From Clostridiaceae bacterium (GTDB lineage Bacteria; Bacillota; Clostridia; Saccharofermentanales; DTU023), in NCBI GenBank assembly GCA_012838475.1, contig DUPE01000195.1, positions 15,748-79,747 on the forward strand: a stretch of DNA of 64,000 nucleotides, read 5' to 3'. A program made the position numbers and the translations under genes. Below the pieces are notes generated by a model that searched no databases, had not been told where the DNA came from, and was given only the letters and a program-made list of their open reading frames with translations. How positions within the stretch are numbered: position 1 is the stretch's first letter; every line of letters starts with the position of its first letter. Positions 1 through 64,000 of the stretch are shown one piece after another.

Positions 1-708
1 AACTATATGAGCCTTTACCATGAAATTTGTCGTGAAGAAGGCTGTGATCTGAAGATCATCCTTGCTAACGATGTTCGTGAGATTTTAAAGTACGAGGATA
101 ATATACTTACCTGTGATGTGCACAATCGCAAACGGTCTTTACGCCTCCTTCGTAAGGCCGGGGCAGCGGATGCCTATAATCTTGAGAATATTCTTACTGA
201 CTCCATTGAGGGCAGCGGTTATAATCCGAGATTCGGCCTGCTAGGAGCCAACAAAGCAACAGAAGAGATAGTGAAGCTGTTTCCGCGCGATTCCCAGAAC
301 TATGTTGATGCCATTCAGGGGCAGATGCTGCAAAGGACAGGTAAAAAGGTTGAAGTAATGGTCTACGGTGATGGCGCCTTCCGTGATCCTGTTTATCAGA
401 TATGGGAGTTGGCTGATCCGGTTGTCTCACCCGCCTATACTGAAGGGCTGGCAGGCACTCCAAACGAGATTAAATTAAAATATGTTGCCGATAACGAGTT
501 TGCCGACCTTGCCGGCAACGATCTTAGAGAGGCAATAAGTGAATTTATTCATCTGCAAAAAGAAGAGGACAAGGACAGCTCCCTGGGTACCACCCCCAGA
601 CGAATTTTTGATCTTCTGGGCTCACTTTCCGACCTTACATCCGGATCGGGTGACAAGGGTACGCCCATAGTCCTCATTCAAGGTTATTTCGACACCTATG
701 CCGATTAG
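1..708 (+). CDS. C-terminal part of a CofE-like (F420-0:gamma-glutamyl ligase family) protein. The 5' end lies upstream of the window.
   Basis: The reading frame is open from the window edge (frame of ORF 7..708). The family assignment is from memory of Firmicute CofE-like proteins (C-terminal ...GTTPRR...SGSGDKGTPIVLIQGYF). No convincing start context at position 7. Confidence 0.35.
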   Translation, partial: NYMSLYHEICREEGCDLKIILANDVREILKYEDNILTCDVHNRKRSLRLLRKAGAADAYNLENILTDSIEGSGYNPRFGLLGANKATEEIVKLFPRDSQNYVDAIQGQMLQRTGKKVEVMVYGDGAFRDPVYQIWELADPVVSPAYTEGLAGTPNEIKLKYVADNEFADLAGNDLREAISEFIHLQKEEDKDSSLGTTPRRIFDLLGSLSDLTSGSGDKGTPIVLIQGYFDTYAD

Positions 709-1077
709 CAGAAGAGCAAAACCCCGTATAGCAGCTATTGAACTGATCAAAAGATTGCTGATCTGCTAGCCGAGATTAACGATAAAGACATCTAGGCGCC
801 CTTCTTATCCTATTCTTTATCGATGACGCTCTATCTGTTCCTCGATTCCGACAGTAGCCCCTGTCCATAATATCCGTACTGTTGATTCTCAGTGCCACTA
901 TATCGACATAAGTCCGTCCGTATCCATAATGTCCCACAGCTGATGCCGAGTGCTTTTGCAACAATAACGCTCAGCATCCGGCCGTACGAACAATGCCACA
1001 CTGCCGATTTTGGGCTACTTTACATCGACAGGGAATCAGGAGATCCGGACTGGTTGCTGAGCGCCTTCAACTCTTAA

Positions 1078-1866
1078 CTAACTGTATAGTTTGCCTACGA
1101 CCCAGTTGCCCAGTCTAAGTGGCAGCAATTTATAGAGCAGTGCCAGGAATTTATATGATAAGCCCACAACTGTCTGAGGCGGAGGATTCTTTCTGGTGGC
1201 CAGGCGATAGATTATTTTGGCGACAGTCTCCGGAGGCTTTCCTTTCCTCTCATCGGCGGCCATTTTATCGACAGAAGCTTTTGCCTTTTTGCGGTAATAG
1301 TCCGGATCGCTGATATTAGGAACCCTGTTGTCTGTAAAAGGGGTAGCGGTGTCACCCGGCAGTACTGTAAGAGCGCGGACTCCCGCTCCTCTGATTTCAT
1401 TGTCCAGGGCCAGGAACGCTGACTGCAAAGCTGCCTTTGAAGCGCTGTATAATGCTTGGTAAGGGATAGAAATTGTTCCTGCTACTGAAGAGACAGCGAT
1501 CAAACGACCTTTACTCTCCCTCAAGGCAGGCAGGGCAGCTTTGGCCAGGCGTAAGGCGCCGTGAAAGTTTATGTCAATCTGGCGCAGGGCATCCTGCTCC
1601 CTGGTTCCTTCCAGACTGCCGGAAATTCCAAAGCCGGCATTGGCGATACAGACGTCTATGCGGCCTTCTTCTTCCAGTATTTTATCGATGGCGCTATGTA
1701 TCTGCTCCTCTACTCCGACATCGCAAGGAATATGGTGTATCCCTGCCTGCGTCGTTACACTGCGGGACAGTCCGTAGACCTTGTATCCGTGCTGCAGAAA
1801 ATATATGGCAGTGGCCAGTCCTATTCCACTCGAGCCGCCGGAAATTATCGCTACTTTCTTAACCAT
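1078..1866 (-). CDS. Short-chain dehydrogenase/reductase (SDR) family oxidoreductase
   Basis: 262-aa ORF. N-terminal Rossmann motif ISGGSSGIGLA, NAG motif (IANAG) and catalytic YxxxK (YSASK). Confidence 0.85.
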   Translation of the reverse strand: MVKKVAIISGGSSGIGLATAIYFLQHGYKVYGLSRSVTTQAGIHHIPCDVGVEEQIHSAIDKILEEEGRIDVCIANAGFGISGSLEGTREQDALRQIDINFHGALRLAKAALPALRESKGRLIAVSSVAGTISIPYQALYSASKAALQSAFLALDNEIRGAGVRALTVLPGDTATPFTDNRVPNISDPDYYRKKAKASVDKMAADERKGKPPETVAKIIYRLATRKNPPPQTVVGLSYKFLALLYKLLPLRLGNWVVGKLYS

Positions 1867-1882
1867 CAGTTTTTACCTTCCC

Positions 1883-2124
1883 CATCATCGCCAGGCAGAT
1901 CTGCTCTCTCACCTCAGCTGCTGTGACAAATAATTTTCTAAATCTAACCACCCGCGAGTCAGATCTACTCTGCTTTCCTCGGTTGCAGTAACACATATAA
2001 TCTTACTCTATTTAGTCATCTGCGAGTTAGCCTGGATTCCCCAATTGCTGCCATTATTAGCTTATCTTATCCACTTATCTGCCAGGCAGATCTGCTCTGC
2101 TCGGCTGCTACAGCAAATAAGCTG
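1883..2124. repeat. Degenerate tandem repeat of about 60-66 bp, about 4 copies, in the divergent SDR/walR intergenic region
   Basis: Copies start near 1883, 1949, 2016 and 2071. The shared core is gccaggcagatctgctct...gctgct..caaataa. The outer copies are most similar. Confidence 0.5.
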
Positions 2125-2177
2125 ACGTAGCTTATTATTTGTTAGCATACATTAATTGTAGTCTGATATTCTCTGTA

Positions 2178-2186
2178 TGATATAAT
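2178..2186 (+). promoter_or_regulatory. Candidate extended -10 element (TGaTATAAT) for the walR operon
   Basis: tgatataat lies 42 nt upstream of the walR ATG. No good -35 was seen. Confidence 0.35.
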
Positions 2187-2227
2187 CATTTTATTAAATA
2201 TCATAGACTTCTGGAAGGGACGACATT

Positions 2228-2932
2228 ATGGATCTGAAAATTTTGGTCGTGGATGATGAACCTAATATTGTCGATATATTGGAAGAGAATTTATCTCGCG
2301 AAGGCTATACGATTCTGAAGGCATATGATGGGGCGACTGCTCTGCAAATCGTTCTTGACGAGCAACCTGATTTGATCCTTCTGGATTGTATGTTGCCCCG
2401 TATGGACGGCTTTGAGGTATGTAAGAGAATTCGCCAGAAGTCCTCTGTTCCGATTATAATGCTCACAGCCAAGAGCGAAGAAATAGATAAGGTGCTAGGT
2501 TTGGAGCTTGGTGCTGACGATTATATTACGAAGCCTTTTAGCGTCCGGGAAGTACTGGCCCGGGTGCGAGCTCTTTTTCGGCGTGTTCAATATAGTGAAA
2601 ATGAGCAGATCGATTCTGACCAGGTTTTGGTCTTTGGCGATTTGGAAATAGATCAGGCGGGATATCAAGTAAGTTATAAGGGAACCCCTATTGAATTAAC
2701 TTTGCGTGAGTTTGAATTGATCCGCTTCCTGGCCAGACATGAAGGACAAGTTTTCTCCCGTGAAGAATTGCTTGAAAAAGTCTGGGGCTATGAATATTAT
2801 GGAGACGTCAGAACAGTAGATGTCACGGTTCGCCGCACCAGGGAGAAACTGGAGCCTGACCAGAACCACTACCAATATCTGCTGACTAAACGAGGCGTTG
2901 GTTATTATTTCTCGAAGGATCATAGCGACTAA
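2228..2932 (+). CDS. walR: OmpR-family response regulator, WalR-like
   Basis: Receiver domain (DDEP...D...LTAK) plus a winged-helix domain. It matches B. subtilis WalR closely by eye (VWGYEYYGDVRTVDVTVRRTREKLE, TKRGVGYYF). GGAAGGGA RBS upstream. Confidence 0.75.
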   Translation: MDLKILVVDDEPNIVDILEENLSREGYTILKAYDGATALQIVLDEQPDLILLDCMLPRMDGFEVCKRIRQKSSVPIIMLTAKSEEIDKVLGLELGADDYITKPFSVREVLARVRALFRRVQYSENEQIDSDQVLVFGDLEIDQAGYQVSYKGTPIELTLREFELIRFLARHEGQVFSREELLEKVWGYEYYGDVRTVDVTVRRTREKLEPDQNHYQYLLTKRGVGYYFSKDHSD

Positions 2933-2938
2933 GCAAAA

Positions 2939-4288
2939 ATGAATACTGCCGCAATCGTTCTTCTAACTGCAATTCTTACAACAGCGATCTGTATGGTCGC
3001 TGTCTTTATATGGAATCGTTACCACGGTAGCAAAAGAAACAAACGCGTCATGAAGGTAATAGAACAGGTGCGTGCAGAGCGTATTGAATCACAACGGATT
3101 CTGGCAGTGCTGGAATTGGGTATATTGGCCTATGGCAGTGACGAACATCTTTTAACTGCCAACAGGATGGCACGCTTCATGCTTAAGGAAATCCCGGAAG
3201 TCTTTTTGGAGTTTTGCCAGAAATATGGTTCGGAAAATGGTATCCACGCTTCTGTTCTTCTGGGTAATAACAATGTGAATGGTATCTATACAGCAGGAGA
3301 CCGTTTCTATCGCATCACAATACAAAAACAAAGATTGGGCAGCAGCGGTAACAGACGCTATGGTCACATCGTTATGGTTCTGGACATTACTGCTCAGGAA
3401 AACGAGGAGAAGAGAAGGAAAGAGTTTGTCGCAAATGTCTCACATGAGTTGAAGACGCCTCTAACTACGATCAAATCCTGGTCGGAGTCTCTTCTGGACT
3501 GGGGCATAGATGAAAAGGACTCTACCGGCATTAAGGCTGACGTCCAAAGAATATACGATGATTCTATGCGCATGGATCAACTGGTTTCAGACTTGCTATT
3601 GCTTTCGTCCATCGACAGCAGAGGCGTGTATGTTGATTTCCAACCTATCGATCTTGACAGTATCGCCAGATCGGTCACAGAAAGACTTATACCTCAGGCC
3701 GAGGACCAAGATCAAAAACTGAGTTTTACCAGACTGGGGAAAATACCCATGATTTATGGCGACCGGGCTGCCATTGAGCGTATCCTGACGAATCTAATTG
3801 TTAACGCTATCAAATACACCCATGATGGCGGTCAAATCTCCGTTTATGCCAATAGCCTGATTGATGAGGTCTATGTTAAGGTGGCTGACAATGGCAAAGG
3901 CATCAGACAAGAGTTCCAGGAGGAGATTTTCAAGCGATTTTTTCGTCTCGATCCAACAGGGTCCAGACAATATGGCGGTACCGGTCTCGGTTTGCCCATC
4001 GTACGCGAACTGACAAATCTTCACAGAGGCAGAATAGAATTGCAAAGCGAAATAGGTGAAGGCTGTGAATTCATGGTTTTCATCCCCACTTTAAACAAGG
4101 TGAGAAGAGATATTCTGTTCGATTTGATTGCCGGCAATATTATTGATGATCCTTGCGGACAGGCGGCAGAAAGAGAGATTCGCACATTTTTGACCAGAAA
4201 TGGCGACATCGATTGGCCTCCTCGTCTGACCGGGAATGATTGCGAGATCATACTTAAAAAAATGGATGAGAACATGAACCCCGGTTAA
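2939..4288 (+). CDS. walK: Sensor histidine kinase, WalK-like, with one N-terminal TM segment and a short cytoplasmic sensor region
   Basis: H-box EFVANVSHELKTPLTTIKSW resembles WalK. N box (LTNLIVNAIKYT), G1 (DNGKGI) and G2 (GGTGLGL) are present. It starts 7 nt after the walR stop. Confidence 0.7.
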   Translation: MNTAAIVLLTAILTTAICMVAVFIWNRYHGSKRNKRVMKVIEQVRAERIESQRILAVLELGILAYGSDEHLLTANRMARFMLKEIPEVFLEFCQKYGSENGIHASVLLGNNNVNGIYTAGDRFYRITIQKQRLGSSGNRRYGHIVMVLDITAQENEEKRRKEFVANVSHELKTPLTTIKSWSESLLDWGIDEKDSTGIKADVQRIYDDSMRMDQLVSDLLLLSSIDSRGVYVDFQPIDLDSIARSVTERLIPQAEDQDQKLSFTRLGKIPMIYGDRAAIERILTNLIVNAIKYTHDGGQISVYANSLIDEVYVKVADNGKGIRQEFQEEIFKRFFRLDPTGSRQYGGTGLGLPIVRELTNLHRGRIELQSEIGEGCEFMVFIPTLNKVRRDILFDLIAGNIIDDPCGQAAEREIRTFLTRNGDIDWPPRLTGNDCEIILKKMDENMNPG

Positions 4289-4317
4289 GATGTTTTCGAA
4301 ATACTTAAGCAAAGTTA

Positions 4318-5709
4318 ATGAGGTCTAATGTGAAGTGCTATAAAGTTGAAGGCGGTAATCGCCTCAGTGGAAAGATTGAGATAAGCGGATCTAAAAATGC
4401 TGCGTTGGCAATTATCGGAGCAGCGATGGCACTGGACGGCCCCTGCGTAATCCACAATCTTCCTGATGTCCGCGACGTGCAGATTTTTTTGCAGGTCTGT
4501 TCTGAGATAGGCGCTGAAGTTGAGATTTTGGGCAAGAACAAGGTACGCCTTAATCCAACGACAATTACTAAGCCGGAAGCAATATCACCTAAGGTATCAA
4601 TGCTGAGAGGTTCATACTATCTCCTGGGTGCTCTCCAATCGCGTTTCGGCTCTTGTAAGGTCACGATGCCCGGAGGTTGTGATCTCGGCGTCAGACCGAT
4701 TGACCTCCATCTCAAGGGCTTCATGGCGATGGGGTCTGATATTGACATTATCTACCGTAATATCAATGGTGAGGAGCTTTGGTTCAACTATGACGGCGGT
4801 ACTGCTTCCATGCCTGAACAGGGAAGCCCGGACGACTTTGCACTTGAGCCTGCCTTCATTCATTGTCAGAGCAAGAACGGCAAGATGAAGTCTGCCAGCA
4901 TCTTTCTGGACACGGTCAGTGTCGGAGCGACAGTAAATATCCTGCTTGCAGCTGTCAAGACCGAGGGCATTACAGTGATTGACAATGCAGCCAGAGAACC
5001 ACATATCGTTGATGTCGCTAACTTCCTCAATACCATGGGAGCAGATATCAGAGGGGCCGGTACCGAGACTATCAGAATCAAGGGCAAACCTTATTTACCT
5101 GCAAACAAAGAATATATGATAATTCCGGATCAGATAGAAGCCGGCACCTATATGATGATGGCTCCACTGACGGGAGGGGATATTACGGTGATGAATATTA
5201 TCCCTACCCATATGGAGCCTTTGACCGCAAAGCTGTTGGAAATGGGGGTTGGCGTGGAAGAAAGCGAAGAGAGCATCTACGTCTATTCGCGAAACGGTCG
5301 GACACTAGCGCCTGCCAGCATCAAGACAATGCCTTATCCGGGATTTCCTACTGATCTGCAGCCCCAGATTACTACCCTGCTTTGCCACGCTACGGGTACC
5401 AGCCGTGTCATTGAAACAGTGTGGGAGAACCGCTTCGGCTATGTCTCTGAACTGAACAAAATGGGCGCAAACATTGTAACTTCGGGACGCTTGGCAGTTA
5501 TTACCGGTGGTGTGCAGCTGATTGGATCCACAGTGAGAGCTCTCGATTTGCGTGGAGGCATGGCTGTGACCATGGCAGGACTATCCGCGGAAGGAGAAAG
5601 TGTTGTGGAGAACATCAGCGTAATTGAACGCGGTTATGAGAATGCCATCGATAAGATCAGATCCCTGGGAGGAAATGTCTCCAGCTTTGAAAAGAAAGTT
5701 GGCAGGTGA
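4318..5709 (+). CDS. murA: UDP-N-acetylglucosamine 1-carboxyvinyltransferase (MurA paralog 1) carrying an internal insertion of about 34 aa
   Basis: EGGNRLSGKIEISGSKNAAL N-terminus, active-site PGGCDLGVRPIDLH, and FPTDLQPQ. The true start may be GTG 4330, which is preceded by a GAGGT RBS. Confidence 0.9.
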   Translation: MRSNVKCYKVEGGNRLSGKIEISGSKNAALAIIGAAMALDGPCVIHNLPDVRDVQIFLQVCSEIGAEVEILGKNKVRLNPTTITKPEAISPKVSMLRGSYYLLGALQSRFGSCKVTMPGGCDLGVRPIDLHLKGFMAMGSDIDIIYRNINGEELWFNYDGGTASMPEQGSPDDFALEPAFIHCQSKNGKMKSASIFLDTVSVGATVNILLAAVKTEGITVIDNAAREPHIVDVANFLNTMGADIRGAGTETIRIKGKPYLPANKEYMIIPDQIEAGTYMMMAPLTGGDITVMNIIPTHMEPLTAKLLEMGVGVEESEESIYVYSRNGRTLAPASIKTMPYPGFPTDLQPQITTLLCHATGTSRVIETVWENRFGYVSELNKMGANIVTSGRLAVITGGVQLIGSTVRALDLRGGMAVTMAGLSAEGESVVENISVIERGYENAIDKIRSLGGNVSSFEKKVGR

Positions 5710-6509
5710 AGATGAAATATCTTAGAACCAGCGCTCTTCGCTCAGGCTCCAGCGGCAATTCGATTTTAATATCAACCGATCAAAGCTCTGTGCTGGTCGA
5801 TGCCGGCATAACCGGCAAGGGGTTGACTTGTGCCTTGGGTGAGCTAGATGAGAGCCCGGATAAGCTCAAAGGAATCCTTATAACTCATGAACACTGTGAC
5901 CATATTTCGGGATTGGGTGTCATACTCAGACGCTATAAAATCCCCTTTTTTATCAATAAGGAAACTCTCAAGCAGGTTTTGCCCGGGCTGGGGAGATTTG
6001 ACCCCGACCTGATTAGAATTATTTATCCGGACGAGAGCTTCCGGATTGATGATCTGGAGATTATGGCCTTTCCAATCTCCCATGATGCTGTTGCACCCGT
6101 CGGTTACACCATCAGCTCCGGACTGGGCACAATTGGTGTTTGCACTGACCTTGGCTGTACTGATGAGAGAGTGTTTCAGGCGTTGTCCGGCAGCAAGCTT
6201 TGTTATCTGGAAGCGAACTATGACCAAGAATTACTGAGGATGGGCAATTATCCTCTGAAGCTGAAGGAACGGATCGCCGGGCATCACGGACATCTGTCCA
6301 ATGATGAGAGCGGCGCCGCCTGTATTCGCCTGCTGCAGCAAGGGACTGAGAGGATCATCCTCTCGCATCTTTCACAGGAAAACAATTTCCCACACCTCGC
6401 TTTATTGACTGTCAATGATGCGCTCACAGAAGCTGGTGCCAAGGAAGGACTGGACTACCAGCTTACCGCAGCCAGACGCTACGATGTCTCCGAACCTCAG
6501 GAAATCTGA
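5706..6509 (+). CDS. walJ: MBL-fold metallo-hydrolase, YycJ/WalJ-like
   Basis: SGSSGNS...LVDAG...ILITHEHCDHISGLG (HxHxDH motif). About 265 aa. It overlaps the murA stop. An alternative start is ATG 5712. Confidence 0.65.
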   Translation: MKMKYLRTSALRSGSSGNSILISTDQSSVLVDAGITGKGLTCALGELDESPDKLKGILITHEHCDHISGLGVILRRYKIPFFINKETLKQVLPGLGRFDPDLIRIIYPDESFRIDDLEIMAFPISHDAVAPVGYTISSGLGTIGVCTDLGCTDERVFQALSGSKLCYLEANYDQELLRMGNYPLKLKERIAGHHGHLSNDESGAACIRLLQQGTERIILSHLSQENNFPHLALLTVNDALTEAGAKEGLDYQLTAARRYDVSEPQEI

Positions 6510-6605
6510 TGCTTTTCTGCGATAGTCGGTTCTAGGACGATTGCTTTTCCGGATACCTAAGCGTCTTCATATAATTTTTCGTCTTCATATGTCATAATTT
6601 AGCAT

Positions 6606-8678
6606 ATGGAAAAAAGATCGAGCAAAAAAACGGAGCCGCAAGGTCGAGGCAGGGCGCGCTGGATCCGACTAGACAATGCGTCCAAGCTTTTCCCCGCCAC
6701 GGCAAATCTTCAGGACACCAAAGTGTTCAGGGTAACGGCGGAACTAAATGAGGCGGTTGATCCTGAGATCCTGCAGCAAGCATTGGATGCTATCATGCCG
6801 CGCTTCCCAAGTTTCAATGTGGTTCTGAGGCGGGGTGTGTTCTGGTATTATTTCGAACAGAGTGACCTGCGCTGTCTCGTTCAGCCCGAGACTGAAGATC
6901 TTTACGAGCCTCTGTATACCAAGGGAGAAAAAAGATTGCCCTTCAGGGTCATTTACTACGGCAGCCGTATCAATGCGGAGATCTTTCACGCGGTCTGCGA
7001 TGGGGCGGTGGCCGTAGCCTTTATCAAAGCACTGTTGGGCCAATACCTGCTGCTCAGTCATCCTGAGAAGGTAGAAAAAGAAGATATTCAGTACCTGTTT
7101 GAACGCTCTCCGGCCAGCGAGAAGCTAAATGACAGCTTCCAGAGATATTTCAAGCATAGTGGCGTTCTGAAGAGCAAGCAGGCAAAGCCGGAAAAAAAGA
7201 AAAAACGCGTCAGGGCATGGAGATATAAGGGAACAAAATTGACCAGGCATCGCGCTAACCTGATCGAAGGCACTATGCCGATCGATGCCGTTCTGGACGC
7301 CGCTCATCGTTATAACACAACTCTGACAGTTTATATCTCGGCCATATATTCCAAGGCTCTTTGGGAGGCACGTAGGGGTGACAAACCTCGACCCATTATC
7401 CTTACTATCCCGGTGAACCTGAGACCGTTATTCAGATCCAGAACGGAACGAAACTTCTTCAATGTCATGCGTGTCAATCTGCCTGAGCCCACTGCAGAGG
7501 AAGCATCATCCTTATGCTGGTGGATCAAGGTAATTGCAGAAGGTCTCAAAGATACCCTGCAACCTGAGAAGCTGGCGTCGGACTCAGCCGGACTGATGAA
7601 GCTGGAATCTAACCCGGCGCTGCGAATATTTCCGACAGGTCTGAAGGATTTTATTTTGCGTATAGCTCACCGTGTGAGTGACAGCAGGCATACTACCAGC
7701 ATCTCTAATGTGGGACAGATCGATCTGCCGGAGAGATTTTGGCCTTTTGTACGCAGCTGCCATATCTCCGTTGCCACACGCGGCATCTCCATGACAGCTA
7801 TTAGCAGTGTAGGGATCTTTGCGGTCAGCTTTATATCAGCTTTCAGGGAGAATGAGCTCCAATACCGATTTTTTACGACACTGCAAGATGAAGGTGTCCC
7901 GATTGAGATTACCAGTAATAGGAACATTATCACGTCTGAGGGCGGTTACGAGAACGGCGATTCGGCGATCGTGCCGCCCGCGGAAGGTATCAGCCCTGCC
8001 GGAGCGACGATTTGCCCCAACTGTGGCTGCGCTATTCGAGGTTACAAGGCGAGATGCCCCTTGGACAATGAGCCGCTGTACCTGTCTGCTGATGCCAGGT
8101 CGGATGAAGCCAGAGATGTTTTTCCTGTTGCGGAACAGAAGATGAACCGCCTTCTCCTGACGAGATTGTTTGCCTTCATATCTATTGCCGCAATGGTCAT
8201 CAGCATAATGATCAACTACACACTTGAGCTGCCTATCAACTTGCCCGTCATGACATTGCTGGGCATTATCTCGACTTGGGCCAGCGTTGGCGCTGTTGTT
8301 ATCAGGCGAAGACAAATCAGCAAGATTGTTACTTGGCAGGTCACGATCCTGTCGCTCCTGATGTTAGTTTGGGACTGGATGCTTGGCTGGCAAGCCTGGT
8401 CTCTGAACTATGCCATTCCGATTACTATGCTGGCTGCTCAGGCTACGCTCTATATCCTCGCACGGGCACTGAATTTGGATAGTGGCGATTACATGATATA
8501 TCTGTTGCTGTGCGCATTATTGGGACTTTTGCCGCTGCTCTTCCTTATCTTTGGCTGGGTTACGATCCAGCTGCCTTCCGTCATCTGTGTTGGTGTCAGT
8601 CTGCTCATGATAGCGGGAGCTCTTATTTTCCAAGGGGGCGTTATTAAGCACGAGTTGACTAAGCGCCTCCATATCTAA
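6606..8678 (+). CDS. HxxxD acyltransferase (condensation / alcohol-acetyltransferase-like fold) fused to a Zn-ribbon and a polytopic C-terminal membrane domain
   Basis: 690 aa. The N-terminal ~440 aa carry FHAVCDG (the HxxxDG motif). CPNCGC...CPLD forms a ribbon around aa 470-490. Several hydrophobic helices lie in the last ~170 aa. Confidence 0.5.
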   Translation: MEKRSSKKTEPQGRGRARWIRLDNASKLFPATANLQDTKVFRVTAELNEAVDPEILQQALDAIMPRFPSFNVVLRRGVFWYYFEQSDLRCLVQPETEDLYEPLYTKGEKRLPFRVIYYGSRINAEIFHAVCDGAVAVAFIKALLGQYLLLSHPEKVEKEDIQYLFERSPASEKLNDSFQRYFKHSGVLKSKQAKPEKKKKRVRAWRYKGTKLTRHRANLIEGTMPIDAVLDAAHRYNTTLTVYISAIYSKALWEARRGDKPRPIILTIPVNLRPLFRSRTERNFFNVMRVNLPEPTAEEASSLCWWIKVIAEGLKDTLQPEKLASDSAGLMKLESNPALRIFPTGLKDFILRIAHRVSDSRHTTSISNVGQIDLPERFWPFVRSCHISVATRGISMTAISSVGIFAVSFISAFRENELQYRFFTTLQDEGVPIEITSNRNIITSEGGYENGDSAIVPPAEGISPAGATICPNCGCAIRGYKARCPLDNEPLYLSADARSDEARDVFPVAEQKMNRLLLTRLFAFISIAAMVISIMINYTLELPINLPVMTLLGIISTWASVGAVVIRRRQISKIVTWQVTILSLLMLVWDWMLGWQAWSLNYAIPITMLAAQATLYILARALNLDSGDYMIYLLLCALLGLLPLLFLIFGWVTIQLPSVICVGVSLLMIAGALIFQGGVIKHELTKRLHI

Positions 8679-8820
8679 ATCTGACTCAAAAGGGTAAAAC
8701 GGCCTCCGTGGTTCCTTCCGGAATCTGATCTGAAAAATAGAGCATCATTTACCTCTTTAGAGTAAATCAAACAACGGTGCCGGGCTTACTTTAAATTGAC
8801 CGGCTCCTGGACGGGAGTGT

Positions 8821-8947
8821 AAAATTTGAAGGTAGCCTGCTTGGAGCGGGTGGAGGAGATGGACCCGTTGCAAGGCGGGTAGGAACTCAGCCGCATAGCT
8901 GAAGTGATTTTTGAGTAGCCTGCTTGGATCGGGTGGAGGGGATGAAC
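8821..8947. repeat. Direct repeat of about 44 bp, 2 copies with an 83-bp period, upstream of the ABC exporter
   Basis: 8821-8864 versus 8904-8947. Core: tttgaRgtagcctgcttggaKcgggtggaggRgatg. The second copy supplies the GGAGGGG RBS of the ABC gene. Confidence 0.6.
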
Positions 8948-8951
8948 TCTA

Positions 8952-10769
8952 TTGAAACAGAATTGGGATGAGCCTCTTTTTGAAGTAAAATCTACGCGTG
9001 AACTGCTGCTTCTGCGGCCCACACGTTTTGCCATCTATATCTTCGCCTGCCTTTTTCCAATAGTCATGCAGGTATCGATGGCTTATGTTCTCTCCAATGT
9101 CTTGGGACTATTACAGCATTCAGGAGCCGCGGATTGGCGCCGAACTATTATTTGGGCAGCAGTTTTCGCTTTGGGAGCCCCTTTGCTGCAGCTTACTTCC
9201 AGGTATCTGCGTATTGGCTATATGCGGGATACATTGCTGGATCTGCGCAGACTGGTCTTCCAAAGAATACTATCCCTCTCTTATCAGACATTCAGCAGGA
9301 GGTCGCGGGACAGTTATGTTTCCAAGCTGACTAATGATATCAATCTGTTTGAGAAAGATTTTTTCCTCTCTCTCTTAAATGTGATTTTTGCTGTAGGTGC
9401 CGCCACTGTGTCACTCATTTTGATTCTGCTGGAAGACCTGGTTTTTGGAATCATTATCGCTATCTTAGCTGCCGCTTTGATGTTGATTGCGCGTCTCTTC
9501 AGGCAGCCGCTGGTGAATACTCGTGAAGCCATTATGCAGGAGAACGAACTCTTTTCACTCAAAATAGGAAATTTTTTCTCCGGTCTGGAGATTATTCGCC
9601 TGAATCGAGTGGAAGAACATTTTAAGGAGGATACTGACGCACAATCTCTGCAGTTGGAAGAAGCCAAATATAGAGGACGCTTTCTACAGCAACTGCAGGA
9701 GCTGGTTTTGTCTAAAACCAGTACATTGATGACCTTAGTCACTGTCGCTTACGTTGGCATTATGATGGCTCAAGGTAAGATGTCTCTGGCGATCGCCGCG
9801 CTCTTGCTGCAGCTGCAGGGTAATATCGCCTGGCCCCTGATAAGCCTATTTGATATGCGCAATCGACTAATCGCATCTAATAAAATCTTTCAGACATTAA
9901 TCGAGTCTCCCGGAGATGAAACAGTACTGGCAGAAAGAGAAGCAGCAAGCGCCAATGTAGAAGCAGCAGGTGCCAAAATACTTTTGAATAAGCAACAAGC
10001 AGTAATTGTTGAAGCTGAACGGAGAAGCACTCTGAACCTGCTCAGTCAAGATATCATCCTCACTGATCTGACTTATAAATTTGCAGATGCTCAAGAGCCT
10101 GTTCTAAGACAGGCTGATTTGCACTTGCAGGGTGGGGGCAAGTATCTGCTTAAAGGTGTTTCAGGATCCGGCAAGACTACTCTCCTTAATCTGCTGTCCG
10201 GCGCTTTCCGTGATTACGAAGGCGAAATTACTTACGGCGGGATATCATTTAGGGACATCGATGAAGAAAGCTTTAATGAAGGAACAGCACTGATTTTGCA
10301 AGACGTTTATTTGTTTGAGACCACTATCAGGGAGAACATCTGTTTGTTCAAAAAATACTCTGATATAGAAGTAGAACGGGCAGTTCAGATTGCCGGTTTG
10401 AGCGGATTGACAAAGCAGCTGCAACAGGGTCTGGATACCGAATTGACTGAGAACGGACACAATCTGTCCGGCGGTGAAAGACAGCGTATCTCTATAGCAA
10501 GAGCCATTATCAAGGGCTCACGTCTGCTCTTGGCAGATGAGATAACTTCAGCTATTGATCCTAACTTAGGCAGAGAAATAGAGCAGGGCATTCTCAATCT
10601 GCCCATGACGGTTGTCGCGATTTCCCATCGTTATTATGACGGGGTATCGGACCGGTATGATGGTGTGATTGAACTAAAGCAGGGTAAACTGGCTCTTTAT
10701 CCTTCGGACTATTATTTCAGCGGCAAGAGACACTGGCCAGAGGCAGGCCGGGAGGTGACAAATGTCTGA
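8952..10769 (+). CDS. ABC exporter half-transporter (fused permease + ATPase), subunit 1
   Basis: N-terminal 6-TM region. Walker A GVSGSGKTT, signature LSGGERQR, Walker B LLLADE. TTG start with a GGAGGGG RBS. Confidence 0.85.
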   Translation: MKQNWDEPLFEVKSTRELLLLRPTRFAIYIFACLFPIVMQVSMAYVLSNVLGLLQHSGAADWRRTIIWAAVFALGAPLLQLTSRYLRIGYMRDTLLDLRRLVFQRILSLSYQTFSRRSRDSYVSKLTNDINLFEKDFFLSLLNVIFAVGAATVSLILILLEDLVFGIIIAILAAALMLIARLFRQPLVNTREAIMQENELFSLKIGNFFSGLEIIRLNRVEEHFKEDTDAQSLQLEEAKYRGRFLQQLQELVLSKTSTLMTLVTVAYVGIMMAQGKMSLAIAALLLQLQGNIAWPLISLFDMRNRLIASNKIFQTLIESPGDETVLAEREAASANVEAAGAKILLNKQQAVIVEAERRSTLNLLSQDIILTDLTYKFADAQEPVLRQADLHLQGGGKYLLKGVSGSGKTTLLNLLSGAFRDYEGEITYGGISFRDIDEESFNEGTALILQDVYLFETTIRENICLFKKYSDIEVERAVQIAGLSGLTKQLQQGLDTELTENGHNLSGGERQRISIARAIIKGSRLLLADEITSAIDPNLGREIEQGILNLPMTVVAISHRYYDGVSDRYDGVIELKQGKLALYPSDYYFSGKRHWPEAGREVTNV

Positions 10770-12450
10770 TAAAGCGGCGGCAGTGGGAAGTAAGCGCCTT
10801 CGCCTACGGCATCGTGAAAAAAACATCGATTCCGAGCGTAGCGGCATACGTCAGCAGCGTCCGCAATTTGCCTTTGCCCTCTTACTCTTTGGTATCGTGA
10901 ACAGCCTTGATATGGCGATTAGTGTAATGCTGATGTTCCTGGTTGATCAGGCCCTAGCGGGCAATTACGCAGCTGCGCGTAATTCTTTGCTAGTGATAGT
11001 GATAATTTTTGTCCTGGTCATCCCGTTGGAGCTGCTGAATATTTTCGTATTTTCGCATTATATTAAATCCACTATGCTGGGCATGCGTACAAAATTTCTT
11101 CATAAGGTATTGAAATTGGATCTGCACAGCTTTAATCAACGGGGAAGCAGCGTTTTCTATTCGCACATAAGTAACGATTTCAATACTTTAGAATCTAATG
11201 ACATTGAAGCACGCTATCGAATAGCGACTCAGTTTATCCGTGCTTTCACCGCTCTGGCAGTCCTTGCCTATATTAATATCTTGATCCTGTTGCTCCTGCT
11301 GGTGGTGGCAGCGATCTTTCTTCTGGTGGCAAACGTAACAGGCAAAATGCTGCAAAAGCACGAAGAGGAACGCAGCAAGCTATTGCATGGCTATACTTCG
11401 TACATTCGGGAAATACTCACAGCCTTTCGATTGGTCAAGAGTAGCAATCTGGAAAAACGCAGCGCTGCTGAGTTTGGCCGCAAGAGTGCTTCCGTACAGC
11501 AGAAAGGCTATATCATAGATAAAGTGGCGACAAATATTGATTATGTCCTGAATTTATTCCTCTACAGCATCATTTTGGGAGCGATGCTGCTGGTGATTTA
11601 TCTGGCCGGTCTGGGCTATTTAAGTGCAGGTTATGTGGTTCTGGTAATCAACAGCATTGGTTCCATTATTCAGCCCTTAGCGGAAGCCATGGAGAGGATT
11701 CCGCTTTTTCAGGGTGCGAGGCAGATCTGGCGGAGCATTGATGAATCGTTGCAGCCTCTGGAGCAAGAGGTGGAAGAGACTGAGCCCTTCTCCTGCCTGG
11801 CTGAGAACATAGAATTTCGCGAGGTAAGCTTCGCCTATGAGGAGACGCCGGTGCTCAGAGGCCTTAATTTGAAGTTTGAGAAAGGCAGGAAGTACCTGTT
11901 GATAGGCCCTTCGGGCGGCGGTAAGTCTACGATATTGCGATTGCTGCGCAAATATATTTCTCCCGATACAGGGGAACTGCTGATAGACAATATCAATCTC
12001 GATACTATTCAGATTGAAGAATATTTGCGACAGATTGCCAATGTGGAACAGCATGTTTTCCTTTTTGAGGACAGTCTGAGGAATAATCTGACCTTGTATA
12101 AGGATTACAGTGAAGCGGAGATTGAAGGGGCAATTGAAGCAGCCGGTCTGAGTGGTTTTGTGGCCAAGCAGCCTTGTGGTCTGGAGCAGATGATTTTCGA
12201 TAACGGCAGGAATATCTCAGGCGGGGAGAAAGCCCGCATAGCTATTGCCCGCAGTCTGCTGCGTCAAAGCGATATTCTTTTGCTGGATGAAGCTTTTGCC
12301 AGTTTAGATGATGAGATAGCCAAGTCAATTGAAAAAAGACTGCTTGGGCTGGAGGGTGTCACTGTCATCCAGGTCAGTCATGTCGTTTTCCCCGAGACCA
12401 TTGAGCTCTATGACCATGTCTTTGAGATTGTCCAGGGCAACGCCCGCTGA
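10762..12450 (+). CDS. ABC exporter half-transporter (fused permease + ATPase), subunit 2
   Basis: Walker A GPSGGGKST, signature ISGGEKAR, Walker B ILLLDE. It overlaps the previous gene by 8 nt, which suggests translational coupling. Confidence 0.85.
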   Translation: MSDKAAAVGSKRLRLRHREKNIDSERSGIRQQRPQFAFALLLFGIVNSLDMAISVMLMFLVDQALAGNYAAARNSLLVIVIIFVLVIPLELLNIFVFSHYIKSTMLGMRTKFLHKVLKLDLHSFNQRGSSVFYSHISNDFNTLESNDIEARYRIATQFIRAFTALAVLAYINILILLLLLVVAAIFLLVANVTGKMLQKHEEERSKLLHGYTSYIREILTAFRLVKSSNLEKRSAAEFGRKSASVQQKGYIIDKVATNIDYVLNLFLYSIILGAMLLVIYLAGLGYLSAGYVVLVINSIGSIIQPLAEAMERIPLFQGARQIWRSIDESLQPLEQEVEETEPFSCLAENIEFREVSFAYEETPVLRGLNLKFEKGRKYLLIGPSGGGKSTILRLLRKYISPDTGELLIDNINLDTIQIEEYLRQIANVEQHVFLFEDSLRNNLTLYKDYSEAEIEGAIEAAGLSGFVAKQPCGLEQMIFDNGRNISGGEKARIAIARSLLRQSDILLLDEAFASLDDEIAKSIEKRLLGLEGVTVIQVSHVVFPETIELYDHVFEIVQGNAR

Positions 12451-12706
12451 TTTTACTGTGATTTCAGATCTGGTTTGTAGATTTAGTCTGTTCCTGATGT
12501 ATTGACTGCAATTTGAAATCTAGAGTATGGATTGCATGTGGAGGTGCCCGTTAAATGCATGTTAGCTTACTGCATGATTTGGGGCAAAAGCAGAATGTGC
12601 CAAATCTCGTCGATTCACAGAAAATTTACTCAACTAATACAGTTGAAGCATTACTATTTAATTAGACGATAATACTTAAATACATAAAACATTACGGAGG
12701 TATGAG

Positions 12707-13726
12707 ATGGAAGAGAAAGTCTTGAAACCAAAAACTGGTATGCTTGTGCTGATCATAGGCATTTTGCTTTATTTGTTGGCTCTTGCAGCAATTATTGGGG
12801 GAGCCATTCTGATCGAGGATGGCAATAATATTGGTGCCATGTCCCTGGTTTTCGGCATTGTGTGGTTTATGGCTGGCTGGATACCCTTCATGGGTCTTAA
12901 GATATTGAAGCCAAAAGAAGCTTTAGTTTTGACCTTGTTTGGTAAGTACACGGGAACGATAAGGGAGCCTGGTTTTTATTTCGTTAATCCCTTTTCTACG
13001 TCTTTCAATCCTGCAGCCAAGACTAAGCTGGGCCAGAGCGCTGATGTTAACAAGCAAAGTAGTAAATTGATAACTTCCTCAGAAGGCACACAGGTGGAGC
13101 TTACCTCAAAGAAGATTTCCCTCAAGATTATGACTCTGAATAACGCTAAGCAGAAGGTCAATGATGCTCTGGGCAATCCGGTGGAAGTGGGCATTGCTGT
13201 GATGTGGCGTGTTGTAGATACAGCAAAAGCTGTTTTTAATGTGGATAATTACATGGAATATCTATCACTTCAATGCGACAGTGCTTTAAGGAATGTAGTG
13301 CGTATCTATCCTTATGATGTGGCGGAAAACGTGGATACGACAGGAGACGGTGAGCCCGATGAAGGTAGTTTGCGTGGCTCCAGTCTGGAGGTGGCTAGCC
13401 GCATTAAGGGCGAGATACAAGAAAAGGTTGAATTTGCCGGCTTGGAAATTCTTGAAGCTCGTATTACTTATCTGGCTTATGCTCCGGAAATCGCCGCTGT
13501 CATGCTGCAGCGCCAGCAGGCCAGAGCTGTTGTCGATGCCCGTAAGCTTATTGTCGAAGGCGCTGTAGGCATGGTGGAGATGGCTATGGACAGACTGCAT
13601 GCAGATAATATCGTTGATCTGTCTGAAGACCGTAAAGCAGCCTTGGCCTCAAATCTTCTGGTTATCCTTTGCGGCAGCAGAGAAGCCAGCCCTGTTATCA
13701 ATACCGGCAGCAGCGTTGAGGGTTAA
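12707..13726 (+). CDS. SPFH/Band 7 domain membrane protein
   Basis: Two N-terminal TM helices followed by an SPFH-like core (ALVLTLFGKYTGTIREPGFYFVNPF...). GGAGG RBS. Confidence 0.75.
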   Translation: MEEKVLKPKTGMLVLIIGILLYLLALAAIIGGAILIEDGNNIGAMSLVFGIVWFMAGWIPFMGLKILKPKEALVLTLFGKYTGTIREPGFYFVNPFSTSFNPAAKTKLGQSADVNKQSSKLITSSEGTQVELTSKKISLKIMTLNNAKQKVNDALGNPVEVGIAVMWRVVDTAKAVFNVDNYMEYLSLQCDSALRNVVRIYPYDVAENVDTTGDGEPDEGSLRGSSLEVASRIKGEIQEKVEFAGLEILEARITYLAYAPEIAAVMLQRQQARAVVDARKLIVEGAVGMVEMAMDRLHADNIVDLSEDRKAALASNLLVILCGSREASPVINTGSSVEG

Positions 13727-13905
13727 TAAAATTACTTGTGGGTAAGAGTTTCAGCCTTTAGCCTGATGAACTACAAACATTATGCATAATTGTGTTTCGC
13801 TTTGAGTCGCAATCACAGGATTTGGTGCACATTAGCTAAGATTTGCTTAATTGATTGTTTTCAGGTAACATTTGTCGGGACCTTAATGGTTCAGATGAGG
13901 TTAAT

Positions 13906-15210
13906 GTGAATTCATATATTCTTGAGGGCGGTTGTCGCCTGCAGGGAAAAATTAAGATAAGCGGTTCTAAGAATGCTGCTCTGCCGATTTTGGCAGCGAC
14001 AGTTTTGCTGGACGGCAAATACCATGTTGAAAACATCCCCTTGATTGAAGATATTCTTACTTTACTGGACATACTTAGGTCTTTGGGTGCCGGCGTTGAG
14101 CTGCTTGCCGATGGTACCGTACTCATTGACAGCACAACCATCAATGTTACTGCCGCTACCACTGATGCGGTCAGCAAGCTGCGCGGTTCATATTATCTTC
14201 TGGGAGCATTGCTGGGAAGGTTTGGACATGCCTGTCTGAAAATGCCCGGAGGTTGTAATTTTGGCAGCAGACCGATAGATATGCATCTGAACGGTTTTCG
14301 CCAGTTGGGAGCCGAGATCGTCGTAGACGAAGATGTGGTGACCTGTTCGGCGGACCGTCTGCTCGGTAAAAACATCTTTATGGACATTGTCAGTGTAGGG
14401 GCGACAGTCAACCTGATTCTGGCCGCGGTAAAGGCCAGGGGTACTACTGTCATTTATAATGCAGCCAAAGAGCCGCATGTAGTCGATATGGCGAACTTTC
14501 TCAATGCCATGGGGGCAAGTATTCACGGTGCCGGTACAGATATTATCCGCATCAATGGTCGTCATACATTGAGGAGCAGTGGCAGTTACGCTATCATCCC
14601 TGATCAAATCGAAGCAGGGACCTATATGGCTATGACGGCACTGACAAGAGGAGATGCTGTCCTGGAGAATGTGATTCCCAGCCATTTGGAAGCAATTTCC
14701 GCTAAGCTGAGAGAGATGGGTGTAACCATTATTGCCGGTGAAGACAGTATCAGGGTCCTTATGGAGCCTGAACGTAAACTGGCAGCTACGAATTTTGTTA
14801 CCTCACCGCACCCAGGCTTTCCCACCGATATGCAGCCCCAGATTATGGTCTTGCTTACGCAGGCCGAAGGAACCGGCAAAGTTACGGAGAATGTCTGGAA
14901 CAATCGTTTTCAATATATTGATGATCTCCGCTCGTTGGGAGCTAAAATCGTAACAGAAGGTCGCTCTGCCTTTGTTACCGGTAAATCGGATCTTTTGGCC
15001 TCCACTATTAGAGCCCACGATCTGAGAGCAGGAGCTGCTATGGTAATGGCAGGTTTAGTAGCCGATGGCACTACGGAAATCACAAATGTCGATTTGATCG
15101 AGCGCGGCTATGAAAACTTCGTGGAGAAGATGAGCGGTTTGGGAGCCACGATTAAGAAACAACCGGCTACAGTATCTGAGGATGCCGCCGATATCAGTTC
15201 TGCAGTCTGA
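13906..15210 (+). CDS. murA: UDP-N-acetylglucosamine 1-carboxyvinyltransferase (MurA paralog 2)
   Basis: EGGCRLQGKIKISGSKNAAL, PGGCNFGSRPIDMH, FPTDMQPQ. I chose GTG 13906, which has a GAGGT RBS and the same start architecture as paralog 1. The ORF itself is open from 13855. Confidence 0.9.
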   Translation: MNSYILEGGCRLQGKIKISGSKNAALPILAATVLLDGKYHVENIPLIEDILTLLDILRSLGAGVELLADGTVLIDSTTINVTAATTDAVSKLRGSYYLLGALLGRFGHACLKMPGGCNFGSRPIDMHLNGFRQLGAEIVVDEDVVTCSADRLLGKNIFMDIVSVGATVNLILAAVKARGTTVIYNAAKEPHVVDMANFLNAMGASIHGAGTDIIRINGRHTLRSSGSYAIIPDQIEAGTYMAMTALTRGDAVLENVIPSHLEAISAKLREMGVTIIAGEDSIRVLMEPERKLAATNFVTSPHPGFPTDMQPQIMVLLTQAEGTGKVTENVWNNRFQYIDDLRSLGAKIVTEGRSAFVTGKSDLLASTIRAHDLRAGAAMVMAGLVADGTTEITNVDLIERGYENFVEKMSGLGATIKKQPATVSEDAADISSAV

Positions 15211-15355
15211 TTGGGCATTAGTTCTATTGAGTTCTCCAGTCTGATTGGATGGTGTTATGGCTTGACGCCATGTGACGGATATCACACTGATTCTATTGGG
15301 TTCTGCTGACCGATTTGATCTTAAGCGCGTTTTGGTTCTGCTACCGGATTTGATT
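15195..15355. repeat. Degenerate short tandem repeats that begin in the last codons of murA2 and re-copy its stop codon
   Basis: cagttctgcagtcTGAttggg (15195-15215) versus gagttctccagtcTGAttgga (15229-15249), 18/21 identical. Weaker copies lie at 15298-15320 and 15333-15355. A separate pair gaacaRMMgcgGRacggaaagcttRSc lies at 15382-15410 and 15443-15471. Confidence 0.6.
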
Positions 15356-15479
15356 ACCGTTCCCTGATAAGACTTGATGCCCGAACAAACAGCGGAACGG
15401 AAAGCTTGCAAAAAGTGTCCTCTGCGGCGGCAAGGATGACCCGGGAACAGCCGCGGGACGGAAAGCTTAGCGCCTTCAT

Positions 15480-15944
15480 ATGAAAATTTCTGTAATATCA
15501 CCTGGAAAAGTAAGAGAGAAGTGGCTGCGGGCCGGCCTTGATGAGTACGTCAAGAGGTTGAAGCGTTATTCATCAGTGGAATTAGTTGAAGTCGCTGATT
15601 CTCCTGATCAGCTCTCTCCTGCAGTTGCGAGGGTGCGCGAAGGCAAGGCTATCTTGTCCAGACTTAAAGATCGTTCTTATGTTATAGCGCTGGATCAAAG
15701 CGGCAGGAAACACAGTTCTGAAGAGCTGGCGCTGTTGCTGCCTAAGTGGTTTGAGCTGGGAGGAAGTGAGATCTCCTTTGTGATTGGCGGTGCTACCGGC
15801 CTCGATCCTGCCATTTTGGAGAGAGCGGATTATTCACTTTCTCTTTCGGATATGACTTTTACGCATCAGATGACCAGACTGATACTGTTGGAGCAGTGTT
15901 ATCGCGCTTTCCGCATCGCAAGCAACGAACCTTATCACAAATAA
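15480..15944 (+). CDS. rlmH: 23S rRNA (pseudouridine1915-N3)-methyltransferase RlmH
   Basis: 154 aa, SPOUT family. MKISVISPGKV...YVKRL...FVIGGATGL...LSLSDMTFTHQM is typical of RlmH. Confidence 0.85.
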   Translation: MKISVISPGKVREKWLRAGLDEYVKRLKRYSSVELVEVADSPDQLSPAVARVREGKAILSRLKDRSYVIALDQSGRKHSSEELALLLPKWFELGGSEISFVIGGATGLDPAILERADYSLSLSDMTFTHQMTRLILLEQCYRAFRIASNEPYHK

Positions 15945-15954
15945 ATAGTAATTC

Positions 15955-16109
15955 TTAGGCGTGATTAGCTGTGACAGAGGGTCTGCTTCTTGCTGTTAAC
16001 CGAAAGGCCGTATATTTCCAGGTGTAATTGGTTGTGACAGAGAACCTGCTTCTTTTCATTAAAAAACAGATCAGATGTTTCCAGACGTGATTAGGCACGA
16101 TAGACTGAG
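15955..16109. repeat. Degenerate tandem repeat of about 63 bp, about 2.5 copies
   Basis: gtgattagctgtgacagagggtctgcttcttgc (15961-) versus gtaattggttgtgacagagaacctgcttctttt (16024-), plus a partial third copy at 16081-16109. Confidence 0.6.
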
Positions 16110-16296
16110 TGCGGGGTGGATAATTACTCCCTTGGCTGTTATCATGGCGTGCTATAATCAAATTGAGATATACCAGAACTGATTACCGAAAATAGCAAAT
16201 GGATTAGTTTCTGGCATAAATGCATTATGCAGATTACTCTTTCTCTATGTCAGGCAAGATGTAGAGCTGGACGCATGTGGATAATTTGGAGGACAT

Positions 16297-17661
16297 ATGG
16301 AAACCTGTGCCATTATTTTGGCTGCTTCGGAAGACGACAGGATGCGCACAGCAGATACCAAGGTGATGCTTGCCGCTGCTGGCAAGCCTGTGGTCAGCTG
16401 GGTGAAAAAAGCGCTTGATCAGGCGGGCATCCATGATCAGATGTATATAGTCAGCTATAGACAGGAAAAGGTGCGCGAAGAACTGGGAGAATCTGTCGCT
16501 TTCGCTTTACAAGAAATCCCTCTGGGCACCGGTCACGCCGTGACTCAGGCAGAACCGTTTTTGTATGAGAGAAAAGGCGCTACTGTAGTCATGGCCGGAG
16601 ATACCCCTCTGGTAAGAGCAGAGACATTGTCAGGCCTGATTAGGAGCTTTGAACAGGGTAGTTGGGGAGCACTCGTCCTCACTGCGGAAGTTGAAGATCC
16701 TGCCGGATATGGGCGCATTGTCCGCAATGATGCTGGCGATCTGATCGCGATTGTGGAAGAGCTGGAAAGCGATGCGAAAACTAAAAAGATCTCAGAGGTA
16801 AACAGTGGTATTTATTGCTTTGATACTGAGCTTTTGTATCAGGCGATGAACCGGATTGAAGAACGGGAGGAGCAAGATTCGGGGCGCTTTCCTCTTACCG
16901 ATGTAATTGATATCTTGTCCAGACAGGGTGTTCGCGTTGGTACTCTAAGCATAGACCCTGTCGATTTTTTCAAGATTCGAAGTCGCCGCGACCTTTCTAT
17001 CGCTTCACGGGAATTAAATAATCGCGTTTTGGAGCGCATCATGAATGATGGCGTGACAATTCTGGATCCGCAGACAACCTGGGTGGACGATGATGTGGTC
17101 ATCGGTGAGGATACTATCATTTTGCCCGGATGTAGAATTCATAACAGTTGTGTGATTGGTAAGAACTGTACTATCGGTCCAAATACAAACTTAAGTTTCA
17201 CTTACATAGGCGACCATTCTACACTCACTCAGTCAGAAGCCAGGCAGGCCTCGATAGACAAGAACTGTCAGATCGGGCCCTGGGCTAATCTGACTGACGG
17301 GGCAGAGATTGCCGAGAATTGTGTTATTGGCAGCAATGTTGATATCAATAATTCGCGCCTGGGAGCTGACTGCCTGATTCATAATCAGGTTTCACTTAAT
17401 CAAGCGGAGCTGGGCGAAGGCGTGACTGTCGGCAGCCAGGTTTCTTTTGCTTATAATGAAGGCGATCTGGATAATAGAATCATTGTCGGCAATCATTGCT
17501 TCATCGGCAGCCAATCCTGTCTGATTGCTCCGGTTACGCTGGGAAATAACAGCTATGTGGCAGCGGGAACTGTTGTGACCAGAGATGTTCCCAAGAACGC
17601 TCTTGCCATTGGACGACAGACACCGGAGATCAAAGATAACTGGGTTCTGAGAAGGAGATAG
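16297..17661 (+). CDS. glmU: GlmU-like bifunctional UDP-GlcNAc pyrophosphorylase / GlcN-1-P acetyltransferase homolog with divergent catalytic motifs
   Basis: LGTGHAV, AGDTPL, GYGRIVRN and EVNSGIYCF are conserved, and a C-terminal left-handed beta-helix hexapeptide region is present. The N-terminal LAAGxGTRM motif reads LAASEDDRM. The gene sits in the syntenic position upstream of pth-mfd. Confidence 0.7.
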   Translation: METCAIILAASEDDRMRTADTKVMLAAAGKPVVSWVKKALDQAGIHDQMYIVSYRQEKVREELGESVAFALQEIPLGTGHAVTQAEPFLYERKGATVVMAGDTPLVRAETLSGLIRSFEQGSWGALVLTAEVEDPAGYGRIVRNDAGDLIAIVEELESDAKTKKISEVNSGIYCFDTELLYQAMNRIEEREEQDSGRFPLTDVIDILSRQGVRVGTLSIDPVDFFKIRSRRDLSIASRELNNRVLERIMNDGVTILDPQTTWVDDDVVIGEDTIILPGCRIHNSCVIGKNCTIGPNTNLSFTYIGDHSTLTQSEARQASIDKNCQIGPWANLTDGAEIAENCVIGSNVDINNSRLGADCLIHNQVSLNQAELGEGVTVGSQVSFAYNEGDLDNRIIVGNHCFIGSQSCLIAPVTLGNNSYVAAGTVVTRDVPKNALAIGRQTPEIKDNWVLRRR

Positions 17662-17663
17662 AA

Positions 17664-18299
17664 ATGTCCTGGTGGCAGCGAAAGATCAAGAGAAGGGACA
17701 GATCCCCGGAACGCAGGATTGACAGAGGGGATGACTCATCAGACCGCTGGTTAATAGTGGGTCTGGGTAATCCCGGCACACAATACGAGAAGAGCTGGCA
17801 CAATCTGGGTTTCATGGCTTTGGACATAATTGCGCAACGTAATGATATCAAGATGGGCCGTCTGCGTTTTCAAGGTATGACCGGAGAGGGAACGATCAAG
17901 GGGGAGTGTGTTATTTTGTTGAAGCCTCTTACCTACATGAATAACAGCGGACTAAGTGTGGCTGAGGCCGGCAGATTTTTTAAAGTTTTGCCGGAGAAAA
18001 TAGTTGTTTTGTATGACGATATCGACATCGATGTAGGCAGGATCAGACTACGCAGCCAAGGGAGTGCCGGCACTCACAAGGGTATGAAATCCATCATTTC
18101 TCATCTGGGTACTGAGGACTTTTGTCGTATTAAAATCGGTATGGGACCCAGACCGACTGGGGATATGGTAGATATTGTGCTGGCAGCCATCCCTTCCTCG
18201 CAAAGAAAGATTGTTGAAAAGGCGCTTCAAGATACCGCTTTATGTTTGGAAGCACTACTCAGCTCAGGACCGGAATTTGCTCAGAGCCTCTATAATTAA
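17664..18299 (+). CDS. pth: Peptidyl-tRNA hydrolase with a 28-aa basic N-terminal extension
   Basis: WLIVGLGNPGTQYEKSWHNLGF is the canonical Pth N-terminus. ATG 17664 has an AAGGAG RBS, and no in-frame start lies nearer the core. Confidence 0.9.
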   Translation: MSWWQRKIKRRDRSPERRIDRGDDSSDRWLIVGLGNPGTQYEKSWHNLGFMALDIIAQRNDIKMGRLRFQGMTGEGTIKGECVILLKPLTYMNNSGLSVAEAGRFFKVLPEKIVVLYDDIDIDVGRIRLRSQGSAGTHKGMKSIISHLGTEDFCRIKIGMGPRPTGDMVDIVLAAIPSSQRKIVEKALQDTALCLEALLSSGPEFAQSLYN

Positions 18300-18325
18300 A
18301 GGAATACGAGATTGCTTGATATACT

Positions 18326-21300
18326 ATGACAAGTAAAGAGAGATCAGATAACATCCTATCGCGGCAAGAGAACTCGCGAATAGACAGTCCCAAGATAGTC
18401 TCACCGCAGCAAGTAAATATGCAGCAGCCGGAGCAACAGCCGCCAGAACGTCTGCAGGCTAAGCATAGGCATGATTTGGACTCTTCACCGCCTTTGGATC
18501 TGTGGCTGGAAAAAGCCATGACAGACCGCGCCTTTAGCGACTTCTTATCTGCCATATCCCGCAGCAAGAATGATGAGGGAATTTCTATCCCCGCTCATAA
18601 AGCGGTTAATTTGATTGGACCATCCGACCCGCAAAAGTCTTATTTGCAAGCTCTGGTATATGAGGAGGAAAGGTCTCCTTTCTGGGTGCTGGTCGCGGAT
18701 GAGTTGCGTGCTCGTTTGGCTGCTCAGGAGCTTAGAGCATTTCTGGGTGACGGCGTCTTTGTCTTTAGTTCACGCGATCTCCACCTGTTGGACGCCAAAG
18801 CGGCATCCAGGGATCAGGAGCGGCGCCGTCTAGCAATTTTGCAGCGCATTCGTTCCGGAGATTACAAGGCCTTGGTCGTTTCCGCTGCTTCTCTTTTGAA
18901 CAAGTTGCCTTCTCCGGAGGTTTACGGCAAGGCGGAAATTGAACTGGCGCAAGGAGACATTATTGCCCCTGAAGAGTTGAGCAAGCGTCTGGCTGCAGCC
19001 GGTTATGAAAAGGCTAAGCTGGCAGATCAATCCGGTCAGTTTGCCAGACATGGGGACGTGATAGATATTATCATCACTTCGGCAGCAGCTGAATTACCGC
19101 CTATCGGTTTGCGCGTTTCCTTCTTCGATATTGAAATTGATGACCTCCGCCTGATTGATTTGGAAACTCAGCGTTCCACGGGTACTGTCAAAAGCTTTGT
19201 TATCCCGCCCGCGAGAGAATTGATCCTGGAGGAAAACCGAATAGACCAGCTCGCTGCTGAGATTAGAGATGCCGGGGAGGAAGCGGCTCGTTCTGCTTTG
19301 CAACAGGGTGGTTCGAGGTCGGATTATGAGCGTTTGCGGCTTTTAGGCTCGAGAGACGCGGAGAGACTGCAGGGGCAGATTCCTTTTGCAGCGCTGGACC
19401 GCTGGCTGCCTTTGATTTATCCGGACAGTGCCTGTATCTTCGATTACGCCTCATCGGCGACCCGTTTCTGGCTGGATGAAATGGCGAAGTTCAGCAAGCT
19501 GTTGGATGCTGAACACGCTAGCTGGATTCAGGAATTGGCTGCAAATATTGAGAATAGCCATGCTCTGCCACTCACGGAAGCAGCCCGGGGGAATCCTTCT
19601 ACAGTTAGACGCCGAATTGATCAGCGTGGCAGCTTTATCTCAATGGCTCAGATTGATTCTGCGGGCAACGGCCTGCCTGGAGCTAAAAAGTTAAAATTGG
19701 GCGGCAGGGTGCAAGATCATTACAAAGGACGTGAGGAAAACCTCTACATCGATCTTGCTTCTTGGCGAGATGCGGGGCATGAGACAGCGTTGTTTGCCGG
19801 CTCGGCCAGTCGCAGGGAACAATTGGATAAGCGCCTTCGACAACACAATCTCTATCATGCCTTTGCCTCGCAAGAAACCTTAATCCAAGGATTCTTCTGG
19901 CCGGAGGGCAGAATTTCGGTTCTAGGGTCGCAAGATCTCTTTGGTATCGATAAGCCTGCCAGAAGGAGAAAGTACGGCGGCGGTCAGGTTATCAGCTTGT
20001 TTTCCGATCTGGAGCCGGGAGAGCTGGTAGTGCATGAGGATCACGGCATTGCCAAATACAGGAATCTGAAGAAGATCAGGTCGTCGAGCGGCGAGCGCGA
20101 TTATCTGCATTTACAATATGCGGACGGAGATCTGTATATTCCGGTAGATGCCCTCGACCAAATCCGCAAATATATCAGCACAGATGAACGAAAGCCGCGT
20201 TTGTCAAAGTTGGGCGGTACGGAATGGGAGCGTCAGAAGACTAAGGCTCGCGAGTCGATCAAGAGGCTGGCGACCGACTTGGTAGCTCTTTATGCAAAGA
20301 GGAGGCAGATCAAGGGTTATGCTTTCTCTCCGGATACTGTTTGGCAGCGGGAGTTTGAAGAGGCTTTTCCCTTTGAAGAGACAGAGGATCAACTGCGGGT
20401 AATCGCGGAGATTAAACACGACATGGAAGAGCCGCATGTGATGGAACGTCTACTCTGCGGAGATGTCGGTTTTGGTAAGACGGAAGTTTGTTTCCGTGCG
20501 CTCTTCAAATGCATTATGGATAACAAACAGGCAGCTTTGCTGGCACCTACGACTGTGTTGACTCAGCAGCATTACAATAAGCTCTGTGAGAGGATGGGAG
20601 ACTTGCCCGCCAATATCAGAATGCTTAGCCGCTTTGTCCCTGAACAAGAGCAAAAGAAAACTTTGGAAGATCTACGGAAAGGCAAAGTTGACATAATTAT
20701 TGGAACGCACAGACTGCTGTCGCAGGATGTAGTCTTTTCTGACCTGGGTCTTCTGGTTATTGATGAAGAGCAGCGTTTTGGTGTCGATCATAAGGAACTG
20801 ATTAAGGAGCGCTATCCGGCTTTGGATGTGCTGAGTTTGACTGCGACACCTATTCCCCGTACTTTGCATATGTCGCTTTCCGGCATCAGGGATATTTCGT
20901 TGTTGGAGGAAGGTCCGGAGGACCGTCGTCCGATTCAGACATATGTGATGGAATACGATGAAAATGTAGCTGTCGAGGCTATTTTACGCGAGACCGGCCG
21001 TGGCGGCCAGAGCTTCTATTTGTTTAACAATACGTATAAGATCGAAGATAGAGCAGCCGGACTGCGGGAGTTACTGCCCGGCGTGCGCATTGTGACTGCG
21101 CATGGCAAGATGTCGGAACACCACCTCGAGCAGGTGATCTCGGATTTCATCGCAGGTGATTACGACGTTTTAGTATGCACAACAATCATCGAATCAGGTA
21201 TTGACATGCCTAATGTCAATACCATCGTGGTTGAAAATGCGGACAGACTGGGCATGGCACAGCTATACCAGATCAGAGGCAGAGTTGGACGTTCCGAGAG

Positions 21301-22033
21301 ACAGGCATATGCCTACATCACCTATCCTCAAGACAAAGTTCTGACTGAGACCGCAGAGAAACGCCTGGTGGCTATTCGCGACTATACTGAGTTGGGCTCA
21401 GGCTTTAAGATTGCCTTGCGCGACCTCGAGGTGCGCGGTGCAGGAAATCTGCTCGGCGCAGAGCAAAGCGGCAATCTGGGTGCTGTCGGCTACGACCTAT
21501 ATTGCAAAATGATGGACGAAGCCGTCAAAGTGCTGACCGGGGTGGAGACCGAGCCCGCGCCTGCTCATGCTCTGGTTGAACTTGAAGTTGACGCCTTCTT
21601 GTCCGAGCGTTACATCCGTGACAACGGACAAAGGATTGATATGTACCGGAGGATCGCTGAGCTTGAGACAGCTGCTTGTTACCGGGATGTGCTGGATGAG
21701 TTGACTGACCGCTACGGTGACTTGCCTGTAGAAGCGCTGACCCTCTGTGATATTGCCTATATCAGATCTTTCGCCGGACGTGCCGGTTTCTCAAGAGTTT
21801 CAGTTCGAGGGCATGATGTAATATTCAGTTTTACTGAAGATGGCAGATCGGATATGGATCTTGTCTCCCGCATCATGGCCGTGGAGAAAGAGAAGAATCA
21901 CTTACAGTTTCAAGCCGGTCATAAGCCACAAATTATTTTTCAGCAAGCAGCCAGAGCGCATAAAGATATGGCTACAAGAATCAGACAACTTTTCTTGGCT
22001 GCCGAAGAGAAAGCCGCTACTAAGGCGAGCTGA
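18326..22033 (+). CDS. mfd: Transcription-repair coupling factor Mfd
   Basis: Superfamily-2 helicase motifs (GDVGFGKTE, DEEQRFG, LSLTATPIPRT, QLYQIRGRVGR) and a CarD-like region. The start is uncertain: homology to Mfd N-termini begins near ATG 18518. Confidence 0.9.
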   Translation: MTSKERSDNILSRQENSRIDSPKIVSPQQVNMQQPEQQPPERLQAKHRHDLDSSPPLDLWLEKAMTDRAFSDFLSAISRSKNDEGISIPAHKAVNLIGPSDPQKSYLQALVYEEERSPFWVLVADELRARLAAQELRAFLGDGVFVFSSRDLHLLDAKAASRDQERRRLAILQRIRSGDYKALVVSAASLLNKLPSPEVYGKAEIELAQGDIIAPEELSKRLAAAGYEKAKLADQSGQFARHGDVIDIIITSAAAELPPIGLRVSFFDIEIDDLRLIDLETQRSTGTVKSFVIPPARELILEENRIDQLAAEIRDAGEEAARSALQQGGSRSDYERLRLLGSRDAERLQGQIPFAALDRWLPLIYPDSACIFDYASSATRFWLDEMAKFSKLLDAEHASWIQELAANIENSHALPLTEAARGNPSTVRRRIDQRGSFISMAQIDSAGNGLPGAKKLKLGGRVQDHYKGREENLYIDLASWRDAGHETALFAGSASRREQLDKRLRQHNLYHAFASQETLIQGFFWPEGRISVLGSQDLFGIDKPARRRKYGGGQVISLFSDLEPGELVVHEDHGIAKYRNLKKIRSSSGERDYLHLQYADGDLYIPVDALDQIRKYISTDERKPRLSKLGGTEWERQKTKARESIKRLATDLVALYAKRRQIKGYAFSPDTVWQREFEEAFPFEETEDQLRVIAEIKHDMEEPHVMERLLCGDVGFGKTEVCFRALFKCIMDNKQAALLAPTTVLTQQHYNKLCERMGDLPANIRMLSRFVPEQEQKKTLEDLRKGKVDIIIGTHRLLSQDVVFSDLGLLVIDEEQRFGVDHKELIKERYPALDVLSLTATPIPRTLHMSLSGIRDISLLEEGPEDRRPIQTYVMEYDENVAVEAILRETGRGGQSFYLFNNTYKIEDRAAGLRELLPGVRIVTAHGKMSEHHLEQVISDFIAGDYDVLVCTTIIESGIDMPNVNTIVVENADRLGMAQLYQIRGRVGRSERQAYAYITYPQDKVLTETAEKRLVAIRDYTELGSGFKIALRDLEVRGAGNLLGAEQSGNLGAVGYDLYCKMMDEAVKVLTGVETEPAPAHALVELEVDAFLSERYIRDNGQRIDMYRRIAELETAACYRDVLDELTDRYGDLPVEALTLCDIAYIRSFAGRAGFSRVSVRGHDVIFSFTEDGRSDMDLVSRIMAVEKEKNHLQFQAGHKPQIIFQQAARAHKDMATRIRQLFLAAEEKAATKAS

Positions 22034-22170
22034 TTTTGACTGCCGCAGAGAAAGTCGCTGCTAAGGCGAGCTGATTTTGGCTACCGCAGAGAAAGCCGCT
22101 ACTAAGGCGAGCTGATTTTGGCTGCTGCAGAGAAAGCCGCTACTAAGGCGAGCTGATTTTGACCGCCGGA
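21990..22170. repeat. 41-bp tandem repeat of about 4.4 copies. The first copy is the 3' end of mfd including its TGA.
   Basis: The string taaggcgagctgatttt recurs at 22021, 22062, 22103 and 22144, an exact 41-bp period. The array fills the whole spacer to the convergent GDPD gene. Confidence 0.95.
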
Positions 22171-22174
22171 AGGC

Positions 22175-22939
22175 TCATAGCATGGAAAGTACTAAAGCGG
22201 GATAATCTGAGATGATAACGTGCGGCTTCTTTCGGATCATCTGTGCGATATCCTTTTTCTCGTTCACCGTCCAGGTCACCACTTGAATATTATTGCGGCG
22301 GCACAAAGAAGTATAGCCCGGGATTTTCAGAATCCGATAGTGTGGATTTAAGGCGCAGAGTCCAAGATTCCTGGTTAGCCAGACCGGCCTTGTCAGCGGA
22401 TAAGCAAGTAAAAGCGCACAGCGATCAGGATCGGTAAGCTTGGTCAATTTGAAGACACTCTCAGTATTAAATGACGAATACAAAATGCGCTCTTCCATCT
22501 TGCTTTGACTGGTCAAATTGATCACATCTGCTTCCAGATCCGGATAGTCAAAGACGCCGTTCTTAAGTTCAATGTTTAGACGGAGATTGGTAGGCTCCAG
22601 CAGTTCCAGTACTTCCTTCAGCAGGGGCATCCTTTCGATACCGCCATGTGTCATTGATACATTTACTCCCTTGAGCTGAGACCAGTTGCTCTGATTGACG
22701 AAAATGTCTTTGCCTGCCACGCGCAAAAGATTCTCATCATGTGTTACTACCAGCTCGCCATCCAGACTGCGTTGTACATCCAGCTCAATCCCATCTACAC
22801 CTGTTTCGATCGCTTTTATAAAGGCAGGCAGAGTGTTTTCTGCACTTTCCGTCCTGACGCCTCGATGCGACCAGACTTCGATTTTTCTTTTCTCCGGCAT
22901 ATCTGCACTCCCTGCCAATCTGATCGGCTCGATGGTCAT
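22175..22939 (-). CDS. Glycerophosphodiester phosphodiesterase family protein
   Basis: VWSHRGV...ENTLPAF...GVDGIELDVQRSLDGELVVTHD is typical of the GDPD fold. Confidence 0.8.
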   Translation of the reverse strand: MTIEPIRLAGSADMPEKRKIEVWSHRGVRTESAENTLPAFIKAIETGVDGIELDVQRSLDGELVVTHDENLLRVAGKDIFVNQSNWSQLKGVNVSMTHGGIERMPLLKEVLELLEPTNLRLNIELKNGVFDYPDLEADVINLTSQSKMEERILYSSFNTESVFKLTKLTDPDRCALLLAYPLTRPVWLTRNLGLCALNPHYRILKIPGYTSLCRRNNIQVVTWTVNEKKDIAQMIRKKPHVIISDYPALVLSML

Positions 22940-23225
22940 GCCGCGGACATTTTCGCCATCTTATAGTTCATCTGACCATCAGCCCGAATATATTACGCTA
23001 ATGTACATTATACGGAACTGCTACATATTCATTATCATACGGAATTGCGAGCCGATCAAATGTTTCTTTCGTCTGGAAGCGTCAAGTATCCAGCGAATGT
23101 CCGATTGCGCTTTGTCTGCAGTGCAATTAGACTGCGTTACTATTCACTTGCGATGCATTGAGACAACGCTGCGATCCATGCGATTCACCTGTTTTTTAAT
23201 TGCCTTCTACAGGTATAATAGGGAC

Positions 23226-23921
23226 ATGAAAATTATCTTAGCCAGCAATTCACCCCGACGTCGTGAGCTGCTAACTCTCAGTGGCTATTCTTTTCAGACA
23301 CTGACTGAGGCAGTTGATGAAGAAAGCATTCAAGAGCAGGTATTGAAGGAATACTCTTCATTGCCTGCAACAGCTCTCCATTTCGAATTGGTAAAGCGCC
23401 TCGCACTGGCCAAGGCTGAGGCCCTCCTTCCGGCTCACGCACCTTTGGATATCTGTCCGGTCCAAAAGTTAAGCAAATTACCGGACTTTATTGCTGAGGG
23501 CGATAAGCATCAGTACGTCATCCTGGGAGCAGACACTATAGTTTGTCTGAAAGAAGAGATACTCGGAAAACCGTGCGACTTAGAAGTGGCTGAGACTATG
23601 TTGCGCAACCTCGCCGGCAAAACTCATTTAGTCCATACAGGGGTAACCCTCCTGACGGTTTCGCCTGACGGCGTACTGAGCTGGGAAGACAGCTTTGTAA
23701 ATACCACGGAGGTAACATTTTTTCCTTTAGACGCTCCTCTGGAAGCAAGGATCAAAGAATACGTGACCAGTGGTGTGCCTATGGATAAGGCCGGAGCTTA
23801 CGGGATTCAAGACCACGGTGCTGTCTTTATTTCAGGTATCAAGGGTGACTACTATAATGTGATGGGACTTCCTTTGTCTCGAGTCGCCCGCCTGTTGGAT
23901 CGTCTCAGCACCAGAGGATAA
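23226..23921 (+). CDS. maf: Maf-family nucleoside triphosphate pyrophosphatase (septum formation protein Maf)
   Basis: MKIILASNSPRRRELL...GADTIV...KAGAYGIQ. The ORF is open from 22695, but that upstream part is antisense to the GDPD gene. Confidence 0.8.
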   Translation: MKIILASNSPRRRELLTLSGYSFQTLTEAVDEESIQEQVLKEYSSLPATALHFELVKRLALAKAEALLPAHAPLDICPVQKLSKLPDFIAEGDKHQYVILGADTIVCLKEEILGKPCDLEVAETMLRNLAGKTHLVHTGVTLLTVSPDGVLSWEDSFVNTTEVTFFPLDAPLEARIKEYVTSGVPMDKAGAYGIQDHGAVFISGIKGDYYNVMGLPLSRVARLLDRLSTRG

Positions 23922-25090
23922 TGGTTGTGATAATCAGGCTGGCAAAAATTTTAATTAAGAATCATGAACAGGTCGAAGACACAAAAGTTAGACAGGACTA
24001 TGGCAGGCTGATGTCCAGCCTCGGTATTGCCAGTAACCTCCTCTTGTCGGCAATTAAGTTTATTGCCGGAACCATCACAGGCAGTATCGCTATTACATCA
24101 GATGCCTGGAACAATGCTACGGATTCGATTGCCTCAGTAGTTGCGCTTGTCTCCTTTAAGCTATCCGCCAAACCTCCGGATAAAAAGCATCCCTATGGAC
24201 ACGCCCGCTTTGAGTACATTGCCTCATCACTTGTCGCCTTGATCATTATTCTAGTCGCCTGGGAACTGTTCAAAACTTCCATAGGAAGAGTAATCAATCC
24301 TCAGCAAATCGCGTTGGATTATCTTGTGGTCGTAATTCTTATCCTCTCGATTCTGATCAAGCTGTGGCAGTGGCAAAGCTACAGACAAACGGGAAAGCTG
24401 ATCGACTCGCAGGTCTTTCGAGCTACCTCCGTGGACAGCCTCGGAGATGCGATAACTACTGCTTCGGTCCTGGTAGGTACGTTGATTGCCCATTTCAGCG
24501 GATTAATGCTGGATGGCTGGATCGGACTGCTGGTCTCATTGTTCATTTTTTGGTCCGGCTTCAATATTTTGCGGGAGACCGCCACTTCTCTGCTCGGAGG
24601 AGCTCCCCCGGAAGATTTGGTAAAGGCGCTGGAAGATAAGATTCTTTCTTATCCTGAAGTTTTTGGGATGCATGATCTTCTAATACATGACTATGGACCT
24701 GGCAAGATGTTCGCCTCAGTACATGTTGAGATCGACGCCAACCTGGAGTCTATGGACAGTCACGAACTGATCGACCGGATTGAAAGAGATGTTTTCGCCG
24801 GCAGTGGTGTTCACCTTATAATCCATCTGGATCCTGTGCTTACCGATGATCCTCAGTTGGACGACTACAGAGAGAAGATTGGCAAGACGATTATTGCTGT
24901 CTCCTCGGATTTCCGTCTGCATGACTTTAGACTTATGCGTAGCGAAGAAGGCAACATAATCCTTTTTGATTTGGAAGTACCCGGTGATTATCCTCACGAA
25001 GAAGAAAGCATCAAACATGATTTGCAGAAGCGAATCAAAGCTGAGAATCCGGGTATAAGCTGTCTTATCACAATTGATCGTTATTATTAG
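23921..25090 (+). CDS. Cation diffusion facilitator (CDF) family metal efflux transporter
   Basis: Six TM helices with AITSDAWNNATD and a C-terminal cytoplasmic domain. The ATG overlaps the maf stop (TAATG). Confidence 0.8.
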   Translation: MVVIIRLAKILIKNHEQVEDTKVRQDYGRLMSSLGIASNLLLSAIKFIAGTITGSIAITSDAWNNATDSIASVVALVSFKLSAKPPDKKHPYGHARFEYIASSLVALIIILVAWELFKTSIGRVINPQQIALDYLVVVILILSILIKLWQWQSYRQTGKLIDSQVFRATSVDSLGDAITTASVLVGTLIAHFSGLMLDGWIGLLVSLFIFWSGFNILRETATSLLGGAPPEDLVKALEDKILSYPEVFGMHDLLIHDYGPGKMFASVHVEIDANLESMDSHELIDRIERDVFAGSGVHLIIHLDPVLTDDPQLDDYREKIGKTIIAVSSDFRLHDFRLMRSEEGNIILFDLEVPGDYPHEEESIKHDLQKRIKAENPGISCLITIDRYY

Positions 25091-25147
25091 CAGAAAAATT
25101 TGCGCGCTGCCATAAGTCAACAATTCTAAGCGATTTGACATATTAAT

Positions 25148-25176
25148 TTGACATTCACAGAGCGAATTGTTATCAT
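25148..25176 (+). promoter_or_regulatory. SigA-type promoter of the ctsR operon
   Basis: -35 TTGACA (25148-25153), 17-bp spacer, TG-extended -10 TATCAT (25171-25176). Confidence 0.6.
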
Positions 25177-25179
25177 TGA

Positions 25180-25196
25180 GGACAAAGATAGTCAAA
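25180..25196 (+). promoter_or_regulatory. CtsR operator (direct heptad repeat)
   Basis: GGACAAAGATAGTCAAA versus the consensus RGTCAAAnanRGTCAAA, with one mismatch. It lies immediately downstream of the -10. Confidence 0.65.
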
Positions 25197-25340
25197 GTCT
25201 AAATCCCCCCCTTTTTCTTACCCTAGGCTATATGATTCAGTTAAGAAGACGAGATGGATTATGCAGGGATAAAGCAGGACTTAGGCAGGGATCTGGGAGA
25301 AATATTATAGATAGTATTGTAGCGGAATGAGGATAGAAGA

Positions 25341-25805
25341 ATGTCAAATATTAGTGACCGCATTGAGCGAATGATAGATGATTTACTTGACCGGCATGAT
25401 GGCACGGTAGAAATCTCGCGCAATAGACTTGCAGAGGAAATCAGTGTGGTGCCTTCACAGATTAGTTATGTGCTTAGCACGCGCTTTACCAGCAGTCACG
25501 GTTATGTGGTTGAGAGCAGACGCGGCGGGGGCGGTTCTATTACGATCAGAAGAATTAATACATCTTCTCCCGCTCGTGCGATCTTGCATCTTGTTCAGGA
25601 GATGCCGGAGTCAAACTCCCAGCAGCAAGCTTGTCAAATTATCTCCGGCTTGCTGCGGTCAGAATTGATTGATGAGCCTATGGCGGAAGTCTTTAAAGCT
25701 GCAATGTCTGATCTGGCCTACAGGAAAGTAGACAGACAGCTGGCAGATCAGGTGCGCAGCCAGGTGTTGCAAAACACGTTAGCTGTGCTGGCCACTTTGG
25801 TATAG
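25341..25805 (+). CDS. ctsR: Class III stress gene repressor CtsR
   Basis: 154 aa. The N-terminus MSNISDRIERMIDDLL...SQISYVLSTRFT...GYVVESRRGGGG (glycine-rich loop) is typical of CtsR. Confidence 0.9.
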   Translation: MSNISDRIERMIDDLLDRHDGTVEISRNRLAEEISVVPSQISYVLSTRFTSSHGYVVESRRGGGGSITIRRINTSSPARAILHLVQEMPESNSQQQACQIISGLLRSELIDEPMAEVFKAAMSDLAYRKVDRQLADQVRSQVLQNTLAVLATLV

Positions 25806-25817
25806 GAGGGTCTAGCT

Positions 25818-26411
25818 ATGATATGTGATCAATGCAATGTCAATGATGCCAGTATCCAAATGCGTCTGACACGCAATGGCGAAACAATCGACCTCAATCT
25901 CTGTCCCACCTGTGCTGCTAAAATGCAAACAGTAGGTGGTGCGCTGCCCTCCCTGTTTGATTCGTTCTTCAGTCCAAGCTGGCCGAGCAGCGATCATTTG
26001 ACACCGGCAATGTTTGGCTTAGATTTTGACAGAGAGCAGGGTCAACTGCATAGACAGACAAAAGCTTGTCCTGTTTGTGGTCAACGCTATGAAGATTTTA
26101 GAAAGACAGGACTTTTAGGATGCGCAGCCTGCTATGAGACTTTCAAACCATGGTTGGAGCAAGTCTTGAAGCGTGTGCAAAGAGATACAAGACACATTGG
26201 ACACAGACCGGGCTTGGCAGCCAATACTGAGAGCTCCTCAGAGGATGTGAACAATAAGAATCAGAAGGACATAGAAGGTATCAGTGCCAAGGCAGCTGAA
26301 CCTAAAGATAAATTATCTGTCCTGAAAATGGAACTGTCACAGGCAGTGGAAGCTGAGGATTATCACAGAGCGGCTCAGCTTAGAGACCAGATTCAAGGTT
26401 TAGAGGCGTAG
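25818..26411 (+). CDS. mcsA: Protein-arginine kinase activator McsA
   Basis: Two CxxC Zn-finger pairs (CDQC..CPTC and CPVCG..CAAC) and a C-terminal UVR motif (EDYHRAAQLRDQI). Confidence 0.85.
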   Translation: MICDQCNVNDASIQMRLTRNGETIDLNLCPTCAAKMQTVGGALPSLFDSFFSPSWPSSDHLTPAMFGLDFDREQGQLHRQTKACPVCGQRYEDFRKTGLLGCAACYETFKPWLEQVLKRVQRDTRHIGHRPGLAANTESSSEDVNNKNQKDIEGISAKAAEPKDKLSVLKMELSQAVEAEDYHRAAQLRDQIQGLEA

Positions 26412-26420
26412 GAGGGAGAT

Positions 26421-27470
26421 ATGGCTTGGTATATTGAGAACGGACCTAAGCAAGAAACAGTATTATCGACTCGTGTTCGTATTGCCCGCAACCTCCAGGA
26501 AATGCCTTTTCCTAACCGGATGAATCCGGTGCAGGAAAGCGAAGCGGAAAAACTGATTGAGAATACCTTTCTTAGTCTTGACATGAGTAAGCCGCGCACC
26601 AATTGGAGCATAGTCAGACTAGAGGAATTGGGCAAGATGCAAAAACTCGCTCTGGCTGAGAAACATCTGCTCTCCAAACGTATGCTGGAACCGGGGTGTG
26701 GCAAGACTTTAATTATTAACAAAGCTGAGAACTTGAGCATGATGATTCTTGAAGAAGACCATATCAGAGTTCAAGCCATGTCTGCCGGCCTTGATTTGGC
26801 AAAAGCGTATAAAGAAGCCACTAATTTGACCTTTAATCTGGAAGAGAAGATACCCATGGCCTGGAGTGATGATTACGGCTTTCTTACAGCTTGCCCGACC
26901 AATACCGGTACCGGATTAAGAGCTTCTGTGATGCTGTTCCTGCCTGGGCTGATCAGGACAGATCGGATGCGTTATATGACCGACATATTAGGCAAGGCCG
27001 GGTATGCAGTTCGTGGTAGCAGTGGTGAAGGCAGTAAGATTATGGGATACAGGATCCAGATTTCTAACCAGCTTACCTTGGGATTGTCTGAAGAAGAAAT
27101 CCTCCGTGATCTACAGCATTTGGTGGATAACCTTATAGAAAAGGAAGAGGAATCGCGCATCAAGCTCCTGCAGGCAGATAAATTAGGGCTCGAAGATAAG
27201 GTTTTTCGTTCACGCGGTATTTTAGAAAATGCCAGGCGCATTAGTTACGAAGAAGCGGTAAATCTATTGGCTGATCTGAGGCTTGGTTTAAGTCTGGGAC
27301 TTATTAGTGAGGGTTTATCGCTGGTATCTTTAAACCGACTGGACACAAATATTGGCAATGCCAGTTTGCAACAGATCTGCGGAAAAGCATTGATTGACTG
27401 TGAGCTCGACGAGAGTCGCGCCAGGCTGATAAGAGAAGAGCTGAAAGGCCCGGACCGTCGCACCAGATAA
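26421..27470 (+). CDS. mcsB: Protein-arginine kinase McsB
   Basis: ATP:guanido phosphotransferase core (RVRIARNL, GFLTACPTNTGTGLRASVM). Confidence 0.9.
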   Translation: MAWYIENGPKQETVLSTRVRIARNLQEMPFPNRMNPVQESEAEKLIENTFLSLDMSKPRTNWSIVRLEELGKMQKLALAEKHLLSKRMLEPGCGKTLIINKAENLSMMILEEDHIRVQAMSAGLDLAKAYKEATNLTFNLEEKIPMAWSDDYGFLTACPTNTGTGLRASVMLFLPGLIRTDRMRYMTDILGKAGYAVRGSSGEGSKIMGYRIQISNQLTLGLSEEEILRDLQHLVDNLIEKEEESRIKLLQADKLGLEDKVFRSRGILENARRISYEEAVNLLADLRLGLSLGLISEGLSLVSLNRLDTNIGNASLQQICGKALIDCELDESRARLIREELKGPDRRTR

Positions 27471-27565
27471 TACCTGAAAATCAGGGATTTCATATTCAGC
27501 GGACCGTTAGTCAGTGTTGTGCTATTTCTGAGTCCGCAAAAAATTAAAATAAGAAGGTGATAAAT

Positions 27566-30295
27566 ATGATGATTAGTTTTTCCAGAAGGGCAGGCACCGT
27601 GTTGGGTTTTGCTTGGAGTAAGGCTAAATCCTATAACCTCGATTACATAGGATCAGAACACATTCTATCAGGAATAATGGAAGAGGATGGTCTGGCGGCA
27701 TCTGTGCTACAGGAGGCAGGTCTTGCCGCAGACCAGATAGAGATGAACCTTTCACAGCTGGCGCAGCGTGAGCCTGTCGAAGTTGAGATGCCGGATAATA
27801 TGGATGGCAATACACTTATAAATATGATGACACCTCGTACCAGGCAGGTAATTAATCTGGCTGCCCGCGAGGCTCAGTCTAGAAGGTCAAATGTAATTGA
27901 GCCTGAGTATCTCTTGCTCGCTATTTTGCGTGAAGGCGGCAGTGTCGCAGTACGTATTTTACAGGCTGCCGGTATTTCCAGCCGCGAACTATATCAGAAT
28001 TTGGCTCAGATCTTGGCAACCAGAGAAGAACCTCTGTCACCCGAATCTGAAGAAGCCGGACAGGCGATTCCCGGCGTGATGCCCGGGATGTCATCGCGAA
28101 CTTCAGATGTAACACCGGCCGGCACTGCTAAGGCAAAGAGCAACACGCCTACACTGGACAAATTCAGCCGTGATCTTACAGAGATGGCAAAAGAGGGCAA
28201 ATTCGACCCGATAATTGGCCGTAACGAAGAGATAATACGCGCTGAGCAGATTCTTTGCCGTCGCACGAAGAATAATCCGGTTTTGATTGGTGAGCCTGGA
28301 GTTGGTAAGACCGCTATTGCAGAAGGTCTTGCCCAAAAAATTATCAGTGGTGACGTGCCGGAGCCGCTTATGGGTAAGCGTCTGGTTTCAGTTGATCTGA
28401 CCGGAATGTTGGCAGGTGCGAAATATAGAGGCGAGTTCGAAGAAAGACTTAAAAAGGGCATTGATGAGGCGGTAACGGAAGGTGATGTCATTCTCTTCTT
28501 TGACGAGCTCCATACTATTGTGGGGGCGGGAGCTTCGGAAGGCTCAATTGACGCTTCCAATATCCTTAAACCTCTTTTGGCCAGAGGTGAAATGCAAGTT
28601 ATTGGTGCCACCACAATTGACGAATATCGGAAATATATTGAGAAGGACTCAGCTCTGGAGAGACGTTTTCAGCCAATTATGGTGGAGGAACCCAGCGAAG
28701 AAGAATCAGTACAAATCCTCTACGGGCTTAGACCTCATTATGAGGAGCATCATCAGGTCAGAATTTCTGATGAAGCCATAGAAGAAGCTGTTAAGCTTTC
28801 CACGCGTTATATTCAGGACCGTTACCTGCCTGATAAAGCGATTGACCTGATTGACGAGGCGGCAGCCAAGCTGAGACTTACTCAATCTCCGGATCTGTCT
28901 GGCCTAAAAGAAACCGAGTCCAAACTCTTACAGCTGTTGGACAAGAAACAAAGGGCAGTTGAAGAGGAAGAGTTTGAGAAAGCCGCTGAGCTGAAACAAC
29001 ATGAAGACGAGCTTAGAGAGCAGATGGACAAGCTCAAGAAAGAGCCACAGAAAAAAGAACGTGGTGATTGGCCGGTTCTTCATGGTGACCTTATAGCGGG
29101 AATCGTTTCCAGTTGGACAGGCATTCCTGTGACCAGACTAACTGAAACTGAGCAAGAAAAGCTCAAAAATCTCGAATCCGAGCTGGAAAAAAGAGTAATC
29201 GGTCAGTCGGAAGCAGTAAACGAAGTAGCTAAAGCCATCAGACGAGGCAGACTTGGCCTTAAGGATCCCAACCGGCCAACCGGTAGCTTCATTTTCCTGG
29301 GTACTACAGGAGTAGGAAAGACCGAGCTTGCCAAAGCACTGGCTGAAGTTATGTTTGGCTCAGAAGACAGCATGATCAGACTGGACATGTCCGAATATAT
29401 GGAGAAATTTGATGTCTCAAAACTTATCGGTTCTCCTCCCGGTTATGTCGGTTATGACGAAGGCGGTCAATTGACCGAGAAAGTCCGACGCCAGCCTTAC
29501 TCAGTAGTGTTATTTGACGAGATCGAAAAGGCTCACCCCGATGTCTTTAACGCTTTGCTTCAGATCCTCGAGGATGGACGCCTTACCGACAGTCAGGGAC
29601 GTACTGTGAACTTCAGAAACACAATTGTGATTATGACCTCCAACATTGGAGCCAGAATGCTTACCGGTGCTGAAGGCCGCAGAATTGGATTTGGCATGCC
29701 TGTCGAAGATGGTGAAGAGAGATCAGCGCCGATGTACGGGGGCAAGACCTACAAGGAAGCAAAAGAGCTGGTCATGGAAGAGTTGAGAAAGACCTTTCAG
29801 CCAGAGTTCCTCAATAGAGTGGACAGCATAGTATTCTTCAATATGCTTGACGAAGAAGCTATTGAAAAGATTGTCGACATTATGTTGGCAGATTTAGTGG
29901 CCAGAATAGCTGATCTGGGTATTCACACCGAGGTTACGCCTGCGGCAAAGAAGTGGCTGGCCAAAAATGGTCACCAGCCCCAATACGGTGCCAGGCCGCT
30001 GCGCCGCCTCATTCAGTCAGTCGTCGAGGATGGTTTCTCTGAAGCACTTCTCGATGGCGTAGTCAAAGCCGGAGAGGCAGCTTTGGTTGATGTTGAAGAC
30101 GATAAGATTGTAATTCGCCGACTTAACAAAGATCTCGCCACGGGTTCTTCTTCAGAACCTGACGAAGAAGAAAGTTCAGCAGAAAGCGTCTCGAAAATTG
30201 ACAGCACACCGGAAGGGAGCACTCCTGAAGAAAACGCAACTGAAGAGAGTACGGCGGAAGAAGATAGCATTCCCGGAAAAGACACGCAGGAATAA
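27566..30295 (+). CDS. clpC: ATP-dependent Clp protease ATP-binding subunit ClpC, long form with an acidic C-terminal tail
   Basis: Clp_N repeats, two AAA+ modules (GEPGVGKTA and GTTGVGKTE) and a UVR linker. I chose ATG 27566 after a GAAGGTG RBS; the ORF is open from 27557. Confidence 0.9.
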   Translation: MMISFSRRAGTVLGFAWSKAKSYNLDYIGSEHILSGIMEEDGLAASVLQEAGLAADQIEMNLSQLAQREPVEVEMPDNMDGNTLINMMTPRTRQVINLAAREAQSRRSNVIEPEYLLLAILREGGSVAVRILQAAGISSRELYQNLAQILATREEPLSPESEEAGQAIPGVMPGMSSRTSDVTPAGTAKAKSNTPTLDKFSRDLTEMAKEGKFDPIIGRNEEIIRAEQILCRRTKNNPVLIGEPGVGKTAIAEGLAQKIISGDVPEPLMGKRLVSVDLTGMLAGAKYRGEFEERLKKGIDEAVTEGDVILFFDELHTIVGAGASEGSIDASNILKPLLARGEMQVIGATTIDEYRKYIEKDSALERRFQPIMVEEPSEEESVQILYGLRPHYEEHHQVRISDEAIEEAVKLSTRYIQDRYLPDKAIDLIDEAAAKLRLTQSPDLSGLKETESKLLQLLDKKQRAVEEEEFEKAAELKQHEDELREQMDKLKKEPQKKERGDWPVLHGDLIAGIVSSWTGIPVTRLTETEQEKLKNLESELEKRVIGQSEAVNEVAKAIRRGRLGLKDPNRPTGSFIFLGTTGVGKTELAKALAEVMFGSEDSMIRLDMSEYMEKFDVSKLIGSPPGYVGYDEGGQLTEKVRRQPYSVVLFDEIEKAHPDVFNALLQILEDGRLTDSQGRTVNFRNTIVIMTSNIGARMLTGAEGRRIGFGMPVEDGEERSAPMYGGKTYKEAKELVMEELRKTFQPEFLNRVDSIVFFNMLDEEAIEKIVDIMLADLVARIADLGIHTEVTPAAKKWLAKNGHQPQYGARPLRRLIQSVVEDGFSEALLDGVVKAGEAALVDVEDDKIVIRRLNKDLATGSSSEPDEEESSAESVSKIDSTPEGSTPEENATEESTAEEDSIPGKDTQE

Positions 30296-30477
30296 ATCTC
30301 ACCTGAAGAAGAGATAGCGTTCGGAGTATAATAGAACAAAGAACGCCGAAGTGAAGGCAATAGTTTCAGAAAAAGCACGCCAGAGGAAAGCGTACTCGAG
30401 AAAGATAGTACCTTCAGATAAGAAGCTCCACAAGAAAAACACTCAACACGTATCAGCAGAGTGTTATAGAAAACACA

Positions 30478-30510
30478 GACGCGGCAGCTTAGGTTGCCGC
30501 GTTTTCTATT
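30478..30510. terminator. Rho-independent terminator between the convergent clpC gene and the Zn-ribbon membrane protein gene
   Basis: gacGCGGCAgcttaggtTGCCGCgttttctatt: GC-rich stem followed by a T-run. The reverse strand is also T-rich after the stem. Confidence 0.6.
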
Positions 30511-30642
30511 ATGAGTATTATTGCAACGGTGATATCTCTGATCACGCCAGAATAACGAAAGCAGCCCCCTAGATTCTGCATCTTCGCTAAGCATAGCGTA
30601 GATGTTACCGCGACAGCATAATGAAAGCATCTGGATCTACAG

Positions 30643-31572
30643 TTAGCTAATGGTACCGGCAGGGATTGTTGGAGCAATTTTGATCAGGACCGGTATCAAT
30701 TGTTCGACAAAAGTAAATGAGGCAGCAAAAAATATAATAGCAAAAACCATCAGACGAATTTGGCTATTGCCGCTAAGATTGTATACGTGGCAGATGCTGC
30801 GGATATGAACGTAGATGGCAAACATGAAGCCGCACATTACCATGGCCAGGCTGGCAAGAGGTACAGCCACAACTGTACCGATCGCGAGGATTACGAACAA
30901 GGCCAGATAAACATAGGCCGGTCGGCTCAAACGTAGAACATCAATAAGAGTCACTTGGAGTCGTTCCATTAATCTCAGCAAAATCCAAATGAAAAAGCTC
31001 TCCAAAAAACACAGCAACACAGATATCGCCAGAGAATAGACCAACATCCCGGAACTGTTGGCTCCTGTAATATTTTCATTTAAGGCATGATAGTGCAGAG
31101 AAATGCGATAGTAGAAGAGGGAAAACCACAACATTAGAATTAACAAATTGATGGTGATTGCCACAGAGGGTACTTTCTTTTTTTTGCTGTCAAGTGCTTG
31201 TTCACGGATTTTGTCAGCAGGGGTCCGAATCCATCCGGCAACACTGGCTAAACTACTCAGACCGGGTACTCTGTGCCTTGTGCGCGCTCTTCTTTGGGCA
31301 TTATCGCGATAAAAGAAAGGGCGCCCCTTAGCTTGTTGATTTTTCCGCTTCTGATCTGTATGACTTTGGAAATTATCTGAATATTCTTTATCTGCAGATG
31401 AGTCTGCCTCTTTAGCGGAGCTCTCTGATTTATCCTCTTTAGGCTGACTATACTGCTCAAAAACTGTATCAGCATGTCCAGAGGTAGAATAGTAACCTTG
31501 TGAGCGACAGTTACACTTTTCACCATCGTCTAGTTGTTTTCCACAATAGAAACAGTATCTTGCCATTGACAT
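30643..31572 (-). CDS. Hypothetical membrane protein: N-terminal Zn-ribbon, a charged low-complexity linker, and about 5 TM helices
   Basis: CFYCGK...CNC motif, a K/E/S/D-rich region, and a hydrophobic C-terminal half. I do not recognise a family. Confidence 0.5.
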   Translation of the reverse strand: MSMARYCFYCGKQLDDGEKCNCRSQGYYSTSGHADTVFEQYSQPKEDKSESSAKEADSSADKEYSDNFQSHTDQKRKNQQAKGRPFFYRDNAQRRARTRHRVPGLSSLASVAGWIRTPADKIREQALDSKKKKVPSVAITINLLILMLWFSLFYYRISLHYHALNENITGANSSGMLVYSLAISVLLCFLESFFIWILLRLMERLQVTLIDVLRLSRPAYVYLALFVILAIGTVVAVPLASLAMVMCGFMFAIYVHIRSICHVYNLSGNSQIRLMVFAIIFFAASFTFVEQLIPVLIKIAPTIPAGTIS

Positions 31573-31654
31573 CCTTCCTTCTGTTAGGAATTATATTAAC
31601 TGCAACTTAAGAATGAATTGTGACAAGATTTCGAATATTAGATAGGATATCCTT

Positions 31655-32911
31655 ATGGTAAACAGAGATAAAGATGCGAAGGACGAAGTTAAGCCTTACA
31701 CATTGAAGGCGCCCAATGGTATTTTTTATACCCTTCTTTATTTTGTCATTTGGGTTCTGACCAAGTTGATTTTTCGCACTTCCTATAAAAGAACTCCTGC
31801 CCTGCGCAAACATAAGGATGCGCTAATCATGATCGGCAATCATGCCAGCTATCTGGATATTCCTATCGCAATCGTTGCTGCAGGACATAAAAGAATAAAT
31901 TTTGTCAGCGGTGAATTTCTCTACAGCAACAAGACTAAACTGTTGCTTAAGTTAATGCAGGTTATTCCCAAGAAGCAATTCCAACCCGATGTGAGGACTA
32001 TTCTTCTCCTGGTCAGGGCATTAAAGGCGGGCAGAAAGGTCTTTATCTATCCCGAGGCGCAACGTTCAATTGATGGCGAACCGGGATATTTGAATTCTCA
32101 ATTCGCTCGTTTGGTTAAGAGAGCCGGAGTAGCAGTAGGCATTGTGCGTTGCAGCGGCTGTTACCTGGCCTGGCCGCGCTGGGCAGAAGGTTTTGTCAGA
32201 CCGGGAAAGATTGTTGCCGAAAGCGACATTCTATTAACTGCTGAAGAGATTGAATCTCTGGATATTAACGAGATTCATGAAAAAGTAAAAGCAGCCCTTA
32301 ATATCTCTGACTATAGTTATCAATTATCCCGGAGTAAACCTGGAAAATATCTAACTCCTGCACCTGCTGCGGGATTGGAGAACATTCTTCATCACTGTCC
32401 ATCATGCAAAAGAATGCAAGCTATCGTAAGTACAGGTAAGACTTTGCGCTGCGGGCAATGTTATTGGGAAATTGAGTTGAGCCTGACCGGGTTCTTCACC
32501 AAAATAAAGGAGGGTCCGATTTTTGCTAATCCCGTCTTGTGGCATCGCTGGCAGCAGGCCGAAATATCTAAGCTATTTGCTGATCAGCCGGAGACCGTAC
32601 TTTCATTTTCTGCGTCTTGTCAAAAGCATGGCGATACTCTCAACGAATCATATACTATCCCGGGCACAGTTTACATAAGCGAATCCGAGCTTTGCTTTGA
32701 GCCTGACGGTGACAGCACTCCGCTTCATCCTGCCGAGCTTTGTTTCCCTCGCAAAGGACAGGAATTCGGAATCTTTGCTACTTATGGAGAAAGTTTCAGG
32801 CAATACAATAGTTATGGAGCGTGGGATTTTTTCCCCGATGTAAAATCCTGGCCAATTATTATTCATGACTGGAGCAAGATGGGATTCCGGAGGGAAAGTA
32901 TGATACAATAG
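31655..32911 (+). CDS. PlsC-family lysophospholipid acyltransferase with a C-terminal Zn-ribbon-containing domain
   Basis: HX4D motif (NHASYLD) and YPEAQRS block. CPSC...CGQC lies in the C-terminal ~200 aa. Confidence 0.65.
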   Translation: MVNRDKDAKDEVKPYTLKAPNGIFYTLLYFVIWVLTKLIFRTSYKRTPALRKHKDALIMIGNHASYLDIPIAIVAAGHKRINFVSGEFLYSNKTKLLLKLMQVIPKKQFQPDVRTILLLVRALKAGRKVFIYPEAQRSIDGEPGYLNSQFARLVKRAGVAVGIVRCSGCYLAWPRWAEGFVRPGKIVAESDILLTAEEIESLDINEIHEKVKAALNISDYSYQLSRSKPGKYLTPAPAAGLENILHHCPSCKRMQAIVSTGKTLRCGQCYWEIELSLTGFFTKIKEGPIFANPVLWHRWQQAEISKLFADQPETVLSFSASCQKHGDTLNESYTIPGTVYISESELCFEPDGDSTPLHPAELCFPRKGQEFGIFATYGESFRQYNSYGAWDFFPDVKSWPIIIHDWSKMGFRRESMIQ

Positions 32912-33018
32912 CACTTATTCTATTTCCACGAAATCTGTGAAAATAGATAACAAATTCTAATGTTTTATCTTCGAATTTTGCAAACCTTACAAGAAATGTT
33001 GTGAAGAGGGAGAATAAA

Positions 33019-33339
33019 ATGGCTTCAGAACAATTTATAGATGTAATTGAACAAGCTGAAGCAGAAGCTGATCAGATTTTAGCTTCTGCCGAGACTAAAG
33101 CAATAGAAATACAAAACAAAGCAATCCATAAAGCAGAAGTAATTGTAGACAATGCCAGAACGCTGGGTGATAAAGAAAGACAAAAAAATTTGTCCGATGC
33201 GGAGTCTAGCTATCGCTCGATGTTGCAAGAATTAGAACAAGAACGACATACCCCTTTATCCAGCCTTTCTCCCGCGACTAAGGAGAAAACAGTCAATGCT
33301 TTAGCGGGAAGGATCGTGAGTCTATTTGGCAATAGCTAG
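33019..33339 (+). CDS. ntpF: V-type ATPase small peripheral-stalk subunit (NtpF / subunit G-H-like)
   Basis: 106-aa coiled-coil protein (EQAEAEADQILASAETKA...) and the first gene of the ntp-ordered operon. GAGGGAG RBS. Confidence 0.55.
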   Translation: MASEQFIDVIEQAEAEADQILASAETKAIEIQNKAIHKAEVIVDNARTLGDKERQKNLSDAESSYRSMLQELEQERHTPLSSLSPATKEKTVNALAGRIVSLFGNS

Positions 33340-35311
33340 CATGAACAAAATCACGGTGGTCGGTTTAGCTTCTGAACGTGATGAAGTTCTGAACACTTTG
33401 ATGCGTTCCGGGGTTATGGAGATTGTATCGAGAGAAGATAATGCGGATCAGATATCATCCGAAGAACGGCTGACAATCGAACACGATTTAGCTCGCCTAG
33501 AGACTGCCAATATGCAAATTTACAAGCGCTTTCCTCCGGAGAGCAGCAGCCTCTTCAAGAGCAAGGTGGAAGTAAGTGATGAAGAATTTTTGCTTTCCCG
33601 TGAAGTTGAGAGCGAGACCTTGACCCGTCTTACATCCTGGGAAGACTTGTTGTCTGTAGAGAATCTCACAAAACAAAAACAAATCACTCTTCAGGAAGAG
33701 TTGTTGCAAATATCCCCCTGGCAAGATTTGGACATTGATCTGTCTGCTACAGAGACCCGGCAAACAGAAATTATTTACGGTGTTTTCTTGGATGGTACCG
33801 CGATTGAAAGTCTTGAAGAACAACTTAGTCAAGACTGCCCTGAAACACATATTATTAGATTTCGTCAGACGAAAGAGGGTACGTTAGCGGCAGTAGTGAT
33901 GTTGAAGGAGCAGGCCTCTCATACTCGGCTGTTAGTTCAAGCATCTGATTTTCATGCTGTGCCTGCACAGATTAGTGCCGGTAAGCCCAACCAAATCATC
34001 TCTACTCTCCAGGGGGAAATTGCCGGTGTTAAAGAGCAGTTATCAGATACTGAGTTAGAACTGGCACGGCTGGCAGAATCCCGTTCTTCCTTCTTATTAC
34101 TGGAGGATAATTATAGAGTGCTGCTGGATCGGGACAACGCTTCTTCAGAAGTTTTTGGCTCGCCTCATACTTTCTGGCTAAGAGGCTGGGTACCTGATGA
34201 CAGTACCGATGAATTGATAGACGAATTGAATGAAAAACATGATGTCGCTATCTCATCGGTTGCCGGTGAGCTTTCTGAGAATTTTCCGATAAAGCTGAAG
34301 AATAATAAGTTTAATCAAGCTTATGAAATCATACTTACAATGTTCGGTGCTCCTAATGCCGAAGAGTCTGACCCTACGCCTGTGCTGGCAACTTTTTATA
34401 TGCTGCTGTTTGGAATGATGTTGTCAGATGTGGGTTACGGTCTGGCACTAATAGTCCTCTGTCTTGTGATGCTCTTTAAGTTCAAAGTCGGAGGTGATAT
34501 GCGGCGATTAGCAAAAATGCTGCTAATCAGTGGTATTTCTTCCGTGGCCTGGGGCTTTGTTTTTGGAGGCTTCTTTGGCGATTTGATTACAGTATTGAGT
34601 GAGGGCAGATATAGTTTCCCGGTTCTTTGGTTTGATCCCATGCAAGATGCTATGAAGTTAATGATCTTTAGCATGCTCTTTGGTGTTATCCATTTATTTG
34701 CCGGCATGGCGATTAGAATAAGAAATGCCAAGTTACAGGGCAATATAATGGAAGGGATTCTTGATATTGTTCCCTGGTATATGATCATCGGCGGCTTGTT
34801 GATTATAGCCGGAGGAGCAGCAGGAGTATTCGGTGCTGGATCTGAGATAATTACTCAAGTGGGAATATATCTGGCTCTCGCAGGGGCAGTTGTCGTTGTA
34901 CTGTTTGGTGGTCGCGATGCTAAAAATCCGATAGTCCGCATCCTTAAAGGGATTTTGGCTCTTTATGATGTAACAGGATATTTCAGCGACATTCTCTCTT
35001 ATACGCGCATATTGGCCTTGGTATTGGCAACTAGCGTCATCGCTATGGTTGTCAATCAATTAGGTTTCTTGCTGGGGCCTACTTTTGCAGGATACATACT
35101 TTTCATCGCTGTTGGATTACTGGGTCATACCTTAAATCTGGCGTTGTCAGCTCTTTCCGCTTATGTTCATGCCAGCCGGCTGCAATATGTTGAGATGTTT
35201 GGCAAGTTTTTTGAGGGAGGCGGCAAATACTTCAAACCTTTGCAGAGAAAAACCAGACACTTTCAGATAGAGGATCGAAAAGGGCGGGAGGAAGAAAGAA
35301 AAGTTGCTTAA
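33326..35311 (+). CDS. ntpI: V-type ATPase subunit I (membrane a-subunit)
   Basis: About 655 aa with a soluble N-terminal half and a polytopic C-terminal half containing ...YTRILALVLAT... and RLQYVEMF. The start is either TTG 33326 or ATG 33341. Confidence 0.85.
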   Translation: MAIASMNKITVVGLASERDEVLNTLMRSGVMEIVSREDNADQISSEERLTIEHDLARLETANMQIYKRFPPESSSLFKSKVEVSDEEFLLSREVESETLTRLTSWEDLLSVENLTKQKQITLQEELLQISPWQDLDIDLSATETRQTEIIYGVFLDGTAIESLEEQLSQDCPETHIIRFRQTKEGTLAAVVMLKEQASHTRLLVQASDFHAVPAQISAGKPNQIISTLQGEIAGVKEQLSDTELELARLAESRSSFLLLEDNYRVLLDRDNASSEVFGSPHTFWLRGWVPDDSTDELIDELNEKHDVAISSVAGELSENFPIKLKNNKFNQAYEIILTMFGAPNAEESDPTPVLATFYMLLFGMMLSDVGYGLALIVLCLVMLFKFKVGGDMRRLAKMLLISGISSVAWGFVFGGFFGDLITVLSEGRYSFPVLWFDPMQDAMKLMIFSMLFGVIHLFAGMAIRIRNAKLQGNIMEGILDIVPWYMIIGGLLIIAGGAAGVFGAGSEIITQVGIYLALAGAVVVVLFGGRDAKNPIVRILKGILALYDVTGYFSDILSYTRILALVLATSVIAMVVNQLGFLLGPTFAGYILFIAVGLLGHTLNLALSALSAYVHASRLQYVEMFGKFFEGGGKYFKPLQRKTRHFQIEDRKGREEERKVA

Positions 35312-35429
35312 TACCAGCTCCGATTGATGTGGGGACGATAATGTGTTCTATAGCGGCTTTGCCGCAATTAGATAAAATGCTGACATTCGCTACTGTAAGT
35401 CAGCGCAAACGAGTAAATTGGAGGGAATT

Positions 35430-35909
35430 ATGATTTTTGCAGATTTGATCGGACCGGTTCTTACTTTATTGGGAGCCGGGCTGGCTGCTACACTTCCTGG
35501 AATCGGATCAGCCAAAGGAGTTGGTTTTGTCGGTGAGGCAGCTGCCGGAGTCATTACAGAGGATCCTGAAAAATTCGGGAAGTTGCTGATTTTACAAGCT
35601 TTGCCGGGAACCCAGGGTATCTACGGTCTCTTGAGCTGGTTTATGATTATGAACTCTTCAGGTCTGTTCGCAGGGCAATTAGATCAGACTTGGCAGATGG
35701 GACTCTTGTATCTGTTGGCTTCTATGCCGATAGCAGTGGTCGGTTATTTTTCTGCTATCTATCAAGGTAGAGTTTCCGAGGCTGGCTGCGCACTGGTAGC
35801 GCAAAGACCGGATGAACAGGCGAAAGCTATTGTTCTGTCTGCTATGGTCGAGACATATGCTATCCTTGCACTTTTGGCGACCGTACTTGCAGTCCTCAAT
35901 ATTAGCTAA
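35430..35909 (+). CDS. ntpK: V-type ATPase proteolipid subunit K (4-TM, double hairpin)
   Basis: Very similar by eye to E. hirae NtpK (GIGSAKGVG, ILQALPGTQGIYG, AMVETYAIL). Confidence 0.9.
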   Translation: MIFADLIGPVLTLLGAGLAATLPGIGSAKGVGFVGEAAAGVITEDPEKFGKLLILQALPGTQGIYGLLSWFMIMNSSGLFAGQLDQTWQMGLLYLLASMPIAVVGYFSAIYQGRVSEAGCALVAQRPDEQAKAIVLSAMVETYAILALLATVLAVLNIS

Positions 35910-35920
35910 AGGATCAGTCT

Positions 35921-36490
35921 ATGGAAGGTCTAGACAAAATTACCGCCCGCATCGTAGAGGATGCAAAGGCTGCTGCTGAGAAAATTGAGGCAGACGCTAC
36001 GGAAAAGGCAGATGCTTTGATACTGGAAGCGGAAGATACCGCCGTGCAGCTTCTGGAAGAGAGGCGGGCTCAGACCAGTGAGGATGCTGAGTCATTATTG
36101 TCCAGAGGACAGAGTCTGGTTCGCTCAGAAAAAAGAAAGATGTCCCTGCATCGGCGGCAAGATCAGATCGAAGAGGTTATAAATGCTGCTCTATACAAGC
36201 TGGTTGCTGATCCTGCTGAGACAAAATTGCACCGTTATGTGCAAATGATAGAATCCAAAGATATAAAGGGCGGAGAGATTGTTCTAAGTTCAAGTGACCA
36301 GGAGTTAGGTCCAGTTTTGCTCGAAAGATTGACCGGTGATTTCAGTTTGTCTGACACTCCGGGAGATTTTCGTGCAGGGATAATCGTAAAACAAGACAAA
36401 ATAATTGATAATCTAACATATGATCTGGCGGTGCGTAATGCACGTGATGAGCTGACTCAGTATGTTGCTGAACTGTTAGAGGATAACTAG
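35921..36490 (+). CDS. ntpE: V-type ATPase subunit E
   Basis: 189 aa with an N-terminal coiled coil. The assignment rests on position and size within the ntp operon. Confidence 0.75.
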   Translation: MEGLDKITARIVEDAKAAAEKIEADATEKADALILEAEDTAVQLLEERRAQTSEDAESLLSRGQSLVRSEKRKMSLHRRQDQIEEVINAALYKLVADPAETKLHRYVQMIESKDIKGGEIVLSSSDQELGPVLLERLTGDFSLSDTPGDFRAGIIVKQDKIIDNLTYDLAVRNARDELTQYVAELLEDN

Positions 36491-36497
36491 ACAAAAC

Positions 36498-37523
36498 ATG
36501 TTTACTTTGCCAAAAAACTACAAGCAATCAGTTTCCTGGCCGTATGCTACAGGACGTATACGTTCCTTAGAGACCGGGCTGATGGGTAATGAAGGTCAAG
36601 AGCGCTTGTTTATGGTTTCGGATGAAGAAGCCATGTCTCATATTATGACGGAATACGGTTATAATTCCTGCGATATCGAACTTGCTCTGGATGCTGAAAA
36701 AGAGAGACTGTACAACCTCTTAGAAGATATTGCCCCTGACCGTAGCTATCTGGAATTGATCTTATCGTTCACTGATGGACAGAATCTGAAAACATTGTTG
36801 AAAGAAAAACTGGCTGCAGAACAACCAAGATCATTTGCGGGTATGAGCTATCTTATGCTGCAACCTTCTCTGATAGAACCATCGCGGCTGTACAGTGCCT
36901 TACAAGAAGATGATTTCCATGATCTTCCCGAATGGATATCCGAGTTGGCGGACAAGGCTGAAGCTGCCTATGCAGTAGGATACGATGCTGCCAGAATTGA
37001 CCTGGCAATAGATCGCGGTCTGCACGAGCGAGCAAAACAGTTGGTTAAACAATTTGCTAATGCCTGGTTTGATGAGTGGTTAGCGCTGAAACGGGATTTA
37101 ACCAATTTAGAAACACTGTTTCGTACCCGGCTCAGAAATCTTGGCTTAAAGCTTTTTGAGGACAGTTTGTTGCCTGAAGGCAAATTATCCCATGACTGGC
37201 TCAAGACAGCGCGGGGACTTACTGCAACTGAGATTGTAAAAATGCTGGACAAGGGTTTCTACCGTGATTTAGCCGGATTTGCCAAGACCTATGGTGAGCC
37301 GGGGACATCATCAGACTATAGCAGAGCAGGAGATGACATCTTGATGCGGCATATATACAAGGGAGGACGAAGCCTGAACGGTCCTGAAGTCACTTTGGCG
37401 TATGTCTTTGGTCGTGAAATGGAAATGAAAAATATACGGATCGCTCTTTCGGCTTTACGCAATCGACTGCCTGCTGAACGTGTCGCCTTGCTGCGTCGCA
37501 ATAGCTATCCTGCGTGGAGGTAG
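36498..37523 (+). CDS. ntpC: V-type ATPase subunit C (d-type)
   Basis: 341 aa. The assignment rests on its position between E and F and on the conserved terminal ...IRIAL... Confidence 0.75.
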   Translation: MFTLPKNYKQSVSWPYATGRIRSLETGLMGNEGQERLFMVSDEEAMSHIMTEYGYNSCDIELALDAEKERLYNLLEDIAPDRSYLELILSFTDGQNLKTLLKEKLAAEQPRSFAGMSYLMLQPSLIEPSRLYSALQEDDFHDLPEWISELADKAEAAYAVGYDAARIDLAIDRGLHERAKQLVKQFANAWFDEWLALKRDLTNLETLFRTRLRNLGLKLFEDSLLPEGKLSHDWLKTARGLTATEIVKMLDKGFYRDLAGFAKTYGEPGTSSDYSRAGDDILMRHIYKGGRSLNGPEVTLAYVFGREMEMKNIRIALSALRNRLPAERVALLRRNSYPAWR

Positions 37524-37526
37524 AGC

Positions 37527-37850
37527 ATGCATCAAGTAGGGGTTATTGGTGATCTGGATAGTATCATTGGTTTTCGCGCTCTGGGAATGACAGTTAAGCC
37601 GGTAGAGGGACCGGCCGAAGTGTTGTCTGCGCTTAAATCTATGGTTGATGAAGAATACGCTATTGTTTTTTTAAGTGAACCTGCTGCCGATGATCCTGAA
37701 GTGCAGGCCTTTCTTGATGAGCAGCGTCATATGCATATACCGGCTGTGATATTGATACCATCAGCCAGAAGGAAAGCAACTATAGGTAAAGAACAGCTGC
37801 GTAAATCAGTACGTAAAGCCACGGGCTTTGATCTGTTGAGAGAAATGTAA
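37527..37850 (+). CDS. ntpG: V-type ATPase subunit F
   Basis: 107 aa (VGVIGDLDSIIGFRALG). Confidence 0.8.
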   Translation: MHQVGVIGDLDSIIGFRALGMTVKPVEGPAEVLSALKSMVDEEYAIVFLSEPAADDPEVQAFLDEQRHMHIPAVILIPSARRKATIGKEQLRKSVRKATGFDLLREM

Positions 37851-37868
37851 AAGATCTGGGAGGATTCG

Positions 37869-39647
37869 ATGGAGTCAATAAATCGAGGAGAAATCATTAA
37901 GGTCTCCGGTCCTTTAATTATCGCCAAGGGCATGCGTGATGCAAACATGTATGACGTTGTTGAGGTTTCCGATAAGAGGTTGATCGGTGAAATCATTGAA
38001 ATGCACGGCGAGGAAGCTTCTATTCAGGTTTACGAAGAAACAGCCGGACTTGGTCCGGGAGAAATAGTCGTCTCCAGGGGCGCGCCTCTTTCTGTTGAGC
38101 TGGGACCTGGATTGATCAGCAGTATATACGATGGCATACAACGGCCATTAGATGTATTGGCTGCCACTGAAGGCAGTAATATTACTCGCGGTGCCTATGC
38201 CCCCGCTCTTGATAGAGAAAAAGAATGGGATTTTATAGCTCAGGTTGATGTAGGTGCTGATCTTGTAAATGGCGATGTGCTTGGTGTTGTTCAAGAAACG
38301 GATCTGCTGGAGCATCGCATTATGCTGCCGCCTAATCTGTCCGGTAGGATATTGGAGATTAATAGTGGCAGTTATAAAGTAACAGATGTTATTGGCAAAC
38401 TGGAAGATGAGAATGGCAAGATTCATGACCTGTCCTTGATGCAAAAATGGCCTGTGCGCATTGGCAGACCCTATAAGGAAAAGGTTGCTCCGGATGAACC
38501 ACTTATTACAGGACAGAGGATCATCGACACTTTCTTTCCCGTTGCTAAAGGCGGAACAGCTGCTGTGCCCGGACCTTTTGGCAGCGGCAAGACTGTAATT
38601 CAGCACCAGCTGGCAAAGTGGGCAGAAGCAGATGTTGTAGTATATATCGGCTGTGGCGAGCGCGGAAATGAAATGACTGACGTTCTCAATGAATTCCCTC
38701 AGTTGGAGGATCCCAATACCGGAGAACCACTGATGAAGCGCACGATTTTGATTGCCAATACTTCTAATATGCCCGTTGCTGCGCGTGAAGCATCAATTTA
38801 TACGGGTATAACCATTGCGGAGTATTTTAGAGATATGGGCTATGTGGTCTCCGTCATGGCCGACTCCACTTCCAGATGGGCTGAGGCCCTACGCGAGATG
38901 TCGGGTAGGTTGGAAGAGATGCCGGGTGAAGAAGGCTATCCTGCGTATCTGGGTTCACGTCTGGCGAACTTTTACGAGCGAGCCGGCATTATCAGATGTT
39001 TGGGTGCTGACCATCGTGTGGGAGTTCTCACTGCAATTGGTGCGGTATCTCCTCCCGGCGGTGACCTTTCCGACCCGGTAGCGCAGTCTACTTTGCGGAT
39101 AGTTCAAGTCTTCTGGAGTCTCGATTCAACTCTGGCATATAGACGCCATTTTCCTGCTATTAACTGGTTGACAAGTTATTCCTTGTATAGCGACAAGATG
39201 GACCGCTGGATGAACGATAATGTTACACCGAGATGGAGCACTCTGCGGCAAGATGCTATGCGCCTTCTACAAGAAGAATCAGAGTTAGAGGAAATTGTCC
39301 GCCTGATTGGGCACGATGCTCTGTCGGACGGAGACCGTCTGAAGCTTGAAGCGGCACGCTCCTTACGTGAAGACTTCCTGCATCAAAACTCTTTTGATGA
39401 TATCGATACCTTTACCTCCCTGAAGAAGCAACACAGGATGATAGAGCTTCTAATGACCTGGTATTACGAAGCACAGAAGGCTCTGGAGGCAGGCACAGAT
39501 TATACAGAAATCGCAACAATGAAAGTGCGTGATGAGTTGGCCCGACTGAAAATGGTGCCGGAGAGCCTGATTGTGGACACGGCTAAGCAGCTTTCAATGA
39601 AAATTACGAATGAGTTTGCCGCTCTTAATGTTGGAGGAAGACAATAA
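37869..39647 (+). CDS. ntpA: V-type ATPase catalytic subunit A
   Basis: P-loop GPFGSGKTV, the non-homologous insert region, and [18 protein letters not shown]. Confidence 0.95.
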
Positions 39648-41029
39648 TGGCTAGAGAATATCGTACGATCGAAGAAGTAGCCGGTCCTTTGATGCTGGTT
39701 CGCGGCGTCGAAAACGTTAAGTATGATGAGTTAGCGGAGATAGAGCTCCCCGGCGGTGAAGTCAGGCACTGTAAGGTCCTGGAGATTGATGGCACTGATG
39801 CTCTGGTACAGCTGTTTGAAAGCTCCATCGGAATAAATGTGGAAGCATCCAAAGTACGTTTCCTTGGCAGAGGACAGATGCTTGCTGTTTCCCGGGATAT
39901 GCTGGGCAGAGTGTTCGATGGTCTGGGAAATCCAATTGATGGCGGAGCTGCCTTGATACCGGAGGCAATGCTTGACATTAATGGTACACCCATAAATCCC
40001 GCCGCCCGTGATTATCCAAATGAATTCATACAGACCGGAGTTTCTGCCATTGATGGCTTAAACACATTGGTACGCGGTCAGAAACTGCCGATCTTTTCAG
40101 CAGCAGGTTTGCCCCATAATATGCTGGCGGCACAAATTGCCAGACAAGCCAGAGTATTAAACACGGAGGACAAGTTTGCCGTTGTTTTCGCTGCCATGGG
40201 TATTACTTTTGAAGAATCTGATTTCTTCATCAAAGACTTCAGAGAGACAGGGGCTATTGAGCGCACTGTAATGTTTATTAATCTGGCAGATGACCCTGCT
40301 ATTGAGCGCATTGCTACACCTCGTTTAGCGCTTACGGCAGCAGAGTATCTTGCTTTTGAACTGGAGATGCACGTCTTAGTCCTGATGACGGATATTACCT
40401 ATTATGCTGAGGCACTGCGAGAGATTTCCGCTGCCCGAAAAGAAGTGCCTGGCCGACGTGGTTATCCCGGTTATCTATATACTGACCTGGCTGGACTTTA
40501 TGAGAGAGCAGGCAGGAAGAAAGGCAACAAAGGCACCATTACGCTAGTGCCAATCTTGACAATGCCTGATGAAGATAAGACGCATCCGATTCCGGATCTG
40601 ACCGGCTATATTACAGAAGGTCAGGTTATCTTGAGCCGTGATCTCTACCGCAAAGGTATGCGTCCCCCCATCGACGTTCTTCCTTCTTTGTCGCGTCTTA
40701 AGGATAAGGGCATTGGCTCCGGAAAGACCAGAGAAGATCATGCCGATACGATGAATCAGCTTTTCGCTGCCTATTCCCGCGGGAAAGACGCCAAAGAACT
40801 TGAAGTGATCCTGGGCTCTGAAGCATTGTCAGACATAGACCGAGTTTATGCTAAATTCTCTGATGAGTTTGAAGAAAAATATGTTTCGCAAGGATTTAAT
40901 ACTGACCGATCTATTGAAAAAACTCTGAATATTGGCTGGGAACTATTATCAATGCTGCCCCAAAACGAGCTTAAACGTATTCATCAGCAGTTTATTGATC
41001 AGTACTACATCGAAGATCAGGAGGTTTAG
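39647..41029 (+). CDS. ntpB: V-type ATPase subunit B
   Basis: [42 protein letters not shown]. Confidence 0.95.
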
Positions 41030-41031
41030 GT

Positions 41032-41751
41032 ATGGCAAAACGTCGAGCCAATCCCAATAGAATGGAACTGCTTAAGCTGAAGAATCAGCTTAATACGGCT
41101 CGCCGCGGTCATAAGCTCCTGAAGGATAAAAGAGATGAATTGATGCGCCAGTTTCTGGAGATTGTCCGAATAACGGCGGATTTGCGTGGCGAGGTTGAGG
41201 AGCTATTAGAGAAGGCAAATCAGGAAATGGTATTAGCACGGGCTACAATGCAAACTGCTGTCGTCGAATCAGCTTTGCTCACCGGGCTGCCTCCGCTGCA
41301 GCTTGAAGTGTCTGAGATAAATACTATGGGGGTAGTGTCTCCGGTATTTGCTCTGCCCTCAACAAATAACAATGAAACTGTTGAACAGGTCGATGTAACT
41401 CGTAATATTGCTTTAGGCAGTAGTAATTTACCTTACGGCATGACGTCTGTATCCGGTGAATTAGATCAGGCAATCGATGCTTTGCGCGAGGTCTTCCCTC
41501 TGATGCTGAAATTAGCTGAAAGAGAGAATCAGGCAAGACTAATGGCGGCGGAAATTGAGAGGACGAGGCGGCGCGTTAATTCGCTTGAATATGTTTTAAT
41601 CCCGGAATTGATGGAGTTGATTTCTTCTATAACCATGAAAATGGAAGAAAATGAAAGAGCTAACCTGACTCGCCTTATGAAGGTCAAGGATATGATCGTA
41701 GAGGCAAAAATCAAATCCGGAAGGAAATACCGGACACAGACGTCTGACTGA
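41032..41751 (+). CDS. ntpD: V-type ATPase subunit D
   Basis: NPNRMELLKLKNQLNTARRGHKLLKDKRDEL is typical of subunit D. Confidence 0.9.
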   Translation: MAKRRANPNRMELLKLKNQLNTARRGHKLLKDKRDELMRQFLEIVRITADLRGEVEELLEKANQEMVLARATMQTAVVESALLTGLPPLQLEVSEINTMGVVSPVFALPSTNNNETVEQVDVTRNIALGSSNLPYGMTSVSGELDQAIDALREVFPLMLKLAERENQARLMAAEIERTRRRVNSLEYVLIPELMELISSITMKMEENERANLTRLMKVKDMIVEAKIKSGRKYRTQTSD

Positions 41752-41954
41752 TTTTCAAGGGTTAATGTTCAATAATTAGCAGCAAATCTTAATTGCGGAT
41801 ACCAGTAAAGGATCTGTATTATTATTCTATTTTCAAATTATGATTAGTTTGCTGACATATTAATGAAGCACATATTATCTGATCATGACCTTCTTTTTTT
41901 ATGAGTTGAAGACGCTTAAAACTAAATTCAGAGCGTTATTGGGAAGGATATACT

Positions 41955-43121
41955 ATGAAAATAAACAGTAATTTCTCTGGGATTTCTCTGGAAGGCGGTC
42001 TTTACGATATTTTCAATAAGACTTTGTTATTAGAGCAAGCAGGTAAGAAAATTATCCATAAGGAAATAGGGAAACCCGATTTTGACTCTCCTCCTGCTGC
42101 AAAAGAAGCGGCAAAAAAAGCATTAGATGAAGGCTTTGTCCATTATACTTCCATGATAGGCATACCGGAGCTCAGACATGCCATCGCCAAGAAAGAGAAG
42201 CTGTCAAACGGTACAGTATTTGACCCTGACAAAGAGATAATTATTACTGCGGGTGCCTGTGAGGCGATAACTTGCGCTTTGATTGTTCTCTTTGAGCCGG
42301 GTGATGAGATTATCGTTCCCAGCCCTTACTTCCCAGTCTATTATGAAAGTGCAGTCATGTTGGGTTTGAACATTGTCGAGTTTCCACTCAGCATTGATAA
42401 TGATTTTGAGATTGATACGGATAATTTGAGAGCAGCCGTCACTGACCGTACTCGAGGCATAATAATTAATACTCCTTCCAATCCAACCGGTAAGATAATC
42501 AGCCTTGAGAGCTTGAATGAGGTAGCGAATATTGCCAGGCAGAAGGATTTGATCGTGATATCGGACGAGACTTATGATCAATTTACTTTCTCGGGAGCGC
42601 ACTATAGCATACGCAATCTGAATGATATGCAGGATCGCACTATAGTAATTAATTCCGCTTCCAAAACTTTTTCTATGACAGGCTGGCGGATAGGCTATTT
42701 GATCGCCCCTGCCAGATATATTCCCTATTTGAGTAAAGCACACCAATCTTTCTCCACTTGTGCAACTTCTTTTGCTCAAAAAGGAGCTGCCGTAGCCTTT
42801 AATGACTGTCAAGACTTTACCAAAGAGATGGTCAAGGAATTCAAAGCGCGCCGTGATTTGCTCATTGACGGTCTGAGCAAACTGGAAGGTATAGAGTGCA
42901 ATAAACCTGAAGGAGCCTTTTATCTCTTCCCGCGCATTAGCAAGTTGGGAATCAGTGCGGTAGAGTTTTGTGACCTGCTGCTGGATCATGGACTTGCCAT
43001 AGCGCCGGGATCTGCTTTTGGCCGGAGCAGTGCTGATTATGTCCGCATGAGCTACGCTTGTTCTCAAGAAGATCTGCGGGAAGCAATAGACATAATTGGC
43101 AGGGTTATCGATAAACTGTGA
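41955..43121 (+). CDS. Class I/II pyridoxal-phosphate aminotransferase (aspartate/alanine aminotransferase-like)
   Basis: 388 aa. NPSNPTGK, SASKTFSMTGWRIGY (PLP lysine) and a terminal R (YVRMSY). Confidence 0.85.
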   Translation: MKINSNFSGISLEGGLYDIFNKTLLLEQAGKKIIHKEIGKPDFDSPPAAKEAAKKALDEGFVHYTSMIGIPELRHAIAKKEKLSNGTVFDPDKEIIITAGACEAITCALIVLFEPGDEIIVPSPYFPVYYESAVMLGLNIVEFPLSIDNDFEIDTDNLRAAVTDRTRGIIINTPSNPTGKIISLESLNEVANIARQKDLIVISDETYDQFTFSGAHYSIRNLNDMQDRTIVINSASKTFSMTGWRIGYLIAPARYIPYLSKAHQSFSTCATSFAQKGAAVAFNDCQDFTKEMVKEFKARRDLLIDGLSKLEGIECNKPEGAFYLFPRISKLGISAVEFCDLLLDHGLAIAPGSAFGRSSADYVRMSYACSQEDLREAIDIIGRVIDKL

Positions 43122-43154
43122 TTTCCTTGTCGGCTTCATTTTTGGGTGTCTTCA

Positions 43155-43366
43155 ACTTAGTTGTTCTTTATGGCTGAGCTGCCACGTAAGCTAAGGCCCC
43201 TTCCGGCACACCGTATTTAACACAGTTGTTTCTTTATGGCTGAGCTGTCAGCGTAAGCTAAGGCCCCTTCCGGTACACCGTATTTAACACAGTTGTTTCT
43301 TTATGGCTGAGCTGCCACGTAAGTAAAGCCCCCGCCCGGCACACCGTATTTAACTCAGCTATTTTT
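43155..43366. repeat. 66-67-bp tandem repeat of about 3.2 copies
   Basis: Units at 43155-43220, 43221-43287 and 43288-43353, plus a partial fourth. Core: agttgtttctttatggctgagctgccacgtaagctaaggccccttccggcacaccgtatttaa. Confidence 0.9.
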
Positions 43367-43530
43367 TCTTGGGGTTGTCGATTTGTTGCCAGCTTCATGT
43401 TTCCATGGGATAATATTCAGGATGCGTTCTTGAATAAGCGTAGTAGTTGTTCGGGGTACGCATAGATTGATATAGAGCCGGAAAAAGAGGAAATGGTATT
43501 TTGAGGGAGATGCTTTTTCTTCAAAACACC

Positions 43531-43602
43531 GGCAGAGATATGACAGATAACTCAACATTTTCGGGATACTGGCAGATATACGATCAGATAACTCAATATT
43601 TT
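43531..43602. promoter_or_regulatory. Two direct repeats of about 31 bp (40-bp period) upstream of arcA; candidate regulator sites
   Basis: ggcagagatatgacagataactcaacatttt (43531-43561) versus ggcagatatacgatcagataactcaatatttt (43571-43602). Confidence 0.35.
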
Positions 43603-43698
43603 TACTGTCAGCTTGCATAACTTGTGGCTCTTTGTGGCAGTTTATATGTGCCTGTGAACCGTTATAACTTAATAAGTGATTTTCCGCAGGAGGGGAAC

Positions 43699-44907
43699 AT
43701 GAGTGAGCTTACTAATATTCATGTGTATTCGGAAATTGGCAGATTAAGAAAAGTCTTGCTGCACCGGCCCGGCAAAGAGATAGATAATCTTACGCCAAGC
43801 AACAAAGAGGCCATGTTGTTTGACGATCTGCCTGATGCCATGATGGCCGGTATTGAGCACGATGCTTTTGCCGAAACTTTGCGCTCTCAAGGCGTTGAGG
43901 CAGTCTACATAGAGGAGCTGCTGGCAGATGTGCTGTCAAATATGGATGTGCGTGCCGGCTTTATCAGGGATTTTCTGACTGAGGGTGAAGTACCATCTAA
44001 AAACATTGAGCCAATGACAGAATGGTTGCTGGATTTTTCTGATTCAAAAGAGCTGGCGGATCTGCTTATTGCCGGAATTCGTAACAACAAAAAAAGCATT
44101 CCCATTTCATTGCCGGTCGCTCCTACCCATGGTCAATTGATGATCCTTGATCCTTTGCCCAACCTCTATTTTTCCCGGGATGCTTTTAGCTTTATCGGTT
44201 CGGGTGTTTCTCTGAGTACTATGTATACCAGAGTAAGACAACGTGAGACTTTGTTAGGTGATTATATTTTCCGCTATCACCCTGATTATAATAATCTGGT
44301 TCTCCATTATGACCGTAATGCACCCTATCCGCTGGAAGGCGGAGATATTCTAGTCTTGAGTGACCAAGTCCTTGCTGTTGGAATCAGTGAAAGAACTAAT
44401 ATCAGAGCGATTCAATTACTGGCGGAGAATATCTTAAACGAAGAGACGGGATTCAAGTATGTATTGGCAATTAAGATTCCGGTTAAAAGAGCTTTTATGC
44501 ACCTCGATACTGTCTTTACCATGATTGATTATGATGTTTTTACCATTCATCCCGAGATCGAAGAAGAAATTACCGTCTTTGAACTCTCAAGAGAGAATAG
44601 TGAAATTAAGATTAAATATCTGGATGAAAATCTCTCACCGATTCTTGCCAAACATCTTGAGCTTGAACAAGTGACATTGATCCCTTGCGGTGGTGGAGAT
44701 CCCATCGATGCCCAACGCGAACAGTGGAGCGATGGCTCCAATACATTAGCAGTTGCACCCGGGAAAGTCGTTGTATACAGCAGGAATCATGTCACCAACC
44801 ATATTCTGGAGGAGGCTGGAATTGAACTGCTGCGCATACCCTCCAGCGAATTATCCCGGGGAAGAGGTGGGCCACGTTGCATGTCCATGCCCATTTGGCG
44901 CGAATAA
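43699..44907 (+). CDS. arcA: Arginine deiminase
   Basis: VYSEIGRLRKVLLHRPGKE, a FMHLDTVF-type block, and the C-terminal GGPRCMSMP (catalytic Cys). AGGAGG RBS before ATG 43699; the ORF is open from 43624. Confidence 0.9.
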   Translation: MSELTNIHVYSEIGRLRKVLLHRPGKEIDNLTPSNKEAMLFDDLPDAMMAGIEHDAFAETLRSQGVEAVYIEELLADVLSNMDVRAGFIRDFLTEGEVPSKNIEPMTEWLLDFSDSKELADLLIAGIRNNKKSIPISLPVAPTHGQLMILDPLPNLYFSRDAFSFIGSGVSLSTMYTRVRQRETLLGDYIFRYHPDYNNLVLHYDRNAPYPLEGGDILVLSDQVLAVGISERTNIRAIQLLAENILNEETGFKYVLAIKIPVKRAFMHLDTVFTMIDYDVFTIHPEIEEEITVFELSRENSEIKIKYLDENLSPILAKHLELEQVTLIPCGGGDPIDAQREQWSDGSNTLAVAPGKVVVYSRNHVTNHILEEAGIELLRIPSSELSRGRGGPRCMSMPIWRE

Positions 44908-45156
44908 ATATTCAGGCTTTATAAACTTCCGCTCCTCTGGTATTATCTTAAGGGAATCATACTTTAATTATTAGCTAATTAAAGACAGATCCCCTTTGCT
45001 TCAAATGCATGTTGGTATGTAAGGATCTCCAGTTGGATCTTCTGTCAACTGATGATAAACCTGTCCTGATTTTTTGGCTTGGGATAAGATTTTTTGTGCA
45101 AAAACACAGCCAGGTCAGCGGGATATTTTGGAAGCAGTATGCTAAAATGAGAGTGT

Positions 45157-46077
45157 ATGAAAAATCATCGTATTGTGGTCGCTCTAGGCGGTAACGCATT
45201 GGGTCAGACTGCCAGTGAACAAAGCCGAATTGTCAAAACTACCGTACGTCCACTGATTGATCTAATAGAGGACGGGAATCAACTATTATTAACACACGGA
45301 AATGGCCCCCAGGTAGGGATGATCAATTTGGCATTCGAAAAAAGCGGTGATAATATTCCTTTTCCGGAATGCGGTGCCATGAGCCAGGGTTATATTGGTT
45401 ATCATTTGCAAAATGCACTTCAGACCGAAATTCTGCGTAGAAAATTATCTGTTCCTGTTGCCACAATAGTGACGCAAGTGAGAGTCGATCCTGACGACCC
45501 TGCTTTTGAAGATCCGACTAAACCTATAGGCTCTTTTTATAGTGCCGAAGCCGCTCAGCAAATTGCTCGCGAGACAGGCTGGGCTATGAAGGAAGATTCA
45601 GGAAGAGGGTGTAGACGCCATGTTCCTTCCCCTTTACCACAGGAAATTGTAGAGATAGAGACAATCAATACTTTGATTGAGGCAGGTCAACTGGTCATCG
45701 CTGCGGGCGGTGGAGGAATACCTGTTATAGCTGAAGAAGGTGGACTTAAAGGCGTGCCCGCTGTCATCGATAAAGACTTTGCCAGTGCAAAGCTGGCGGA
45801 ATTGGTTTCTGCAGATTTATTGATTATCCTGACAGCGGTTGATTATGTTTCTATAAGTTTCGGCAAACCGGAACAAGAGGATTTGCATCATGTCTCTGTC
45901 GATGAGATCAAAGAATATATCAAGGCTGGTCACTTTGCCCCGGGCAGCATGTTGCCTAAGGTAAATGCCAGCCTTTCTTTTGTTGAATCAGGTTCAAACA
46001 GAGAAGCAATTATTACTTCCTTGTCGAATGCCCAGGAGGGAGTTCGCGGGAAGAGCGGTACCAGGATTTATTGCTAG
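45157..46077 (+). CDS. arcC: Carbamate kinase
   Basis: IVVALGGNAL...THGNGPQVG...GGGGIPV. Confidence 0.9.
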   Translation: MKNHRIVVALGGNALGQTASEQSRIVKTTVRPLIDLIEDGNQLLLTHGNGPQVGMINLAFEKSGDNIPFPECGAMSQGYIGYHLQNALQTEILRRKLSVPVATIVTQVRVDPDDPAFEDPTKPIGSFYSAEAAQQIARETGWAMKEDSGRGCRRHVPSPLPQEIVEIETINTLIEAGQLVIAAGGGGIPVIAEEGGLKGVPAVIDKDFASAKLAELVSADLLIILTAVDYVSISFGKPEQEDLHHVSVDEIKEYIKAGHFAPGSMLPKVNASLSFVESGSNREAIITSLSNAQEGVRGKSGTRIYC

Positions 46078-46190
46078 ACGAGTTAGTACCAGAAATAACT
46101 TGATACGGTGCTGAGTCGTCCGGTTTAATTAAAATATATATCTGAAATATTTAGCAGATATTAAAAGAACTAGACATAAGGAGGAAAACT

Positions 46191-47564
46191 ATGCAAGAAA
46201 TCAGAGTTGGACTTTGGGGCTTCGGAGCCATGGGCAGCGGAATCGCCAAAATGATCGCGACCAAGAAGGGCGTTGTTATTACTGGCGCTTGTGACAAATG
46301 GGATGAGATCGTAGGCAAAGATATTTATGAGCTGCTGGAAATGGACAGAGGAGACAATCCTGAGGTCAAAATTACAAAAGACGAGAAAGAAGTATTCTAT
46401 CCGGGAAGCTGTGATATAGCAATTTTGGCAACAGACAGCTTTACAGAAGCACAGATGGACAAGTTAGTCTTCTGTATTGAGAATGGCATCAATGTCATCT
46501 CTACCGCTGAAGAAATGGCATGGCCGCAAGCTCAGCGTCCGGATCTGGCAAAAGAAATTGACGTACTTGCTAAAAAACATGGCGTTTCCGTATTGGGAAC
46601 AGGCATCAACCCCGGCTTCGTGCTTGACTATCTGATTCTCGCCTTGACTGGAACCTGCGAGAATGTGAACTCTATCGAAGCAGCACGTATTAATGACTTG
46701 TCTCCATTCGGCGCTGCCGTAATGCACGAGCAGGGTGTCGGCATTTCCATCGAAGAGTTCGAGAGACGTATGGCAGCTGATGATCTGGCCGGCCACGTCG
46801 GATTCCCCGAGTCTGTGGGAATGATCGCCGAAGGTATGGGTGTAAAAGTCGTTGATTCAGAGATAACCAAAGATCCGATCATTACTGAAGTTGATCGTAA
46901 ATCAAAATATGGCGAAGCGAAGAAGGGCAACCTTGCAGGCATCCGCCAGCAAGTATTCGGTCGTACCGCTGATGGCAAGACCTTTATCCACCTGGATCAT
47001 CCACAGCAGATTTTACCTGAGATGGCAAACACCGATACCGGTGACTATATCACCATTCATACCGGCGATTACGACATGAACATGAGAATTAAGCCGGAAA
47101 CTCCCGGTGGAATCGGCACTATCGCAATGTGCGTCAATATGATTCCTCAGGTTATCACAGCCAGCCCCGGACTAAAGACAATGCTTGACCTGCCGGTACC
47201 GCGCTGCATTATGGGCGACTACCGCGACCAACTGGTAACTGATCGTTTCGCCGGTTATGGTTTCAAGAAGGGCGATTATGTAGTAATCGAGGTTGAAATC
47301 TTGACTCCAGAACAGAGAGCACCTCAGATTCCTGAAGACACCAAAGAAACTTCTCTATTCGCTCTTTACAAAGGTTATCTGCAGGATGAGACCGCCAATG
47401 AAGGTGACGTAGTTACGATTAAGACAGCCATCGACCGCGAGGTCAAAGGCGTTCTGACAACACGTGATACCTCACCCACGCATACATATGGCAAGGTAGT
47501 TCCGGAACTGCAGGAAGTACATAAGAAAGTTCGTGAATTTGTGTTTGGAGGGGAAGATAAATAA
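46191..47564 (+). CDS. ord: Fusion: 2,4-diaminopentanoate dehydrogenase (Ord, ~350 aa) + 2-amino-4-ketopentanoate thiolase alpha subunit (OrtA-like, ~105 aa)
   Basis: N-terminal DapB-like Rossmann motif (VGLWGFGAMGSGI). The C-terminal segment KKGDYVVIEVEILTPEQRAPQIPEDTKE...HTYGKVVPEL...FGGE matches my recollection of OrtA. AAGGAGG RBS. Confidence 0.65.
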   Translation: MQEIRVGLWGFGAMGSGIAKMIATKKGVVITGACDKWDEIVGKDIYELLEMDRGDNPEVKITKDEKEVFYPGSCDIAILATDSFTEAQMDKLVFCIENGINVISTAEEMAWPQAQRPDLAKEIDVLAKKHGVSVLGTGINPGFVLDYLILALTGTCENVNSIEAARINDLSPFGAAVMHEQGVGISIEEFERRMAADDLAGHVGFPESVGMIAEGMGVKVVDSEITKDPIITEVDRKSKYGEAKKGNLAGIRQQVFGRTADGKTFIHLDHPQQILPEMANTDTGDYITIHTGDYDMNMRIKPETPGGIGTIAMCVNMIPQVITASPGLKTMLDLPVPRCIMGDYRDQLVTDRFAGYGFKKGDYVVIEVEILTPEQRAPQIPEDTKETSLFALYKGYLQDETANEGDVVTIKTAIDREVKGVLTTRDTSPTHTYGKVVPELQEVHKKVREFVFGGEDK

Positions 47565-48968
47565 ATGACTGCAAAAGATATGTCCTATCAAGGAGTAATG
47601 GGCCGCAGCGATGAAATCGTATTGAAGGCTGTCGGTATCGATTACGATAAATATGAGCTGGAAGGTGTGGCTTTCGACTACGAAAAACTGATGGCTGATG
47701 TTGACTACTCCATCGAAGAAGTTTGTGAAATTCTTAATGACATGGAAGTAGGCAACACTCCTCTGCTCGAGCTCAAAAATATTACAAAACTTGCTGCTAA
47801 GATCGGCGGTCCCGGTAAGGGCGCCCGCATTTTCATCAAGGATGAAGCTTCACAGCCTTCAGGCAGCTATAAAGCGCGCCGTGCTGCTCTCGCAGTATAT
47901 GAAGCAAAGAGACTCGGTTATAAGGGCGTTATCGCCGCTACCAGTGGAAACTTCGGCGCTGCCGTAGCCTGTATGGCTGCAAAGCTGGGTCTAAAATGCA
48001 TTATTGTCCAGGAGTGCTATGACAGCCGCTTTGTCGGTCAACCGGAAATCCTGGAGAAACAACGTGCTTGTGAAGCTTTAGGTGCCGAGGTTGTGCAGCT
48101 GACGGTAGGCCCTGAGCTCTTCTATGAGCATCTGCGTCTGCTGGAAGAGACCGGCTTCTATAATGCTTCTCTCTATGTACCGCAAGCGGTAACCGGTGTT
48201 GAAACTCTAGGCTGGGAGATCGCCCATCAGTGTCGTGAGATCGTTGGGAAAGACCCCGAATATGTTTTGGTTACTAATGCCGGTGGCGGAAACCTTACCG
48301 GAACAGCCAGAGGTCTGAAGAAGGCCGGCGCTAAGTCTAAGATCTACGCTGCGTCCGTCGATCTTTCAGGCTTGCATATGGCTTCTGACAAGGACTTCAA
48401 CAGAAAATCCTTTACCACAGGTCATACCGGGTTTGGTATTCCTTATGCGACACTGCCTGACAGAACAGACGTCTCCCGCAGTGCCGCCCGTCCAATGCGT
48501 TACATTGAAGAGTATCTCCTGGTTACACAAGGCGAAGTCTTCTACGCGACAGAAATGCTTGCTTCTCTTGAAGGCCTCGAGAGAGGACCTGCCGGTAACA
48601 CATCTCTGGCAGCAGCCATTGCTCTTGCTGCTACCCTGCCTGAAGACAATGTTATTGTAGTTCAGGAAACTGAGTACACCGGTGCTGGTAAGCATCCGAT
48701 GCCGCAGTTGACCTTCGCGAGACAAAATGGCGTCCAGATCCTCTTTGGAGATCCGGAAGACGAGGTTCCCGGCAAGAACATTATTCTGCCGTCAGACCCA
48801 ACTAAGATCAAGCTGCGCTACAGCGACATGAAGCGTCTGCATCTGTCTACCCTCAAACGTATTGCTACAGAGGATAGGGAGTATTCTGAAGTTGAGCTGC
48901 TGTACATGGCGGATGAAGTGAACAGCAGTGTTGATGAAGTAAAAGAACTGCTCGCTGAACTGTTTTAA
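47565..48968 (+). CDS. ortB: 2-amino-4-ketopentanoate thiolase beta subunit (PLP-dependent, Trp-synthase-beta fold)
   Basis: 467 aa. SQPSGSYKARRA (PLP lysine) and ATSGNFGAAVA. The ATG abuts the ord-ortA stop. Confidence 0.7.
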   Translation: MTAKDMSYQGVMGRSDEIVLKAVGIDYDKYELEGVAFDYEKLMADVDYSIEEVCEILNDMEVGNTPLLELKNITKLAAKIGGPGKGARIFIKDEASQPSGSYKARRAALAVYEAKRLGYKGVIAATSGNFGAAVACMAAKLGLKCIIVQECYDSRFVGQPEILEKQRACEALGAEVVQLTVGPELFYEHLRLLEETGFYNASLYVPQAVTGVETLGWEIAHQCREIVGKDPEYVLVTNAGGGNLTGTARGLKKAGAKSKIYAASVDLSGLHMASDKDFNRKSFTTGHTGFGIPYATLPDRTDVSRSAARPMRYIEEYLLVTQGEVFYATEMLASLEGLERGPAGNTSLAAAIALAATLPEDNVIVVQETEYTGAGKHPMPQLTFARQNGVQILFGDPEDEVPGKNIILPSDPTKIKLRYSDMKRLHLSTLKRIATEDREYSEVELLYMADEVNSSVDEVKELLAELF

Positions 48969-48990
48969 TAATTTTTATGATAACGAAGTT

Positions 48991-49012
48991 GCCTGGGGGA
49001 ATTCCCCCGGGC
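48991..49012 (+). terminator. GC-rich hairpin between ortB and oraS (possible internal attenuator or processing site)
   Basis: gcctgggggaattcccccgggc: 9-bp stem and 4-nt loop, followed by cttcttcc. There is no clean U-tract. Confidence 0.35.
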
Positions 49013-49061
49013 TTCTTCCTATCTAAAGAACTAATTGTTCGCAAGAAACAAGGAGGAACAA

Positions 49062-49427
49062 ATGGCAGAAAGAAAAAGTTTCGAGGAACGTCGCCAACAC
49101 CTTGCCAAGATGACTGATGAAGAACTTTTCCAGTATTTCTGGGAACTGACAGACAAGGTTGTTGAGCCGATGGTCCAGGAAGGACGCGAAAATACCACCC
49201 CTGCAGTTGAGCGCAGCGTTTTGTTGCGCATGGGCTTTTCCAGTTTGGAAGCTGCCCCGATCGTTAACGGTGTTATGGAACGCGGCTTGATGGGCAAAGG
49301 CTGCGGAAATATTATTTGGCGCCTTAGTAAAAAGCTTGATATGCCCTACCGTGAAGTAGGTGTAGGTCTGGCCAATGGCAAGTACTGGGATGAAGTGCCC
49401 GGTCTGTTCGCGGAGGTGGCACAATGA
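49062..49427 (+). CDS. oraS: D-ornithine 4,5-aminomutase small subunit OraS
   Basis: About 121 aa (FEERRQHLAKMTDEELFQYFWELTDKVVEP). AAGGAGG RBS before ATG 49062. Confidence 0.75.
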   Translation: MAERKSFEERRQHLAKMTDEELFQYFWELTDKVVEPMVQEGRENTTPAVERSVLLRMGFSSLEAAPIVNGVMERGLMGKGCGNIIWRLSKKLDMPYREVGVGLANGKYWDEVPGLFAEVAQ

Positions 49428-51673
49428 GTAACGAAAAAGGAAAAGTAGTGCCAGCCAGGGAGACCAATATAAAATTGGATCCTGACAAAAAAATAGATTT
49501 AAGAGAAATCCTTGATGGCTTGGAAAATTATCATTCTCCACGCCGCCCATGGCATTGGCGCGATAACAGAAATGTTGAGCGTAAGATTGGTGATTTCGTC
49601 TATCTGGAAACTTCCGAATCGCTGAAGAATTCTGTACCCCTGCCTGGCAGCCGTGGCTTTGGTCACATTGACCCGCAACCTGATTGCGTAATCACGACAG
49701 AGATAGCTTCGGGACGTTTTGAAGACGATATTAGACGTATGCGTATGGCTGCATGGCAAGGAGCTGACCACATCATGGTTATCAGAACCGCCGGTCAGTC
49801 CCATATCGATTCCCTGTTGGAAGGAACAACTCAAGGTATCGGTGGTATCGCAGTAACTCGTAAGCAGTGCCGTGCAACCAGAAGAGCCTTGGATCTTATT
49901 GAAGATGAAGTTGGCCGTCCTATCAATTACCACTCTTATGTATCCGGCGTAGCGGGTCCTGATATTGCCGTAATGTTTGTTGAAGAGGGTGTCTCAGGTG
50001 TTCACCAGGATCCTCAGTACAACGTGCTTTATCGCAATATCAATATGCGTCGCAGCTTTATTGATGCTTGTGAGAGTAAGAGAGTTTTGGCTTATGGCGG
50101 TATGGTGCAGATTGACGGTGCTCATAATGCTAATGCTACCGCAATGGAAGCATGGAAAGTAATGCCGGAACTGATGGTTCAACACGCCATTAATACCAGA
50201 TTCTCAGAGAAATGCGGTATTCTGGCTGAGAACATCGCTCTATCCAGTGTGCCGCCTACAGCTCCTCCGGCCCCCTGTATGCGTCTTGACCTTCCATATG
50301 CTGTGGCATTGCGTGACTTTTTCCGTGACTATAAGATCCGTGCTCAGCAGAATACCAAGTACATGGAGTCTGAGACCCGTGAAGCGACGGTTACACATAC
50401 ACTCAATATGATGATTTCACGTCTGACTTCTGCAGACATCCAGTCCACAATCACTCCGGACGAAGGTCGTAACGTACCTTGGCATTATTTCAATGTCAAT
50501 GCTGTCAATACAGCTCGTCAGGCTCTGAACGGTATGGATGGACTGCGTACTATGGTTGATATCAATCGTGATGGTCCTTTGGGCGAAAATGTCAGAGAAC
50601 TTAAAGAGAGAGCAATCCTCTTCATGGAAGAAATCCTGGAAGTAGGCGGATATTATGACGCCGTAGAAAAAGGATTCTTTGTTGACTCTGCGGAATATCC
50701 TGAGCGTAACAACGATGGTATCGCACGTGAACTCGATGGCGGAATCGGTGTCGGCGCAGTCTATAAAAGGGATGAGGATTACTTCTCTCCTGTCAGCGCT
50801 CACTTTGGTTACAATAATGTACCGGCAGAGTTTGATAAGCCTGAAGATGCAATCGGCGGTGATACATTCTCTGATCCTTCCAAGATTCAGTTCATCGATG
50901 AGCTTGATGAAGGCGATAATGTTAATGTCAGACTGGATGAGCTCTCCAAATATGATGAGCATCCTAATCTGATCCGTCCGGAAGTTGAATTCCGTTCTGA
51001 CGGCGTTGTCGTTCTTACCCTTCTGCTTCCTACCGATGAGCGCAGAGCTGAATATGCGGCTATAGCGCTGGGTGAAAAGCTGGGCCTCAAGGAATGCACA
51101 GTAATCCACAAACAGGTTATGCATCCCGCCGAAGGCACTTATATAGAGATGAAGGGTATTGTGGACTTCGACATTGATCTTGACACTCTGGTTATTCCTG
51201 AGAAGATTGAGACTTTGTCGGAGAAGGAGGTCCGTGCGGATATCCAGGCGAAACCGATGACAATTGTGGCAGGTACAGTTGGCGAAGACGAACACTCCGT
51301 CGGTCTTAAGGAAATTATTGATATTAAGCATGGCGGTATCGAAGGCTTTGGTATTAGATACCACTACCTTGGTACATCTGTTCCGATTGAGAAACTGGTT
51401 GACGCCGCGATCGAAACAAATGCGGATGCCATATTGAGTTCTACTATCATTTCGCATAATGATATCCATTATCAGAATATGAAAAAACTCCACGATACCT
51501 GTGTTGAAAAGGGTATTAGAGACGAAATCATCCTAGTTGGTGGCGGTACTCAAGTAACAAATGAAGACGCGGTGAAGGCAGGCGTAGATGCAGGCTTTGG
51601 CCGTGGCAGCCATGGGATTGATGTTGCCAGCTTCCTGGTGAAGAAACGTAGGGAAATGGAAAATGAAGGTTGA
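49424..51673 (+). CDS. oraE: D-ornithine 4,5-aminomutase large subunit OraE (B12- and PLP-binding)
   Basis: 749 aa. The C-terminal B12-binding Rossmann domain carries the DxHxxG motif (EDEHSVGL). The start overlaps the oraS stop (ATGA). Confidence 0.8.
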   Translation: MSNEKGKVVPARETNIKLDPDKKIDLREILDGLENYHSPRRPWHWRDNRNVERKIGDFVYLETSESLKNSVPLPGSRGFGHIDPQPDCVITTEIASGRFEDDIRRMRMAAWQGADHIMVIRTAGQSHIDSLLEGTTQGIGGIAVTRKQCRATRRALDLIEDEVGRPINYHSYVSGVAGPDIAVMFVEEGVSGVHQDPQYNVLYRNINMRRSFIDACESKRVLAYGGMVQIDGAHNANATAMEAWKVMPELMVQHAINTRFSEKCGILAENIALSSVPPTAPPAPCMRLDLPYAVALRDFFRDYKIRAQQNTKYMESETREATVTHTLNMMISRLTSADIQSTITPDEGRNVPWHYFNVNAVNTARQALNGMDGLRTMVDINRDGPLGENVRELKERAILFMEEILEVGGYYDAVEKGFFVDSAEYPERNNDGIARELDGGIGVGAVYKRDEDYFSPVSAHFGYNNVPAEFDKPEDAIGGDTFSDPSKIQFIDELDEGDNVNVRLDELSKYDEHPNLIRPEVEFRSDGVVVLTLLLPTDERRAEYAAIALGEKLGLKECTVIHKQVMHPAEGTYIEMKGIVDFDIDLDTLVIPEKIETLSEKEVRADIQAKPMTIVAGTVGEDEHSVGLKEIIDIKHGGIEGFGIRYHYLGTSVPIEKLVDAAIETNADAILSSTIISHNDIHYQNMKKLHDTCVEKGIRDEIILVGGGTQVTNEDAVKAGVDAGFGRGSHGIDVASFLVKKRREMENEG

Positions 51674-53021
51674 TGTTCTGGTAGCCGAGATTGGCAGTAC
51701 CACGACAGCAGTCAATGCATTTACAGGACTAAATAGCGCTAACCCTGCCCTGATCGGGCAGGGTGTAGCGCCTACTTCTGTGGAGGCAGGAGACGTAACT
51801 GTTGGTCTGAAAGAAGCAGTATCGGATCTCAAGGACCAACTGGATATTGATGAATTAAGCTGGGATCATATGTTTGCTTCCAGCTCTGCTGCGGGTGGGC
51901 TCTCAATGACGGTACATGGACTCGTTTATGATATGACCGTTAGAGCAGCTAAAGAAGCGGCGCTTGGCTCCGGCGCTGTTTTACGTCATGTAACAGCCGG
52001 TAAGCTCAGAAGAACTGACATCGCTAAAGTCAAAGAGATAGCGCCAAATATTATTTTAGTTGCCGGTGGCGTTGACTACGGTGAAAGAGATACCGCGCTT
52101 TATAATTTCGAGATGCTTGCCAGAGAGGTACCCGGTATTCCCATTATCTATGCAGGCAATATAGAGAATCACGATGAAATCCGCTTGATTGCGGAAGAAT
52201 TGGGCACTGAAGTTTTTTATGTTGAGAATTGTTATCCTTGCATTGACCAACTCAACATAGAGCCAACTCGCATCATTATTCAAGATGTCTTTGAAAAACA
52301 TATCATCCATTCCCCAGGGATGGAAAAGATCCATGAAATGGTTGACGGTACCATAATGCCCACTCCTGGAGCTGTTATGCAAGCGGCCAAAATGGCAAAT
52401 GAGAAGTTTGGTGACTTGATTGTGTTTGACGTTGGCGGAGCTACCACAGACTTGCACTCGGTTACAGAAGGAAGTCCTGCGATTCAAATGATTTTAATGG
52501 CTCCGGAGCCATTTGCAAAAAGAACAGTTGAGGGTGATCTGGGGGTCTATGTCAGCCGCAAGAATATTTTGGATCAAATATCAGAACGCGAGCTTGAAGA
52601 GTGCTTCCCCGATAAAGAATACTATTTAGAACACGCCTCTGAAATCCCCACTGAGCAAGGCGAGATTGAATTTGTCGAACGACTGACTGAGTTTTGTTGC
52701 AGGCTGGCTCTGAAGAGACATGCAGGGATTATGACCGAGCTTTATACTGCTCATGGCCGCAAAGTAACTGCGATAGGCAAAGATCTGACAGCTGTCAAAA
52801 CCATAATCGGCACAGGTGGTGCTCTGACCAGATTGCCGCATAGCGTTGAAATATTAGAAAGACTGCGGGTGCGCGAGGTTATTAAAGAGCTTTATCCCAC
52901 GACAGAAGCAGTTGTTAAAATTGATCATTACTACATAATGGCTTCATTGGGAGTTTTGTCTACCCAATTTCCTGAAGCCGCAATACTCTTGCTACAACAA
53001 TCTATGGATGTAAAAAACTGA
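51663..53021 (+). CDS. GlmL/MutL-like protein (putative B12-aminomutase reactivase or chaperone)
   Basis: The N-terminus VLVAEIGSTTTAVNAF and an ASKHA-like fold (FDVGGATTD). It overlaps the oraE end. Confidence 0.6.
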   Translation: MKVDVLVAEIGSTTTAVNAFTGLNSANPALIGQGVAPTSVEAGDVTVGLKEAVSDLKDQLDIDELSWDHMFASSSAAGGLSMTVHGLVYDMTVRAAKEAALGSGAVLRHVTAGKLRRTDIAKVKEIAPNIILVAGGVDYGERDTALYNFEMLAREVPGIPIIYAGNIENHDEIRLIAEELGTEVFYVENCYPCIDQLNIEPTRIIIQDVFEKHIIHSPGMEKIHEMVDGTIMPTPGAVMQAAKMANEKFGDLIVFDVGGATTDLHSVTEGSPAIQMILMAPEPFAKRTVEGDLGVYVSRKNILDQISERELEECFPDKEYYLEHASEIPTEQGEIEFVERLTEFCCRLALKRHAGIMTELYTAHGRKVTAIGKDLTAVKTIIGTGGALTRLPHSVEILERLRVREVIKELYPTTEAVVKIDHYYIMASLGVLSTQFPEAAILLLQQSMDVKN

Positions 53022-53044
53022 AAAACTATTCTGCGGGAGGAAAT

Positions 53045-54106
53045 ATGAGAAATCCAACTTTATATATTGATCGCCAAAAGTTAATGCATAATGTTAAAAG
53101 TATGCTTAAATTGGCGGAGAAAGCTAATATCCAAATTCATTTCGTCACTAAAGTCTTTTGCGCTTTCAGGCCCATGGTGGAAGCTATGGTAGAGGCCGGA
53201 GCTACATTGCTGGCGGACTCCCGTTTAGAGAATATTGCAAAATATGAGAATTTGGGCGAAAATCACCTATTGCTACGCATGCCAATGATCTCGGAAGCTG
53301 CCGATGTAGTCCGCATTTCGCATATGAGCCTGAACTCCGACTTAGACGCCTTGGCTGCCTTGTCTGACGCTGCGTCCGCTCAGGGTAAAAGGCACGGCGT
53401 AATCCTAATGACTGAGATGGGGGATCTGCGCGAAGGCTTTATGCCTGAAGAGCTGCCTGACGCTGCCGGTAAAGTGCTCAACCTCAGAGGCTTGGATCTG
53501 ATGGGAATTGGTGCAAACTTCAACTGCTATGGTGGCGTTATACCCGACGAGCCCAAATTAAATGAGCTAATCGATCTGGCAAAATCTATTGAAGATCGTT
53601 TCAATATCGAGCTCCCCATAGTCTCAGGAGGTAACTCCGGATCTGTTTATCTGCTTGAAGAGGGCAGATTACCGGAAGGCATCAATCATCTGCGTTTAGG
53701 TGAATCCTGGATTTTGGGCTGCGAGACTTCTTACGGTAAGCGCGTTGCCGATTTGTACAGCGATGTTTTCACCCTTGAGGCTGAAGTAGTTGAATGTCGC
53801 CGTAAACCATCACTGCCGTATGGTTTGCAAGGACCGAATGCCTTTGGAGAGTACCCTGTTTATGAAGACAGAGGAGTGATCAGACGTGCAATATTAGCTA
53901 TCGGCAGACAGGACTGCCCTTGTGAGTCACTTACTCCCAAGATGACTGGTATTGATTATTTGGGATCGTCTTCTGACCATATGATCCTGGATGTCAGCGA
54001 CTCAGTCAAAGAGATCAAAACAGGTGACATGATACCCTTTGGGGTTGACTACGGTTCCTTGCTGGCCGCAATGACATCTCCATATGTGCGTAAAGTAATG
54101 GTTTAA
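53045..54106 (+). CDS. orr: Ornithine racemase (alanine-racemase-fold PLP enzyme)
   Basis: 353 aa. N-terminal TIM-barrel lysine (HFVTKVF). The assignment also rests on its position at the end of the ornithine cluster. Confidence 0.65.
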   Translation: MRNPTLYIDRQKLMHNVKSMLKLAEKANIQIHFVTKVFCAFRPMVEAMVEAGATLLADSRLENIAKYENLGENHLLLRMPMISEAADVVRISHMSLNSDLDALAALSDAASAQGKRHGVILMTEMGDLREGFMPEELPDAAGKVLNLRGLDLMGIGANFNCYGGVIPDEPKLNELIDLAKSIEDRFNIELPIVSGGNSGSVYLLEEGRLPEGINHLRLGESWILGCETSYGKRVADLYSDVFTLEAEVVECRRKPSLPYGLQGPNAFGEYPVYEDRGVIRRAILAIGRQDCPCESLTPKMTGIDYLGSSSDHMILDVSDSVKEIKTGDMIPFGVDYGSLLAAMTSPYVRKVMV

Positions 54107-54180
54107 TCACTGTTAATCCGGCAGGAGAATTTAGATATATTCGATAAGGAATATACCCTGCCATTCCTGAGGTTTTAATA

Positions 54181-55353
54181 ATGGATCATAAAATAGACTT
54201 TTCTTCTCAAGACTGGCTACAGCAACGCACTTATGCCAGAGTAGATCTTTCAGCTCTAAGGAATAATTATCGTTCTTATAAACCATATATGGGTTCTGAA
54301 ACCGGTTTTATCGCAGTTATCAAATCCGATGCCTACGGACATGGAGCTGTCCCCTGTGCACAGGTCGCCATTGAGGAAGGCGCAACAATGCTTGCTGTTG
54401 CGGCATTGTCTGAAGCGGTGATTTTACGTGAGGCTGGCATCAGGGAGATACCGCTCCTGATTCTTGGATATACTGATCCGAATTTGACGGAATATCTTCT
54501 GGCTTATGATTTGATACAAACAGTCATAGATTCTGGCAGTGGTCTGGAATACGCAAAGCAGGCGACAAAAATCGGTAAAAAGTTGACAGTCCATATTAAG
54601 CTGGATACGGGCATGACTAGAATAGGCTTTTCAACTGTCCCGCAAGAGCTCAAAGCCAGCGCCGATGAAATAGTTGGGCTAAAGAACCAAGAGTCGCTGA
54701 TTTTGGAAGGACTTTTCACCCATTTAGCTACCGCCGAGAGTGATCCGGCTTATGCGACTTTTCAATATCAATCTTATCAGAGGATGAACAAGGAGCTGAC
54801 TGAGCGTGGAGTTGGTTTTCGCTATCGCCACGTCTGCAACAGTGCGGGGATGATACTCTATCCGGATATGCAACTGGATCTGGTGCGTCCGGGGATTACT
54901 CAATTTGGATCCTATCCTACAGATGCCTTCAAGAAGCTTTTGCCTTTGCGTCCGGTTATGAATCTATATTCTCGCGTGGTGCAGACAAGGAATGTCGATA
55001 CCGGTACAGGTGTTAGTTACAGTTTGCGCTGGAAAGCACCTGGCCCAAGCAAGCTGGCTGTGATACCGATTGGTTATGCAGACGGGCTCCACAGATTGTT
55101 ATCTAACAGAGCTTCCTTCCTTATTAATGGTAAGCTCGCTCCTGTTGTAGGCAGCATTTGCATGGATCGATGCATGGTGGATATTACGGATATTCCTGAA
55201 ACCAAAGTAGGTGACAGGGTATTGATTTTTGGTGCTGATGAGACGGGATCTATCCCGGTCGAAACTGTTGCCCAACAAGCGGAAACGATCTCTTATGAGA
55301 TTTTATGTGCTGTCTCTCCCAGAGTAATGCGGGTATATGTAGACGGAAAGTAA
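54181..55353 (+). CDS. alr: Alanine racemase
   Basis: AVIKSDAYGHGA (PLP lysine), RPGITQFG, VSYSLRW, ICMDRCMVD. Confidence 0.9.
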   Translation: MDHKIDFSSQDWLQQRTYARVDLSALRNNYRSYKPYMGSETGFIAVIKSDAYGHGAVPCAQVAIEEGATMLAVAALSEAVILREAGIREIPLLILGYTDPNLTEYLLAYDLIQTVIDSGSGLEYAKQATKIGKKLTVHIKLDTGMTRIGFSTVPQELKASADEIVGLKNQESLILEGLFTHLATAESDPAYATFQYQSYQRMNKELTERGVGFRYRHVCNSAGMILYPDMQLDLVRPGITQFGSYPTDAFKKLLPLRPVMNLYSRVVQTRNVDTGTGVSYSLRWKAPGPSKLAVIPIGYADGLHRLLSNRASFLINGKLAPVVGSICMDRCMVDITDIPETKVGDRVLIFGADETGSIPVETVAQQAETISYEILCAVSPRVMRVYVDGK

Positions 55354-55440
55354 ACCGACTCTTTATCTAGACGAGGTAGTCGGAAAGGGTGACGACGAAG
55401 ATAGTATATGTAGACGGAAAGTAAACCGACTCTTTATCTA
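55333..55440. repeat. 37-bp exact direct repeat (71-bp period). The first copy is the alr 3' end plus its stop codon. A degenerate half-copy lies between.
   Basis: gtatatgtagacggaaagTAAaccgactctttatcta occurs at 55333-55369 and 55404-55440. A related gtagtcggaaagggtgacgac lies at about 55376. Confidence 0.9.
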
Positions 55441-55881
55441 CATTTAGTAACTGTTATGTGATTTGTCTAAGGCGTATCTTGGTCTAAAAGATCCTTTGAC
55501 TACTATCCCGGGGATCGAAAGACAGGATATGCCTTTCTGTAAATAAAATAAAAATCAGGCAACTAATATCCCTGACAAGTGACAATGGCCGGGAGGGGTT
55601 CCGGCCATTGCGTGAATTGAGAAGCAGAACAATATATACATCCGATAACTCGTTATAATTCTAGCAAGCAGTATTTATGAAGTCAAGCAATATGTTTATT
55701 TTTTTTAATATCTACGTATTTTTATACTGATATTTTGACAAAAAGTAGATATTATTCATATTAATGTGCATAACGTTTGGATGAATTATGTCATAATCTG
55801 TCAGTTATTCAGCAAATCTTCTTGCTTGATTTCCTTGTTATCGCTTAGTATTGGATCAATTATTATTATGGAGGATTAGTT

Positions 55882-56223
55882 ATGCGAGATGTAGAAAATC
55901 TTTCCGGTGAAGAGCTCGCCGCAAGGCACGCAGATTACCATTTTGGTATGCTGGATTCGATATATGATTTAGTTAAACATCGCGAGGAGTTCCCCATAGA
56001 GGGATCCTATACCAATTATTTGATCAATAAAGGTTCGGATTATATCCTGAAGAAGATCGGCGAGGAGTGTACTGAGACCATAATCGCCTTCAAAAATCGT
56101 AATCATGATGAATTGGTGCATGAGATATCCGATCTGCTCTATCACCTGACAGTAGCACTTGCTCACTTCAATGTTGATTTAGATACAATTTTCGAAGAGC
56201 TGATTGAGAGACGCAGTCTTTAG
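55882..56223 (+). CDS. hisE: Phosphoribosyl-ATP pyrophosphohydrolase (HisE, MazG-like), stand-alone
   Basis: EGSYTNYLINKGSDYILKKIGEECTE...ELVHEISDLLYHLTVAL. GGAGG RBS. Confidence 0.8.
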   Translation: MRDVENLSGEELAARHADYHFGMLDSIYDLVKHREEFPIEGSYTNYLINKGSDYILKKIGEECTETIIAFKNRNHDELVHEISDLLYHLTVALAHFNVDLDTIFEELIERRSL

Positions 56224-56288
56224 TCACCGAGACTAATAGATTAATAAGCGTTTGTCATCGGAGAATCCCGTATCATGTGGAGACGACT

Positions 56289-57089
56289 ATGAATAAGAAC
56301 ATCAAAATTGCTGAGGTTGTACCGGATATTGTCCAATGGTGCAGGGATCAACTGTCCACATCAGGCGGTGATCAAGCTGTAATTGGACTTTCCGGCGGTA
56401 AGGATTCAACAGTGGTAGCTGCCTTGATGGCGGAAGCTATCGGAAAAGAACAGGTATTTGGACTGATACTCCCCGATCAAGGGCAAAACGATCTTGATAC
56501 TGCGATTGAGATAGCTCGAGAGTTAGAAATTAATTATCAGGTTTTGGACATTTCGCCTATTACTTCAGCTATACGGCTCCAAGTCGCTAAAGCCATAGAA
56601 TCCGGTCTTATTGCTGAAGAAAGCGAACAAACTCGACTTAACTTACCTCCGCGTGTTCGTATGACAGTTTTGTATGCAGTGTCTCAGTCAATACTGGGGT
56701 CACGAGTGGTTAATACTTCCAATTTATCTGAGGACTGGGTCGGTTATGTGACTCTATATGGCGATTCGGCAGGGGCTTTCGCCCCGCTAGGCATGTTGAC
56801 CTCCGCAGAAGTGATCGCTTTGGGTGAAGCGCTAGGAGTATCGGAACGATTTCTCAAAATACCTCCTGCAGACGGTCTCACCGGCAAAACCGATGAAGAT
56901 GTATTCGGATTTAGTTATGAGCAGCTTGACAAGTATATTCGAACCGGAGAAATCACGGATAAAAACGCTCGTGAGAAGATTGACCGCATGCATCGACTGA
57001 GTCGATTCAAGTTTCAAGCAATGCCGATGTTTCAACCTCACTTTGATATTGGGGCGGATGACATTGCCGGCATCTATGACGTTGATTAA
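56289..57089 (+). CDS. nadE: NH3-dependent NAD+ synthetase
   Basis: PP-loop GLSGGKDSTVVAAL. The ORF is open from GTG 56277; I prefer ATG 56289, which follows GGAGA. Confidence 0.85.
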   Translation: MNKNIKIAEVVPDIVQWCRDQLSTSGGDQAVIGLSGGKDSTVVAALMAEAIGKEQVFGLILPDQGQNDLDTAIEIARELEINYQVLDISPITSAIRLQVAKAIESGLIAEESEQTRLNLPPRVRMTVLYAVSQSILGSRVVNTSNLSEDWVGYVTLYGDSAGAFAPLGMLTSAEVIALGEALGVSERFLKIPPADGLTGKTDEDVFGFSYEQLDKYIRTGEITDKNAREKIDRMHRLSRFKFQAMPMFQPHFDIGADDIAGIYDVD

Positions 57090-57312
57090 ATCCGGCTATA
57101 TACTTAATCCAAATAGCAGGATTTCATTCTACGGAGGAAACATCAGCTTGTAAAACTAACTGCTGTATCTCCTAGGAGAGGGGATAAGTTCTAAGAGTCT
57201 CTACTTTTCTTTTCAGAGTTGACTGCTACTCTATTTTTGTAAACGAAGTGCTACTAGATGTGCAGCAGTTACTTTTGCAATTAAACTTCAATTGAGTAAT
57301 CCCACGATCAAA

Positions 57313-57341
57313 TTGACAAAGAAAGCCTCTTGTGATATCCT
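57313..57341 (+). promoter_or_regulatory. Candidate SigA promoter for rpmG-secE-nusG
   Basis: -35 TTGACA (57313-57318), 17-bp spacer, TGa-extended -10 TATCCT (57336-57341). Confidence 0.45.
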
Positions 57342-57438
57342 GCTAACGCTTGTCTTTGCGCAGCATTTTTTTTGCTGTCAATGAGCATAGATTGCAGTTC
57401 ACTGAAAAATTCGTGACTTGCTGGATGGAGGAGTACTG

Positions 57439-57603
57439 ATGGCCAAACCTGGAGCAAGAGAGAGGATCGTATTGGCTTGTGGCGAGTGCAAACAGCGCAA
57501 TTACGACACCAAGAAGAACAAGCTTAACACGACTAACAAGCTTCAATTAAAGAAGTATTGTCGTTTCTGTCGCAAGCATACTGATCATACGGAAACAAAG
57601 TAA
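57439..57603 (+). CDS. rpmG: 50S ribosomal protein L33
   Basis: [22 protein letters not shown]...[15 protein letters not shown] (Zn-ribbon form). GGAGGAG RBS. Confidence 0.9.
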
Positions 57604-57636
57604 AGAGAGCCCAGTTATGGAGCTTATGGAGTAGAT

Positions 57637-58023
57637 ATGGCTGCGAGAAAGAATCAAGACCCTAAGGGCAAGTCCAAGGGACAAGCCAAGGGAAAGAAAA
57701 AGAGGAATATATTTCAACGTATAGCGCATGGTGTCAGCGATATCAAAGCTGAGCTCAAACGCGTAGTTTGGCCGGACAGAAAAAAGCTTAAGCAGAGCAC
57801 AGCCACTGTGTTGGCGATTATTCTGATGTTTACTGTGCTTATCTATGTTTTTGATACGACAATCCGATATGTGTTTACCGCTACCGGCTTCTATTCAGCC
57901 AAAGAGGAAACAGTAACAGAAGAGACCACCGGCACTGAGCCGGAAGAAGCTGCGTTTCTTCCCGCTGCCGCTGTCCATATCTATTTGAGCTCAGATACAG
58001 ACGGAGTTGATTGGGATGCCTGA
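57637..58023 (+). CDS. secE: Preprotein translocase subunit SecE with an acidic C-terminal extension of about 50 aa
   Basis: IKAELKRVVWPDRKKL followed by a single TM helix. The tail overlaps the nusG start. Confidence 0.85.
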   Translation: MAARKNQDPKGKSKGQAKGKKKRNIFQRIAHGVSDIKAELKRVVWPDRKKLKQSTATVLAIILMFTVLIYVFDTTIRYVFTATGFYSAKEETVTEETTGTEPEEAAFLPAAAVHIYLSSDTDGVDWDA

Positions 58024-58549
58024 TAATAACGAAGAAGCACTGTGGTATGTTGTTCACACTTATTCCGGTTATGAAAATAAGGTGAAGTCTACCTTAGACC
58101 AAGTTATTGAGAATCGGGGTATTCAAGATTATATCCAGGAGGTTCTGGTCCCCACAGAGGATGTTGTTGAAGTCAAAGCCGGTAAAAGGCGCACAGTACA
58201 ACGCAAACTATATCCCGGTTATGTTTTGGTTAAGATGATTTTGACCGATGAGGTCTGGTTTATTGTCCGTAATACTCGCGGAGTTACCGGTTTCGTTGGA
58301 CCCAGCAGTACAAATCCTGTACCGCTAACTGATGAAGAACTTATGTTGATGGGTCTTGAATCTAATTGGGAGCCGGTTGTTGATTACGATATCGGTGATT
58401 CAGTCAAGGTTATTAATGGCCCCTTGGAGAGCTTTATCGGGACGGTACAAGAGATAAATCTTGAGAAGAAGAAGGTAACTGTTCTGGTTTCGATGTTTGG
58501 GCGTGAAACCCCTGTCGAACTGGAGTGGACACAGATCCTCAGGATCTGA
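58016..58549 (+). CDS. nusG: Transcription termination/antitermination factor NusG
   Basis: WYVVHTYSGYENKV (NGN domain) and a C-terminal KOW motif (GDSVKVINGPLESFIG). An alternative start is TTG 58007. Confidence 0.9.
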   Translation: MPDNNEEALWYVVHTYSGYENKVKSTLDQVIENRGIQDYIQEVLVPTEDVVEVKAGKRRTVQRKLYPGYVLVKMILTDEVWFIVRNTRGVTGFVGPSSTNPVPLTDEELMLMGLESNWEPVVDYDIGDSVKVINGPLESFIGTVQEINLEKKKVTVLVSMFGRETPVELEWTQILRI

Positions 58550-58666
58550 TAGTTAAGAATGCTAAGGATTGTCTGGTTAGGGCATGATATGATCATATCC
58601 TCACCGGGTAACCAGCAGATAAATATTTTAACGCATTGAAGGCGTTAAGTTTTGGGAGGTGGCCTA

Positions 58667-59101
58667 ATGGCTAAAAAGAAAGTTGCTGCGTACATCAAAT
58701 TACAGATACCCGCAGGTCAAGCGACGCCAGCGCCACCGGTTGGACCAGCCCTTGGACAGCATGGACTAAATATTGCCCAGTTTGTCAAGGAATTTAATGA
58801 ACAGACAGCGAAAGACATTGGACTCGTGATCCCCGTTGTAATCACGGTCTATGCAGACCGCTCCTACTCTTTCATTACTAAAACTCCACCGGTGCCCGTC
58901 CTGCTAAAGAAAGCAGCCAATATTCAACTCGGTTCAGGTGAGCCGCAAAAAGATAAAGTTGCGACAATACCCTGGTCGGAATGCCTGCGTATCGCAGAGA
59001 TCAAAATGGTGGACACGAATGCGTCTTCTCTGGAGTCTTGCGCCCGCATGGTAGCAGGGACTGCCCGGAGCATGGGCATTGTTGTGGACATGGATAAATA
59101 G
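58667..59101 (+). CDS. rplK: 50S ribosomal protein L11
   Basis: [35 protein letters not shown]. Confidence 0.95.
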
Positions 59102-59114
59102 GAGGAGTATCAGC

Positions 59115-59816
59115 ATGAAAAAAGGCAAAAAGTATCGTGAAGCTGTTAAGCTTGTTGATCGAGAAAAAATCTACGAGCCTGCTGAGGCTCTGGAACTAGT
59201 GAAGAAAACGGCTACAGCTAATTTTGACGAGACAGTTGAAATACATGTACGCCTGGGTGTCGACTCACGCCACGCCGATCAGCAAGTTCGAGGGGCAGTT
59301 GTCCTGCCGCATGGCACAGGACAGAGCAGGCGAATTCTGGTTTTCGCTAAGGGCGCAAAAGCTGATGAAGCAACTGCGGCAGGTGCTGATTTTGTTGGTG
59401 CCGAAGATTTGGTGGATAAGATCCAGAAGGAGAATTGGTTTGACTTTGACGTTGTTATCGCTACACCTGACCTTATGGGTCTGGTCGGTCGTCTCGGACG
59501 TGTCTTGGGCCCTAAGGGACTCATGCCTAACCCCAAGTCCGGAACAGTGACGATGGATGTAGGCAAAGCAGTCGAGGAAGCAAAAGCCGGTAAGATAGAA
59601 TATCGTCTGGACAAGCAAAATATTATCCACTGCGCTATTGGAAAAGTGTCCTTTGAAGTTGACCAATTGCTGGATAACTATAATACTTTGATGGAAGCTA
59701 TCACTAAGGCAAAACCGGTCGCTTCTAAGGGTCAGTACATTAAGCGCTGTACACTTGCGTCTACTATGGGTCCCGGTATTTATACCACCGGTCGCGCAGG
59801 TACAGCATCGAACTAA
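59115..59816 (+). CDS. rplA: 50S ribosomal protein L1
   Basis: KKGKKYREA...[15 protein letters not shown]...ATPDLMG...[11 protein letters not shown]. Confidence 0.95.
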
Positions 59817-59829
59817 ACGAAGATGAATG

Positions 59830-60005
59830 GCCGTTATTGCTATTTGCTGAACGAGTCGCTTAGCACCTTCGTTGGATAACTGAATATACTCATCGATGCC
59901 AAAGACAGCAGGAGCCCCAAAGGGTGTAAACAGAAGATGTCCTGCCGAGGCGGAGTCGAATTTTTAATTTGAACCCCTCCGTCTAGCGCGAGGGGTTTTT
60001 CAAAT
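59830..60005 (+). promoter_or_regulatory. Ribosomal protein L10 leader (autoregulatory attenuator) ending in an intrinsic terminator at 59972-60001
   Basis: A 208-nt structured gap lies between rplA and rplJ. The terminator aaCCCCTCcgtctagcgcGAGGGGttttt sits just upstream of the rplJ RBS, as in Firmicute L10 leaders. The covariance model was not run. Confidence 0.55.
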
Positions 60006-60024
60006 ATATATAGGAGGAAAAGAC

Positions 60025-60681
60025 ATGCCCAGTGCCAAGATTCTTGAACAAAAGAAAAAAGTCGTCAAGGAACTTCGTGATGAGCTGAAGGGCGCCAAAT
60101 CCATGGTGTTCACTGACTATATGGGTCTAAATGTGGCTCAGGATACTGAGATGCGTGCAGCTTTCCGCAAGGAAGGGCTGGAGTATCGAGTTATCAAGAA
60201 CACGATCACGACACGAGTCTTTGACGAGATTGGTTTGGAAGATCTTAAGTCGATCCTGGTAGGCCCTACCGCAGTGGCATATAGTTCGGAGGATCCGATA
60301 CTTGCGCCCCGTCTGGTAGTAAAATATCGAGACCAATTTAAGAAGTTTTCACTTAAGGGTGGCGTTATGGATGGCGAGATAATCTCTACTGATGAGATTG
60401 AAGAGCTTGCGAACATTCCTGCCCTGCCGGTATTGCACGGACGTCTGGTTTCAACTTTACTGTTCCCGATTTCTTCTCTGGCCATTACACTCAACATGCT
60501 TGCTGAAAAAGCGCAAGAAGCAGGTGTGGAGACTGTAGCAGAGCTGGTAACAGGTGCTGCAACAGCAGAAGAACCGGAAGCTGAGATCGAAGATCCCGTA
60601 GCCGAAGAAGCAGCGATCGAGACAGAAGAGCCGGAAACTAAGGTCGAAGATCCCGCAGCCGAAGAAAACGCTGCAGAATAA
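60025..60681 (+). CDS. rplJ: 50S ribosomal protein L10 with an acidic C-terminal extension of about 45 aa
   Basis: The L10 core (KKKVVKELRDELKGAKSMVFTDYMGL) is followed by a tail built from a 2 x 57-bp in-frame tandem duplication. Confidence 0.9.
   Translation: MPSAKILEQKKKVVKELRDELKGAKSMVFTDYMGLNVAQDTEMRAAFRKEGLEYRVIKNTITTRVFDEIGLEDLKSILVGPTAVAYSSEDPILAPRLVVKYRDQFKKFSLKGGVMDGEIISTDEIEELANIPALPVLHGRLVSTLLFPISSLAITLNMLAEKAQEAGVETVAELVTGAATAEEPEAEIEDPVAEEAAIETEEPETKVEDPAAEENAAE
60568..60681 (+). repeat. In-frame 57-bp x 2 tandem duplication forming the rplJ C-terminus
   Basis: EEPEAEIEDPVAEEAAIET / EEPETKVEDPAAEENAAE*. The DNA units are 60568-60624 and 60625-60681. Confidence 0.85.
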
Positions 60682-60774
60682 ACTGACTAAGAAACACAGA
60701 GTGAACAACTCTCAGGGTAAATACCCTATGAATTTAAATATTTGCCGTAAGGCTATCTAATTGGAGGTTCTACC

Positions 60775-61158
60775 ATGGCAAGTGAGAAAATCACAAATAT
60801 TTTGGATACCGTTAAGGAATTATCCGTACTTGAACTAAACGAACTGGTTAAAGCTCTCGAAGAAGAGTTTGGCGTCTCAGCCGCAGCTATGGTTGCTGCA
60901 GCACCAGCAGGTGGCGGCGGAGCTGCTGCTGCCGAAGAGGCAGAGCAGACAGAGTTTACTGTCATGCTTAAAAATGCCGGTGCAAGCAAGATTCCCGTTA
61001 TCAAGGTTGTACGCGAGTTAACCGGTCTGGGACTCAAAGAAGCGAAGGCTCTGGTCGATGATGCACCTCAGCCGGTCAAAGAGAACGTCAGCAAAGAAGA
61101 GGCAGATGCAATTGTGGCAAAACTTGAAGAAGCCGGTGCAGAAATAGAAGTCAAATAA
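60775..61158 (+). CDS. rplL: 50S ribosomal protein L7/L12
   Basis: [26 protein letters not shown], an Ala/Gly hinge, and a C-terminal KEAKALVD...EEAGA. Confidence 0.95.
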
Positions 61159-61185
61159 TTATCTATTTGCTTCAAGAAATTAAAG

Positions 61186-61230
61186 AGGGTGTCTCAGGGA
61201 TTCTGATCTGAATCCCTGAGACACCCTTTT
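61186..61230. terminator. Strong Rho-independent terminator after rplL (probably bidirectional)
   Basis: agggtgtctcagggattc-tgatc-tgaatccctgagacaccct followed by tttt. The stem is a perfect match of about 18 bp. Confidence 0.85.
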
Positions 61231-61347
61231 ACTATAGGATCTGTCCAAATGTATAGCTATTAGCACTGAGCATTTGAAGATGGCGGTGGGCAATCAAGGC
61301 GGCAAAAGACATACATCAAGACAAGTCATGAAGCTTGTTACTTCTTA

Positions 61348-62241
61348 TTAAGATTGGGATTCTGCCTTGGCTTTCTTAATATAACGGGAGGCTGTCAAAC
61401 CGGCGATTGCCCCTTCCCCTACTGCAACCGCAACTTGTGCCAGAGCACCGGTACAGTCACCTGCGGCAAAGACACCGGGGAGGTTGGTGGCACCGTCTTT
61501 GTCAGTTTCGATTGCGTTCATGGCGGTTGCAACACCTAGTCCGTTAGCGAGATCAAGTGCAGAAGCTGCTCCTTCGGCAATAAAGATACCTTGAACCGGC
61601 AGGAATTCACCGGAGCTGAAACGAATGCCGCTGACATAATCATCGACGCCTTCGATACGGTTGATGGGATCAATATTAACCGAAATCTTATCATCTAGTT
61701 TCAAGTCGGTTGACAGATCCCGACCGTTAGTAAGAATTGTCACACTTGCAGCGTAGGCCATAAGCTCGTGTGCTTCATGCAAGGCATAATTACCGTTGCC
61801 CAGTACTGCGACATCCCTGCCTCTATAAAAAAAGCCATCACAAATTGCACAATAGCTTAGACCGGATCCTTCGTATTCTTTGACTCCTTCAATAGACGGT
61901 TTCTTTCTGGGCAAGCCTGTAGCCAAAATTAGAGCATAACACTCGATGGTCCCCTCGCTGGTGTTAAGCTGAAAGCCATCGTCAATCATGCCGGCACCGG
62001 TCACTTCAGCGGTTAATATCTCAACTCCCAGTCTCTTAGCCTGGGCAGTGCCGCCTTCAACTAAAGCTTGCCCGCTGACCGGTTCTTCAAAGCCAAAATA
62101 ATTCTCAATCAAGTCAGAGCCTGACAAAGCACCGATATCGCGGCCAACGACCGTCACGTCCAGACCGGAACGGGCAACATAAATTGCTGCTGACAATCCT
62201 GCAGGCCCCTTGCCCACTATTGCACAATCTGTCTTCTTCAT
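61348..62241 (-). CDS. Thioredoxin-reductase-like flavoprotein (low-Mr TrxR fold) with a CAICDG redox motif and atypical pyridine-nucleotide motifs
   Basis: FAD motif IVGKGPAGLSAA, a CxxC (CAICDG), and the C-terminal GVFAAGD. I chose the ATG at 62241 after GAGGT; the ORF is open to 62274. Confidence 0.75.
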   Translation of the reverse strand: MKKTDCAIVGKGPAGLSAAIYVARSGLDVTVVGRDIGALSGSDLIENYFGFEEPVSGQALVEGGTAQAKRLGVEILTAEVTGAGMIDDGFQLNTSEGTIECYALILATGLPRKKPSIEGVKEYEGSGLSYCAICDGFFYRGRDVAVLGNGNYALHEAHELMAYAASVTILTNGRDLSTDLKLDDKISVNIDPINRIEGVDDYVSGIRFSSGEFLPVQGIFIAEGAASALDLANGLGVATAMNAIETDKDGATNLPGVFAAGDCTGALAQVAVAVGEGAIAGLTASRYIKKAKAESQS

Positions 62242-62286
62242 ATTCAACCTCATATTTAACACTTTTTGTATCATAAACAGTATACC

Positions 62287-62604
62287 TCATTCATTGCGCA
62301 GAGCGTCGATAAGGATGAAGCAGAGAGGCTTTTCTGACAGGATGAATCTCTGGAAAAGAGCGACTGAGCCTGAATAGATAGCAACAGTGCTGTCATTCAT
62401 TGCGCAGAGCGTCGATAGGATGAAGCAGAGAGGCTTTTCTGGCAGGATAAATCTCTGGAAAAGACCGACTGAGCCTGAAAAGATAACAACAGTGCTGTCA
62501 TTCATTGCGCAGAGCGTCGATGGGATGAAGCAGAGAGGCTTTCCTGGCAGGATAAATCCCAAAGAACAGACCTACCGAACTGGAAAAAATGAGAGCTACC
62601 AATA
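62287..62604. repeat. 105-106-bp tandem repeat of about 3.2 copies. The innermost copy is the 3' end of the MacB-like permease gene including its stop.
   Basis: Units start at 62287, 62393 and 62498, each beginning tcattcattgcgcagagcgtcgat (the reverse complement encodes IDALRNE*). The distal ~45 bp of each unit matches the upstream coding sequence only degenerately. Confidence 0.9.
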
Positions 62605-63718
62605 TTACTGTAATACCTACTTTAGCCTCAAAACCAAGAAGATTGCCTAGGAGCTCCGAAGTAACCAGCCCTATGACTACACCGATTACGCCCCCGAGAA
62701 AGGTCACAATAACAGACTCAGTCATGAACTGAAACATTATGTCGCCGGTCGTGGCTCCCAGAGCTTTGCGAATGCCGATTTCCTTGGTTCGTTCTGTAAC
62801 TGACACAAGCATAATATTCATAACACCTATGCCTCCGACCAGTAAAGACAAAGCGGCAATAGCGGATATTGCGGTTGTCACTATCCCGATAATGCGATTG
62901 GCCTGATCCAGAAGATCTGTGACATTACGCTTATTGTAAATATTTTTATCGCTGTTATTATGATTTGCCTCCAGCAGACGGATAACTTGATTCCCGGTTT
63001 CTTCTACCATATTGGGGTTATCGGACATTACCAAGATCATGCTGAAATAATCCCTGTCACTAATCAATTCTTGTGCTGCTTGCAAAGGTATATACAAGGT
63101 TATAGGCATCTCTTCACCATTGCCGGTATCAGGAGCCATGGACATAAAGGAGGAGGCCGAAGTTTCAACAACTCCTTCAATAGTAACTGTTTGTCGTCTT
63201 CCTCCGCTGGATATTTCCACGATTTCGCCTACAGGGTCAGAATTACCAACCAGTTTTTCTGCAGAGGTTCTCTCAATCAGAGCGATTGGCTGTCTTGATG
63301 CGAGCTCGGTAGGAGTGAAAGCTCTGCCGGAGATGATATCCATCGAGATGAACTGCGGATAATCTTGATCAACACCATAGAACATCAAGTTGCTTTCCCT
63401 GGTATGTTGGTGGATATAACCAAAGCCGGAAACTGAAGGTGTTACCAAACGCACCGATTCCAGATTCCTCATTTCTTCAATATCTACAACGGTGATCATA
63501 TCCTGCTGCTCGGCCTCGCTTGATCGGGCACTTATTATCACTGAGCTGGTACCAACACCCTCGAACTCATCCATGATTAAGTTTTTAGCGCCATCCCCAA
63601 CCCCCACTATCGCAATAACTGAGCCGATACCAACAATAATTCCTAACATTGTCAACAGTGAGCGCATTTTATTGGCCAGCAAAGACGCCCAGGCCATCTT
63701 CATGCTTTCTCTAAACAT
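62498..63718 (-). CDS. ABC transporter permease, MacB/FtsX-type
   Basis: 406 aa with an N-terminal TM helix, a large periplasmic-type domain and a C-terminal FtsX 4-helix bundle (EIGIRKALGAT). Confidence 0.85.
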   Translation of the reverse strand: MFRESMKMAWASLLANKMRSLLTMLGIIVGIGSVIAIVGVGDGAKNLIMDEFEGVGTSSVIISARSSEAEQQDMITVVDIEEMRNLESVRLVTPSVSGFGYIHQHTRESNLMFYGVDQDYPQFISMDIISGRAFTPTELASRQPIALIERTSAEKLVGNSDPVGEIVEISSGGRRQTVTIEGVVETSASSFMSMAPDTGNGEEMPITLYIPLQAAQELISDRDYFSMILVMSDNPNMVEETGNQVIRLLEANHNNSDKNIYNKRNVTDLLDQANRIIGIVTTAISAIAALSLLVGGIGVMNIMLVSVTERTKEIGIRKALGATTGDIMFQFMTESVIVTFLGGVIGVVIGLVTSELLGNLLGFEAKVGITVILVALIFSSSVGLFFGIYPARKASLLHPIDALRNE

Positions 63719-64000
63719 GATTCACCTCAGTAATTGCAGGCGCTCCAAAACGAGTGTCGACTCCCACATCCGCATGTCTCGACATCTGTTCTTCAGATAA
63801 TCTGCCGTCACGAATAAGGATCAGACGGCTTGCATACTCAGCGATATCCCGTTCGTGAGTAATCAATACAACCGTGGTTCCCCTCTCATTGAACGCGGAA
63901 ATCAATTTCATAATTTCTGAACTTGCCTGAGAATCAATATTGCCCGTAGGCTCATCAGCCAGAATCAAGGCAGGTGAAGATACGAGGGCACGCGCGATAG
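63711..64000 (-). CDS. ABC transporter ATP-binding protein (MacB-type); C-terminal part, gene continues beyond the window
   Basis: ...IARALVSSPALILADEPTGNID...VLITHE (Walker B, D-loop, H-loop). The frame is open to the window edge. It overlaps the permease start by 8 nt. Confidence 0.85.
   Translation of the reverse strand, partial: IARALVSSPALILADEPTGNIDSQASSEIMKLISAFNERGTTVVLITHERDIAEYASRLILIRDGRLSEEQMSRHADVGVDTRFGAPAITEVNHV

Follow-up and report, generated by a model that had tools for sequence, protein, structure and literature searches.

Short local repeats arranged head to tail, with units of tens of bases and located mostly between genes or in frame within them, are familiar in bacteria as the VNTR (minisatellite) loci that are used in MLVA typing and are formed by slipped-strand mispairing. 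The mycobacterial MIRU-VNTR loci consist of intergenic tandem units of 40-100 bp that vary in copy number and whose ends overlap the stop and start codons of the flanking genes. Here we analyze a 64-kb stretch of DNA from an anaerobic-digester bacterium (hereinafter, the window) that contains mutually unrelated, local tandem duplications of 34-105 bases. These arrays resemble VNTR loci in organization and location, and three of them differ between strains by whole units. They depart from typical VNTR loci in their density, with 1,456 of the 6,802 noncoding nucleotides (21%) occupied and about 7 times as many arrays per noncoding kb as in relatives, in their low copy numbers (2-4), in the decay of many copies, and in the overlap of several arrays with gene ends. 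Whereas the MIRUs are a single family dispersed over many loci, each locus in the window has its own unit.

The Borg elements of Methanoperedens carry many arrays per genome, with virtually unique units of independent origin; these repeats evolve fast, differ between close relatives and within populations, and are flanked by partial repeats. All Borg repeats within open reading frames (ORFs) have lengths divisible by 3, compared to only 14-38% of the intergenic ones, and repeat formation is genome-specific, the host being almost free of repeats (Schoelmerich et al. 2023, PMC9879509). The arrays in the window are similarly locus-unique and strain-variable, with in-ORF periods divisible by 3. 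However, Borg repeats are perfect, comprise at least 3 units, are strongly enriched in A (48% A), lie within ORFs in about half of the cases and belong to an archaeal linear element (PMC9879509), whereas the arrays in the window have 2-4 units that are 65-100% alike, are unbiased in A content (25% A) and reside on a bacterial core chromosome, with 1 of the 11 arrays in an ORF. Under the Borg criteria (no mismatch, at least 3 units, at least 50 nt), zero arrays would be counted in the window.

Intergenic spacers are also occupied by REP/MITE sequences but, in agreement with the sequence-only reading of this DNA, no such dispersed family is involved here. The best score between units of different loci was 10, against a shuffled maximum of 9, so that the units are mutually unrelated; no dispersed copies of any unit were found in the window, and 10 of the 11 units lack excess hairpin structure. 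The variable and template repeats of diversity-generating retroelements place a copy of a gene 3' end next to the gene, as observed here for the permease and mfd arrays; unlike in these systems, the window encodes no reverse transcriptase, the differences between copies are not limited to adenines, and some periods, for example 41 nt, do not preserve the frame and take in the stop codon. Genes for mobile elements, integrases, transposases and Cas proteins, as well as tRNA genes, are also absent from the window.

Tandem arrays in the window

Significant local direct repeats were detected in 11 of the 12 intervals examined (z 6-55), in accord with the original estimate of at least ten independent arrays; the gapped self-alignment score of each interval was compared with those of 300 dinucleotide shuffles, and 0 of 300 matched the observed score at any of the 11. 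Tandem Repeats Finder (TRF) with default scoring recovered four arrays only, at 21995-22168 (41 nt x 4.2, 90%), 43159-43358 (67 nt x 3.0), 60577-60666 and 62287-62558 (105 nt x 2.6, 95%); the remaining ones were picked up by lenient TRF and gapped self-alignment. The possible degenerate array downstream of clpC (about 30150-30450) is not significant, with z 2.6 and 11 of 300 shuffles matching its score.

[quoted passage not shown] Between the convergent mfd and GDPD genes, the spacer is filled by a 41-nt unit present in 4.2 copies with 90-95% identity (21995..22168, plus strand; interval 21990-22170, z 41.7); the unit, which begins at the conserved ...FLAA of Mfd, consists of the 39 nt that end mfd, TGA stop included, and 2 additional nt, and the array terminates in a 9-10-nt partial copy. 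At the end of murA (13855-15210), four degenerate copies of the 3'-end motif AGTTCTGCAGTCTGATTGG, including the TGA stop, occupy positions 15196..15354 (plus strand; interval 15195-15355, z 6.1), with copy 1 located within the gene and copies 1 and 2 matching at 95% over 19 nt. The alr gene (54181-55353) is followed by one of two exact 37-nt copies, 71 nt apart (55333..55440, plus strand, z 19.6), the other of which comprises the last 21 nt of the gene, with the TAA stop, and 16 nt downstream. In the array at the MacB-like permease gene (62498-63718, minus strand), the 105-nt unit, present in 2.6-2.9 copies at 62287..62604 (minus strand, z 55.1), combines the last 58 nt of the gene and its stop with a 44-nt segment, with two additional copies located past the end of the gene.

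The array at 8825..8947 (plus strand; interval 8821-9007, z 15.9) is a duplication of a gene 5' end, which was missed by the sequence-only reading: a 33-40-nt segment recurs after 83-85 nt with 88-91% identity, and its second copy contains the RBS and the start region of an ABC transporter gene (at 8952). A weak similarity extends to about 9007, and the remainder of the unit is not significantly alike.

Other arrays lie in spacers. About four degenerate units of ~64 nt (1883..2124, unstranded, z 9.5) are located between the divergent SDR (1078-1866, minus strand) and response-regulator (2228-2932, plus strand) genes, with a self-alignment score of 23-25, 73-75% identity and an 18-nt exact match 191 nt apart. 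Upstream of rlmH, a 25-29-nt segment is repeated after 61-62 nt with 84% identity, and the array ends 10 nt before the start codon of the gene (15380..15469, plus strand; interval 15382-15471, z 6.5); downstream of rlmH, 2.2 copies of a 63-nt unit, about 69% identical, begin 13 nt past the stop codon (15957..16094, plus strand; interval 15955-16109, z 13.1). Starting 38 nt past the stop codon of the aminotransferase gene (41955-43121), a 67-nt unit occurs 3.0-3.4 times (43159..43372, plus strand; interval 43155-43366, z 40.8), with copies 1 and 2 being 97% identical and copies 1 and 3, 86%. Also upstream of arcA, a ~31-nt segment occurs twice, with 88% identity and a distance of 40-41 nt (43531..43602, plus strand, z 13.0). 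No source sequence for the units at 15957-16094 and 43159-43372 was found in the sister species or in the window.

The eleventh array, at 60566..60666 (plus strand; interval 60568-60681, z 13.9), consists of two in-frame copies of a 57-nt (19-codon) unit in the region of rplJ (60025-60681) that encodes the acidic extension at the C-terminus of ribosomal protein L10.

Several of these arrays are just two copies with a poorly conserved middle between them. Copies at seven loci are 88-100% identical, which indicates that most arrays are young. The GC content of the array DNA is 47.7%, close to that of coding DNA (47.1%) and above that of the other noncoding DNA (39.1%), as expected of young DNA derived in part from gene ends.

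Reading frame and gene ends

The rplJ array is the only one of the 11 inside an ORF, and its unit is divisible by 3, as noted at the outset. Over all loci scanned, not the window alone, the period is divisible by 3 in 15 of 15 in-ORF arrays, whereas this holds for 8 of the 25 arrays located elsewhere (p = 1.3e-5, Fisher test), and the density of arrays in coding sequences is the same in the window and in relatives. The proposal that selection spares only those arrays that preserve the frame is thus borne out. Random placement combined with such a frame filter predicts 3'-end overlap for 3-4 of 10 arrays, and because the observed number is 4, no process directed at 3' ends is needed; the re-copying of stop codons follows from the geometry of the selection filter and is not a targeted process.

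Density of arrays

At a score of at least 24, the window contains 0.85 arrays per noncoding kb compared to 0.11 in related Saccharofermentanales contigs (1.27 Mb), an excess of about 7-fold. With one identical method, 6 noncoding arrays were counted against 0.79 expected from 115 kb of noncoding DNA of relatives (Poisson P about 2e-4), an excess that comes from one 64-kb window picked for its repeat-rich look. This selection gives some weight to the possibility, which we consider unlikely, that the window is simply at the tail end of the usual distribution of intergenic tandem repeats, with genuine slippage products but no raised rate in the genome. Intergenic DNA of prokaryotes shows a general enrichment in tandem repeats, which, under sensitive detection, account for about 2.1% of a genome on average (PMC12418385), so that the 2.6% coverage of the window is not extreme; relatives occasionally carry noncoding arrays, and an extra 5.5 kb of the same genome (L122) contains no additional intergenic array. 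The count itself stands against chance clustering, as do the scatter of the arrays from 1.9 kb to 62 kb, with no clustering, and the youth of most of them. Given the general enrichment of repeats in prokaryotic intergenic DNA (PMC12418385), the excess is quantitative and does not represent a new kind of feature. The loci of the sister species are not clearly enriched, with a single noncoding array in 4.6 kb of noncoding DNA.

Turnover in sister species and strains

In the sister species L034 and L039, spacers are much shorter (108, 138 and about 160 nt) than their counterparts in the window (269, 352 and 528 nt, respectively), most of the window arrays are missing, and different arrays are present, which supports the original interpretation of repeated local duplication. 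In L034, the 15380..15469 segment is single-copy, and the array downstream of rlmH has no counterpart in the 138-nt rlmH-glmU spacer (352 nt in the window). In L039, the alr segment is single-copy within a spacer of about 160 nt, 72-nt x 2 and 25-nt x 2 duplications are present upstream of alr, and rplJ contains about 3.5 units of 57 nt. The site of the L039 duplication is single-copy in the window and is flanked there by 8-nt microhomology, with GGTTTAAT and GGTTTTAAT located 73 nt apart, at the positions equivalent to the L039 unit boundaries; this is the only pre-duplication state in which boundary microhomology is directly visible.

Within the species, three arrays differ in copy number by whole units. 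The mfd array has 4.2 copies in the window and 2.2 in L029 and L030, which represent a distinct haplotype with another terminal partial copy and flanking SNPs; the permease array has 2.9 copies in the window and 1.9 in L035, where the middle unit is missing; and rplJ has 2 units in the window and 3 in strain L125, the extra unit being diverged (218 vs 237 aa). At other arrays, the assemblies agree: the spacer containing the 1883..2124 array is essentially unaltered in two independent assemblies, L122 and L123 (the 12.9-kb alignment of L122 includes one 1-nt gap), the 8825..8947 array does not differ in L029, and the alr array is identical in L119 and L120.

Origin of the arrays

The arrays are probably ordinary, non-functional tandem duplications of the VNTR/minisatellite type that originated locally and independently by microhomology-primed slippage, were filtered by purifying selection, and occur here at a raised frequency. 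The first duplication would form when short direct repeats a few tens of bases apart, as at the L039 site, mediate replication slippage or illegitimate recombination. Misalignment of two existing copies would then gain or lose whole units, which accounts for the copy-number differences between strains and for nested duplications. Frame-breaking duplications are purged, as the statistics of periods show, and the survivors are duplications wholly within spacers, those that span a stop codon or start region and leave an intact gene copy beside a dead partial one, and those that keep the frame within a disordered protein tail able to tolerate them, as at the C-terminus of L10. Point mutation would erode the dead copies, and such decay would explain the range of identity between copies, from 100% to about 65%. 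At several loci, divergence within the unit is uneven, with one part 88-100% alike and the remainder near random; one simple tandem duplication would not be expected to leave such a pattern, which calls for partial gene conversion or junction filler.

As an alternative to slippage, staggered breaks or end-joining, including off-target CRISPR-type integration, would duplicate a target and insert filler. The repeat-filler-repeat appearance of the loci at 55333 (37/34/37 nt), 8832 (33/50/33 nt), 15380 (29/32/29 nt) and 62287 (61/44/61/44/61 nt) and the lack of a detectable filler donor nearby are compatible with this origin, which we nevertheless regard as improbable. The lengths of repeat and filler differ by locus, so that there is no fixed ruler as in Cas1-Cas2 integration; the mfd and 43.2-kb arrays are uniformly head-to-tail, without filler; and integrase, transposase and cas genes are missing, as described above. 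Moreover, some of the filler appears to be old, decayed copy: the 34-nt middle of the alr array, which has only GTAGnCGGAAAG in common with the 37-nt copies, matches the repeat there in register (11/12), and the permease filler is about 55% similar (p about 0.02) to the 44 nt located upstream in the gene itself.

Selection for function, as arrays that bind regulatory proteins, as structured RNAs of 3' UTRs or leaders, or as substitutes for terminators, appears less probable still. The murA-end motif is duplicated both in the window and in L034 (two copies) despite the unalignable surrounding spacer, in some units, 90-97% similarity persists in one part next to a decayed remainder, the unit at 8832 has a better fold than its shuffles (z -2.65), and the 43.2-kb unit upstream of arcA contains a repeated 16-codon mini-ORF. 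However, the units have no sequence in common, the other 10 have no more secondary structure than expected, and Rfam yields a single match in the window, the L10 leader (59881-60011), which lies outside every array; furthermore, sister species mostly lack the arrays or have different ones, copy number differs between strains, and substitutions pile up freely in the downstream copies of gene ends. An assembly or polishing artefact in the source contig is effectively refuted: short-read assemblers do break or miscount here, with contigs L031 and L032 breaking at the edge of the mfd array, L121 at the alr array, and L036-L038, L125 and L127 ending at or inside the permease array, but the arrays recur in at least five independent metagenome assemblies of the same species (99.4-100% nucleotide identity) from ENA (MEGAHIT), JGI and Logan and from different samples, several at 100% identity, the substitutions between copies are incompatible with collapsed or inflated identical repeats, and the variant haplotypes carry their own SNPs.

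The arrays look like a known, VNTR/minisatellite type of repeat that occurs at a raised local density in the window.

Detection and reality of the arrays

An earlier sequence-only reading of this region described at least ten unrelated short tandem arrays, located in spacers and re-copying the 3' ends of genes; our analysis confirms that observation and supports its interpretation. Each claimed interval was compared with 300 dinucleotide-preserving shuffles of itself, and eleven loci, with periods of 34-105 nt, proved significant (z 6.1-55), the observed score being reached by none of the 300 shuffles. At each of the eleven, a unit of at least 10 nt is present in direct copies that are head-to-tail or nearly adjacent, as defines a VNTR or minisatellite. 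The arrays belong to a known class of feature, here locally dense, and represent no new mechanism. The copies are 65-100% identical, mostly in 2-4 units, and range from exact at alr to about 65-70% identity in the arrays at 1.9 kb (1883-2124) and 16.0 kb (15957-16094).

Default-scoring TRF with periods of at least 30 nt recovers only four of the arrays (21995-22168, 43159-43358, 60577-60666 and 62287-62558); the seven that it misses are two-copy or degenerate and require gapped, lenient detection. Because TRF either missed arrays at default scoring or, when lenient, gave much noise in all controls (periods of 20-30 nt), we adopted a split Smith-Waterman self-alignment of tiles, with both shuffled sequences and real control loci used for calibration. 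The tentative array downstream of clpC (30150-30450) fell short of significance (z 2.6 versus shuffles) and was dropped. ClpC itself (clpC 27557-30295; 912 aa) ends in an acidic low-complexity tail (about 50-60 aa), and the DNA stays purine-rich past its stop codon, as though tail and downstream spacer shared an origin.

Genomic setting

The window represents ordinary core chromosome from an uncultured Saccharofermentanales bacterium. Its closest genomes are MAGs that come from anaerobic digesters and fermenters and carry the labels Mageeibacillus, Clostridiaceae or Saccharofermentanales; their Mfd proteins share 72-78% amino-acid identity with that of the window. The genes include an SDR oxidoreductase, a YycF-like two-component pair and ABC exporters; rlmH, glmU, pth, mfd, a GDPD phosphodiesterase and maf; ctsR-mcsA-mcsB-clpC and a V-type ATPase operon; an aminotransferase, arginine deiminase, carbamate kinase and an ornithine-fermentation cluster; alr, hisE and nadE; secE-nusG-rplK-rplA-rplJ-rplL; trxB; and a MacB-type ABC pair. 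The annotated ORFs of the window include no transposase, integrase, reverse transcriptase or cas genes, and the window contains no tRNAs.

Two EPSP-synthase-family ORFs, listed as murA paralogues, lie 8 kb apart: 13855-15210 matches MurA models in NCBIfam, and 4318-5709, which matches EPSP_synthase at the Pfam family level only, is a candidate murA or aroA. At 43624-54106, a complete ornithine-fermentation cluster comes after the arginine deiminase/carbamate kinase pair and comprises a 2,4-diaminopentanoate dehydrogenase-OrtA fusion, an OrtB-like PLP enzyme, the ornithine aminomutase OraS/OraE, a 'MutL'-family (PF13941) protein and a racemase; judging by these genes, the organism is probably an arginine/ornithine fermenter. 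The position of the 'MutL' Pfam match (51663-53021) led us to reject a role in mismatch repair: since the gene immediately follows those for ornithine aminomutase, we infer a mutase-associated protein. The 690-aa DUF6320 protein encoded at 6606-8678 has no informative family match, and a 309-aa ORF on the minus strand (30643-31572) has no match in Pfam or NCBIfam.

Arrays at gene ends

Stop codons have been re-copied at mfd, murA, alr and the MacB-like permease gene, all four of the cases that had been proposed. The mfd array (21995-22168) comprises 4.2 copies of a 41-nt unit, in which the final 39 nt of mfd with its TGA stop are joined to 2 further nt; the array occupies the whole spacer that separates mfd from the convergent GDPD gene and terminates in a 9-10-nt partial copy. 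The end motif of murA (13855-15210), stop included, occurs four times with increasing degeneracy. At alr (55333-55440), the last 21 nt, including the TAA stop, together with 16 nt of downstream sequence have an exact second copy 71 nt further on. The permease array (62287-62604; gene on the minus strand, 62498-63718) has a 105-nt unit that contains the last 58 nt of the gene and the stop, with two extra copies downstream. The only array wholly inside a gene is that of rplJ (60566-60666), whose 57-nt unit is in frame, in agreement with the original description of a unit divisible by 3. The array at 8825-8947, by contrast with these gene-end cases, duplicates a 5' end, namely that of the ABC gene at 8952 with its RBS and start region, a duplication absent from the sequence-only reading.

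In the array at 43159-43372, every 67-nt unit holds a 16-codon mini-ORF (ATG GCT GAG CTG CCA CGT AAG CTA AGG CCC CTT CCG GCA CAC CGT ATT TAA, MAELPRKLRPLPAHRI), so that about three copies lie upstream of the arginine deiminase gene; it might act as a leader peptide, although no obvious Shine-Dalgarno sequence was seen for it. The L10 protein (rplJ 60025-60681; 5194-5907 in contig L125 of the same species) has an acidic Pro/Glu/Ala-rich C-terminal extension made of 19-residue repeats, which lies beyond the part covered by the L10 family model (residues 8-162) and is longer in the sister species.

The proposal that selection filters the duplications is borne out by unit lengths: among all loci scanned, periods are divisible by 3 in 15 of 15 arrays inside ORFs versus 8 of 25 outside (Fisher p = 1.3e-5). 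The overlap with 3' ends calls for no process that targets gene ends: random placement combined with this filter, given the observed unit and spacer lengths, predicts 3-4 such overlaps among 10 arrays and 4 are seen. The GC content of array DNA is 47.7%, a coding-like value, versus 39.1% in other noncoding DNA, and this fits young material copied in part from gene ends.

Copy-number polymorphism within the species

Contigs of the same species, 99.4-100% identical to the window in nucleotide sequence, were recovered by exact-protein look-ups from independent assemblies in ENA (ERZ27236863) and JGI (3300002898) and from Logan assemblies (SRR10098321, SRR8925733, SRR8925781, SRR17065426, SRR27911152 and SRR2917897). 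The arrays are reproduced in these, so they are not made by assembly. Those at 1.9, 8.8, 15.2-16.1 and 55.3 kb are essentially unchanged, the lone difference being one 1-nt gap somewhere in the 12.9-kb alignment of L122.

At three loci, strains differ by whole units. The mfd array has 4.2 copies in the window versus 2.2 in two other contigs (L029 and L030), a difference of 82 nt or two units; since the short haplotype is also set apart by SNPs and by its terminal partial copy, this difference is not an artefact. The permease array has 2.9 copies in the window versus 1.9 in L035, where the middle unit is missing (105 nt, one unit). Scattered SNPs set L035 apart from the window (99.3-99.6% identity), and its lower copy number is probably a real strain difference rather than assembly collapse. 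In rplJ, the window has two units (218 aa) and L125 three (237 aa), a difference of 57 nt or one unit, and the additional unit, ETEEPKAKAEEPVAEETAA, is diverged in sequence; two other assemblies are identical to the window here. Length variation within a species is unusual for a core ribosomal protein. The remaining arrays are invariant among the few assemblies compared.

Exact-protein look-ups for the aminotransferase and for L10 returned no match; the L10 miss may reflect the partial rplJ genes of L127 and L128 or the variant repeat count of L125. Eight same-species contigs (L031, L032, L036-L038, L121, L125 and L127) stop at or inside arrays (window 22035, 62492, 55362, 62332 and 62411). 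Real repeats are expected to end contigs in de Bruijn assemblies, and the arrays are a systematic cause of short-read assembly fragmentation in this lineage.

Turnover between species

Comparison with sister species bears out the view that local duplication has occurred repeatedly: the sisters have shorter spacers, lack most of the window arrays and possess arrays of their own. In L034 (RlmH 87% identical to the window in amino-acid sequence), the murA-rlmH spacer is 108 nt versus 269 nt in the window and the rlmH-glmU spacer 138 nt versus 352 nt; in L039, a 391-kb contig (OraE 97% amino-acid identity, about 82% nucleotide identity), the alr-hisE spacer is about 160 nt versus 528 nt. The sisters lack both the alr-end duplication and the 63-nt array that follows rlmH, and the 61-nt duplication upstream of rlmH is represented by one copy in L034. 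The murA-end motif has two copies in L034 (40-110) versus four in the window, and copies are more similar within each species than between them (window 15196-15250), which would imply either that the copies evolve in concert or that this duplication arose more than once independently. The 57-nt period of rplJ is shared with L039, which has about 3.5 units (20560-20910); the array therefore predates the split between the two and has changed in copy number since.

Conversely, L039 has its own arrays, a 72-nt unit in two copies with a nested 25-nt unit in two copies, which cover the stretch between the stop codon of the racemase gene upstream and the RBS of alr. The window is single-copy at the site of the 72-nt duplication, with GGTTTAAT and GGTTTTAAT 73 nt apart at the corresponding unit boundaries. 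This is the clearest pre-duplication state, complete with microhomology, and the only recoverable case among the loci.

The aminotransferase gene (window 41955-43121) is missing in two sister species, L039 and L041. Because L039 (4078-4265) keeps a remnant of its promoter, RBS and first codons immediately upstream of arcA, the gene was lost in the sisters rather than gained by the window, and the same remnant rules out its insertion together with its arrays. A few contigs of related digester bacteria contain strong noncoding tandem duplications of their own, of 180 nt x2 (99%; L071, 3867-4200), 125 nt x2 (79%; L070, 7485-7735) and 42 nt x2 (100%; L118, 7659-7740); tandem duplication is sporadic across the order.

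Density

Density was scanned in 400-nt tiles by split local self-alignment with a cut-off of at least 24, the maximum score of shuffled tiles being 17. The window, which was chosen for its repeat-rich look, holds six arrays touching noncoding DNA in 7.0 kb of such DNA (0.85 per kb), compared with 13 in 115 kb (0.11 per kb) among related Saccharofermentanales (1.27 Mb in total) and three in 49 kb (0.06 per kb) among other Bacillota (0.41 Mb in total). The relatives predict 0.79 noncoding arrays where six are seen (Poisson P about 2e-4); inside ORFs, array density in the window equals that of the relatives. With curated gene coordinates, arrays account for 21% of the noncoding DNA (1,456 of 6,802 nt) and for 2.6% of the window as a whole; in a sensitive survey, tandem repeats covered about 2.1% of prokaryotic genomes on average and were enriched in intergenic DNA (PMC12418385). 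The array-bearing spacers measure 141-568 nt, all exceed 128 nt and include the two longest, and several array-free spacers (189-369 nt) fall within their size range. The excess within the 64-kb window is real, and to that extent the claim of unusual density stands; however, the sister loci show no clear enrichment, and the further 5.5 kb reached of the same genome contain no intergenic arrays.

Mechanism and alternatives

In the standard two-step model, slipped-strand mispairing, an illegitimate first duplication is followed by homology-driven gain and loss of units, and the array data fit this model. Here, microhomology would prime the first duplication, homology between the copies would then drive gain and loss of units, and purifying selection would decide which duplications persist; a duplication spanning a stop codon would leave the gene intact with a dead copy downstream. 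The range of copy identity, from 100% to about 65-70%, is as expected under continuing birth and decay.

Divergence within units is uneven. In the permease array, a 61-nt gene-end segment is 92-97% alike across all three copies, and the adjoining 44 nt of the downstream copies are about 55% identical to the gene's own upstream 44 nt (p about 0.02). In the 5' duplication at the ABC gene, 33-40 nt are kept at 88-91% and the rest is not significantly alike; at alr, the 34 nt between the exact 37-mers share only GTAGnCGGAAAG with them, in register. Either partial gene conversion homogenizes sub-segments or the duplications were born with junctional filler. Filler of the latter kind is the basis of a minor rival, break repair with insertion, and of the idea of a heritable 'tandem-duplication mutator' state of the lineage, which would make 30-100-nt duplications far commoner than in sister genera through an altered replisome, ssDNA-exonuclease, mismatch-repair or end-joining function, some duplications arising with junctional filler. 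We consider such a mutator state unlikely. A templated origin of the filler is ruled out within the window, where no donor was found within 400 nt on either side, on either strand, or elsewhere.

Among known systems, the tandem repeats of Borgs, which are perfect, have at least three units, are A-rich and are half genic, are the closest published parallel to the whole pattern (PMC9879509). The resemblance extends to the many arrays of independent origin with locus-specific units, fast turnover among close relatives, partial repeats at the flanks, in-ORF units divisible by 3, some arrays that begin in the end of an ORF, and formation confined to one genome. The window arrays differ in their imperfect copies and mostly 2-4 units and in lacking an A bias (25% A versus 30% in other noncoding DNA), and under the criteria of the Borg study the window contains zero arrays (PMC9879509).

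A dispersed REP/MITE family, in which an identical sequence would recur at many loci, is excluded within the window, as the first description had it, because the units are mutually unrelated (best all-against-all cross-alignment score 10 versus 9 for shuffled units) and each matches its own array only, BLAST finding no dispersed copies in the 64 kb. MIRUs form a single dispersed family overlapping stop and start codons; the window loci share this overlap but are not one dispersed family.

The 37/34/37 layout at 55333 prompted us to consider, and then reject, CRISPR or off-target Cas1-Cas2 integration. CRISPR arrays have fixed repeat lengths, nearly fixed spacer lengths and nearby cas genes, none of which is found in the window: repeat and filler lengths vary between loci (37/34, 33/50, 29/32, 61/44 and 44/13 nt), the mfd and 43.2-kb arrays are without spacers, and the alr 'spacer', a degenerate in-register copy, also counts against this reading. 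Structured RNAs or intrinsic terminators are likewise rejected, given that no array has an Rfam match (the sole match in the window at the gathering threshold, the L10 leader at 59881-60011, lies outside every array) and that 10 of 11 units show no excess folding versus shuffles (z between -1.1 and +1.0, the exception being the 8832 unit at -2.65). A diversity-generating retroelement (VR/TR) is rejected, there being no reverse transcriptase among the annotated ORFs and no adenine-specific pattern, with inter-copy substitutions that include C/T and G/A at non-adenine template positions.

Implications

In its present form, the result records a mutational process that is already well understood, here with many products close together. 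The arrays split short-read assemblies at predictable points and are ready-made strain-typing markers for the lineage in metagenomes. Were the improbable mutator state true, recent self-copying would account for a fifth of the lineage's intergenic DNA, and constant re-copying of gene ends would feed new C-terminal tails (L10, Mfd and ClpC), and the lineage would provide a bacterial-chromosome counterpart to the genome-specific repeat formation of Borgs. If the excess extends genome-wide, this organism would be a natural case for studying the birth, spread and decay of short duplications in a bacterial chromosome, would show how much intergenic DNA such duplications can build, and would offer a case for the C-terminal extension of proteins, exemplified by the polymorphic 19-residue repeats of L10.
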